From Eledone cirrhosa (lineage: Eukaryota), in NCBI GenBank assembly GCA_964016885.1, contig OZ024740.1:246202001-246266000 (forward strand): DNA of 64,000 nucleotides, written 5' to 3'. The notes under the pieces were generated by a model. It was not told where the DNA came from. It searched no databases and saw nothing but the letters and a program-made list of their open reading frames with translations. The translations under genes were made by a program, and so were the position numbers. Shown piece by piece: positions 1-64,000 of this stretch. Position 1 is the first letter of the stretch; every line of letters starts with the position of its first letter.

Positions 1-214
1 TCCAGATGATCCATACCAGATACATCATATAATAACTGCCATATTGTATTTCAAATGATCTAAACTAGATACAATATATGTTCACTACCATACTGCATTA
101 TAGATGATCTATACCAGATACAACATATCTTCATTGTCACACTACATTTTATACAATCTGGCTCTGTTACACTACACTCTGTGCAACAAAAATGTGGATT
201 TTGTATACAATTTG

Positions 215-530
215 AAGGAGGTAAATTCCTCATCTGGGATGTGACATGCTGTGACACATTCTCCGCCTTCAACTTCGTCACCTTGGCCACAAACCCCAGT
301 ACAGCAGTTTACAATGCAGAAGATAGGAAGACAAGCAAATACTGTAGCTTGTCTGGGCGTTTCCTCTTTGCACCAGTTGCTGTCGAGACCTCAGGCATCC
401 TTGGACCCCAAACAGCTGAGCTCATCCAATAGCAGCTCGTCTGAGGAAGGAGCCCCATGATTGGGGTGACTGTTGCAGCGTGTGTCAGTTGCCATTGTGT
501 GCGGAAATGCCGTTGCAATTTTGTCCATGG
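215..530 (+). mobile_element. Degenerate 3' fragment of a CRE-like non-LTR retrotransposon (restriction-like endonuclease tail)
   Basis: Translation GKFLIWDVTCCDTFS...AEDRKTSKY...FAPVAVETSGILGP...VSVAIVCGNA matches the WDVT..DT / AE.RK..KY / P.A.ET.G / S.AI.RGNA pattern of CRE-clade RLE domains; contains stops and frameshifts. Confidence 0.7.
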
Positions 531-1394
531 GGCGCAGCCGAAACCCTGCTCTGACCTTAGGTGTAGTGTCTGTCTCCCTCTGCTCTTCTTCCTTTGTCTA
601 GTAGTCCTTGCTCTTTTTCCTCCAATTCTGCTCCAATTTCCTCCTTATCCTCCAATGCTGCTCTCTTATGTTTATATAAACTTTACTATGAAATAAAATC
701 TTATACTTTGACAAATAAAATTTATATACCTGACATATCCAGACCTAATACAAGCTGCAATGTGTTGTATGCCTGACATATTATACCTATTGGATGGTCA
801 AGGAACAACTTGATTGTTCTCATCCAACATTCTGTTTATTCAATCAAGTCAATGACAGATCTGTATGGATGCAAAACCTTTTCAAATTTTTGAATTGCAT
901 AAATTTATTCTTTTTATCATTTTCACTAACCAGATGATAATGTATCACAATACAAACTTTGTTCTAATTTAATCAAGTTTCTTGTATTGGATAAAGCATC
1001 TTTAAAAGGTCTATACGTTTTGCTTTGTATGTGTATGTTGTACATATGTATGTATGTGTGTATCCATATGTGTAAGAGTATATGTTTCCACGGGTGTTGT
1101 TTTCTATTGTATTTTCTTTATTCATTATGCATTTATTTCTCACCTTCCAATCTGTTTTCTCATCAGGTTTTCAGTCCTAAGCATGTCCTCTCTAAAGCTG
1201 TAAATATTATTGTTGACCATTATATGTTGCTCATGATATGTTTCAGATTACTTTAGATTATTCTTTGAAATAACTCAACTTTAGTCTCTTCTATAGAGAT
1301 TTAAAAATCAACAACAAAAAACAAAGCTTATTTGCGTTTATTATACTCCTGTGTATCGATTGACATACATTTATTTTTGTGTGCTGTGTGTGTG

Positions 1395-1560
1395 TGGCTG
1401 CATGTCTAACAGGTTTGCTTTCCAACTGTGTTGTTTGGGGTCTACTCTTACTGTATTGCACCTTAGGCAAGTGTCTTCTACTGCAGCTTCAAGTTTATCA
1501 AAGCTTTGTTGGTAAACTTTGGTAGATGTAAATTGTGTGAAGGCTTGTCAAGAAAACTGT
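1395..1560 (+). mobile_element. Old CORE-type SINE copy
   Basis: ACCTTAGGCAAGTGTCTTCTACTG core. Related copies at about 4110-4400 (-), 32350-32500 (+) and 41690-41840 (+). Confidence 0.5.
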
Positions 1561-3598
1561 TCTTGTTTTGGGGCGGTAAACTTAGTGTCACCCAGTTTAA
1601 CACCAACGTATGAGGTGGAGCAGCATACTCTACACCCCAGTCTAGGCGGTATATCTCAGCTGCACCTTGCAGACATGATGGCAAATGCATTGTTCCAGAG
1701 AGCAGCCAGCAACACTTGCTGCATCAGCCACTCCACCTCACAGGGTTCTTTCCTCAGATGAGATTCATTCCTACAAATTTGGTGGAGGAAAATGGCAATT
1801 CAAAGGCTTTGATGGTGACTGGTACGAAAAGGAATCGGTCAGTCAAGCTATTATATTTATATATGTGTATGCCTGTGTATATACATATTTGTATAGAATT
1901 AGCATTGTCATCAAATTTGGTGCCGGTAGAAACATCTTGTTAGCTGATCAAAGCAAAAACATAATGTAAGAATTATATATTTCATTGCTGTACTTCGATA
2001 GGTGATATTTTATAATGGTTTTCTTCCATAAAGGTAACAAACAGCAACTTCACTTACATCATACTGTATGTAATGTATTTAATTTTTTTTTTTTTCCTTT
2101 ACCAGATTCCAGTAACATGTATCATTATCGTTACTTTTGTGTACTGCTTCCACGTTCTTTTTTTAAAGGAAGAAAATAAGGGTTACTAGAAGTTACTTTT
2201 TTAAGATCTGTGTTAAAAACAGATTTGTCTATTCTAAAGTTTCCTCACAGGCCATATCTGACTCATATTTCTTACTAGACATCGTTTTGCAAGATTTGTG
2301 TTAAAAATCAAGGTACCTATTATAGAATTTCCTCATAAACTACTATTGACTGCCTCGTTCTTGCTAAATAATAACCTGGAGATATCTGCCAGTTAATCCC
2401 TTATTTTACTATATATCTTATGAAATATACTTGTGTATTTCAGTCAATGAGATGACAGCCTCTCTAGTGTTGGTGATCTACATGTTAAACACACTCAGTA
2501 CATGCTGTTAAGTTGGTGATAGGAAGGGCATCCAGCTGTTGAAAGCTTGCCTAACAAAGGATTAGAAGGACCCTCAGTTGTAACAACCTCCCCTGTGCAT
2601 TCGGCAGAATATGAGACTGTACATAAGTGAGACAACAGATCTTTGGCTTGTCTGAGAGATCAGTAGCCACCACTTCAGTACTGTCTTGGTCTGTGTAGAC
2701 CTGTCCAATACCTGTTCGCAGGGAAAGTGGATGTTAAAACGATGATAATGATTGAAAATAATTGACAGTTTGGGGGAGTTTAGTAAAATAACAAACTATT
2801 TCATCATTAAGTTGGTTTGTGACACAACAAAAGTCTCTTAAATATAATTATTATGGAAAGTTGTTTTAATTTAAAAATGACCTCTTTAAAATATGATGAA
2901 CCAGGTGTGGGATCATTGATACCAAAATGGTTAATTTGTAATAAATTTGAGCATATTTCAACTATAATCCCATTCGTTATACATAGCTTTCTCATTTTCT
3001 CGTTTATTATGTAGAGCAATATTTCCGACCATGTGGTTCCTGCCATACAGGGTTATAGTTTGAATATTTCGGGGGACAAATTAACATTTTTTTACATTAT
3101 ATCCTTTTAACATTAAATATGGTTTTGCATTATACTATCTTCATTTCTCACCTTTTACACTACCTCACTCCTTTTGAGCCAATAAGGAAGTCTTTTTGTG
3201 GTTTATTGATTTTTAAGAAATAACAGACAAAACTCATTCAAATCACTTTGTATTGTCTTAGAAAAGAAATAATTCATTGGATAATTTAATTCCAGATACA
3301 CTATGCGAAAAAGAAGTTGGGATGGTTATGGTTTGATTAGATTTCATCAGTCAGGCTTGATCTAGGGTTGAACAATTCTCTCTCTCTCCTCTCACACATA
3401 CATCACATTTACCTTAGGGACTGTGGTCATGATTACCCTACCTGTTTATTAACTCAAATGGTTAAAAAACATTTACTACACCACTACCTCACATAACCAC
3501 TTCCATCTATGCCCATCTCAGGATGACACAAAAATGGATACCCCCATTAGGTTTAAAATCTAAAACAATCTCATACAGGCATGTGTGCATGCGTACAT

Positions 3599-3636
<38 letters not shown>

Positions 3637-4704
3637 TTGTTTATTTTTACCTCTGTGTGAATTGTTTTCTGTGGAGCATGACATTAAATCATAATATTTA
3701 TATCAAAATACATCAAGCATGAAGTACATTGACTGAAGCACGACATAGAAGTCTTTACTTACATGCATGGCATGTTTTATGCAACATGATGTAGAAAAAA
3801 ATTCATTAAACTGACATATTCTTCCTGATTTTCCTTATACACTTTTCGGCTCTGGAACCATTAAGCGATCCCCCCCCCCCCCTAATCCTGATGGAGTAGA
3901 CAACCTTCAGGAGTTCTGTATAATGAGATATTTGGTGTAGGCTGCAACTAATAGTGATGATGATGAGGGATCCTCTGATGATTTTGACAATAAGCCTCCA
4001 GTTGTTTGATGGACAGAATGTCCGACTTATTAATTCTCAGACAGAATCAGCATAACACGTGACAAAGTTGGACCTTTTAATTATATATACAATCCTTCTG
4101 ACAAGCTTCCACAGTTTTCATCTACATAGTTTCACTCACAAGGCCAAAGGATATGGTAAAAAACACTTGTCCATGATGCCATGCAATAGGATCAAACCCA
4201 AGACCTTATGTTTGTGAAAAGAACTTCTTAACCACTCAGCCATAACTGGGTCCACAACTAGTTGTATTTTACACCTGAATCACTGCTTTCATTCACAAGG
4301 CTTTGGCCTACTCTAAGCTATAAAAGACACATACCCCAAATAGTATTCAGTGTGATCAAACTCATAAGCATGTGGTTGTGAAGAAAACTTTCTATTGATT
4401 TTAGAAGGTGATAAAACAGTACTTTCCAACTGCTGTCTTGCAAAAGTATATAGGTGTCTTATAAAATTTATACAGATATGTTGCAAAATTAGGTAGGTGT
4501 GTTACACAATTAGATAAATGTGTCACAAAAATGTCAGGTCATAACAGTGTAGTGTGATGTTTAAACCTGTCAACAAGTTATTACTGATATGTGAAGTGAA
4601 ATGGTCATTAGGAATTGAAACAGAATATTGGAATTTCCAGACCATTTCCCCAACTTATTACTGATATATGTGAAATGAAATTACCATAGATAAACTATTC
4701 TAAA

Positions 4705-4776
4705 TGTGTTGTTATTTCTCTGAGGAACTGGAATCATATCCATATGATTCCAGTTCCTCAGAGAAATAACAACACA
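4705..4776. repeat. Perfect palindrome, 35-bp arms, 2-nt spacer
   Basis: TGTGTTGTTATTTCTCTGAGGAACTGGAATCATAT-CC-ATATGATTCCAGTTCCTCAGAGAAATAACAACACA. Confidence 0.95.
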
Positions 4777-4860
4777 ACCAGGAGCTGGACATATCGATGT
4801 ATTGACGGAGTAAAACACACTTCAACAACATGTGTACCTGTCTCTCCCACACCAATTCGG

Positions 4861-4915
4861 ACTGCCTGAAGAGGTCACAGCCAATGATGGCTGTCACCGA
4901 AATATATATAGCAGT
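4861..4915 (+). ncRNA. Minimal type I hammerhead ribozyme (intact core)
   Basis: Stem I ACTGC/GCAGT; CTGAAGA core 4866-4872; stem II GGTCACAGCCA-ATGA-TGGCTGTCACC; GAAA 4899-4902; palindromic TATATA loop III; UA cleavage site 4909-4910. Confidence 0.85.
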
Positions 4916-7593
4916 ATTTCTATAATTTATAATAAACAAAGCCAAATTTTACATATTTGACTTAACTATTTTACATTACTCTGGAGTAAACAAACCAACC
5001 TGCATACTTCGCCGAGTGCTCCAATCTGCATACTGAGGTGTTGGTAAATATATATATAAGATGTTCATAGTGGAGTATCTCTGAGAGAGAAGACAAACAA
5101 TGAATTGCAGAGGGTGTTGGAAATAAAGCCAGTGAAGAGAAATGGAATGAGATGGTTGGGTCATGGATTGCTAGATGAGAGGAGTGATGGAAATGAATAT
5201 GGAAGGAAGTAGAAGGGGAAGATCAAGGAAAGACATGGTTAAAAATGGAGGAGAAAATGAAAGCCAAGGCATTGGGGAAGGGGAGAATGGAGAAGCTTGT
5301 CATGGGTCCCTCAACACGAATCCTTGTTTTAGCAGGCAGATAGCCTTAAAATGTTCATTATTTTCACTGGGTAATTGTGCCTAAAGTAGAAACAATTATT
5401 TTGTTACTGTATTTTTAGTTAAAAAACAAAGAAAGCTAGAAAATAGATGGGTTGGTATCAAAAGTGTTAATCAAAAACATCTCTTGAATTTCACTGGATG
5501 TTTTTTATGTTATTTTTTAAATTTTTTAATGATTTTGTTTATTTGAATAGTAAAGTATAAGCAGTGAAATTCCTCACTATCAACACTAGAGAAACATCTT
5601 GTTTTGGCCTGATCTCATCAATATTTTGGCCATTCAAGGACTCGGAAATCAACCTGGTTAACTAACCATTTTTTACAGATGTATATTGATTTGTATTGCT
5701 TTTGCACATATTCAAGAAAAAAAACTTTGCCTTATCTATCTACTATCTATCTAGCTTATCTGTCTATCTACACACACAACAAATCGAAAAGCTGTATTGG
5801 TTCTGCTTCAAAGAGCCATTATATTTCTGAAAGTTCTTAGGTTATCTATTGACCTATCTTCACGCACAAACTACAGAAACCCTCAATTGGTTTCTGTCTC
5901 AAAGAAATCATTATATTCCTCATCATTCTACAGCTTTTACTACCAAACTATTTCAGTTTAAAGTCAACATTTTGTCTATTCTTTCCACCCTAAATTTCCT
6001 ACAGGCCACTTTAAGTTCAAGCGACGTAGGACGAATTCATGTGGAGATGAGAATGAAACAATGTTTCAAAGGGAAGGTAAGAGTGCCAAGTCTCATCATA
6101 CCCTACTGCTGACTTCTACTCAGCTTTCAAAAAGGGATTTTAACTGCTTATTATTATTATTACTACTATGGTTCTTCTTATTTCTGTTCTCATATTTCTT
6201 GCTAACCAAATTCTTACTGACCACTAACTGACCATTCAGTAATTTGTTGTTCACTTATCTAATCTCTCTTTCTCTCTCCCTATTGATTTTATTATTCATT
6301 TCACTACATTCAATTATTTACTTTTTAAGTATCCAGTGGTTCCCAATCTTTTAACTCTTTTGTTATCATATTTATAATGAAAAACACTGCCCATGTGTTT
6401 CAAAGAATGTTTTAAATTACCAAGAATTTTGAGGGATTTAGTAAAATATCATTCTCATTAAGTTGGTGTTTGATACATAACTTAAAAGTTCTTACATGAA
6501 GTAATGATGGAAGGTTTTTAATCACAGATTTAAAAATTTTTAAAGAAAAAGGTTAGTACCATATAATTGTGGCTGGTTTCAGGCAGTTTGGTATCAAAAT
6601 GGTCAATTACTAATGATCCCTTTTATTTAAACAATTTCCCCACAGATCCCCTCTCCCCTTCAATTACTTTCCTTTTAGATTGTTGTATAGTGAGAATAAC
6701 AATCAAAAGAGAAATGTTTATACTTAGAATAGAATGGATACTCAATAGTGTATGCATATTATATTTTTAACAAACCTTGTGCCAAAAGTAGAAACAATTA
6801 TATTTTTAACAAAGTTCTTGAAATTTTGAACTTAGCTCATGGACCTTCAATACTACCTTTTATGAATGCTGTCACCCCCTGGAGCCTGCAAACCTCAAGT
6901 TGGGAACCACTGTTGAATATCTTGGTGCTTTCTGGTTTTCATGCCCCTACCCTCTCCTTACATTTTTTTATATTACTATGGGCCAATCACTTGATCACTG
7001 CATTTATGATGTTGACAAGAGGTTGTTTTACTTGGAGCAAACAAAAATATCACAGCATTTTTTTTTTTTCAAAATTATCAGTTCTTGCCGATCAGTGATA
7101 CATATATTCAATGAGCTTCTGCACAGTTTCCACTTAACAAATTCCACTTGCAGTGACACTTGTTCAAGGGGCTGTGCCGTGGGTATTGAAGTTAGAAACA
7201 TTCTTGCAGCCATGCCTTTTAATCAATTATTTTGTTTGCATATCATTTTCTCTCTCTCACCTACTATTTCTCTTATTCCCAATTTTTATGTCTGATGTTT
7301 CTTAATCTGTTTGACTGTCCATTTATTTTTTACTTTCCTTTCTTCACATTCCCTCTATCTCTCCTCTTCTTCCTCCTTCCCATCTTTCATTTTTCCTTTC
7401 TTCATGTTCCCTCTTTCTCTCTTCCTCCTTTCCAGTTTTCTCAGATCTTTCATTATATTTTTTGCATTTAATTCTTCCTATCCTTTGCTCTCTAATTTAG
7501 TAAATCCTTCACCTTTGTTTTTTAATTAACTAACTAATCTGTTAATTTCTTTATTTACACAACTAAATTTTCTTTACAATATATATATATCTA

Positions 7594-7658
<65 letters not shown>

Positions 7659-7740
7659 TGTATGCATGAGTGTTGGTGTGTGCGTGTGTATGTTGTACGT
7701 ATGAGTGTCCATAAGTGAGTTTTTTTAATTTTTTTTATTA

Positions 7741-10700
7741 TGCGTGGGGACATAGAAATAGTCGGGCTGGATACCCGATCATGCAGTTAAACCACTGGGA
7801 GTGAAGAACCCCTAGCCCTTTTCAGAGCATTCTTCTAGGAGAAGGCATCTCAGGAAACTGGGTTAACTCCGACATAAAACCTGCGGCTCAGTAGTTACCG
7901 ATGATGTTGATCTTTTCTTCTTTTCGGGTTATAGCTACTGTAGCTCAGAGAGTGGGATTGGCTCAGTGCACAGTCTTTCCTCACTTTAAAAATATTCTTC
8001 ACGCACAGGCATTGCACGATTGCATTAATTAATAATTATTAAGTGTATTATTATTATCATTGTTACTATTATTATTACTTTTTTTCTTTTTTTTTTCTTT
8101 TCCCAATTCAATGATGTTCCAAAACAATATAAAAGAGATAATTAACAATAAATGTTCTGGAACAAAAGAGATAATTGGCAATAAGAGCAGGGACCCCAGG
8201 TTATCACAGCCTGGGCCCGCTCGTCATCGTGCCACTGTAATAGAGCCAAACAAGGCATTTAGTCTTGGCTGCTGGAATGTACGGATGCTGCTTGACAGGG
8301 ATTCTTTGGAACGTCCTGAACGAAGGACCACTCAAAGGAGCTTCGATGTTACGATCTTGACATCGTAGCTTTATCTGAGATGAGGTTAGCTGGAGATGGT
8401 CATCTTACAGAATTTTGTGGAGAATATACATTCTTCTGGAAAGGAAGAGATGAAGGAACCAGAAGAGAGGCTGGGGTAGCATTTGCTGTTAAGACTGTTC
8501 TTGTGAATAAATTAGAAGAATTCCCAGTAGGGATTAGTGAGCATCTTATGTCCATTAGAATTCCGCTGGACAAAGGAAGATATGCGACCCTGGTGAGTGT
8601 GTATGCTCCAACTATGAATTCTGTCGATGAAGAAAAAGTGTCCTTTTATCATGCCTTGAAAGGTGTTTTAAGAAATATCCCTCAGGCAGACAGTCATCGT
8701 GCTTAATGACTTTAATGTTAGAGTGAGTAGGGATTTTAACACATGGAATGTAATCGGAAGGCGTGGGGTGGGAAAGTGTAACAACAAGGGTATGCTCCTG
8801 CTGCAGATGTGTGTGTTACCAACACCATGTTCCAACAAAAGAACAAATTTAAGACCATATGGATGCATCCTGCATTTAAGGAATGGCATCTTTTGGACTA
8901 CGTCCTAATCAGGATGCGTGACAGACGGGATGTGCAGTGTGTTCGTGCTCTTCGTGGCGCTGAGTGCTGGACGGATCACCGCCTGGTACGCGCAAAAGTG
9001 AAACTAATCACTAAATGTAAAATCCGGGCTCTTGGTGTTGCCCTGCCCAGAAGATTGAATGCTGCTCGTCTTAGGGATAAAAATGTGAAGAGGAGGTTGC
9101 AGATGTTAGTGAGGATTGGCCGACCCTTAAAAAGTCAGTTTATGATGTAGGCAGGTGTGTTCTGGGATTGGTGCGGAGAAAACATCAAGACTGGTTTATT
9201 GAGAATGATGAACATATGGAAAACTTGTTGGCTGATAAGAGGCGTGCTCTGTCATGCTACTTGACGGCAAAACCACAGGAGAAGAATATGTTGCATAAGG
9301 AACTCAAGGATGTGAAATCACGTGTTAGGCGGAGTCTTTCTCAGATGAAGGATCAGTGGTGGAGTGAGAAGGCTGATGAGATACAAACTGTCAGATTCCA
9401 ATAACACAAAGCTGTTGTACAGTCTCTTGCGTGAAGTTTATAGACCATCTTCTTCTCTGGTGACACCACTTCGCAGCAAGGATGGCAAAGAACTTCTTTG
9501 TGACTCACAAGGAATTCTACGAAGGTGGCGCGAGCACTTTCATGAGCTTTTGAATCGGCCGTCTGTCGTCAATGAAGATTTCCTCAATCTCATCCCAGAA
9601 AGTCCTGTGAAAGTAGCTTTTGCAGAATCTCTAACACTTGTGGAGGTTGCAGTCGCTATCTCGAAGCTGAACAGTGGAAGATCTCCACGTATGGATGGCA
9701 TACATGCAGAGCTCCTACAATATGGTGGTGAGAGACTCCTGCAACATCTTCACTCTTTGTTTGGCATGATATGGGCTAATGAATCCGTACCTGAGGACTG
9801 GAGAGATGCAGTAATGGTGGTCTTGTACAAGGGAAAAGGTAACAGGAATGATTGTGGGAACTACAGAGGTATATCATTGCTTTCTGTCGTAGGGAAAGTT
9901 TTATGTAGGGTGCTTCTGGACCGTCTGCTGACACACATTACGGATTGTGTTCTTCCTGAAAGTTAATCTGGTTTTTGTGCTGGACGCGGCACTACTGATA
10001 TGATCTTCTCTGCTAGACAGCTCCAGGAGAAGTGCATGGAACAAGGTTTGGATCTGTATCAGGTTTTTGTCGATCTGACAAAAGCTTTCGATACTGTTAA
10101 CAGAAATGCATTATGGAAGGTTCTCCAGAAACGTGGTTGCCCTGATAAGTTCCTTGCTTTAGTTAGGTCTTTCCATGACGGCATGAAGGCTTGGGTTAAT
10201 GTCGGAGGTAACATGTCAGAGCCTATCTCAGTAAAAACTGGAGTGAAACGGGGATATTCCAGCACCGACCCTGTTTGCCATATACTTTGCAATGGTTTTC
10301 TATATTGCATTCAGGAATTGCGAGCATGGTGTTTACATCCAATATCTAACATCAGGCGCTTTGCTGCAAAAACAAAAGTATTTACATCAATCATAAGAGA
10401 CCTCTTGTATGCAGATGATTTCGATCTTGTAAGCGCACACAGTGATATGCAGCACATTTTGAATGCATTTTCTGATGCTTGCACTGCCCTAGGATTGACT
10501 CTGTCTCAAGAAAACCGTCGTCATGTACCAACCTACCCCTGGTAAGCAGTACATTGAACCAAATATCTATGTGTATGGTAAACGACTTGGAAGCACTGTA
10601 AATCGATACAGCAACCTTGATAATGAAATCCCACTCGGGATTAGGAAAGCAAGTGATGCTTTCGGAAAGCTAGAAAGGCGACTCTGGGGTCAGCGAGACA

Positions 10701-11593
10701 TATGCAAGAAGACAAAGGTAAAGGTGTACAAGGCATGTGTGCTCTCTTCTCTTCTTTATGCCTGCAAGACCTGGGTCACATATCGACACCACCTTAAGCA
10801 ATTGGAGCGTTTCCATCAGATGTGTCTCAAACGGATCCATGGCGTTCACTAGAGGGACCACATCAATGATGTCGAGATTTTGGAAAGCTGTCTCTGTGAC
10901 AGTATAGAAGCTCTTGTGTTTAAGCAACGACTCCGTTGGAGTGGTCACCTTGCCAGGATGAAGGATTCTAGAATACCAAAACAACTATTTTAATTAGTTA
11001 AAGGAAAACGACCGCCACATAAAGCAAAAAAGAGGTATAAGAATTCCTTGAAAGCCTCTTTGAAAGAGACTAACATCTCTGCTGATACATGGGAAAAATG
11101 TTGTTGCTGATCGTAATAAATGGAGAAAGACAGTATATGAGGGAAAGGTTACCTTTGAGGCATCCCGAATCGCATACGAGAAAGTAAAGCGGGATGTGAG
11201 GAAGGGCATTGCTGTTGCATTTCCAGACGGCGAAGGTCCTCCTATGGTGCTGACATGCAACGTCTGTGCAAGACTCTGCCTAAGCAAAGCTGGACTCGAA
11301 AGTCATCTTCGCAGTCATAAAGTAAGACCAGTGGTTGATTACCAGGCTGCTGTTAGAGATGCTACTCATCATGCTTGCCAAACATGTGGTAGAGAATGTA
11401 AATCAGCAGGAGGGCTCAAACGACATGCAAAAGTACATGAACTCCAACCACGACCGGCTATTCCCAGTGAATGTTTTGGTTGCAAACTCTGTGCAAGACA
11501 TTTTAGATCATTGGTTGGGCTAAAAAGCCACATTCGATCGCAGCGCTGTTAATTGCTATCGTGTGTGTGGATATGTTTGTGTGTGCGCGTGTG

Positions 11594-11629
<36 letters not shown>

Positions 11630-11711
11630 ATTGTTGTTGTTCTCGTTATTATTATGTTTGTTTTTTTTCGTGCAATGGCCATACTCGATAACGAGGGGGC
11701 AGCCATCATCA
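7741..11711 (+). mobile_element. Near full-length degenerate RTE-clade LINE (APE endonuclease + RT + three C-terminal C2H2 zinc fingers)
   Basis: LGCWNVR, VYAPT, LLDYVL and TDHRLV (APE); NYRGISLLS, FVDLTKAFDTV and LLYADD (RT); three CxxC..H..H-type fingers at 11196-11552; 3' CTCG-ATAA-CGAG stem-loop and CATCATCA tail; many stops and frameshifts; 5' UTR boundary approximate. Confidence 0.88.
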
Positions 11712-11719
11712 TGTATGTA

Positions 11720-11774
<55 letters not shown>

Positions 11775-13350
11775 TACACAGACACATATAGACATACAAT
11801 TGTTTCTATAATGTGTTCAGTATATATGTAGATATATATATGTGTGTGTGTGTGTATGTATGTGTATATATATGTGTATGTGTGTGTATGTATATATATA
11901 TATACACACACACAGTTCTGTATGAGCGAGACACGGTCTCCTGACCAATCTTTCCTCAAGTGGGACAAAACCGTCCAACCCATGCTAGCTTGGAAGATGG
12001 ATGTTAAACGATGATGATGAAGATATATCATCATCACTATTTAACATCCTTTTTTTCCACGCTAGCATGGGTTAGATACGTTGTTCTGTTTGGGGCACTT
12101 TGGATCAGGTGACTGTCTTGCTCACACAGAACTGTTTCTGGCTTGGTTTCTACAACTGGATGCCCTTCCTAATGCCAACCACATATACAATGTCTGGTGG
12201 GTGCTTTTTGTTGCAACTCCGACATGGCTACTTCACAGTGTGGGCTGGGTACTTTTAGTCGTGACATCTACACGACCACTTTACAATGTGGGCTGGGCGC
12301 TTTTTGTCCTGTCACCATCACAACCACCTTACAGTGTGGGTTGGAGGCGCGTGCATCCCCCCCCCCCCCCTACACACACCCACACACCCCAAGTTACTTA
12401 TTGGACTGCTGTGGAAATATGGTTAAAAGTCACCTAAATCTAATAATGGGTAGTAGGTCTAACATGCAGCCAAGTTTAATACCTGTGTTTGACTACATCT
12501 AACTGGTCTTTATGTGTTTTTAACTCTTAACATCCTGTACTACATGAGACTGCATTAGCAAGACATTCTTGGAAAGAACAACATTATGACCGTGTTACAT
12601 TAAAAATTAAAATCTTATAGCAATTTTTACAATGATCTGTTCACTAGTAGAGACACAATAAAATATTTGAATTGAGAGACCACATTTTTAGACATTTTCA
12701 AGAAAATCTACAGGATGTTAAGAATTAAACGAAGTTTATTTCACTGGTCTTCACATGTTGAACCGCTGAGCTTTGGGACAGATTATTTAAGTCAGGCATA
12801 AAAGCATACACACACATGACTGACTTGAGTGGTGTAGCAAGCATTCAGATCAGATGCTGACTTCTTGTTTCCATCCAGTAGAAATTGGCATGGCCTGTTC
12901 AGACTAGACATCAACCACATCAATTTAACCACTCTGCACCTCTTCTCATTGCTTATCATAGTTTTTACATTCACTTTACCATGTTCGCAAGTGTTGTATA
13001 AGAGTTTGCATTGCATTTTTTTTTTTTGTGTGTCAACCTTTACAAGTATAGTATATACTACACACTTTCATCAAATTGGTTAGTTACATGACAAACAAAC
13101 ATAATTCATTTGAAACTATGTTGATATGAAGATGCATGGACACACACATATATGAAAATATATACACATATGATACACTCAGTACCCTTTGTAAAGTTGT
13201 ATGTGAACAAACTGACAGAATGTAGAACAATATTTGGTCCTGTTGAGGATTTGATAACTTTACTAGTTCAGTCATTGTCCATGACAATCTGTCCAACCCA
13301 TGCCAGCATGGTAAGTGGATACAAAATGAGGATATATATATTAAATTTTG

Positions 13351-13390
<40 letters not shown>

Positions 13391-13789
13391 GTGTGTGTAT
13401 ATGTTATGTAGGATACCCGTAGATGAAAGATCAAGGAAAACAATGCTTAATCTATTGCAAAAGAGCTTATTTAGTATAAATAATGCCTCATTCACTTAAC
13501 ACGTATGTGCGACCATTTATGGGTCCAGTTGTTGCCACCACTGTATATTTGAGGATGCTCTTCCAAACTGACCTGTCATCGGGCACGAGGGCAAATATAT
13601 GAAAAAGGAAGTCTCTTCAACAGACTATTTTTGCTCCAAAAGAGAGGTTCGTATTGGAAACGAGGCGTAATTCTGGAGTGTTTGAATTGTAAAGCACACC
13701 ATTTGTTTATACCATGACGATGGTCTTTCTTTGGCCCACGACTGAAGTGGGCACGATACGGACAGGTTCCATAAAGATCTGATAAGCAC

Positions 13790-14795
13790 ACTTTGTACCC
13801 TGGGGCTTAAAATCAGTCAACATAAACCTCTCTAGTGCAACCTTTCTTGACATCAGCCTGGACTGTCAACAGGCATATATGAACCGAATGAGAGGCTAAA
13901 ATACATCAACAGAAGATCCTGCCACCCACCCACAGTAGTGCCCAACATTAACCGTAGAATCTCGAATTTATCATCCAGTAGAGAGATATTTGAACAGGCA
14001 GCGCTGTACTATAACAAGGCCCTCTGAAATAGTGGATTGAAGGAACAGATCAAATACATGCCTAATAGACACCCACCTAGAAATAAAAATAGAAAAATAA
14101 AAATAATCTGGTTTGTTCCTCCTTTCTCACTAAATGTAAAGACTAATATAGGTAAGAAATTCTTTGACATTATCGATAAGCACTTTACTCCTCAACATAG
14201 GTACAGTAAGATCTTCAATTGACATTCAGTGAGAATTTCCTATTCTTGTGCCCCATCCATGAGATCCAAAATGACTGCAAAAAGCAAGCCAGATGAGAAT
14301 CCAGGATGCTCTTGCAGGAGGAAAGACGACTGTCCATTACAGCAAAACTGTAATGTTAAGTTCATAATATACAAGGCAGAGATCAAATACACAAACACCA
14401 ACCAGCCAGAAACCCATGGAAAATATGTAGATCTGGTTCAGGACTGGTTTAAGCAAATGTTCTACTTGCACCTCTCCTCATTTAGGCATCCTGACATGAA
14501 AACCACCACAGTGCTGGTAAAAAGCGCCTAGCAGCTAAAAGACAAATAAGTACTGCATGACATGACATGGAAAGTAGTGGAAAAGTCCACGCCATTCAAA
14601 AACAGAAGGAAGAGATGCCCGCTCTGTTACAGTGAGAAATTTAGGATCTTACAGGGTTCATACTCACCAGAAAAATACCTAAACTCAAAAACAGAAGTCT
14701 CTAGGCACTACTTGCATCAAAAGGCCCACCTTTCATGCAACTGGAAACCCACACCACAAGATGCCCTCTCACCAGACCTGCCAAATCCTCCATGA
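13790..14795 (+). mobile_element. Penelope-like element relic (RT thumb, linker, GIY-YIG endonuclease)
   Basis: RKIKIIWFVPPFSLNVKTNIGKKFF, ISYSC, CSCRRKDDCPLQQNC..IIYKAEI..KYVD(G)L..FK..H..SF and CPLCYSEK..LNSKTE are characteristic PLE motifs; multiple stops. Confidence 0.85.
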
Positions 14796-14984
14796 CAGTA
14801 TCCGCCCTATTACCTTTCAATGAGCATGCCACACCCACAAAGAATAAGAGAGCTTAGTATTACAATATTACATTTTAAGCTAACAATCACACATACAATC
14901 AACCTTTACATTTTAGAGTATCAGTATTGAGGAAATATCGATGAATCATAAATATTTTACTCTTTATTGCACTGTCCGTGAGAA

Positions 14985-15840
14985 ATTCTCCATAGACGAG
15001 AGTGGAGAGGACCGATGCATTGTAAATACAGAGCTCCATCTTCTGGGAGATTGAGTAATGGCGCCAAAGAGGGTACCATAGCGAGTACATGACCTCGGCA
15101 GCCAGGCCACATCTGTGTTTGATCTCCGGGGTCAGGTCTCCATTGCTGGTGACAGTCAAGCCCAGGTAAATGAAGGAGCTGACAGACTCCACGTCTTTGA
15201 GGCCAATATGAAGCAGAGGAGGATTCGGGCCATTACTGACATGCATCAGCTTTGTCTTTGCCCAGCTTACCTGAAGGCCAAGCTTTGCTGACTTCTCCAG
15301 GTATATGGGCAGTGCGTCTCTGAGCTGATTAATTGAGTTGCTGAATAGGATCATAATTCCCGAAGGTAAATTATACACATATCTTCTTCATACTGTTGCT
15401 CAACGAGGCCGGGGTCATCCTAAGCCAGTAATCCCAATGCATCATCGCGTGTACAGCTGACAAAGTCCACCAGCCCCCTGCATCCTCCAAGTTGATGTTG
15501 AGCCTCTGGAGATCTTTCATGATAATATCCTGTCATCTGGTGCAGAGGCATGTCGTGGGGCCTCTTCCAGCCTGAAACCACTGCATCGAACGAGAGTAAG
15601 GCCTTGGTAGGATGATCTGGTGGAGAGTGGAGGACATGTCTGTACCAGCACGTGCGCAGATGGCTATGAGGTGGGAAGCTGTTGGCTGATATGTGCGCAC
15701 ACAAACACTTTGTTGGAAACATGGTGGTACCATCTGATGTTTTTGATGTCCTCAGGGTTCCCTATCAACAGTGGGGTCAGACAGGGCTGTGTGGCTGCCC
15801 CCGACCTCTTCAACTGTGTCATTGACTATCTGATCTCCAC
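14985..15840. mobile_element. Scrambled non-LTR RT fragments (RTE/L2-like)
   Basis: Minus strand LGLQVSWAKTKLM..SFIYLG..IYNASVLSTLVYG (14985-15360) and WYRHVL..WKRP (15420-15740); plus strand SGVRQGCVAAPDLFNCVIDY (15745-15840). Confidence 0.7.
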
Positions 15841-16699
15841 TGCGGCTGATGTAAAATCAATCCTGGAGTTGAAGCTGTTTGTAATCAATTAAAGTTCTGA
15901 GCTGGTCAATTGCAAAAATTGTTTAATTGCGTGATTACAAATGAAATATGTTAAACTTAACCTAAATCTCTTATTCTTAATATAAACACTTTGCAAGCCA
16001 AAACAAACAGATGTCGGGGTTAATACATGCTTTTATCACTAAATATCCAATTCCTGTAAAAGCATAGAGCTCCAGCAGGTGCCACCTATAATAATATATC
16101 ATTACTCACCAACTGGCTAGATATCATTTCATCATTTCATTTTATGTCCGCTTTTTGCCTGCTTGCAAGGGTGGGACGGAAACTGATGCTGGCTTGATTT
16201 CTACAGCTGGATGCCCTTCCTAACACCAACCTCATTTACGGTGAGTGCCGGGTGCTTTTTTGCCGTGGCACCTCCACGACCACTTTGCAGTGGAATGATA
16301 TGGACCCCAGTCCTATCATCTCATTTCAACAGCTGAATAAACTGGAGCAATGTGAAATAAAGTGTCTTGCTCAAGGAAACAACACATCACATATATTTAT
16401 AGTGGTAGAACACTGGAAGGTAATATCCGTAGTGGTAGAGCACTCAGTCCAAGGGGTGAGTTAGGTAGAAGTGGTTACACAACAGTTAGTTCACCTTACC
16501 GAGAATAATTGTTTCACCTTAGCGGACCCTCAGCTCGTAATGGACATGGTTATACGGAACAGGAAGGACAACCGTACGAACACGCATGCGCAGAAACTAT
16601 CAGGAACCACTTATATATATATATATATATATATTGCATTGTCTATAAACCTACAGGCCTTCCTCTCTCTCTCTTAGCAAGTATAAAATGAACCTGTTG

Positions 16700-19600
16700 G
16701 TCGTAAAAAATTTCAGAATTAGAATTTTCATCACTGCCGAAGGGACGTTTGAGAAATGTAATTGTATTTACGCTATTTTCTTGTCTCTCTCTCTGTTTTT
16801 ACATGGTCCATTTACTTAGAATCCAAGCTTTCAATTTTATTCGTTAATTCTGTCAAACCCTCAAAAACAACCTTCTCATATTTAAACACTGATTACTGTT
16901 ATACGTCCGTTTAGAGGTTTAGATTAAAAAAATAACCTTCTCGTTAACTTCCCTATATCCCCCCCCCCCCCCCCCACTCGCCACAATTATTAGATGGTCC
17001 AATCATAATTCAGCAGCTTATACGTCTCTCTTACCAATCTCTTACACAAAACCACCGCCTCAGCTATTCACTCCTTAAGTTTAAACCTGGTTGCCTTTGA
17101 TATGCTAGATGGACTGTGGGATTCTGGAGAGTACGAAGAATCTGGACACTCAAATAACAATGTCAAAGATAAAGATAAATTCACCTCATGTGGCCGGACG
17201 AAAATGCAAGGATTCCTTTTTATTTCTGACCCCATCTCCCTCACCCCTCCCTGTACCTCCAACCCATCCCTTCCACCCATCAAACGAAATCCAAAACTTC
17301 AGAGTTGGTACCATGAATGTAGGCACTTTAAAAGATCGCTCTAACGAGGCTTGAACGTAAGGAAGTTGATGCTTGTTGCGTCCAAGAGACTAGGTGGAGG
17401 GGTGGGTCTGCTAGATTCATTGTGGATAAAAAACGATACTATAAACTTTCTGGGTGGGAAATAAAAATGGGCTGGGTGGAGTAGGAATTAAGTTAGAAGA
17501 AAAATGGGTAGATAAGATAATTGACGTAAATAGAGTGAATGACAGAATAATCAAAATAAGACTTGTCCTAAATAGAACTACTGTGACAATAATATCTGCT
17601 TACGCACCCCAATCTGGACTGCCTGGCATTATAAAAGACATTCTATGAGTCGCTCATGCTCATTACCTCCCAACTAACCGACAGTGACTACTTAATTATT
17701 GATGGCGACCTAAAAGGTCATGTTGGACAACACTGTGACGGCTATGACGGAAACCATGGAGGCTATGGGTTTGGTACCAGAAATCAGGAAGGCTTCAGAA
17801 TTCTGGAATTCTGTGACGCAAATAACCTAACTATCTGTAACACAAACTTCAAAAAACGAGACAATCACTTGATCACCTATAGATCAGGGGAACACGCCAG
17901 TAAGATAGATTATATCCTTACCAGAAGGCGTGACAAAGTGTCGGTTGTAAACACTAAATCCCTCCCCCCGCGAAGAATGCACCTCCCAACATAGCCTCAT
18001 AGTTAGTGACCTCATTGTCAGGACGAGACGTACTCGACAACAGAGGAGGACCAACCTGAGAAGAAGAATATGAAAGTTAAAGGACCCCACAGCCAGTAAC
18101 AAATTTAAAAGCATATTACTTGACGCTTTTGACAGTAAGGAAGAGCAATTAGAGACGTACAGTATAGAGGAACAGTGGGAATTCCTGAAAGTTAACCTGC
18201 TGAAGGCGACAGATGAAATCTGTGGCTGGAGCAGACAGCAAAGTTAGAATTAACAAGATAGTGAAGAATTTAGTGTAAAAGTCGGTGTTCATCAGGGCTC
18301 TGTCCTTAGCTCCCTCCGATTTATTATTGCCCTTCAGGCTATAACAGAGGAGTTCAAGACCGGATGCCCATGGGAACTTCTATACGCAGATGATCTAACG
18401 CTCATAGCTGAATCAATGGCTGAACTAGAGAAGAAATTCCAAACATGGAAGCATGGCCTAGAATCAAAAGGCCTTAAAATTAACTTGTCTAAGACTAAAG
18501 TTCTAGTATGTAGGAAGGAAAATAGGGCACTGGTCCCCTCTGGGAAATGGCCATGCTCAGTGTGTAGGAAAGGAGTAGGCAGAAACTCCATTTTACATCC
18601 CAAATGCATAAAAGATGTAGTGGGATCACAGGTAAACTAACTAAGAACATAGATTTTATATGTGGCCGGTGCTCAGGTGCAATAAGTAGCAGCAGGTGTC
18701 ACAGGATACTAGCTCCTTCCATTGCACAGATGGTTCTATAGAAATAGTGGACACCTTCCGTTACATGGGTGACAAAATCAGCAGTGGTGAGGGTGCTCTG
18801 AAAGTACAGTAGCTAGAATCAGAACAGGATGGAAAAAGTTCAGAGAGCTTATATCACTATTGGCCGCTAAAGGTTTCTCCCTAAAAATGAAAGGCAGACT
18901 ATGATGCCTGCATACGAACAGCAATGTTACATGGCAGTGAGACATGGGCATTGTGTGCAGAGGATCTGCGCAGACTGGAGAGGAACGAAGCTTGCCTGCT
19001 CCGCTGGATGTGTAATAGTAATATACGCGAACGGCAAAGCATAAATGAACTAAGTGAGAAATTAGGAATAAGAGGGATCAGATGCTTTTACTCGAGAGCA
19101 GACTACGTTGGTATGGTCACATGATGTGCATGAAAGACGACAGCTGTATAAAAAAGTGTAGGGCAATCAAAATAGATAGAAGCTACGGAGTAGGCAGACC
19201 CAGAAAAACCTGGGACGATTTTATAAATTCCGACCTCACACACTTACACCTCTCCAAGACAATGTCACTGGACCGAGATCTTTGGCGCTACACAGTAATA
19301 CAGAAGACCCGCCTTGCCTAAGTACAAGCGAAACCTAGTTAGTAGGCACCTCCTAACCAAAAATACACCCCCATCCCACTACCCCTACCCCCACCCCCAT
19401 CCCACTACCCCCACCCCCATCTACATACCCCTTTCTCTGTAAAGTTATGTTGGTACCACAACATCCACTCCTAAATAAATGAGGTTGTGTAGGTATCACG
19501 ACAAAAAAAAAAAAAAACACAGTCCACGCTGTAATGTGGTCGTGTAGGTAACACGGTAAAAACCTCCCAGTCCACACTGTAAATGTGGTTGGTGTTAGGA

Positions 19601-19731
19601 ATGGCATCCAGCCGTAGAAAACCTGCCAGACAGTCCCACACGAGCGAGCCAACCAATCTTGCCTCAAGAGGGACAATTCCTGTCTAACCAATGCTAATGT
19701 GGAAGCTAGATGTTAAACGACGATGATGATG

Positions 19732-19733
<2 letters not shown>
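16700..19733 (+). mobile_element. Degenerate RTE LINE with internal deletion
   Basis: NFRVGTMNVGTL..AYAPQ..IDYIL (APE); deletion near 18240 joining GWSR to SKVRIN; WELLYADD; GRPRKTW; family 3' UTR and (GAT)n tail; 5' boundary approximate. Confidence 0.88.
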
Positions 19734-19763
<30 letters not shown>

Positions 19764-22700
19764 CATGTTTGGTCATTACATCAATCATTGTGATATGACA
19801 CCTAATCCTGCTTGGTCACGATCATTTTGCCTTGCTTGCATACATTAGACAAGATTTCCTGTTTGGCATCTCTCTACTTGTTTCTCTCATTTGTTATCTC
19901 CTTTCTTCCTCTTCTGCAGCTTCCTTTCTCTTGGAACTCTTGGCACTTTTTCACCCAAAGATCATCATCCATATGCATTACGTAACTGTATTTTCCATTC
20001 CTCCCAAAAAACACAGGCATCATATTTGATTGGGAGTCCTAATATACACTACCACCTGGTTTAACGCCACCACAGAACCCTTTTATACTAACCTTTTTGC
20101 TATCCTATCCCCTCCCTAGTAGTAGTGTCATAATAAAATGCACCCAGTACATTCTGTAAAGTGGTTGGTGATAGAAAGGGCATCTAATTGGAGAAAACTT
20201 GCCAAACAAAGGAATAAATGTATTAAGGACAGGACAGTTTCCCAAAAGCTAATACCAGAATTGCACATCACATTCTGTAGATAGAGCATATGAAAGTGTG
20301 ATGAGATCGCTGCCCATTTGAGAAATCAGTGGCTCTCATTAAGTATTAACTTGGTATGTGATGACCTGTCTTAACTCTTGCAAGCAGGAAAAAAATAGTT
20401 GTTAAATGATAATGATGATGATAGCAAATTTTACTTTATTACAAACATTCACACCAAATCCTCAGTTTCTCCCTTATCTCTGTTTTCCTTGTTGACATTG
20501 ACTTATGGGACATTCAAACATAGCCTATGTAACAGGGGTGTTCAGTTGGCACATCGACCTGGAGAGTCAGAGAGTGGTCTTTGAATATGTGACATCCCTT
20601 TCCTCTCCACCTCTCAGCTCTTTTGAGTTTAGAAGGGAGCTCCCTATCACCACTGAGGGTCATGAAAATCAGACTTGGATTTTGCCACTATTTTCCCAAC
20701 TAACTAATAAAGGCTCAAATCAATTCCTTACTTCACAGTTGTGTGGTTATCAGTAGAAAGCAGGTGTTCTTGTGTGAAACACACTACAACAAATAAAATG
20801 TCCCAACCACAAATATGGAAAAATCAATCTATATTGAATAGTTCTGTTTTTGTTTTTCAATTATTTTCCTAACATATTCCTTTTTTCTTCTTTAAAATGC
20901 TTAATGAACTATTATTACCATCCCACCCTTTTCTTTTTTCTTCATATTTTCATTATTTCTCTGTTTCTTATTTATTTTAGTCTCACTCACATCTCTCACA
21001 TACACGGACTATACTTTCTCTCTTAAACACATTCTTTCTCATACACGTACATACACCATTTCCTATGTCTTCCTTTCATTAACCCCCTCTCTCCTCTACG
21101 TAATTTGGAATGGACAATTCTCTACATTACCAGCACTAGGATATAATATATGTTGTGGCGTTGGCTGAAAATATTTCTCCCCTCTCTCATCTTAGCTGTA
21201 CTTAAGTTAGTCAAGAGTTTGCATCATGAAGAGTAGCAGGGGTATTGAAATATTTTACTCTTAATTGATGTTTGTGTTACCTTTCATGCTATTCACAGCA
21301 GCCATTGTGTGTGTGATCATTGTTGTTATTGCTGTTGCTATCACTGTCAATGCCACAATTTTCCTTTTTGTTAATATTGTCGTCACCACTGTCATTGTAT
21401 TTTCACCGTTGTCATAATTGACATCATCATCATTGTCATCATTCTTGCCACCATTCACATCACCGTTTCATCACAAATCAAGTCAATACTCAGGCAGAGT
21501 GGACTGGAGTGTGTGGATGTTACTGAAGTAACTGGAAAAGCAGGGGAGACAACTACACTGGTTTCATATTTAACATGAACAGGTTGGTAAAAAAAAAAAA
21601 AAATTCAATTGGTAGTTATGGAAGATAAGGTAATGTCAGAGAAAGATATGAAGGTAGACTGAAAAGGTATGTAGGAGAGGCATGCAATGATAGCACCTCA
21701 ACTTAGGATCAGGGCTACCAGGTTTGGTGAAACATGTAGCAAAACATGCAACTTTAAAAATATAATTTTTAAAGGCAAAATTCCTAATAAATATAATTAA
21801 TTATTAACTATGGAAATTAGAAGTGATCTACAGGTAATTATATTTTTTTCACACACACACACACACTAGGTATAAATCAAAGACGCAGTAGAGCAGATAC
21901 CAATTGAATTGTTTGAGGCAGTCACAAAGCACTCAATGGTGCCAAAATGTTGATACAGTTTCATCCAGAGTAAACACGAAGTTAAGAAAGTGTGACACCA
22001 AGAATAAAACGACCAAGTGTATGTGGCCATAGCTTATAACAACAACAACAATAAATACAAACATATAGGAGACTAACCTCAACCATTTCGAATAGATAAA
22101 AATCGATTGAAATCAATAAATATCTTCTGGGACTCTGGGAGGATGCACCACAAGTGGCACAATGCATATGCAAGTTGTAAGTGCACCTATCTATGGAAAA
22201 GGAAATCCTTTCCTCAGCAGGTGTTCGTTCAATATTATCTGATGTAATTCAGTCTGGACGAGACATGGAAGCACTCTATGGTAGTAGTGGATTCTCCTTT
22301 GTCCTTGATACCATCACTATCATCACCATCGACCCACTAGCACCAGCAACAGCACCATCCTCGAGGTCACCAACAACAGCCCAGCACTAGCACCAACACA
22401 ACCACTACCAACAACACTCAACCTTGGCAACAACCTACTAACATCACTACAACCACCACCACCCACATACCAACCTCATTAGCCCCACCTTTACCAGCAG
22501 CACCTAACTTCACCATATCAGATTAATATAATCTCAATTTGATCTGTAATGTTTATATATCTGCGACTTAAGTTTTAGGTAATAGTTTGATAAAGAAGTA
22601 TCAAGTCAGAACTGCTTACTTGCTAGTGATGATGTAATTAAACTGAACAGTGGCTTTAAAGAAGCGTTAGAGCATTGAATAAAAATGCCTTGCAGCATTT

Positions 22701-22907
22701 GTTCCAGTTCTTGTGCACTTAAAGAAGTGTTTTTATTTTTTTTTCACCTATACTTCATATCCCTTTTGATACCAATCCACCTGAATCTGCCCCTGATTCT
22801 ATGATGAAAAACTATGCATTTTAAATGTTCATATTTCAATCTAAACCTTTCACTACAATTTTGGAAGAACCTTTTCTTAACTTGTATTCCAAACAATAAC
22901 TTAATGA

Positions 22908-23120
22908 TTTCTACTTTGCGCACAAGGCCAGTAATTTGGGGGTTGGGGAAAGGTGATTAAATTGACCCTAGTACTTGACTGGTACTTTATTTTATCGACC
23001 CGAAAAAGATAAAAAGCAAAGTTGATTTCAACAAGATTTGAACTTAGAATGTAGAGTCAGAACAAATACTGCTATGCATTTTCCAACACTCTAACATCTC
23101 TGCCAATTCACTGCTCTTCT
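22908..23120 (-). mobile_element. Older diverged SINE copy
   Basis: Reverse complement of the GGGTCGATAAAATAAAGTACCAG / GGCCTTGTGC..AAAGTAGAAA family. Confidence 0.65.
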
Positions 23121-23332
23121 TAAACAAGAAATGTAAGTTATATTACTAAATCACTAATATGTAATGAAAGGGTAAACCAAGTTCTAACTTTTGTCTCCTT
23201 TCTGATTCCCTGTCAGCCAAATATCTTTGTTGATTTATTTTTGTGTGGAATAGGGGAATTATGATGTGAACTCACGACTAATGAAGCAAAGTTGCTAGTA
23301 GTTTGTTTTATTGGTATTATTTAGACCCAAAT

Positions 23333-23524
23333 GAGGGCGGTGGATTGGCAGTATCGGTAGAGCGTCTGACGCCATGCTTTGCAGCAAAGAGTTATGGCCC
23401 TTTATGGTCTGAGTTCAAAAATCCGCCGAGGTCAATTTTGCCTTTCATCCTTACGGGGTCGATAAAATAAAGTACCAGTAATGCTCTGGGATAATTGCTG
23501 GCCTTGTGCCAAAAAGTAGAAACA
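23333..23524 (+). mobile_element. tRNA-type SINE with 17-bp TSD
   Basis: TGGCAGTATCGGTAG A-box-like and GAGTTCAAA B-box-like motifs; GCCTTTCATCCTTACGGGGTCGATAAAATAAAGTACC central domain; TSD ATTATTTAGACCCAAAT at 23316-23332 and 23525-23541. Confidence 0.88.
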
Positions 23525-23833
23525 ATTATTTAGACCCAAATCAACCATGATTGACCTATGCTCAAAGAAGTCCCAGTTATGACCATCCTATCTTATTTGT
23601 GTGATTGGGACTATTTATCCAAATTGTTTACCCTTTCCAAATTTGGTTCAAAGATGTTGCTTATTTTAACCATATTTCTAAGACACTACCTATAATTTTC
23701 AAATAATTTTGAAAATAAAGAATTTGAAGGAATTTAGTCAAATAACTTTATCATTAAGCTGATGTTTGGAACATAACTTAACAAAGTTTCTTTCATAAAA
23801 TTATGATGGAAAATTTTTTAGGTAGATATTTAA

Positions 23834-24044
23834 CCCTTTAGCATTTACATTACGCTATATTTACTATAGTATTTTTTGGGTAAAGACTTTATCTTACATA
23901 ATTATCTCACATAATATCAAATCTACAAAATTTTGATGTTATTTATTTTGAGAACAATACCTTAACATCAATATGAGCAGCCGGTTACAACAGAAAGAGG
24001 TGAGAGAATTCTGGCTGGAAACAGCCAGTTTAAATGCTAAAGGG
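23834..24044. mobile_element. piggyBac-type MITE
   Basis: TTAA on both sides; TIR CCCTTTAGCATTTA / TAAATGCTAAAGGG. Confidence 0.85.
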
Positions 24045-24309
24045 TTAAAAGAAATAGTTTTGTACAATAAAACTAGGGGTAGTTTGGTATCAACATAGGT
24101 TTTGAAATGTCTCTATAATCAACAAACTGTAATGGTCCACAAACCACAGTTTGGAAACCATTCATATAAATATTCTGTTATTTATTCACAAGGTATAATT
24201 ACATTTAACTAAAGCAAAACACATTATTAAAGGAAACAAAAAAAGAAGAAAAAAAAAGAAAGAAAAAGAAAAAAGGATCCAGCAATGAAAGAAAGGGAGA
24301 ATGGGAGAC

Positions 24310-24655
24310 TGACACTACACTCCAGTCTGAGTGATGCTTCAGCTGCGCCTCGCGGACAAAATGGTAAAAGGCGTTACCATGGAAAATGACCAGAGACACC
24401 CACTGCAACAGCCACCCTACCTCACAGAGATCCCTCCTCAATCGGGCCACCGTCTTTCCGACTTTACAGAGAAAATCAGCAGTGTGAGGACCAAGGATGG
24501 AAACCAGTGTGAAGAGGAAGCGGTTAGTTAGGCCCTGGTTTTTGACTATCTTCCTCACCTTCGCATTGTGGGCAATGGAGCCCAAGTTTTGTGACCTAAG
24601 CGGCAAGGTTGGAGGTTAAGAACAAGTCGCTGCGCGTTGTGTCCCAAATTAGGGA
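24310..24655 (-). mobile_element. CRE-like RLE 3' fragment
   Basis: AHNAKVRKIVK..RFLFTLVSILGPHTADFL..LLQWVSLVIFHGNAF; similar to the fragment at 215-530. Confidence 0.6.
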
Positions 24656-25379
24656 TTTGCCCTATATTCTCTTGACCTTTAATCAAAGAAATTCCAGTCA
24701 AAGCCATCTTCTTTTTTGTATATTCAGAACTCTCTATTATCCAGTGTGTATTTCCTTTTTTTTTTTTTTTTTGAGGGTGGGGTTTTAAGATTTGGTTGCT
24801 ATTTCTAGCAGGTCAAGTGAATCCATAGATATTTTCTTGACTTAGGATCAAAGAAGTTTCAATCACAACCACCCTGTTTTTTTATATTTCCAGAACTATG
24901 TTATCCAATGTGTATTTCTTTACTTTTTTTGTTTGTTGAGATGATGATGAGAGTATGATTTTTAAATTTGGCTGCTATATCTAGCAGGTCGGATAAATCC
25001 TGAAAACTTATTTATTTGTCATTGTTGTGATTTTAGTTATTTTTGTAAATTTTTCAGTCTTCTCCTTTTTCCCTCCTCCTTTGTATATCATTTCAGATTG
25101 TGGATAAAGAGCCATATTTAGCATTAGGCTTGTTGATGTTAATATATAGAATGATCTAGAGCACTCTTTCTCAACACGAGTACTGAGGACCTCAAATTTC
25201 CACAAAAATTTTCTAGGATCGTCTGCAATATAAGATGTTTTTATGATAAAATTTCATTTATATCTCCATGTTAAGTTTTCGTTGTAGTATTGTATATAAT
25301 GTGTGTATGTATGTATATATGTATACATGTATATATATATACATAATACATAAAATGTGTGTATGTATATATGTATACA

Positions 25380-25416
<37 letters not shown>

Positions 25417-25417
<1 letters not shown>

Positions 25418-25538
25418 ATTGTTTCTACTTTAGGCACAAGGCCAGCAATTACCCAGTGCATTACTGGTACTTTATTTTATCGACCCCCGTAAGGATGAAA
25501 GGCAAAGTCAACCTCGGCGGGATTTGAACTCAGATCGT
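25417..25538 (-). mobile_element. 5'-truncated SINE (same family as 23333)
   Basis: Reverse complement of the B-box, central domain and AAAGTAGAAACAATT tail. Confidence 0.8.
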
Positions 25539-26606
25539 ATAATATATATATATATATAATACAATAAAATTATGTCGGGTCACTCTTGAGTGCTACTGGT
25601 AACATGTAAACCAGTACAACCTGTCGCATGGTCGGGTCATCGGCGACTAAACTGGCAACCCCATCAAGTTCACTTGGTGAGGAGAGTGATTTTGGACACC
25701 CTGCAGGACAAAAAACAAAACCTGACAAAGGGTGGAAGAACTCATAAGAGTCAACGGCCATCCAAAATTGTGTAAATATGTATATACACATGTACGTACG
25801 TATGTGTATGTATATGCGTGTGTATATGTCTCAGATGTCAGGGAGGTCTAGCCATGCCTTTTTCAGGACAGCTCGTCCTGCATTGAATCCCACCTGACAC
25901 TCAGCTCTCACCTGTGGTCCCAAGAAGCTGTAGCATGCGACAGCAGCCACACCCCGTAAACCGCCTTGGCTGGCGGGCCGAACCAGGTTGAGGGTGGGCG
26001 GACTTATCTGAAACCCCCTGGTGAATTAGATAGGGGATGCCTGCCCCTGCATGCGAAGACTGAACTCGGTGGAGGAGGACAACATCGTCCCAACAGTCAC
26101 GAAGGCGGCGACAGCAAGCGGTGTGGAGCGCTAGGGCACGGCAAGGAACTACAGACGTCGTGGCCATCCACTGCAGCCAAGGAAGTCCCTGGTCGTGACG
26201 GTCCTCTGTACCACCGGATTCTGGCTTCTACGGCTGAGTGAGTGGGACCGTCACTGTGCACTGGTCCTCCCACTATAAACCTTTCCCGCACAGGTTTCTT
26301 CTTTAGCGTGCACTCCCAAAGCCCTGCAGCGATGAGCGAGAGGTGGAGGTAACCTCTGGGAGTTGCCAGTCTGACTCCGGCCTCTTCCCCTGTCCCCACT
26401 GTCCCCGGACCTGCAAGTCGAGGATCGGCCTCCACAGCCACCTTCGTGCCCACGGCAGGCGGGAACAACAATAAAGAAGATGTCATCATTGTTTACGATG
26501 AACAACCAAGAGACAATAATATATATATAATGTGTGTATGTATATATATATGTATACGTGTGTATGTATATATATATAATTAGAAAGTGAACACAATATA
26601 TAACTA

Positions 26607-26674
26607 CTCCATTACCAAAGGTTTCAGGACCCTAGACAATATTAATATATGTCTAGATCGTTCATCAGACAGAG
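26607..26674 (-). ncRNA. Minimal type I hammerhead ribozyme candidate
   Basis: Minus strand: CTCTGT-CTGATGA-acGATCTAGACA..TGTCTAGGGTCct-GAAA-CC-TTT-GG-TA-ATGGAG. Stem I is 6 bp with two GU pairs, GUA cleavage triplet, imperfect base of stem II. Confidence 0.7.
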
Positions 26675-26831
26675 ATGTTATGAATGAAAATACAAAATGA
26701 GATTCAAAAGCTGTTAAAATTGGAAGTGAGGCTGGAAAATAATGGAAAATATACATAAGAAAAAATAAATAAAAAAATTAATATGTAAGAAAATTAATAT
26801 ATAAAAAATATATAGAAAATTATAAAAGCTA

Positions 26832-26872
<41 letters not shown>

Positions 26873-27207
26873 TTCAGATATAAGTAAAATACAAGGTAAT
26901 AGGAAAATACTCTTTTCCTATTACCTTACTCTACTACCTTAAGTATCGAGTACTCTGGTGCATTATGGTCCACCTGGTTCCTTACCACACTTCCTTTGTT
27001 ATATATGTGTATATATATATATATGAGAGTAAGAAATAGGTTTTACTCATTTACTGGGTGTATTTTAGCTGAACACTATGATAATTAAATTAAGCAGAAC
27101 CAGTGTATAATTGTAATGGAGTTACTAACCAATTCTAAAAGTTTAAGACATCCAATTACTGACAATTGTTTCTTCCTATATTATTTCTTTTTACATATTA
27201 ATTAATT

Positions 27208-27398
27208 AATTGTTTCTACTTTTGGCACAAGGTCAGCAATTATCCAGTGCATTACTGGTACTTTATTTTATCGACCCCGTAAGGATGAAAGGCAAAGTTA
27301 ACCTCGGTGGATTTGAACTCAGAATGGCAAGGGCCGTAACTCGATGCGTCAAAGCATGGCGTCCGACCCTCTACCGGTACTGCCAATCCACCGCCCTA
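27208..27398 (-). mobile_element. SINE (23333 family)
   Basis: Full-length reverse-complement copy with ATTAATTAATT flanks. Confidence 0.85.
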
Positions 27399-27579
27399 TT
27401 AATTAATTAATACTTAATATTATCCTAATATAAATTAATACTATACTTTCAGGCATATTCCCTTGAATTACTGCCGTGCTCTGATATATCTCATAACCAT
27501 AAATTTAAAATATAGTTTTATATTATATTTCCCTAATTCTGTATTACATTTCATTAAATATTATTGATTATTTAATAAT

Positions 27580-27766
27580 AAGGGCGGTGGATTGGCAGTA
27601 TCAGTAGAGGGTCGGACGCCATGCTTTCCAGCATAGTTACGTCCCTTTACGATCTGAGTTCAAATCCCGCCGAGGTTGACTTTGCCTTTCATCCTTACGG
27701 GGTCGATAAAATAAAGTACCAGTAATGCACTAGGTAATTGCTGGCCTTGTGCCTAAAGTAGAAACA
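27580..27766 (+). mobile_element. SINE (23333 family) with about 20-bp TSD
   Basis: Full copy; ATTATTGATTATTTAATAAT on both sides. Confidence 0.88.
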
Positions 27767-28483
27767 ATTATTGATTATTTAATAATTATTATAGACTATA
27801 TATAATCTCTTTAACAATATAATGTAAATAATTTTTATTTATTTATTTATTCACCTCTTACACATATCTTTTCATATATAATGATAATTCTGCAGCAAAT
27901 ATTCTTGACTCTTGATTACATGGTTGGAGTTTTTTGCCCAGTGTGAATATTGCATTGATAAAATTATATAACTTTGAATTCCTAATCAGAAAGTTATTGT
28001 CATTTAAAAAAACCTTTAGTCATTGACACCATATTCTGTAAGCTTACTATGCAGTTAGCAACGTAATTCATATTATCCATTATCATTGAATGCTGCTTTT
28101 TTTTATCGATTTGTCAATATTTTATTGTTTATGATTTTAATAAACTCTGATGATTCTTAGGGTTTGTACTGACTAACAGCAGGTTGTTAAATAAAATAAT
28201 TTGCTGTTAAATGTACATTCTTAGAGGAAGAAACAATTGTCAGTAATTAGATGTCTTAAACTTATAAAATTTGTTAGTAACTACATTACAATTATATATA
28301 TGTGTGTGTATTCATAAATTCTTTCTGTAAAACAATTTTGGTTTCATTTAATGTTATTAATTCTTTGATTTTTGGAAAATGGTATGTATTCTACAACAAA
28401 ATGTTTGGGAAGTGCTGATGTAGAAATTGTTGTTCTCTAAATATAGTACATCATCCTACCTTCACTATATTCTTTACTTACAG

Positions 28484-28641
28484 GCAGCAGTATCCGCCAT
28501 TCTATGACATTGCCAAATATGCCTCTCCTTGCTGGTGACCTGACCTCCGGACGAGCTTTCGAAAGTGGTTGCACTTGTCACAAGAGTTCCGAAGCATTAT
28601 TCAATGATTTGACTGGTCGAAAGACTGTCTGTCATTGTGAG
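28484..28641 (+). CDS. PI4KB: PI4-kinase beta, internal coding exon (first found in window)
   Basis: Polypyrimidine tract + CAG acceptor, GTATGT donor; SSIRHSMTLPNMPLLAGDLTSGRAFESGCTC...CHCE; phase 0 joins the next exon. Confidence 0.8.
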
Positions 28642-29518
28642 GTATGTACTGACACCTTTGTATGTGTATGCTTGTGTCATCATTTCATCATCATTTTACG
28701 TCCGCTTTTTCCCTGCTTGCAAGGGTGGGACGGGAACTGATTCTGGCTTGATTTCTACAGCTGGATGCCCTTCCTAACACCAGCCTCATTTACAGTGAGT
28801 GCTGGGTGCTTTTTTGCCGTGGCACCTCCATGGCCACTTTGCAGTGGAATGATATGGACCCCAGTCCCTATCATCTCATTTCTACAGCTGAGTAAACTGG
28901 AGCAATGTGAAATAAAGTGTCTTGCTCAAGGAAACAACACATCACCCAGTCTGAGAATTGAACTCACAACCTTTTGATTGCAAGGCCAATGCTCTAACCA
29001 CTAAGCCATGTGCCTTGTGTGAGTCTGTAAATTGAGGTTGCCATTGTGAGCTACTTATTGATACCCTGTATGAGTGTATATGATGTTGTGAGCCATTGTT
29101 GAGTAGATTCTGACTACCTGTGTGTGTTCTGTATTTAAAGTGAAGTTGCCATTGTGAGGTAGGTTCTGACCCTGTGTCTGTGTTTGTAGCTATACAGTGA
29201 AGGTGCCAAGCAGGTTATCTATTATAACAGTAGATACTAGTATGATGATGATAATGTTGAACAACAGACAAAATACCTTGTGTTATTTAGTTATACACCT
29301 TTAATTTCTTAGTTCAAATCCTGCCAGGGTTGACTGACTATGCTTTTTATTCTTGTTGGGTCAATAAAATAAGTACTAGTTACGAACTGGTGTAGATTTA
29401 ATAAGTACCAATCATGTATTGAAGTTGGTTTAATAAGTAGCAGTCATGTTGTACTGGGGACCTGTTTAACAAGTACTGGGATGACAAAAAAACATCCCAA
29501 TTTGGGAGACTGCAGCAG

Positions 29519-31511
29519 TCCGTCTTGCCAGAAAAGAATGTCGCAATGCTGAACGCGAGTACAAACTTCACAAATCGGACATTAATAGGAAGAGGCGAAA
29601 TAGATCGTCCAACCACCTCAAACAGCGCATAGCAACCAGCCCTGACAGTAAGGTGTTCTGGAAGTATGTTCACTCAAAGCAGAGGCCTCACTCTCCAGTT
29701 GGTCCTCTTCACAATCCCCACACAAGCCAGGTTACTGGCTCATTGCTGAATGCTACGCAGGCATTTTCACTATTGAAGACCAGAGTGTACCGTCTCCACC
29801 ACCTATGACACCGGACTCTATTACAACCATGGAATTTACACCTGCAATGCTGCGACGTCATCTAAAAAATAAACGCAACCATGCCTCTCCTGGTCTTGAT
29901 GGTTTTACGTACCTGCTTCTTAAACGTGGTGGGTACTTCCTTCTGCACCAGTTATCACGCTTCTTCCAATTCTGTCTGAACAACGGTGCTACTCCAGAAC
30001 AGTGGAAAACTGCCAGTGTCATTCCTCTGTTCAAAAAGGGTGACCGCACATCACCTGTGAACTATCGTCCAGTCAGTCTTACTAGTTGCATTGCCAAACT
30101 GATGGAATCCTGTGTCAGAGAAACACTTTGGAACTTCTGGAACTTCTGGAACTCTCACAGTCTTATCCGGCCCTCGCAATTTGATTTATCCCCAACTCCA
30201 GCTGTTGTGATCAACTTATCGAGTTTCTTGAAGACATCACCCGGATCACTGATGGCGGCTCATGGGTGGATGTTGTTTACCTTGGCTTTGCGAAAGCTTT
30301 CAATTCTGTGCCACACAAAAGGCTTATGGCAAAACTCTCTGCAATGGGTGTGAAGGATGATCTTTTTAACTGGTTGAAGTCCTTCATTCTCAGTTGAAGA
30401 GAGGTAGTCACGGTTCTGGGACAGCATTCCTCACCATATGAGATGTCATTTGGTGTACCACAGGGATCTGTTCTTGGCCCCCTTTTGTTTGTGGCATATA
30501 TTAATGACATAGATGCCAACTTAAAGAATGCCATAGTACTAAAGTACGCAGATGACATCAAGCTGTACCTTGAGATAAAAAGGACAGATCCTGAACACTA
30601 TAGATCTTGCTTGCAGTCTCTGACCTGGACACAATGCAACAATGGATCTCAGACTGGCAACTCAAGCTAGCTGTGGACAAGTGCACCACCATGCATTTTG
30701 GGAGTAAAAATCCAGCGTCCACATACTCCCTCCACAGCACTAATATCAAGAAGTCTTGTGAATGTGACCTGGGCATTACGGTCAGCAGCGATTTGCGTTG
30801 GACGAAGCACGTCTCTAAAATTGTCAAGAGGGCCGAGGGTGTCTTAGCATCACTCAGCAAGACCTTTGTCAGCCGCTCTCCAGATATCTATTTAAGGCTG
30901 TACAGGGCTATGGTGCAGCCACACTTAGAATTTGCATCACCAGTCTGGAACCCCTATCTTGCTCAGAACATTGACCGCCTGGAAACTGTTCAGAGACGTG
31001 CAACCAAGCGAATACCCTCCATCAGGCATCTACCATACTCTAAGCGCCTTGCTTCCCTGGGCATGGATACATTGAAGCTCTGACGCCTGGCAACTGACTT
31101 GGTAAACACCCACAAAATTGTTAACCATCTTGCCAACAACAACCCTGAGTACCTTTTTGATTTCCATGTCTCTAACACACGTGGGCATGCCTACAAAGTC
31201 AGAGAACAGCACAGCTCCCATGACTTTCAGAAACATTTTTTCACGCTCAGAGTTGCTGAAGCATGGAACAAACTACCTGCATCGGTTGTTAGCTGTTGAG
31301 ACACTGTATCCTTTAAGGCCTCCATGCTTCACGAGATTCGCCAACACTACACCTAATGTTCCCCCTCCATACACATACACACATGTATATCATGACTGAT
31401 ACACTATTCACTTCCCTGACATTTGTGTATTGTTCTATGTACTATACATGCACCTTTGACGAGTTGTAGTGCATCTGAGCACTTTACACAATAATTTCAT
31501 TATTATTATTA
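29519..31511 (+). mobile_element. 5'-truncated degenerate CR1-clade LINE
   Basis: SPGLDG, VIPLFKKG, NYRPVSLTS, AKAFNSVPH, GVPQGSVLGPLLF, YADDIKL, PHLEFASPVWNP and TRGH..K; (ATT)n tail. Confidence 0.88.
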
Positions 31512-31689
31512 TTTAATCAGTACTTGAGTGATTTAATTATCTGGGTCTGTACCTGGTTAAAATCCTTATATGATGTTTAGACCCATTGTATGGCAAACAT
31601 GAGGTGCGGGTTTGAACCCCCTCACCCATGTGTGCTGATATCCCTCTTTTTCCATTCAGTGGGTTTATACACCCCATTATTATTAGACT

Positions 31690-31876
31690 GGCGGTGGATT
31701 GGCAGTATCGGTAGAGGGTCGGACGCCATGCTTTGAGACATAGAGTTATGGCCCTTGCCATTCTGAGTTCAAATCCCGCCGAGGTTAACTTTGCCTTTCA
31801 TCCTTACGGGGGTCGATAAAATAAAGTACCAGTAATACACTGGGTACTTGCTGGCCTTGTGCCAAAAGTAGAAACA
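31690..31876 (+). mobile_element. SINE (23333 family) with 15-bp TSD
   Basis: ATTATTATTAGACTG at 31676-31690 and 31877-31891. Confidence 0.87.
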
Positions 31877-32104
31877 ATTATTATTAGACTGTTTTATTTT
31901 GTCAAAGTTATGTCGAGACTTAGTTGAATTTATTTATTTATTTTGAAATTTGATCCAGGAACTGAGTGTAAAATCCACAAAATGTTTGAGAGCTCTGTAG
32001 CAAAAAGGGAAATAAATAACCTAATTCTCAACTCAGTAATAAAAGTACTGTTGTATCTTTGGCACTACTGAACACTAATAATCTGTTTTGGTTGGTATTT
32101 CCAG

Positions 32105-32195
32105 GCACCACGGCTGATGCCACAACAAGAATTTGTGAAAGCTTTGATGAATATTGCACAGAAACTCCAACAGTTACCCACCAAAGAACTTCGAA
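32105..32195 (+). CDS. PI4KB: PI4KB exon
   Basis: CAG/GTAAGT; APRLMPQQEFVKALMNIAQKLQQLPTKELR matches PI4KB RLAPEREFIKSLM..LPTKE. Confidence 0.93.
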
Positions 32196-32677
32196 GTAAG
32201 TGAAATTTCTCTGTACTTTGTCCTTTTTTTATTGTTTTTTTTTGGTGGGTGTTGGGCATCTTTAATTATTCCAAGATCTTTTTCTTTTCTTGTTATTATT
32301 TTTATTACATCCAACTTCCCATGCTTTTATCATTTTGTTTTTTGAGTTGGACATGGCTTTATAGTTAAAGTTGATTTCGCAACCTTGTGACTTTAGGTTT
32401 AATACCACTGCATAGTACATTAGGGGAGTGTCTTTTATTGCCTTGGATCAGCCATTGCTCAGTGAGTAAATATTTTTAGACATAAACTGTACAGAAGCCC
32501 ATTGCATGTGTGTAGGTATGTCCATTTCCGTGTGTGTCTTCATATCAACACCTTTTAAGTTAGCAGTGGTATTTATATTCTACATAAACATTACATCCTT
32601 TCGCATAGTGATATGACAAAAATAAGCATTATATACCTTACTTAAAAATGAAATATGAGTTTATATATATATATATA

Positions 32678-34138
32678 TATGTCCATGTATAAAGATACAG
32701 TCAGCAAGGCTAGAATTAACAATGAATATATTATTGCCCTTCAGGATATAACAGAAGAGTTTAAGATTGGCTGCCCATGGGAACTCCTATATGCAGATGA
32801 TCAAACTCTCATAGCTGAATCTATGGTTGAACTAGAGAAGAAATTCCAAACATGGAAACATGGCCTAGAATCAAAAGGCCTTAAAGTTAACTTGTCTAAG
32901 ACTAAAGTTTTAGTATGTAGTTAGGAAAATAGGGCACAGGTGCCCTCTGGGAAATGGCCATGCTCAGTGTGTAGGAAAGGAGTAGGTAGAAATTCCATTC
33001 TATGTCCCAAATGCAAGCTATGGGTACATAAAAGATGTGGGATCACAGGCAAGCTATCTAAAAATGTAGATTTTATATGTGGCTGATGCTCAGGTGCAAT
33101 AAGTAGCAAGTGCCCACAGGATACTAGCTCCTTCTACTGCCCAGATGGTTCTATAGAAATAGTGGACACTTTCCGTTATCTGGGTGACAAAATCAGCAGT
33201 AGTGAGGGTGCTCTGAAAGTACAGTAGCCAGAGTCAGAACGGGATGGAAAAAGTTCAGAGAGCTTATACCATTGTTGACCGCAAAAGGTTTCTCTCTAAA
33301 AATGAAAGGCAGATTGTATGATGCTTGTATACGAACATAAATGTCACATGGCAGTGAGACATGGACATTGTCTGTAGAGGATCTGCGCAGACTGGAAAGA
33401 AATGAAGCATGCATGCTCCGTTGGATGTGTAATAGTAATATACACGAATGGCAAAACATAAATGAACTAAGTGAGAAATTAGGAATAAGAGGGATCAGAT
33501 GCTGTTTACTTGGAGAAGACTACGTTGGTATGATCACATGATGCGCATGAAAGACGACAGCTGTATAAAAAAGTGCAAGGCGATCAAAATTTATGGAAGT
33601 TACGGAGTAGGTACACCCAGAAAAACCTGGGACGATGTGATAAATTCCGACCTTGCACACTTACACCTCTCTAAGACAATGTCACTGAACCAAGATCTTT
33701 GGCGCCACGCAGTAATACAGAAGACCCGCCTTCCCTACGTGCAAAGTTAACCTATAGTCAGTAGGCACCTCTTAACCAAATATACACCCCAACCCACTAC
33801 TCCTATTCCACCCTCCCACTCCTGCCAACACCACCCTTTCTCTATAAAGTTATGTTGGTACCACAACATCCAGTCCAAATTAATGAGGTCGTGTAGGTGT
33901 GATGACAAAAAAACACAGTCCACACTGTAATGTGGTCATGTAGGTAACATGGTAAAAAGCTCCCAGTCCACACTGTAAATGTGGTTGGTGTTAGGAAGGG
34001 CATCCAGCCGTAGAAAACTTGCCAGATAGTCCTATATGAGCGAGACACGGTCTCTCGACCATTCCCGCATCAAATGGAACAAAACCGTCTAACCCATGCT
34101 AGCGGGGAAGATGGACGTTAAACAATGATGATGATGAT
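32678..34138 (+). mobile_element. 5'-truncated degenerate RTE LINE
   Basis: CPWELLYADD, PHD-like Cys module, HGSETW, PRKTW; family 3' UTR and (GAT)n tail. Confidence 0.88.
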
Positions 34139-34151
34139 ATATATATATATA

Positions 34152-34715
34152 CAGGGGTTGGACAAAATAAGGGTAACACCTAGCATCATAGCATCATAAT
34201 TTTGAAATATCTATAAAACCGTCAAAAGCTTGTTTATTTTTATTGTTCTTGAGGTGGTCATTAAGCTCTGCAGTAATTTTGGGAGCTGTAATTTTGTGGT
34301 CGTTTCTAACAATTCGTGTAAGAGTCCGACGGTCCCTATCTGAAAGTTTTGGTTTTCTTCCGGAGTTTTGTTTCGATGAGAAGGTTTTTTCTCTTTCTCA
34401 AAGTCTGTCATTACTTTCGAGACTACTTCTTGAGACACCAAATATTTTGGCTGTTTTCGTTATGCTAGCGCCTGCCATACGAGCACCAACAATTTGACCT
34501 CTTTGAAAGTCCGATAGATCTGTCATTTTAATGAATTTTAATTACCTTTTTCTGATGATATCTGAAAAGAAACAGCAATTTTAACAAAACATATTATGCA
34601 ACACTAATAATAAATAAAAAAACATAAAAATAAACAAGCTTTTGAGGATTTTATAGATATTTCAAAATTATGATGCTATGATGCTAGATGTTTCTATTAT
34701 TTTGTCCAACCCCTG
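34152..34715 (-). mobile_element. Internally deleted Tc1/mariner element
   Basis: TA TSDs; about 90-bp TIRs starting CAGGGGTTGGACAAAATAA; minus-strand N-terminal transposase remnant MTDLSDFQRGQIVGARMAGASITKTAKIFGVS...DRDRRTLTRIV. Confidence 0.92.
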
Positions 34716-36431
34716 TATATATAAATGTATGTGTTTCATCATCATTTTACGTCAATGTCTCCATGCTAGCATGGGTTAAGCAGGCTGTCCTGTTGTGGGC
34801 AATGTCAGGTCAGGTGACCATGTCTTGCGTATACAGTACTGATTTGGGCTCCGTTTCTACAGATGGATGCCCTTCCTAACACCAACCTCATTTGCAGTGA
34901 GTACTGGGTGCTTTTTTTACCATTGTGCCTACACAACCACTTTGCAGTCGGGACTGGGAGCTCTTTGAACACGACCACTTTACAGTGGGAGGTGGGTGGG
35001 GGCATATTGTCTATATGCTTCAGCTTCGGCTTGTACCCGTGGGAACTCGGGTCTTCTGTATTACTGCGTAATGCCAGAGGTCTCGGTCCTGTGTCATCGC
35101 CTTTGAGAGGTGCAATTGGGCAAGGTCAGTTTTTATCATCTTATCTCAGGTCTTCTTGGGTCTCCCCACTCCAAGGCTTCTATCAACTTTTAGTGCTCTG
35201 CACCTTTTTATGCAACTGTCAATATATATATATATAATAATAAAAGGATGATTTGTTATGCCTTCATTACATTTATTGAGTAGTGATACCTGTTTTGCTA
35301 TTGATCAGCTCAAGGTTTGATCTGTATCAATCTGGCCCGAATGTGGAATCAAAAGCTCACCAGACCCTCTGCTGTGATAATGACAGAATGAACCTGTAGA
35401 GCTTAGAAATGTCTGTAATGATTCACATTCATTTATGGTGGTCAGTTAATGTTTGTTTTGATTGGTGGTTTTGCTATGAGGAATGTTTTGGCATGTGCAA
35501 TAGGTGAGGGGAAGATCATAATGATGAGGTGGTGGTGGGGTGCGGTGGTTGGTTTGTGTTGCGGGGGTGTGGTGTTTTGGCTGTTTCATAGACATTGTGG
35601 CATGTATGTAGTGAGGCGAAGGTGCTGGGTGTGTGTGTGAAGGTGATTATGGGGTATGTGTGATGGGAGATGAAAGAGTGCTGTACTAAGGGGGGAGGGG
35701 TTCTGTTGGTCAGGATAATGACAGATATGATAAAGAATAAAATATAATATTAACAAAAATAACAATGGTAATTAATGTAACAGTGGTAATGAGGACGATG
35801 ATAAAGTTGATGAGACGGGATAATAATTGTGGTAGTTAATAGGATGTTGTGTATCATTGTCTGTGTTCAAGTGGTTAAGTTTTGGTCTGTCTGTGGTTAA
35901 TGCCTGAATACCATGGCGGAGAATGTATGCTTTCTGGTGTGTCTGCAGTTTATGAAGATTTCCAATCTCAAATTAATAGCTGATTTTAATTTAATGATCT
36001 CTGCCGATTCTGCCAGGCACAACCTGCAGTGCCTTCCTCTGGTGGAATGTTGGGCCAAGGTCTCCTTACAGACCATTTGATCTGGTATTTCAGGTTTCTA
36101 TCCTGACTAGCAGAAGAACATGCTTAAATTTTTCATCTTCTGCTTCCCTTCTTGAAATGTACACTTGCCGTCTAGCTTGCCACCTAGTAGTGTTCTCTAC
36201 TTCTTCCCACTGCTCCGCTATATTGTATGTCTCTACTTGCTCTTCTTTACTGCCAAAAGCATCATGTAATATGCCTCTAAATTTGTTACATGAGAAAGAT
36301 GGTTGGATAACATCCACATGCTCAGATCAATTGGAGATGGTTGCTTCTGATAGGTGTGTCTGAAGACTGCCTCCACAACCCTCCCAGAAATAAATGGGTG
36401 AAGAAGATATATATTTTTAATTAACATAATC

Positions 36432-36680
36432 AATATTTTTAGACAATTTTTCAAATTTCAAATGCAGAAAATAACTAACCATAGTCGATTGCTATAAGTA
36501 ATAGCTTAGAAAATCGGATAAAATATCTCTATAGACAGAAAAAAGTGGCCAGTAGCTGTGCTAAAGAGTCATAATTCAGACTTTTGAGAGATATTTGACT
36601 CAATTTTTTAAGCTGTTCTTTATAGCCTGTGGTTACAGTTAATTTCTGCATTTGAGATTTCTACAGTTTCTAAGAATTTC
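36432..36680. repeat. Degenerate foldback/MITE-like inverted repeat about 70 bp upstream of an exon
   Basis: CAAATGCAGAAA...GCTATAAG...AAATATCTCT versus AGAGATATTT...TTATAGC...TTTCTGCATTTG. Confidence 0.6.
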
Positions 36681-36718
36681 AATCTACTCAACACTTTGAT
36701 AATTTATTTTTGAAATGA

Positions 36719-36994
<276 letters not shown>

Positions 36995-37944
36995 TGATAG
37001 ACACAAACAGGGTGGGAGTTCTAAGGACCTGGCATTTTGGTCGAGAAGGACTGGGTATAGTGGTTATTGTGTGTCTGGAGAGCGGGCATAACATTGGTGA
37101 TAAGAGGAGAGAGATAAGTGAGTTGGAAGTGCCTGAGTGGAGGTGACATGAGATGCAAGTATGTTGTTGTTTAGGTGGGGAGATATTAGAGCGCAGGACA
37201 AAATGTCTAGCATTATTTCATCCAGCTCTCTGCTCTTTGAATTCAAACCTCTTTTCATCCTTGCTGGGTTAATAGAATAAAGTACTAGTCTACAATGGTG
37301 AGCTGATAGTGGTGCTTGAGCTTTGGACGAGATGCCCTTTGTCCAGGGTCTTTTTTTTTTTTTTTGTGTTCCGTGTTCAAATCCGAGTGTGATGTGTTTG
37401 GAAGGTTGACTTAACCGATTGTCCAGTTTAACAATACCACTTTGCCCTTGGGCGCCGGTTGCAAGCATTCAGACCAGGTCTCCAGTTTGAGAATATCTTA
37501 ATTCCTCCCTCTCTCCCTTCTTCCTTTCCACCAATTCCAGAGGCCCTGATTAAACAGTAAACTTACTATCAAAATGTTGCAGATCAGTCATGATTGAAAT
37601 AACCTGTGATAAGCTTTTCCAACAGTGACCTAATCCTGTTTGAAGTGGCAGCAGCAATAGACTATAGTGATTGCTGTAGTGGTTGTGCTAGCTGCCATGT
37701 TGAGTGTGATAGTAGCTGTAGCGTTTGCCCAGTTGCTACACTTTTAACTGGTTTTTGTTTGTTGTTAAATGCACATGCACACTTTGCAAACACACATACA
37801 CACAACCATAAACATACTTGTAAGCACTCGCATATACTTACAAAGACATGCACACTCAAACATTTTGCAAACTCACTTTTACTTGCACACACACACCTAT
37901 GCATTATTTCAAACAAATACACACACATACTCAATCTAGGGAGG

Positions 37945-38880
37945 TAATATGACCACAATGACTGTATAATGACAGTGATATGACCACAATGACGGTATAA
38001 TGACAGTGATATGACCACAATGACAGTACAATGACAGTATAATGACAGTGATATGACCACAATGACGGTATAATGACAGTGATATGACCACAATGACAGT
38101 ATAAGGACAGTGACATGACCACAATGACGGTATAATGACAGTGACATGACCACAATGACAGTGTAATGACAGTGATATGACCACAATGATGGTATAATGA
38201 CTGATATGACAGTGACAATACCACAATGACAGTATAATGACAGTGATATGACCACAATGACAGTATAATGACAGTGATATGACCACAATGACAGTATAAT
38301 GACGGTATAATGACAGTGATATAACCACAATGACAGTATAATGACAGTGATATGATCACAATGACAGTATAATGACAGTGATATAACCACAATGATGATA
38401 TAATGAGTGATAAGACCACAGTGATGGTATAATGACAGCGATATGACCACAATGACAGTATAATGACAGTGATATGACCACAATGACGGTATAATGACAG
38501 TGACATGACCACAATGACGGTATAATGACAGTGACATGACCACAATGACGGTATAATGACTGATATGACCACAATGACAGTATAATGACAGTGATATAAC
38601 CACAATGATGGTATAATGAGTGATATGACCACAATGACAGTATAATGACAGTGATATAACCACAATGATGGTATAATGAGTGATATGACCACAGTGATGG
38701 TATGATGACAGATATGACCACAATGACGGTTTGATGACAATGATATGACCACAATGATATGATCATAGTGATATGACCACAGTGATGGTATAATGACAGT
38801 TATATGACCACAATAACTGTAGTATGACCCCAATAACAGTAGTATGACCCTCAATAATGGTATGATCATAGTGATATGGC
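37945..38880. repeat. Intronic minisatellite, about 31-bp unit GATATGACCACAATGACAGTATAATGACAGT
   Basis: About 30 head-to-tail imperfect copies built from ATGAC sub-repeats. Confidence 0.95.
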
Positions 38881-39018
38881 AATTATGACAACCGTGTAAC
38901 TATAATAGTTGTATAATCAGTTTTATAACAATATGATATGATCATACTAATATAACAATGATGTTTTGATGACAGGATGACGAAACTCAAATGCTTTGTT
39001 TCTATTTTCCTATTGTAG

Positions 39019-39252
39019 ACTCCTTACTTGATATATGTTGAAGTACTTGAGTGTGAAAACCCAGTCACCAGCCAACTGCCAAGTAAAATCTTGGAAAATA
39101 CTTTACGTTTTACCCGTTCAGAAGAGGATTTGACCCACTATTACAACAGAAGCAACAACTCTCCAAAGCCAGAGTTTGCTATTTATGGCACATCTGACTT
39201 TGATGATTCTGACTGTTGGTTACAAGATGATGATGAAATCCTGCAAGCTATG
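39019..39252 (+). CDS. PI4KB: PI4KB exon
   Basis: TAG acceptor; TPYLIYVEVLECEN...CWLQDDDEILQAM; weak GTCAAT donor, phase 0. Confidence 0.9.
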
Positions 39253-39765
39253 GTCAATTAACATTTCTTGGTTTTTACTCTTTATTTTTATTACTATTTC
39301 TGTGTGTGTTTGAAACATTCATGTGGGTGGGAGGGCTCTATAAATTTAGATATTTCAATAAGAATTGTTGGAGCAAGTTTTTATTATATATTGATAGTAG
39401 TGGTGTAACTGAATAATGTCTCCTATATTTTTGCATCTGTAAACAGTGATTTATCTGTTCTATAAACAACCAGTTTATTCAGTGAACAACCATTTACCTT
39501 ATCAGTAAACAGCTAGTTTTCTTTTGAGAAACTATTTTTCTGTACCTTCTGGTCTCTATTTAAGTCAATACTTCAACATAGAATAAAAGACAAACATATA
39601 ACATTGTTCTACAGTGGCTACTATGAGTAATATGGAGACTAGCTACATGGAGACTAAGTATAAAGGATTTCTTCCCACAAAGTAGAAATGTGGTTGAACC
39701 AATCAAATTTACCGCTATCTTTAATTTTTTTATCAAAATTATTTTCTTTTATCTTTTCATTGTAG

Positions 39766-39918
39766 TATTCAAATCGGTCAAAATCAAGTGACACAATTTC
39801 GCAGTTCTCAGCTGAGAGTTCCACAAGCGCTGATAGCAAAGACCCTGTTTATATTGCTGCTGCCGATATTCGCCGACGCCTATCAGAAAATATTGCTGCA
39901 CCAAAGGGCAAATTTGAG
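39766..39918 (+). CDS. PI4KB: PI4KB exon
   Basis: TAG/GTATGT; DTISQFS...[16 protein letters not shown]. Confidence 0.95.
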
Positions 39919-40344
39919 GTATGTCTGACACCTGGAACTGTGCAATGTGAACAGATGAAGCTAGCTGAATGAAGAAAATACTACAAGATTGAAGTAGAAT
40001 AGTTGAAGGAATATAGAATAATGATTGAATTAACCCTTTTAATAATAACTTGCCTAAGACTGACTATCCATATTCAAAAGAACGTTGTAGTTTGCTAGAA
40101 GCATTGCAGAATATGAACAATACAGTATGTTATAGAAAGCTACAGCATTGTAGATCAAACATTAAATATCAATAATAACAATAACAAAGATATTGAAATG
40201 TTACCCTTAAAAATATTTAATTACTCCTGATATTTGTGGTAAAAGAAAACCCTTTACAAATGGATATATAATTGAGTTTGTTTTCGTATGATTAAAATCA
40301 TATTCACCTATATATTTTTAATCCTTTTCATCTTTTTTGTGTGA

Positions 40345-40572
<228 letters not shown>

Positions 40573-43006
40573 TGAGCAGATCTATAATGAAAGACGACAA
40601 TGAATTAGGAATAGGTATGAATTTGGCAGAAGCATTAGAGCAGTGGTTCCTAACCTGTAGTCTGCAGACCTCAATTTGTTTGTTGAATAGACAAACCTTT
40701 TAAAGGCCTGGAGTCTGGGGAAATCGATTTAAATAAAAGGGGTCTGTAATAGTGAAAAGTTTGAGAATTACTGCATTATGGTCTTGGCTAAAATGCCTGT
40801 TGCTATTTCGGCAAGGTCCTTGTGTTTTGTTTTGAAATTCTGCTAGGGTGGACTTTGTTTTTCACCCTGCCATGGTCAATAAAGTACCAGTGGGATCATT
40901 ACAACATCAGAAGCGATGCTTTATTTGTTCTAGCTCTTTTTCTTCTGAGTTTAAACACAGTAATGACCTACTAGGAAGATAGATTTAATCTATCACCCAA
41001 TTTAACACCTGGTCTTGTGTGCCTTTAGCACAATCCACTCCATTGTAAGCATTCAGGCCAAACTCTAGTTTAAAAGTAGCTTTCTTTCTCTCCCTTCTAC
41101 CAGTTTCAGAGACTGATTAAAACATTAAAATAATTTCAGTTATGAGCATTGCATGTGATTAGTGGTGGGTGATAGGAAAGGTATCCACCTGGGGAAACCA
41201 TGTAAAAACAGGTGTGTATGTGGATTCTTTAGTTGTGTCACAGGCAACACAATCTTTCTCTATTGTTGGTAACATGATAAAACACACCCAGTACACTTTG
41301 TAAAATAGTTGATGTGAAGGGCATCCAGCAATAGAAAACTTGCCAAACAAATAGTAATGAGGACTCCTCAGTTGTCTCAAAGACATGATGCCTTCCTCTG
41401 TGCTGGTGCCTCGTAGAGTGCAGTGCAATCGGTGGTTCTTATTCAGTACTGACTTGGTGTGATAACACATCCGACCCTTGCTCGCAGAGAAAAATGGACA
41501 TTAAATGAATATGATTATGCAATGTGTCTTAATGCCCATGTATCTTAATGCCCATGTGTCTCAATGATAATGCAATGTGTCTCAATGCTTCCTGTATCCA
41601 GTGCTTCTGTCTGTCTGTCTGTCTCTTTGGGTGGATGGGGGCTGTTGTTGGGTACTGGAGTGCCTGGTGTTCTGAGGGAAAGGGGCGTGTTGTATGATCG
41701 TGCAGTTAAGAGATTCATAACCCCATGGTTCCAGGTTTAATCTGACTGCATAGCATCTTGGACAAATGTCTATTACCATAGATTCGGATTGGATTACAAC
41801 TTGTGTAGAATTTGGTACATGAAAATTGTGTGGAAGTTTATCATCTATGTGTACATCCCAATCCACTACCCCTACCCTATCCTCCCACTCCCAACAACAC
41901 CACCCTCTCTCTGTAAAGTTGGTACCACAACATCCAGTCCAAATAAATGAGATAATGAGATCAAGATGGTGTAGGTGTCACGACAAAAAAAAAATTCAGT
42001 CCACGCTGTAATGTGGCCATGTAGGTAACACAGTAAAAAGTTCCCATTTCCACACTGTAAATGTGGTTGGTGTTAGGAAGGGCATCCAGCTGTAGAAAGC
42101 CTGCCAGATAGTCCTATATGAGTAAGACACGGTCACCCGACCAACCTTGCCTCAAGTGGCACAACTCCCGTCTAACCCATGCTAGCATGGAAGATGGACA
42201 TTAAACGACGATGATGATGATGATGATTGTGTGTGTAAATCAATAAAAGATGTAAAAATCATGAAAAACCAATAAATTACTGCACTTGAACAAAATCCTT
42301 TATGGTATTTTTTCTGCTCAAACTGCACAGATGCTTCCTTGTCACTCTTGCCATATTAAATACAATGAACCACCAAAATAAGATATAAAATATATAATTA
42401 AGTAAATAATACTCTGTGAAGAGAGGGAGTGAGATAAATGATTATAGGTAGGTATTGAAACTTCAACAGCATGTAACAGGCTTCTGTGATTACTGTTCAT
42501 TATTTCATGTTTGTTTTCAATGCTGGTATGGGTTGGATGGGTGGTTTTTATTTAAGTCTTGTTTTTATTCAGAATTACTGCCATCCTAGAAGAGTTAAAG
42601 GACCCTGTGTTTCCTTTTGGTGTGGTTTCTATCATTGTATGCCCTTCCTGAAACCAACCATTTAACATTGGGCACTATGTGCTATTTTTTTTTTTTTTTG
42701 CACCAGCACTAGACATGATTGTCTCCATTCAATCACCATCTACTTCACAGAATGTAGGGGCTGCCTTTTACTATGGCACCAGCATAGTCTCTCTTTTTTT
42801 GTTGGAAATATAACCAAGAGTGTAAATAGTAGGGAAGTGAGGGCCAAGAATTTAAGAGAGAAGAAAGTGTGAATATAAGTGTGAAATAGGAAACAGAGAT
42901 GAAATGGTAGGGTGGGAAAGGGACAATGGTAACTAGATGATAGTTTTTGATAGTAGGTAGGAGAGTGAATTAAAAAAAACAGCATGAAATTTGAGCAGTT
43001 TACTAA

Positions 43007-43324
<318 letters not shown>

Positions 43325-43940
43325 TAGATTACCATACTGTGGTGTCTGTGAGTCATCCACCATGGTCACTGCAGGTTACCGTGTGTTGGTTCACTATGGG
43401 GGTTACTATGTTATGTTCACTGCAGGTTACAACTTTATGTTCACTGTGAGGTTACTATATTATGTTCACTGGCAGGTTGCCATACTATGTTCACTGTGGG
43501 GTTACCACATTGTGTCTGTTGTGTATGGTGAAATAGTGCGAAAATTTGGCTTGTAAACCTCTAGACTGGTAATTTGAGATTTGGTGCTGAGGCATTTAGA
43601 ACAGATCGTAGAAAGTTATTGAGTTCGGGCAAGTTTGTATGCTGTTAAGAGAAATTTGATATATCAGGCATGCCACTTTTTCTAGCTGGCATGGGATGGC
43701 AAAAGCAATCCCATGCCAGCATGGAAAACAAACATAAAATGATAATATTAATAATCATGGTAATGGAAGTGATGATGATGGTGAAAGAAATTTTTTTTTG
43801 TTTTTCTTGTGTCACACCTGATATTGCAAAAGCAATTCAACTGTGACCTCTTTTTTTTTAAAGATAATACACACTAGATATCATCACCATCACTGTTTAT
43901 TGTCCATTTTCCATGCTAGCATTGGTTATATTAGCTAATT

Positions 43941-43942
<2 letters not shown>

Positions 43943-43971
<29 letters not shown>

Positions 43972-46900
43972 GGTTTAGCGTCCGTGTTCCACGCTTGCAT
44001 GGGTTTGGACGGGGGTTTTCCCACTTGAGGCAAGAGTGGTTGTCTTGCTCGCATAGGACTGTCTGGCGGGTTTTCTACAGTTGGATGCCCTTCCTAACAC
44101 CAACCACATTTACAGTGTGGGGCTGGGAGGTTTTTACCGTGTTGCCTACACGGCCACATTACAGCGTGGACTGTCTGGCGGGTTTTCTACAGCTGGATGC
44201 CCTTCCTAACACCAACCACATTTACAGTGTGGGGCTGGGAGGTTTTTACCGTGTTGCCTACACGGCCACATTTACAGCGTGGACTGTGTGTTTTTTGTCG
44301 TGACACCTACACGATCTCATTTGTTTCGGCCTGGATGTTGTGGGACCAACATAACTGTACATTGAAAGGGGCGGTGTGGAGGTGGTGGGACGGGGGGGGG
44401 GTGTTTTGATAGAGATGCCTACTGACTGTAGTAAGTTTTTACTTTGTATTTAGGTAAGGCGGGTCTTCTCTATTACTGAGTACCGCCAAAGGTCTCGGTC
44501 CAGTGACATTGTCTTGGAGAGGTGTAAGCGTGTGAGGTCGGAATTTATCAGCTCGTCCCATGTTTTTCTGGGTCTGCCTACTCCGTGGCTACCGTCTATC
44601 TTTATTGCCCTGCATTTTGTTATACAGCTGTCGTCTTTCATGCGCATCACGTGACCGTACCAACGTAGCCTTCTCTCGAGTAAACAACATCTGATCCCTC
44701 TTATTTCTAATTTTTTCCTTAGTTCGTTTATGCTTTGCCGTTCACGTATATTACTATTGCACATCCAGCGGAGCATGCAAGCTTCGTTCCTCTCTAGTCT
44801 GCGTATATCCTCTGCACACAATGCCCAGGTCTCACTGCCATGCAGCATTGCTGTTCGTATGCAGGCATCGTATAACCTGCCTTTCATTTTTAGGGAGAAC
44901 CCTCTAGCGGCTAATAGTGGTATAAGCTCTCTGAACTTTTTCCATCCAGTTCTGACTCTAGCTACTGTACTTTCAGAGCACCCTCCCCCACTGCTGATTT
45001 TGTCACCCAGGTAACGGAAGCTGTCCACTATTTCTATAGAACCCTCTGCGCAGTTGAAGGAGCTAGTATTTTGTGGGCACTTGCTGCTACTTATTGCACC
45101 AGAGCACCGGCCACATGTAAAATCTATGTTCTTAGTTAGCTTACCTGTGATCCCACTACATCTTTTATGCACCCATACTTTGCATTTGGGACATAAAATG
45201 GAGTTTCTACCTACGCCTTTCCTACACACTGAGCATGGCCATTTCCCAGATGGGACTGCCGCCATATTTTCTTTCCTACAAACTAGAACTTTAGTCTTAG
45301 CCAGGTTAATTTTAAGGCCTTTTGATTCTAGGCCGTGCTTCCATGTTTGGAATTTCTTCTCTAGTTCGGTCATTGATTCAGCTATGAGCGTTAGATCATC
45401 TGCGTATAGGAGTTCCCATGGGCAGCCGGTCTTGAACTCCTCTGTTATAGCCTGAAGGGCAATAATAAATAGTAGGGGGCTAAGAACAGAGCCCTGATGG
45501 ACACCAATTTTTACGCTAAACTCTTCACTATATTCGTTGTTAATTCTAACCTTACTGACTGTTTCTTTATACATGGCTTGTATAGCTCTCACAAGCCATT
45601 CGTCAACACCTAGTTTTCTAAGAGACCACCAGATAATGGAACGGGGGACTCTGTCGAAGGCTTTCTCCAAGTCGACGAAAGCTAAGTATAGGGGTTTACT
45701 TTTAGCTAGGTACTTCTCCTGTAGTTGTCGTACAATGAAAAGAGCGTCTGTGGTACTTTTGCCTGACACAAATCCGAACTGCATTTCATCTAGATCAATT
45801 CTCTCTCTGATTGTACCAGGGAAAGGCACCACTGATGCCCTCTTCCTTGTGAGGCAATTACAGGAAAAGTACCTAGCTAAAAGTAAGCCACTCTACTTGG
45901 CATTTGTCGACCTTGAGAAAGCCTTTGACAGAGTTCCACGTGCAGTAATCTGGTGGGCTCTTAGAAAACTAGGAGTAGATGAATGGCTTGTGAAAGCGGT
46001 ACAAGCCATGTATAGGGGAGCAGTCAGCAAAGTTAGGATTGGCAATGAGTATAGCGAGGAATTTAGCGTACAGGTTGGGGTCCACCAGGGCTCTGTTCTT
46101 AGCCCTCTCCTGTTCATCATAGTCCTGCAGGCAATAACGGAGGAGTTTAAGACCGGATGCCCATGGGAACTCCTGTATGCTGATGACCTCGCACTCATAG
46201 CTGAATCTATGGTAGAACTAGAGAATAAATTCCAAACCTGGAAGCAGGGACTAGAGAGAAAGGGCCTCAAAGTCAACATGACAAAGACTAAGGTCCTTAT
46301 AAGTAGACGAGAAAACAGAACCCAGATCCCCTCAGGGAAATGGCCTTGCTCAGTATGTAGGAAAGGTGTAGGTAGGAACTCCATTCTCTGCCCCAAATGC
46401 AAACAATGGGTACACAAGAGATGTAGCGGGATCTCAGGAAGCTTAATTAAGAATGTAGGATTCACATGCAGCAGCTGTGCTGAAACAGCAAGCAAACAGC
46501 CACAGGAAACAAGTACCACCAATCTCTGGGAGGGCCCTGTAGAAACAGTAGACAGCTTCTGCTACCTAGGTGACCGAATTAGCAACGGAGGTGGGTGCTC
46601 AGAAAGTACAATAACTAGGGTAAGAACGGGATGGAAGAAGTTTAGGGAACTACTACCACTGCTAACTGCAAAAGGCTTCTCCCTCAGAATGAAAGGCAGA
46701 CTGTATGATGCGTGTATCCGAACAGCGATGTTGCATGGTAGTGAGACCTGGGCGCTGAAGGTGGAAGACTTACGTAGATTAGAGAGAAACGAAGCCTGCA
46801 TGCTCCGATGGATGTGTAACAGTAATATACGTGAACGACAAAGCATAAATGAATTGAGAGAGAGACTGAGCATAAGAGGAATCAAATGCTGTGTGCAGGA

Positions 46901-49187
46901 GAGGCGGTTGCACTGGTATGGACATGTGATGCGTATGAAGGATGACAGCTGCATAAAAAGGTGCAGAGCACTAGAAGTTGATGGAAACCGCGGAGTGGGG
47001 AGACCCAAGATGACCTGGGATGAGGTGATAAAAGCCGACCTTACCCAATTACACCTCTCAAAGACAATGACACACGACCGTGACTTCTGGCGGCACGCAG
47101 TAATACAGAGTACCTGACCTCCCATGGGTACATGCTGAAGCATATAAACAATATGCCCCCACACCCACCACCGCAAGGTGGTCGTGGAGGTGCCACGGCA
47201 AAAAAGCACCCAGCCCACACTGTAAAGTGGACGTGTAGGCGCCACGAAAAAGCACCCAGCACTCACTGTAAATGAGGTTGGTGTTAGGAAGGGCATCCAG
47301 CTGTAGAAATCAAGCCAGATCAGTTCCTGTATGAGCAAGGCATGGTCAGCCGACCAGACACTGCCCACAACAGGACAACCCGTCTAACCCATGCTAGCGT
47401 GGAAGAACGGACGTAAAACGGTGATGATGATGATGATGATGATTAGTTGCGCTATTACTTTTTCCGTGACCTTCATGACCTGGTCGATTAATTTAATGCC
47501 TCTATAGTTACTCCTATCTAGGGCATCTCCTTTTCCCTTATAGCAGTTAACGATGATGCTGCTACGCCAGTCCTTCGGAACAACCCCATTCTGTACGACT
47601 TGGTTAACTATCCGGGTGACCATGGTGTGTCCCACCGAACCAGATGCCTTCAGCATCTCAGCAACTATTTCCGAAGGACCAGCCGCCTTACCCGTCTTTG
47701 ATTGCCTTGCTTATTGTACTACCCTGGACTAACACTGCTGGTCCCTCTATTGGGTCGATGTGGGGGAGACTGTCTTTCTCCCATTTGTTCTCCTCATTTA
47801 GAAGCCTTTCGTAGTGACACTTCCAAGCTACCTTCTTATCAGTGTCGGTGATGGCAAGTATGCCATCATCGTTAAGCACACACTTCTCCCCGACAATATC
47901 ACGGTTTTCCTTGACACATTGCCTGGCAATCCTGAACACCTCACGTTTTTGGTCCTCACGTTGTAGAACATGCTTGAACTTTCTTTCCTCTGCTTCCCTT
48001 CTTGCGAAGTACACTTGTCTCCTAGCTTCCCTCCTGGCCACCTGATAGTCTTCTCTACTTCCCCCATCCCGCCATGCTTTCCAAGCCTGCTTTTTGGCCT
48101 TAATTGACTCCTCCACCTTACTGTTCCACCACCATGTTACTCTCCTCCTACCTACAGGCCTGCTCCAGCCACAGACTTCGTCTGCCGCCGTCAGCAGGTT
48201 TGCTCTCAGGAATTCCCACTGTTCCTCTATATTATACGACTCTAATTGCTCTTCCTTACTGTCGAAAGCGTCAAGTAATATGCTTTGAAATTTATTTCTG
48301 GCTATGGGGTCCTTTAGCTTCCATATTTTTCTCCTGAGGATAGTCCTCTTCCGCTGTCTAGTACGTCTCGTCCTGACTATGAGGTCGCTAATTATCAGTC
48401 TATGTTGGGAGGTGAATTCTTCATGGGGGAGGGATTTAGTGTTAACAACAGACACTCTGTCACGTCTTCTAGTAAGGATATAATCTACCTGGCTTGTGTG
48501 TTCCCCCGATCTATAGGTGATCAAGTGATTGTCTCGTTTTTTGAAGTTAGTGTTACAGATAGTTAAGTTATTTGCGTCGCAGAATTCCAGGATTCTGGAG
48601 CCTTCCTCATTTCTAGTACCGAACCCATAGCCTCCATGGATTCCGTCATAGCCGTCACAATGCTGTCCAACGTGACCATTTAGGTCGCCTGCAATAACTA
48701 TATAGTCACTGTCGGTTATTTGGGAGGTAGCGAGCATCAGTGTCTCGTAGAATCTGTCTTTTATAGCACCGGGCAGTCCGGATTGTGGTGCGTACGCAGA
48801 TATTACTGTCACCGTAGTTTTATTGAGGACAAGTCTTATTTTAATTATTCTGTCGTTCACTCTATTTACGTCTATTATCTTATCTGCCCACTTTTCTGCT
48901 ACCATGATTCCTACCCCACCCAACCCATTGTCATTTCCCACCCAGAAAAGCTTATAGCATCGTTCTTTACCCACGATGAATCTAGCCTCCCCTCCCCTTC
49001 ACCTGGTCTCTTGAATACAACAAACATCGACCTCGTTACGTTCAAGCATTTCTACAACCTCGTTAGAGCGACCCTTTAAGGTGCCTACATTCATGGTACC
49101 AACTCTGAAGTTTTGGATTGCGTTTGGAGGGTGGGAGCGGTGGGGCGCGGGGGGGGGGGGGGGGGGGGGTTATGTTAGCCATCCTGG
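43943..49187 (-). mobile_element. Near full-length young RTE LINE (host), flanked by 9-bp TSD and interrupted by a nested copy
   Basis: TSD GCTAATTAT at 43934-43942 and 49188-49196; (GAT)n tail; APE ORF 47688-48974; RT 44450-45812. Visible lesions: TGG>TGA at 48999-49001, an 8-bp deletion near 47697, the nested insertion and a 112-bp 3' UTR duplication (44056-44280). Confidence 0.93.
45813..47439 (+). mobile_element. 5'-truncated RTE LINE nested antisense in a related RTE
   Basis: Open RT frame VPGKGTTDALF...LLYADD...HAVIQST; own 3' UTR and (GAT)n tail; TGATT at both junctions (45808-45812, 47440-47444); host frame IAQL|IRERID rejoins when the insert is removed. Confidence 0.93.
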
Positions 49188-49329
49188 GCTAATTATATCT
49201 TTCCTTATTTTTATGATGGTAGGGTTTTATTGTAGAGAAATTTCGATGGTATTTCTAATAAGGTGAAGTGACCATGAAGAGCAGTGGTGGTGAGTAGTGG
49301 GATATTAATGATTTTGAGTTGTTTTCTCT

Positions 49330-49620
49330 GAAAATTGCTTATATTTCTTCAGTGACACATTCTTTACCTCCAACCTTATCACTTCAGCCTGAAATTCGGG
49401 TGCTGAGGACTGGAAGATAGCTGAATACGGCACTTGACCGGCTTTCATTTCATGACAGTTGGTATCAAGACTTCTTGTATCCTCGGTGCCCAAACTGCCA
49501 TTTTCCCCTGCAAAATTGAGAGGATGCATCCTGACTGTAGAAGTGAAGTGGCTAATGCAGTGGTTATCACTGGCTGTTCTCCACAGCAATGCCTTCGCCA
49601 TCTTATTTTGGGGTACAGCT
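49330..49620 (+). mobile_element. CRE-like RLE 3' fragment
   Basis: DTFFTSNL..EDWKIAEY..FHFMTVGIKTSCILG..QWLSLAVLHSNAFAIL; similar to 215-530 and 24310-24655. Confidence 0.6.
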
Positions 49621-49736
49621 CAGATACAGTATCTAGACCAGAGTGTTATCTGTTCCTTACACATCTCTCTCCATACTTTCTTTATTTAATTTTTTCGTTT
49701 TCTTTTGTTATTGCAAACATTATATATTTTAATTGA

Positions 49737-49937
<201 letters not shown>

Positions 49938-50136
49938 TAACTATGGTTGTTGTGGTGATGATGGTTGTTGTGATTGTGATGCTTCTTATGGTTGCGGCAG
50001 TGGTGGTGGTGGTGGTGGTGGTTGTTTTTGTGGCTATGTCAGTATAATATATTTTGTCCTGTTATCCTTTGTTACCATTGGCAACATAAGATTGCTACTA
50101 AGAATTGTTTTACAATGTAGGAAAGATGGTGGTGGT

Positions 50137-50764
50137 GGAAATAGTAGACAAAAATATACCTATTTTTTCTTCAAAGTCCTGACTGCGCAGTTTCGCTGAT
50201 CTATATGCAACAATTGTGCATTATAAAAATGCACCATCGTTGTGAGGCCAATCAGCTCTTTCAAGGAACACCTCAGAGAAAAGGACTGTTTTCCAGACGT
50301 TGTAGCAAGTGAGAAAATCTCTATAGATGGAGGGAGGAATTAACATGTGATACATCGGTCAATAAAAAAGACTGTTTCCTTTGTAGCAAGTGAAAATATC
50401 TCAGAAGATGGAGGGAGATATTAATACATGACACAGAGGTCACAGACAGGTAGTAAGATGGACAGAAAGTAACTATTGTATTTGCTAGATAAAGCAGTTA
50501 GTACACTTTCAGATTAACTCAACCATAGGGGAGTTTGAGACAATATAATAATGAGATACACACATATACATATATCATCGTGTGTGTGTGAGGTGTCAAC
50601 CTTAACCAGTTTTGCTTGATCGAAAGAGCTAAAATAATTAAGATAACTAGATAATCAGAGCTATTTATCAAATTACAAAATAAGAGGAAATAATAGACAA
50701 AAATATACCTATTTTTTCTTCAAAGTCCCGACTGCGCAGTTTCACTGATCCATATGCAACAATT
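50137..50764 (-). mobile_element. Hammerhead-bearing element with about 78-bp direct repeats 549 bp apart (retrozyme / PLE pseudo-LTR-like)
   Basis: Repeat at 50137-50215 and 50686-50764. Minus strand 50177-50267 reads TCCT-TGAAAGA-GCTGAT..ATCAGC-GAAAC-TGCGCA-GTC-AGGA (degenerate core). Confidence 0.65.
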
Positions 50765-50777
50765 AATGATCATTTAA

Positions 50778-51919
50778 CCCTTTAGCATTCGCATTAATTT
50801 TCAAACTTCATGCTTATCTGTTCGCATTTACGGGGTCGATAAAATAAAGTACTAGTAATGCACTGGGTAATTGCTGGCCTTGTACCTAAAGTAGAAACAA
50901 TTATTTTCAGTTAATCATACTCAAGAGGGTTATCAATTTTATTTGTTTGTAATTTTCTTAATTTTCTATGTGCAGGATTGAAATTTTGTCAGTAGATGTT
51001 TAAATATCAATAATTTACAATTATATAATTTTACCTGATTTTTTTGGTTAAATTTGACTTTTATGTGTAGGTGAAATTAATTAATAGGGGCATTTGAAGT
51101 ATCAACCAGGTGCAAATACTGGTTTAATTTTAAATACTTGATATATAAGGATCATTAAACCTTATATCAGTGCTCCAGTAATTCCACAGTCTTGGAAATT
51201 GTTTTATACCGAACATAATATTTACAGTAAAAAATGCTTGCATTTCCGCAGCATCTGTCGTTCGCCAAACAGATCGGGTTTTCCTCGATTTGAAATCTGT
51301 TGTTGGGCATATCGATTAATCTCTTCTGCCACAACTTCGAAGATAGTTTGTGGTAAAAACAAAAAGAAATCATCCAGTGCTTTAGCATTGGGAGCTAATG
51401 TCTGTTGTGGACCAGTATTTTGAATAAAATCGGGAACATATATTAGTGTGGTATTTTTCAACCACGTTGCTGTAATATTTTCAATGACGTCCTGGAGATC
51501 TCCTTCGTTTTCACTTTCAAAACAACAATCATCGTCGGATGAAATTTCAGAAATATACAAATCAGATTCATTTGAAGATAAATCACTAATATTATCTTTT
51601 CTTTCTTGTTCATTCTGAATGTCGTCGTGTGAAAACTTTCAAAGTTGGTATCGCTTCTTTTACAAGCCATGTTGATACACAAAAAATCTGTTCTACTTTC
51701 AACGTTAAAAAAACACCTGTTGTTTTAAGTTGTTTCACTATATTAAGTGTTAATTTTCGTGATAAGGGCCTAATCTTGCAGTAATCTCGAATTGACGAAA
51801 TTTTGATGATGGGTTGTTTATTTTTAGAACAATATTTTAGTGTGGGTGATATCGGCTGGTTTCGGGCGGTTTGAACAAATGAAGGGGAAATAGTTTCAGG
51901 CGGTTTGAACACTAAAGGG
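50778..51919 (-). mobile_element. Internally deleted piggyBac element
   Basis: TTAA TSDs; TIR CCCTTTAGCATTC / GAACACTAAAGGG; acidic N-terminus then DFFLFLPQTIFEVVAEEINRYAQQ...EMQAF..IMFGIKQFPRLWNYWSTD (PGBD-type transposase N-terminal part); SINE tail inserted at 50829-50904. Confidence 0.9.
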
Positions 51920-51923
51920 TTAA

Positions 51924-52790
51924 CATCTTATTTTCCATGCTTGCATGGGTCAGACTGGTTGTCCACGTTATGAGACAAGTCTGGCCAGTTGGCCGTGCCA
52001 TACCATGCTCAGATGGAACTGTATTTTCGCCATTTTTTTACAGCTGGATGGCCTTCCTAACACTAACCACCTTTACAGTGTGGAAATGGGTGGTCCCATT
52101 ACGAGCGGGGTTAAGCCAATTGGCCGTGCCATACCCTGCTCATTAATAGATCTGTATTTGGTAGCAGGGTGGACCTATAATGAGGTATGTCTGGCCAGTT
52201 GGCTGTGTCGTACCTTGCTCATAGCAGGACCAGTGTATTGGCTGAGAATTTTTACTACTGTTGAATGCCTTTCCTAACACTGACCACATTTACAGTATAT
52301 AACTGTATTCCCATTATGGGGAAGGTCTTGCCAGTTAGCTGTGCCGGACCTTGCTCATATGGGACCTCGTTTTTGGCTGGGTTTTTACAGCTGCTGGACG
52401 CCTTTCCTTACTTATGAGGCAATTCTGGTCAGTTGGCTCTGCTGTACCTTGCTCATACTGGACCGCATTTCAGCTGGGATTTTATGGTTGCTCGATGTCT
52501 TTCCTAACACCAACCATGTTTACATTGTGGAACTTGGTGGCCTCGTTATGAGGAGGGTCTGGCCAGTTGGCCGTGCTGTACTCTGCTTATAGCAAAACTA
52601 TATTTTGGGAGCTGGCTGGGCACGTTAGAGGGAATGTCTGGCCAGTTGGGTGCGCTGAACTTTTTCACATAATGGGACAAGTTATGTATATATCATCATC
52701 ATCATCATTGTTTAACGTCCATCTTCCACGCTAGCAAGGGTTAGACGGTTTTGTCCCACCTGAGGCGAGATCGGTCGGGAGACCAATATA
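51924..52790 (-). repeat. Modular repeats derived from the RTE-family 3' UTR
   Basis: Repeated TGGCCAGTTGGC(C/T)GTG and CTTCCTAACACCAACCAC modules; oppositely oriented counterpart at about 56560-57165. Confidence 0.6.
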
Positions 52791-52829
52791 TATATAATAT
52801 TATATATATATAATATTTCTTTCTCCTAG

Positions 52830-53021
<192 letters not shown>

Positions 53022-53874
53022 TAGATTTAGATGGCCTTTGATGAAGTTGCATCTCCTTAGTGGTCAGGAGTCCCTAATCCTATCATTGTGTTTGTACAGT
53101 TTGTATGTTTAATTAAAAATGAATGAGTAATGTCCATGATCCCTTTCAGTGCCCGTTTGACTACTTAGTAGGAAAGGAGAATGTTATCTTCATCTGTATA
53201 CTTGCAACAGAGTAGATTCCGCTAAATACATCTTATAACCATGTCAAAGTCTTTTTCGGGTCTGAAAGCTCATTAGGCTGAGGCTTTTCACAGTTTCATG
53301 AAGCATTAAATGACATAATAGAAAACTTTCCTCTGGGTGGAATGCTAGTCCCCCACAAGTTTAACTCCAACCTACTACTTCTGATTCTCATTTTTTTTCA
53401 GCTAAGTGGACTTGAGCAGTGTGCAATGAATAGCAGGTACACTGCCCAGTCTCGGTATCCTAAGCTATATGCTGTCACTAGAACCATGTAGTGGTATTAA
53501 ACCAAGTGATTCAATGCATTCAGTACATGGTTAGCAATATAACAGTAACAACTTAAGGCTGTGAGGACTCTTCAGTCATGTCAAAGACATGGAAACCTCT
53601 CTTGTGCTGGTGCCACAATAAAATATATCCACTATACTCTCTAAAGTGATTTGTGTTTGGAAAGCCAACTAGCTGTAGAAACCATGTGAAAAATGGAACG
53701 TACAAGCTAAATATGGTCTCCCAGCTCTTCTAAGAGGACAGAAACTAAGAACTGACTCATACTGCGATGACCTGTCTAAGCCAGGGCAGCATAGAAAATA
53801 GACATAAAATGGTGAGAGGATGATGCTAATAGTAATGATGATGGTAGGGATTATGATAACGATAATGATGATAA

Positions 53875-54087
<213 letters not shown>

Positions 54088-56070
54088 GACTTTCTACACC
54101 ATCTTGACACCTCCTGCATCTATTGCCACAGTCACAACTGCCATATTTCCTCTGCTCCCCCTTATCTCTATCTCCCCACTGTGATCATTCATCCCACCTA
54201 ATTGACACCCTCTTGGTGTTTCATGCCCTCCCATTTCTAATCTTTCTCTATTTTTCTTTTCTTCTTTTCTTCTTTCTTCCCCATTGTTTTTTTTTTCTTG
54301 TAATAGTCCTTTCCCTTCAGATTTGTCTAACCTTCCCTTATCATAACTACTACCACCACCACAACCACCATCGCTACCATTGATTCCTCTCAATCCAATT
54401 TGTTATCTGAGCTGTTTGTTGATTTCAGTTTGCTTACATTGTTAACAAAAAAACAGCCAACTAAATTAAGCTAGCTGTCCACCTAGCTAATAAAACCTGG
54501 CTAGCTGTCCACCTAGCTAATAAGACCAAACTGTCCACCTAGCTTATAAGACTAAACTGGCTACCTAGCTTGTTAACTAGATAATTAAGATCTAGTTGGC
54601 TACCTAATTAATTAAACCTGGCTATCCCCAGCTAATTAGCCCTGGTTTATTAGTACTTAATACTCGCTGTGAGTTTACTCTCTTACACCCTGCAACTCTA
54701 TATATCATTGTCTTTACCACTACCATCACAAGTCATCCAAAATGTTTATTTCTGTTGCTGTTCCTTCTCCCAGCCATATATCATCTCTCTCCACTTTTCA
54801 AACTCTTACACATCCACTACCACCTACTCAAAAGTGTTCAGCCAATCTCAGATAAGACTTAAAAGCTTTGTATTAAATGAAGATATTTGATTGGTCCATT
54901 CATTCCCCACACATCCCATTTCTCTGGGATGTTTCATTTGAAAAATAACCTATTATCTTCCTTGATCTTTTTTTGTGGGGTGGGTGGGGGTGGGGGGTAG
55001 ATGTATGTGTGTATCTGGGTGGGTTTACCTGGGTACATCGGTAGACTATCTGCCTGGAGTTAGCTAGATATTGGGTGTTCGATGGAAGTATGTTTATCTA
55101 TGCAAGTTATTGTGGAGATGAGTGGGTTGGTGTATATATGTAAGTATGAGTGTATATATGTGATGCATTTATGTATATGTGTACATATGCATGTGATGGA
55201 TCAAGTTTGTTAGTATGAAAGTATTATCACAATCCTGTTTTACTAACTTTAACTTACTTAGCTGTGTTAAGTCACATGACATTTGCTGTGTTAATTATCA
55301 CAATATTTCCTGTGTAAGTTACACAGTATTTGCTGTTTGTGTGTGTGTGTGTGTGAGGTGATAGTGATTGAATGAAGTCTGTTTGTTTTTTGTGTATGGT
55401 GGTAGTCATAGGTATTTTTGATAGAAAAGTGAGCTTATTTATGTTTGGTGGTGTCGATGGCAGTAGTAAGATAATTACATGTGATTGTGTGGAGTTACAA
55501 TGATAGGAACAGTGGCAGTAGGGAGGCATGGTCAGGTTGTTATATTTCTGGGTAGTGGTGGTTTGTTTATCTAATATATTACTGGTACATTATTTCTTCC
55601 AAGGCATGGATTGCAATGGGATTGCAGCAGAGTAAATAATTCAGTCCTTAACCAGCTGAATTTTGGACAGAAAAAAAATGTGGAGGGTGGAGGAGAATGA
55701 AAGATCTTACTCAAGTACGAAAAATAAATAAATATATATATATATATATATATATTATAAATATTTATGTGTATGTGTGGCACAACCCATGTGAAGTTAA
55801 AGGCATTTGAGCTTAATATGATTTCATAATATCCATCCTCCCAACCTCCTGAATGCACCCTTGGGCAAGGCACATAATATTATTTTCATGGGTGTGTGGC
55901 CTAATTGGGCATAAACAAACTATTCCATCCCTACTGTACTGCAAGGTCCAGTCCAGTGGTTAGCAGTAGGAAAGGAGTAAAATATACCACTGTGTGAAAA
56001 AAAAAAACAACAAAAACAATAACCCTAACTGTTTGAATGAAAAAAAAATTAATCACTAAGTAATTAAATT

Positions 56071-56206
56071 AATAAAGAGACAATTCAGCTATTATAACAT
56101 GGAACAGTTGGATGTAAAAAATTAATAAAAAAAGCAAACAAAACACACCACCAACAAAATATGTATGTATATATATGTGTGTGTGTGTGTATACTTATAT
56201 GTATAC

Positions 56207-56255
<49 letters not shown>

Positions 56256-56346
56256 CATACACAAGCACACAAAGACACAAAACAACAAAAGCTGTAATGT
56301 AAAGAAAAGACTATGTACATAAGAGTTATTCTAACTGGAAATTAAA
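56071..56346 (+). promoter_or_regulatory. Candidate PI4KB polyadenylation signals
   Basis: AATAAA near 56071 and 56124; ATTAAA at 56341 followed by a T-rich tract; the site actually used cannot be determined. Confidence 0.3.
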
Positions 56347-57974
56347 TTGTAAATTGTAAATGTATTTTTTTTATATTTCTCTTTCACTCACTATCTCTTA
56401 CTTTCTTTATCATTTGCCTCTTTCTCATTACTACTTTTATTTTCTTCTCCCTTCATTAACTAAAAGTTTAACTAAAATACTTTTAAATATCTCTCTTAGT
56501 TTGTATTTTTGTTACAAAAAAAGAATATCTTTTTACTTCTAATTTCTTTTATGTGCACAGCCAACTGGCCCAACCTCCCTCATAGTGGGACCATCCAAAT
56601 CTCAAATTATGGTTTCAATGAAAGCAGGGTATGGCATGGCCAACTGGCCAGACCCTCCTCCTAACAGCACCACCCAGAGTTCCACTGAGTCAGGCTTGAT
56701 GCAGCCAACTGGCCCGATCTCACTCATAATAGGACCAGCCGGATTCCAAAACACAGCAACAGTCCCGATATTGTGCAAGGTACGGCATAGCCATCTGGCC
56801 AGATTTGGCTCATAACAGGATCACCCAGTAACATGGCTCCACTAAGTGTAAGGCTTGGTGTGGCCAACTGGTCAGACATTCCTCATAGTGGGACCACCCG
56901 GCTCCCAAACTATGGTTCTGATGTGAGCAGGATATGATGCAGCCAACTGGCCTGTCTCTCCCCATAACGGTGCCATCCAGTTCCACACTGTAAACATAGT
57001 TGGTGTTAGGAAGGGCATCCAGCTGTAAAAATCTTAGCCAAATTACAGTTCTGTCTGAGCAAGGTACAGTGCAGCTAATTGGCCAGACTTGTCACATGAC
57101 ATGCATGACCCATCTAACCCATGCAAGCATGGAAAATGGACGTTAAACATTGATGATGGTGATGATGTGCCATGGTTTTTGTGAAGCCCTCAAATGAGCC
57201 TTGATTCAGCAGACCTGCTCCAGGTGTTCTACTAGATATATTTTATATCATAAAATGATGATATATATATATATATATATATATATCATTATCATCATCA
57301 CTGTTTTGTGGCCACTTTCCATGCTGGCATGGGTTTAACAGGTTGTCAGTTTCTGAGACTGGACCATGTTCTGTTCATATTTTCGAATTTAGCATGCTTT
57401 ATACAACTGGATATCATTCTTCATACTAACCACTTTATAGTGTGGACTGGGTGCTTTTCATCATGACACAGACATTACCACTTTACATTATAATAGCATA
57501 TATAAAATGTCAACAAGAAAAAATGACATTGAGAAAAATACAGTACAGTGGTAATATATTAATTTATCACTTGATATAGTGGGAAAAGAGTCTTAACATT
57601 TTGGATGCTAGCCCTTCATTAGAATATAGAATGAGAGAAAGAAGATAAATGAGAATAAGGTAAAAAAAAGAAAAAAACAGGAAAAGGTAGTTTGGAGAAA
57701 AAGCACGTTGTTAGGCATCTATGTTGAAGGCTCACAAGAAAGCTTTTCCTATCTAGGTAATCTCATTTGCTGTAAATATGGATGTACTGAACTGAAAGTA
57801 TTGTAGGCAGCATGTATGCTCTGCTGGATGAATAATGTTAGTGTACAGGAATGAGCACAAGTGAACTGAGAGAAAAGCTGAATATAAGATTCGAATGTAA
57901 TGTGCAAGAGAGACAATTGCATTGATGTGTAAGGAGAGCATGTGTTGTGTAAAAAAAAGTGCAATGCATTTTAC

Positions 57975-59950
57975 TCGGTCCCTAATCAGCTGTACTATAA
58001 CTCCATTACTTTCATGACCTGGTCCATGAGCTTTATACCTCTACAGTTTCCTCTATCTAGTGCATCTCCTTAACCCTTATAGCAGTTGACAATGATGCTG
58101 CTGCACCAATCCTTTGGTATGACACCTTCTAGTATTACCTAGTTAACAATACATGTGGTTATGGTGTGACCTACCGACCCAGATGTTTTCAGCATCTTGG
58201 CAGCTATACCCGATGGACTGGTTGCCTTACCAGTCTTCATATCTTTAATTGCCTTACTACACTGCTGCTGACTTGTATTGCTGAGCCCTCTATAGGGTCC
58301 ACTTGGGGTAGGGTCTCTTTCATAATGGCTCTTCCACGCATCTTTCTTCTCAGCATCTGTGAGGGCAAGTGCACTTTTATCATCCTGGATGCACTTCTCA
58401 CCGATGACATCGCAATTTTCTCTAATGCACTGCCTCACAATCCTGAATATCTCCTGTTTCTGGTCCTCACACTGCAAAACATGCTTGAATTTCCTATCCT
58501 CTACTTCCCTTCTAGATAAGTATACTTGTCGCCTAGATTCCCTTCTGGTCTCTATGTAATGTACCCTGTTCTTCCACTGTTTCCATGCCTGTTTCTTGGC
58601 CTTAATTGCCTCATCTACCTTATTGTTCCACCACCAAGTCACTCTTCTTCTCCCTGTGGTCTTGCTTCAACCACAAATCTTGTCTGTCACCTTCAGTAAG
58701 TTATTTTTTTGGAACACCCAGTGCTCTTCTATATTGAATGTCTATCTGTTCTTCTTTACTGTCATAGGCGTTGAGTAAGATATCTTTAAATCTGTTACTG
58801 GCTTGAGGGGTCTTTGAGCTTCCCGATCTTTCTTCTCCAGGTTGCCTTCTGTTTCCAAGTTAATCTAGTTCTGACAGTGAGGTCGCTGACAACTAAGTTA
58901 TGTTGGGAGGTACATTCCTCACCAGGGAAGGCTTTTGTGTTTACGACCGTCCATCTATCCCGTCCTCTGATGAGGATATAATCTATCTGACTAGAATGCT
59001 CTCCTGATCTATAGGTAATCAGATGGTTGTCGGGATTTTTGAAGTTTGTGATACATATCGACATGTCATTGGCGTCGCAGAATTCTAGAAGCCTGAAGTT
59101 TTCTTCATTTCTTGTAGCCCCCATGAACTCTATAGAAACCGCCACAGTGTTTCCAAATGTGTCCGTTAGCAATGATTAGGAAGTTATTGTCATTTGTTAG
59201 GGCAGTGGTGTTCATTAAGGATCCGTAAAAATCTATCCTTAAGTTCGTCTGGCAACCCAGATTGGGGTGCATATGCTGATATAATTGTAGCAATTGTTTT
59301 ATTCAGGACTAGTCTGAATTTAATGATTCTTGCGTTCACCCTGTTCACAGAGATGACCTTATTTACCCATTTGTCAGCTAATAGTATACCTACACCACCC
59401 AACCTGTTATCATTTTCCACCCAGAAAATTTTGTAGCACTGATGTTTGCTTACAAGGACTCTAGCGGACTCTCCTCTCCATCTAGTCTCTTGCACACAGC
59501 ATACATCTATTTCCTTTCGCTCTAACATCTCTACGATTTCTGCTGCTCTTCCTTTCATTGTGTTTATGTCGATGGTGCCAACTCGGGCATTTGCAGTCAC
59601 TTGTGGGAAAGGGTGAATTTTTGCGGGGGAGTGTGTATGCTTTCTGTCTCTGAATTAAAGCTTCGCATGGACGCTTGGTAACTCGTGGGGACATATTCAT
59701 TTACTTATTTGGGTTTGTTCCATTATCCTCAGCTCATCCATAGATAACGATAAACAAGAATTTCTTTGGGGCAGGGATAGGAAGGACGGTAGTAATAATG
59801 ACAGAATTTGTTGGCGCGGGTAATGGGTGAGAATATGTTGCTGTGGTTTGATTGGTCGAAAAGCCTATGGTGGTGAGTGGGGGTGGGCAAGAGGGAAATT
59901 GTGAGATAGGTAGCTGAAGATTCGGGGGAAATAAGCAGATACAAGTAGGC
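57975..59950 (-). mobile_element. Degenerate RTE LINE (APE and N-terminal RT part)
   Basis: RVGTIDINTMKGR..VCCVQETRW..AYAPQ..IDYILIR..WWWN..NCYKG; 5' boundary approximate. Confidence 0.85.
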
Positions 59951-60566
59951 ATATTTGATAAGGCGAATGTGCTAGAATTTCGAGGATGGTCGCTGACTAA
60001 CTGTTAGATTGATTGGGATGAGTTCGTAGGGAGTTGGAGAAAGAGAGGGTGAGAACGTCCAGCGTGGTTTATTTTTAAAAAAAGTCGAAATATACGTTGA
60101 AGAAATTAATTGAAATTCAGAACTCATCTCTTTGTGCAGGCAATGCATGTACAGTTCCTTGCAATAAATCAAACCCATAGATTTTTCAAGCAGGAATTGT
60201 TCTTCTGTGAATTTTAGGGAAAAGGTTTCAATTATTAATACTTTTGCCAATAGTACTAAAATGACACTGGTTTAACCAAAAAAGAGATTTATTGGGTACA
60301 TTGTATTAACTTTTGATTACCAGGCAAACAAATTTTTTTAAAAACTCAGACATTAAGTTAACAAATCTAAAAAAGTACATTTTTTGGTTCTATTTTTCTA
60401 AATTTTCACAAAACAAACACGAGGTATGGCAGTGAACATTAATTAGGTAACGGGTTGACTGTCTTTAGACTTTTACCAGTATTTTACTGTAGTACTTAAT
60501 TCTTAATGGCTCTCTCCACCTATTTGTTTAGCCCTGCATCTGCCATTTGATCAAGTACATTATATA

Positions 60567-60920
60567 CAATATATTAATAAATGGAAACTATATTTATAAA
60601 ACCATAATTATTTTATTATATATATTTTTCAATGGCAACCAAGGCAGTCTTGGTGCGCTTTCATCAAATAAAATACAAAATTTGTTTTATAAATAGTGAC
60701 ATAGCCATGGAAAACAACCTTGACAGTTGAAAATTCGCTGACTATCCAGCGAATTTTCAACTGTCAAGGTTGTTTTCCATGGCTATGTCACTATTTATAA
60801 AACAAATTTTGTATTTTATTTGATGAAAGCGCACCAAGACTGCCTTGGTTGCCATTGAAAAATATATATAATAAAATAATTATGGTTTTATAAATATAGT
60901 TTCCATTTATTAATATATTG
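60567..60920. repeat. Perfect palindrome, 174-bp arms, 6-nt spacer ACTATC
   Basis: 60567-60740 reads as the exact reverse complement of 60747-60920 by eye. Confidence 0.95.
60812..60878 (+). ncRNA. Hammerhead-like fold (C3>U variant) in the palindrome arm; mirror copy at 60609-60675 (-)
   Basis: Stem I TATTTTAT/ATAAAATA; TTGATGA; stem II with ACCAAG/CTTGGT; GAAA; AATATATA; TA site. Confidence 0.6.
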
Positions 60921-61129
60921 AATATTTACTCCAGTAATCTGTTGAGTTATATCCCAATAGATTATATATATATTTATCTAACTGTCTTGTCGGACTGAGG
61001 TTGATCTGTAATGTAACTTTTTACAATATTCTCATTCGTTTCTCTCCTTGTTTTTAGTCAATTTGATCATTTTTTTTCATATAGATTGTTCTAGAATCTA
61101 ACTTTTCTCTCTCGGAATTTCGTTTTGTC

Positions 61130-63760
61130 CATGGACATTATGGGTTTGGTACTAGAAATGAGGAAGGCTTCAGGATCCTGGAATTCTGTGATGTTAATAA
61201 CCTAACTATCTGTATCACAAACTTCAAAAAACAAGACAATCACTTGATCACCTATAGATCAAGGGAGCACACCAGCCAGATAGATTTTATCCTTACTAGA
61301 AGATGAGACAGTGTCTGTTGTAACACTAAATCCCGCCCTCGTGAAGAATGCACCTCCCAACATAGCCTCATAGTCAGGACTAGACGTAGTTGACGACAGA
61401 GGAATACCTTGAGGAGAAGAATATAGAAGTTGAAGGACCCCACAGCCAGTAACAAATTTAAAAGCATATTACTTGATGCTTTTGACAGTAAGGATGCAAT
61501 TAGAGATGTACAATATAGAGAAGCAGCTGGAATTCCTGAAAGTTAATCTGCTGAAGGTGACAAATGAAATCTGTGGCTGGAGCAGACCTTTAGGCAGGAG
61601 GAGAGTAACTTGGTGGTGGAGGAGTCCATCAAGGGCAAAAAGCAAGCTTGGGAAGAATGGTGGGATGGGGGAAGTAGAGAACACTATCAGGTGGCTAGAA
61701 GAGAAGCTAGGCGACAAGTGTACTTGGCAAGCAGAGGATAGAAAATTCAAGCATGTTCTACAATGCGAGGACCAAAAATATGAGGTCTTCAGGATTGTAA
61801 GACAATATGTCAAGGAAAATTGTGACATTGTTGGAGAAGTGTGTCCGTAATGATGATGGTGTACTTGCCTTTACTGATAAGCAGGTAGCTTGGAAGTGTC
61901 ACTATGAGAGACTACTAAATGAGGAGAATAAATGGGGAAAAGATAGTCTGCCCCAAATCGATCCAATAGAGGGACCAGCGGTGCAAGTTAATGGTAGTAT
62001 AGTAAGTAGAGCAATCAAAGATATGAAGACAGACAAGGCAGCTGGGCCTTCGGAGATAGTTGCTGAGATGTTGAAAGCATCTGGAATGGTGGGACATACT
62101 ATGGTCAGCCAGATAGTAAACCAAGTAATACAGAATGAGGTCATACCAAATGACTGGCGTAGCAGCAGCATCGTTAACTGTTACAAGGGCAAAAGAGACG
62201 CTCTAGATAGAGAAAACTATAGAGGCATTAAGTTAGTTGACCAGGTCATGAAGGCCACGCAAAGAGTTATTGCACAACTGATTAGAGATCGAATTAAACT
62301 TGATGAAATGCAGTTTGGATTTGTGCCAGGTAAAAGTACCACATATGCTCTCTTCCTTGTACAGCAACTAGCTAAAAGTAAACCCTTCTACTTAGCTTTT
62401 GTTGACTTGGAGAAAGCCTTTGACAGAGTCCCCAGCTCCATTATCTGGTGGGCTCTTAGGAAACTAGGAGTAGATGAGTGGCTTGTGAGAGCTATACAAG
62501 CCATGTATAGCAGAGGAACAGTGAGGAAGGTTAGAATTAACAATGAATATGGTGAAGAATTTAGTGTAATAGTAGGGGTTCATCAAGGTTCCGTCCTTAG
62601 CCCCTTCCTGTTTATTATTGCCCTTCAGGCTATAACAGGAGTTTAAGACGGGCTGCCCATGGGAGCTTCTATACGCAGATGATCTAACTCTCATAGCTGA
62701 ATCCATGGCTGAACTAGAGAGGAAGTTCTGAACATGGAAGCATGGCTTTGAATCAAAAGGCCTTAAAGTTAACTTGTCTAAGACTAAAGTTCTAGTATGT
62801 AGAAAGGAAAATAGGACACAGGTGCCCTCTGGGAAATGGCCATGCTCAGTGTGTCAGAAAGGAGTAGGTAGAAATTCCATTCTATATCCCAAATGCAAGC
62901 TATGGGTACATAAAAGATATAGTAGCTTCACAGGTAAGCTATCAAGCAACATAGGTTATATATGTGGCTGATGTTCAGGTGCAGTAAGTGACAAGTGCCC
63001 ACAGGATACTATCTCCTTCAACTGCCCAGATGGTTCTATAGAAATAGTGGACAATTTCCATTACCTGGGTGACAAAATCAGCAGTGGAGGAGGGTGCTCT
63101 GAAAGTACAGTAGCCAGAGTTACAACAGGATGGAAAAGGTTCAGAGAGTTAATGCCGCTGTTGACCACAACAGGTTTCTCTCTAAAAATGAAAAGCAGAT
63201 TGTATGATGCTTGTATACGAACAGCAATGTGACATGGCAGTGAGACATGGGCATTGTGTGCAGAGGACCTGGACAGATTGGAAAGGAACGAAGCATGCAT
63301 GCTCTGATGGATGTGTAATAGCAATATACACAAACGGCAAAATGTAAACGAACTAAGTGAGAAATTAGGAATAAGAGGGATCAGATGTTGGTGGACGACA
63401 GCTGTATAAAAAAGTGCAGGTCGATGAAAATTAGAACAAGGTGATAAAAACTGACCTTGCTCACTTACACGTCTAAGACAATGTCACTGGATCGAGATCT
63501 TTGGCGCTATGCAGTTATATAGAAGACCCGCCTTCTCTTACATACAAACTTAAACCTAGTCAGTAGGCACCTCTTAACCCAATATGCACCCCACCCACAC
63601 ATCCACTGCATCCTCCCACACCACCCTTTCTCTGTAAAGTTATGTTGGTACCACAGATCATCCAGCCCACACAAAAGTAGTTGTGTAGGTGTTACGGCAA
63701 AAACACCCAGTCCACACTGTAGAGTGGTCATGTAGGAGACAGTAAAAAGATTCCCAGTCG
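61130..63760 (+). mobile_element. Degenerate RTE LINE (partial APE + RT)
   Basis: ORF 61807-62646 NYRGIKL..FVDLEKAFDRVP..GVHQGSVLSP; WELLYADD; PHD-like module; partial family 3' UTR. Confidence 0.88.
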
Positions 63761-64000
63761 ACATTGTCAATACAATACATGCTTAAGTATAATACGTAGA
63801 ATTTTGTCGAAATCCGAATATTCCCGACAAGGAAGCAGCCAAAATCCGAATGGTAAGTAGATAAGTTAATCCCATCTGGCAATAGCTGTACACTGAAGTC
63901 AGTGCCGCTGTTCATTATTACATCTGGAAGTGCTCAACATTATTGGAGCATTATTTATTTAGATTTGTTGGTTCACCACTGGATAAAATTGAGAAGGGAG

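Follow-up and report, generated by a model that had tools for sequence, protein, structure and literature searches.

Hammerhead folds and repeats in the window

The window, the whole stretch of 64,000 nucleotides of Eledone cirrhosa DNA that was analysed, lies at C1:246.20-246.27 Mb in a 3.0-Gb genome and is rich in (TA)n, LINEs, and SINEs. Hammerhead-shaped folds are present at all four loci where an earlier note had placed them, namely 4861-4915 (+), 26607-26674 (-), 50176-50269 (-), and 60813-60877 (+), here loci A to D, and the mirror copy of the locus D fold has been located at 60610-60674. The features are listed below (PLE, Penelope-like element; pLTR, pseudo-LTR).

4705-4776: perfect palindrome, 35 bp arms
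4705..4739, minus strand: family A short inverted arm, 35 bp; left-flank junction found in unassembled contigs of one sample
4741..5046, plus strand: family A pLTR fragment whose 5' end lies at the CATATG hot spot; it holds the hammerhead and most of the tail and is followed by (TA)n
4861..4915, plus strand: family A type I hammerhead fold, core CUGAAGA, palindromic stem/loop III, AUA site
13480..14790, plus strand: Hydra-type PLE ORF of which a decayed 3' half is left; a separate family from A, B, and D
26578..26833, minus strand: family B pLTR fragment with (TA)n tracts on either side; it stops at the short end, and its 5' boundary is approximate
26607..26674, minus strand: family B type I hammerhead fold, core CUGAUGA, GUA site
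26893-26927: perfect palindrome, 15 bp arms
26893..27000, plus strand: family E, a heavily truncated separate insertion with the 15-bp hairpin at its 5' end
50137..50764, minus strand: family C, ORF-less 549-nt unit present head to tail about 1.15 times; direct repeats of 79 bp at 50686-50764 and 50137-50215
50176..50269, minus strand: family C hammerhead fold, GUC site, family core UUGANAA (U3-A8)
60562..60740, minus strand: family D inverted arm; it runs to the short end (+105) and contains the mirror hammerhead at 60610-60674
60567-60920: perfect palindrome, 174 bp arms
60747..60947, plus strand: family D direct arm with the hammerhead at 60813-60877 and part of the tail

The palindromes claimed near loci A, B, and D all exist, with arms of 35, 15, and 174 bp, and these three are the perfect palindromes with arms of at least 15 bp in the window outside (TA)n. 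The direct repeat with a spacing of 549 nt at locus C is likewise there (79 bp, 95% identical), and the four units, described as sequence-unrelated, show no cross-similarity inside the window. One pairing did not hold. The 15-bp hairpin, taken as the companion of the B hammerhead, belongs to a different family, E, on the other strand, and was rejected as part of B since, among 24 other B loci, just 1 has E upstream of its B unit. Family E itself has 1777 candidates in the genome; the longer copies (L211-L229) carry part of a further hammerhead, namely its 3' half, in which stem III has 5 bp, and inversion within stem II is common among them.

With a type I descriptor built on a canonical core, two sites were found in the window (A and B) versus none or one per shuffle in 10 shuffles. 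C and D escaped the descriptor owing to damage in their window copies, the core reading UUGAAAGA (8 nt) in C and UUGAUGA plus an extra A in D, with C3U in both arms of the D copy. Elsewhere, the core CUGAAGA was clean in 49 of 50 parsed copies of family A, and CUGAUGA in 26 of 29 of family D and 22 of 25 of family B. An Rfam scan gave 54 matches at E≤1, none of them to a hammerhead family, and on the hairpins just sub-threshold microRNA-like matches. Minimum-energy folding of A, B, and D monomers did not give the hammerhead shape, as is expected because stem III is tiny.

Each of the four loci is a copy of its own separate high-copy family. First-look candidates in the same genome numbered 2679 for family A, 1987 for B, 1252 for C, and 2203 for D (40 scored in each case). 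Exact 26-28-mers occur genome-wide 469 times for the long end and 306 times for the short end of A, and 12,304 were counted for D, subfamilies included. The loci have therefore proved not to be single-copy sequences without covariation: the families are high-copy and their stems covary between subfamilies. When copies rather than events are counted, and those copies that the regular expressions parsed, stem I of D reads ATTTTAT/ATAAAAT in 11 and ATTTTGT/ATGAAAT in 10 of 28, the base of its stem II reads AAG..CTT in 15 and AGG..CCT in 6, and a stem II pair of C changes from U-A to C-G between subfamilies (19/20 versus 17/18). The identity of the four loci as assigned to these element families is held with high confidence.

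Coding Penelope-like parents and the ORF-less family C

Judging by their longer copies, the A, B, and D loci are 5'-truncated pLTR ends of ORF-bearing PLEs. Every one of the families has variable 5' ends and two fixed 3' ends past the hammerhead; in family A the latter lie at +110 and +199, and (TA)3+ follows the long end in 22 of 30 cases. The 3' ends of family D are fixed at +105 and +190 downstream of the hammerhead and its 5' ends are also variable; (TA)n flanks as in A occur at B, C, and D insertions. Among 88 arm ends of A, 35 fall in one 10-nt bin, partly set by the reference end, at a CATATG hot spot at -124 from C3 (window 4741), and this hot spot could be a transcription start.

The complete family A element L260 consists of a pLTR (807-1110), a decayed ORF, a long 3' UTR, and a second pLTR (4810-5033), with a period of about 4.0 kb. 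In family B, the pLTR is followed directly by a PLE-type ORF in all three extended loci (L146-148), which were picked for common downstream sequence. For D, 5 loci with long upstream matches were extended, and 4 of them have an endonuclease end 1.1-1.5 kb upstream of the D unit. The hammerhead pLTR is thus placed on both sides of the ORF in L260, upstream of it for B, and downstream for D. The earlier proposal of several families of hammerhead retroelements holds in that these are multi-copy and of PLE type. The description of these as short non-autonomous elements fits the ORF-less C but fails for A, B, and D, which have coding parents in longer copies.

Another account has every one of the four loci as a short non-autonomous element that inherited a built-in palindrome from a palindromic master. 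Most sampled copies are indeed short and non-coding, and the concentration of A arm ends at -124 would suit such inheritance, but the position of the junction varies from copy to copy and the longer A, B, and D copies join PLE ORFs. This account is largely refuted for those three families and highly improbable overall; the non-autonomy of C stands. Short copies may nevertheless act as secondary sources.

Craig et al. (2021, PMC8557442) have described RWR/RWK, DKT, and CxCx5C motifs and the lack of CCHH as the diagnostic set of the Hydra clade of PLEs. The RWK-type motif is found near the N terminus as RMRWRA in L260 and L261 (A) and as RMRWKA in L146 and L147 (B); the N terminus of D was not recovered. 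The change from DKG to DKT is seen in DKTNNLY of L260 and L261 (A) and in DKTKNLY of L146 (B), with none seen in D. The CxCx5C linker occurs in L260 and L262 (A), L148 (B), and L144 (D). With regard to CCHH, CxxC between GIY and YIG was found in 0 of 12 loci scanned. The A, B, and D parents carry Hydra-clade motifs, by which they would be assigned to that clade. The Pfam GIY-YIG match to the A parent ORF is weak (E 0.01, below the cut-off), and a 375-aa piece of this parent had no match to Pfam RT or PDB. Intact homologues of 701-806 aa, which have the same architecture with YRDD and are 38-46% identical to the A parent, also had no Pfam RT match. Because Pfam barely detects these proteins, the RT identity of the parents is argued from motifs and similarity. 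A different PLE was observed at L081:1692-3100, right after a family B copy, with a Pfam RVT_1 match and CxxC between GIY and YIG.

A link to PLEs had been drawn earlier through the relic at 13.8-14.8 kb. The relic (13480..14790) is of the same PLE type, and its nearest protein is the B parent, 41-57% identical in pieces. It is, however, dead and full of stops, and it was rejected as parent of A, B, and D after blastn against 10 parent loci gave no match.

The family C unit of 549-570 nt has a GC content of 35% and wraps head to tail, with a maximum of about 1.65 units. Two hammerhead-spanning copies were found in 5 of 30 loci and no trimers in these 30 loci within 1.5 kb flanks. The longest stop-free run is 66 codons. 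U3/A8 is present in 34 of 38 parsed copies, N7 is free (C, U, G), and loop III is palindromic in 27 of the 38, in three forms. Family C appears to hold a type I hammerhead under selection. No PLE ORF match near C adjoins the unit reproducibly (85 loci, duplicates counted). In L201 a fragment of an endonuclease lies upstream of C but was rejected as a mark of the C parent; the two are separated by a (TA)n tract, and the fragment is absent from the other C loci. Taken by its sequence, family C is likely to be retrozyme-like, working like a non-LTR retrozyme and derived from a PLE. Just past their short ends, B and C both read AAATAGCTCTG, possibly a common recognition signal.

Two-armed insertions and their origin

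The earlier note had proposed that integration generates perfect foldbacks. Head-to-head inverted arms do accompany integration, and 10 of 35 A insertions are symmetric; perfection is not general, with many arms offset or non-overlapping. Family A was sampled by position via each end motif (30 loci per end, exact motifs), and duplicates were removed from the long-end (L153, L155) and short-end (L231) samples. In the long-end sample, 16 of 28 loci were two-armed and the partner was short in 16/16. In the short-end sample, 19 of 29 were two-armed, with 18 long partners and one ending at +166. Pooled, the long end was paired with the short end in 34 of 35 two-armed insertions. By a hand calculation, independent choice of ends at the crude 306:469 ratio would give these runs with probabilities of about 3e-7 and 1e-4. 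Among 30 matches to D there were 8 clean two-armed insertions (the complex L303 and L311 excluded), 8/8 long/short. Family C has two fixed ends and inverted arms, and 8 mirror arms stop at the short site. Long/long insertions in the score-ranked sets amounted to one each in A (L002/L015), D (L043), and C (L274/L280).

Besides the 10 symmetric ones, the 35 two-armed A insertions comprise 11 in which the long arm reaches further 5', 9 in which the short arm does, and 5 without overlap. In D, the overlap of the arms is none or about 5 nt in 5 of 8. In the unassembled contigs of one sample, the left junction of the window A copy is bridged and its palindrome centre is spanned by no contig. The same was found for D, so the perfect arms of its 174-bp palindrome may stem from assembly polishing. 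As side observations, A, D, and E often lie inside each other's (TA)n flanks, which suggests common target tracts, and in L296/L297 and L301/L302 short and long D ends stand head to head 3.4-3.9 kb apart, possibly as large two-armed insertions.

The two arms of an insertion also resemble each other in their variants. At polymorphic sites, the arms of A disagreed in 21 of 217 cases (9.7%) versus 35% permuted (55 two-armed of 101 copies), and those of D in 3 of 46 (6.5%) versus 39% (8 of 29 copies); 0 of 2000 permutations reached so low a discordance. Rarer variants common to both arms made up 0.98% in A versus 0.07% permuted. The excess in D is weak, with 5 of 1316 sites and an equally high permuted maximum. 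The long/short pairing, common variants, and offset arms argue for two priming events on one RNA. Later conversion from arm to arm or one dominant source per cell could mimic the concordance. Twin priming as the origin of the inverted arms is given a probability between even and moderately good.

In the proposed mechanism, the RT-endonuclease of the element would nick both strands of a (TA)n target. Of the two 3'-OH ends, each would prime at a different site of the same RNA, one using the long and one the short site, and both cDNAs would extend toward the RNA 5' end, halt at variable points, and join head to head. A lone primer would leave a solo fragment, as at B. Partial tandems, as at C, would result if a circular or multimeric template were copied for more than one unit length, and C would rely on protein borrowed from an autonomous PLE. 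For the hammerheads, cleavage is predicted in the dimeric state or when a protein assists. The whole reading, with A, B, and D as truncated PLE ends, C as their ORF-less relative, and the inverted repeats arising from twin priming on one RNA, is considered fairly likely. The narrower proposal, that inverted pLTRs reflect coordinated twin priming at two fixed sites and that C uses the same machinery, is tentative, with the balance slightly against it.

A rival mechanism is snap-back or self-priming: once a single cDNA (or antisense template) has folded back, copying turns it into a perfect palindrome, the endonuclease trims the new arm at the short site, and deletions later leave the arms uneven. 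The foldback idea of the earlier note comes near this. Self-priming from junction palindromes has been proposed in PMC3846280, and snap-back accounts equally well for the common variants and the long/short pairing as well as for the 10 symmetric insertions of A. In addition, some A short arms of 16-58 bp, including that of window locus A, are centred on the self-complementary CATATG at -122.5 and stop before the short end; these fit snap-back or later deletion better than twin priming. A short arm that holds sequence missing from the long arm, or a lack of overlap, argues against simple snap-back, which would need an extra one-sided deletion for every such case, 14 among the 35 A insertions and the majority of the 8 in D. 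Later deletion may be a source of uneven arms. Snap-back is judged unlikely.

Two further results concern the 5' ends of insertions. Strict blocking under twin priming would predict a cluster of long-arm 5' ends immediately past the short start; in A none is seen (5 lie within the tail, the others are spread), which counts against twin priming. A pile-up of 5' ends at the hammerhead cleavage site, a possible sign of cleavage, was rejected, as 2 of 88 A arm ends lie at +46 and the hammerhead is retained in nearly all of the 30 D matches; the depth step that had suggested it is due to subfamily divergence.

The arms could also derive from two RNAs, one per strand, taken up by an asymmetric protein dimer, their similarity reflecting a dominant germ-cell source locus or conversion. 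Offsets and long/long cases would follow naturally, and differences specific to one arm in A (309 of 7256 sites) exceed those found in both (71). In vitro, both strands have been reported to be extended for a PLE, with synthesis starting at two internal sites (PMC11167929), a result that suits twin priming as well. The D arms that abut near the short start without overlap (5/8) suggest instead a single template, and private variants, 7 in A and 5 in D, are carried by both arms; the use of two RNAs is considered quite improbable. The same in vitro study reports a start site that is not different between strands, which counts against twin priming, and describes the PLE tail as the gap between the two RT start sites. 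In PMC8557442, the origin of tandem and inverted PLE structures is called "still undefined," and a literature search, with most subscription papers outside its coverage, found no mention of twin priming in PLEs.

Relation to known elements and other features

Most of the biology seen here is known. The elements form new families of kinds already described, and the mechanism offers one lead that can be tested. The Hydra clade consists of PLEs with a C-terminal endonuclease (EN+), and File S1 of Craig et al. lists Hydra-1_Obim from Octopus bimaculoides (PMC8557442). The families here resemble this clade in the RWK-type and DKT motifs, CxCx5C, the lack of CCHH, and the C-terminal GIY-YIG (a weak Pfam match here), as well as in the pLTR hammerhead, (TA)n targets, 5' truncation, inversion of a copy at the 5' end, and a one-sided tail. 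Such a tail, like 5'-truncated copies in inverted orientation, has been described as a PLE trait (PMC8557442; PMC3846280). Unlike in the Hydra clade, the tails here are 85-120 nt versus the 30-40 nt described, the A parent has a period of about 4.0 kb with a long 3' UTR whereas described Hydra elements are generally <3 kb, and several high-copy families occur within one genome.

Cervera and de la Pena (2014, PMC4209133) have described PLE minimal hammerheads with a short stem I, a long stem II, and a palindromic loop III, lone dispersed motifs from truncated PLEs, and opposite-strand pairs 100-700 bp apart, all of which are matched here. The U3-A8 core variant is reported from Schistosoma PLEs in the same source, there in a coding PLE, whereas here it sits in the ORF-less tandem unit of C. 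Family C is like non-LTR retrozymes in its type I hammerhead, non-coding nature, low GC (35%), and head-to-tail permuted copies (PMC7229834; bioRxiv 10.64898/2026.07.22.740005). It differs from them, as described there, in a unit of 549-570 nt versus 150-450 and in having no long arrays. It differs further in its PLE-style two ends with inverted arms.

Twin priming is known from LINE-1, in which two primers on one RNA give a 5' inversion with small gaps or overlaps. Unlike in LINE-1, both start sites here are fixed and internal, and overlaps can span hundreds of bases, which would need strand displacement. If twin priming is true, one step would give head-to-head arms, a one-sided tail, and common variants, and this genome would keep thousands of such records. 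The long/short rule, the same-template signal, and offset arms yield predictions that can be counted and that would tell twin priming apart from self-priming. With family C comes a non-coding element of 550 nt whose predicted ribozyme core is naturally compensated. These families also yield thousands of perfect hairpins that resemble microRNA precursors.

Elsewhere in the window, two RTE-type LINE ORF pieces lie head to head at 44450-47120, 39 nt apart and with arms 75-80% complementary, and a minisatellite of 11-, 20-, and 31-bp units occupies 37880-38770.
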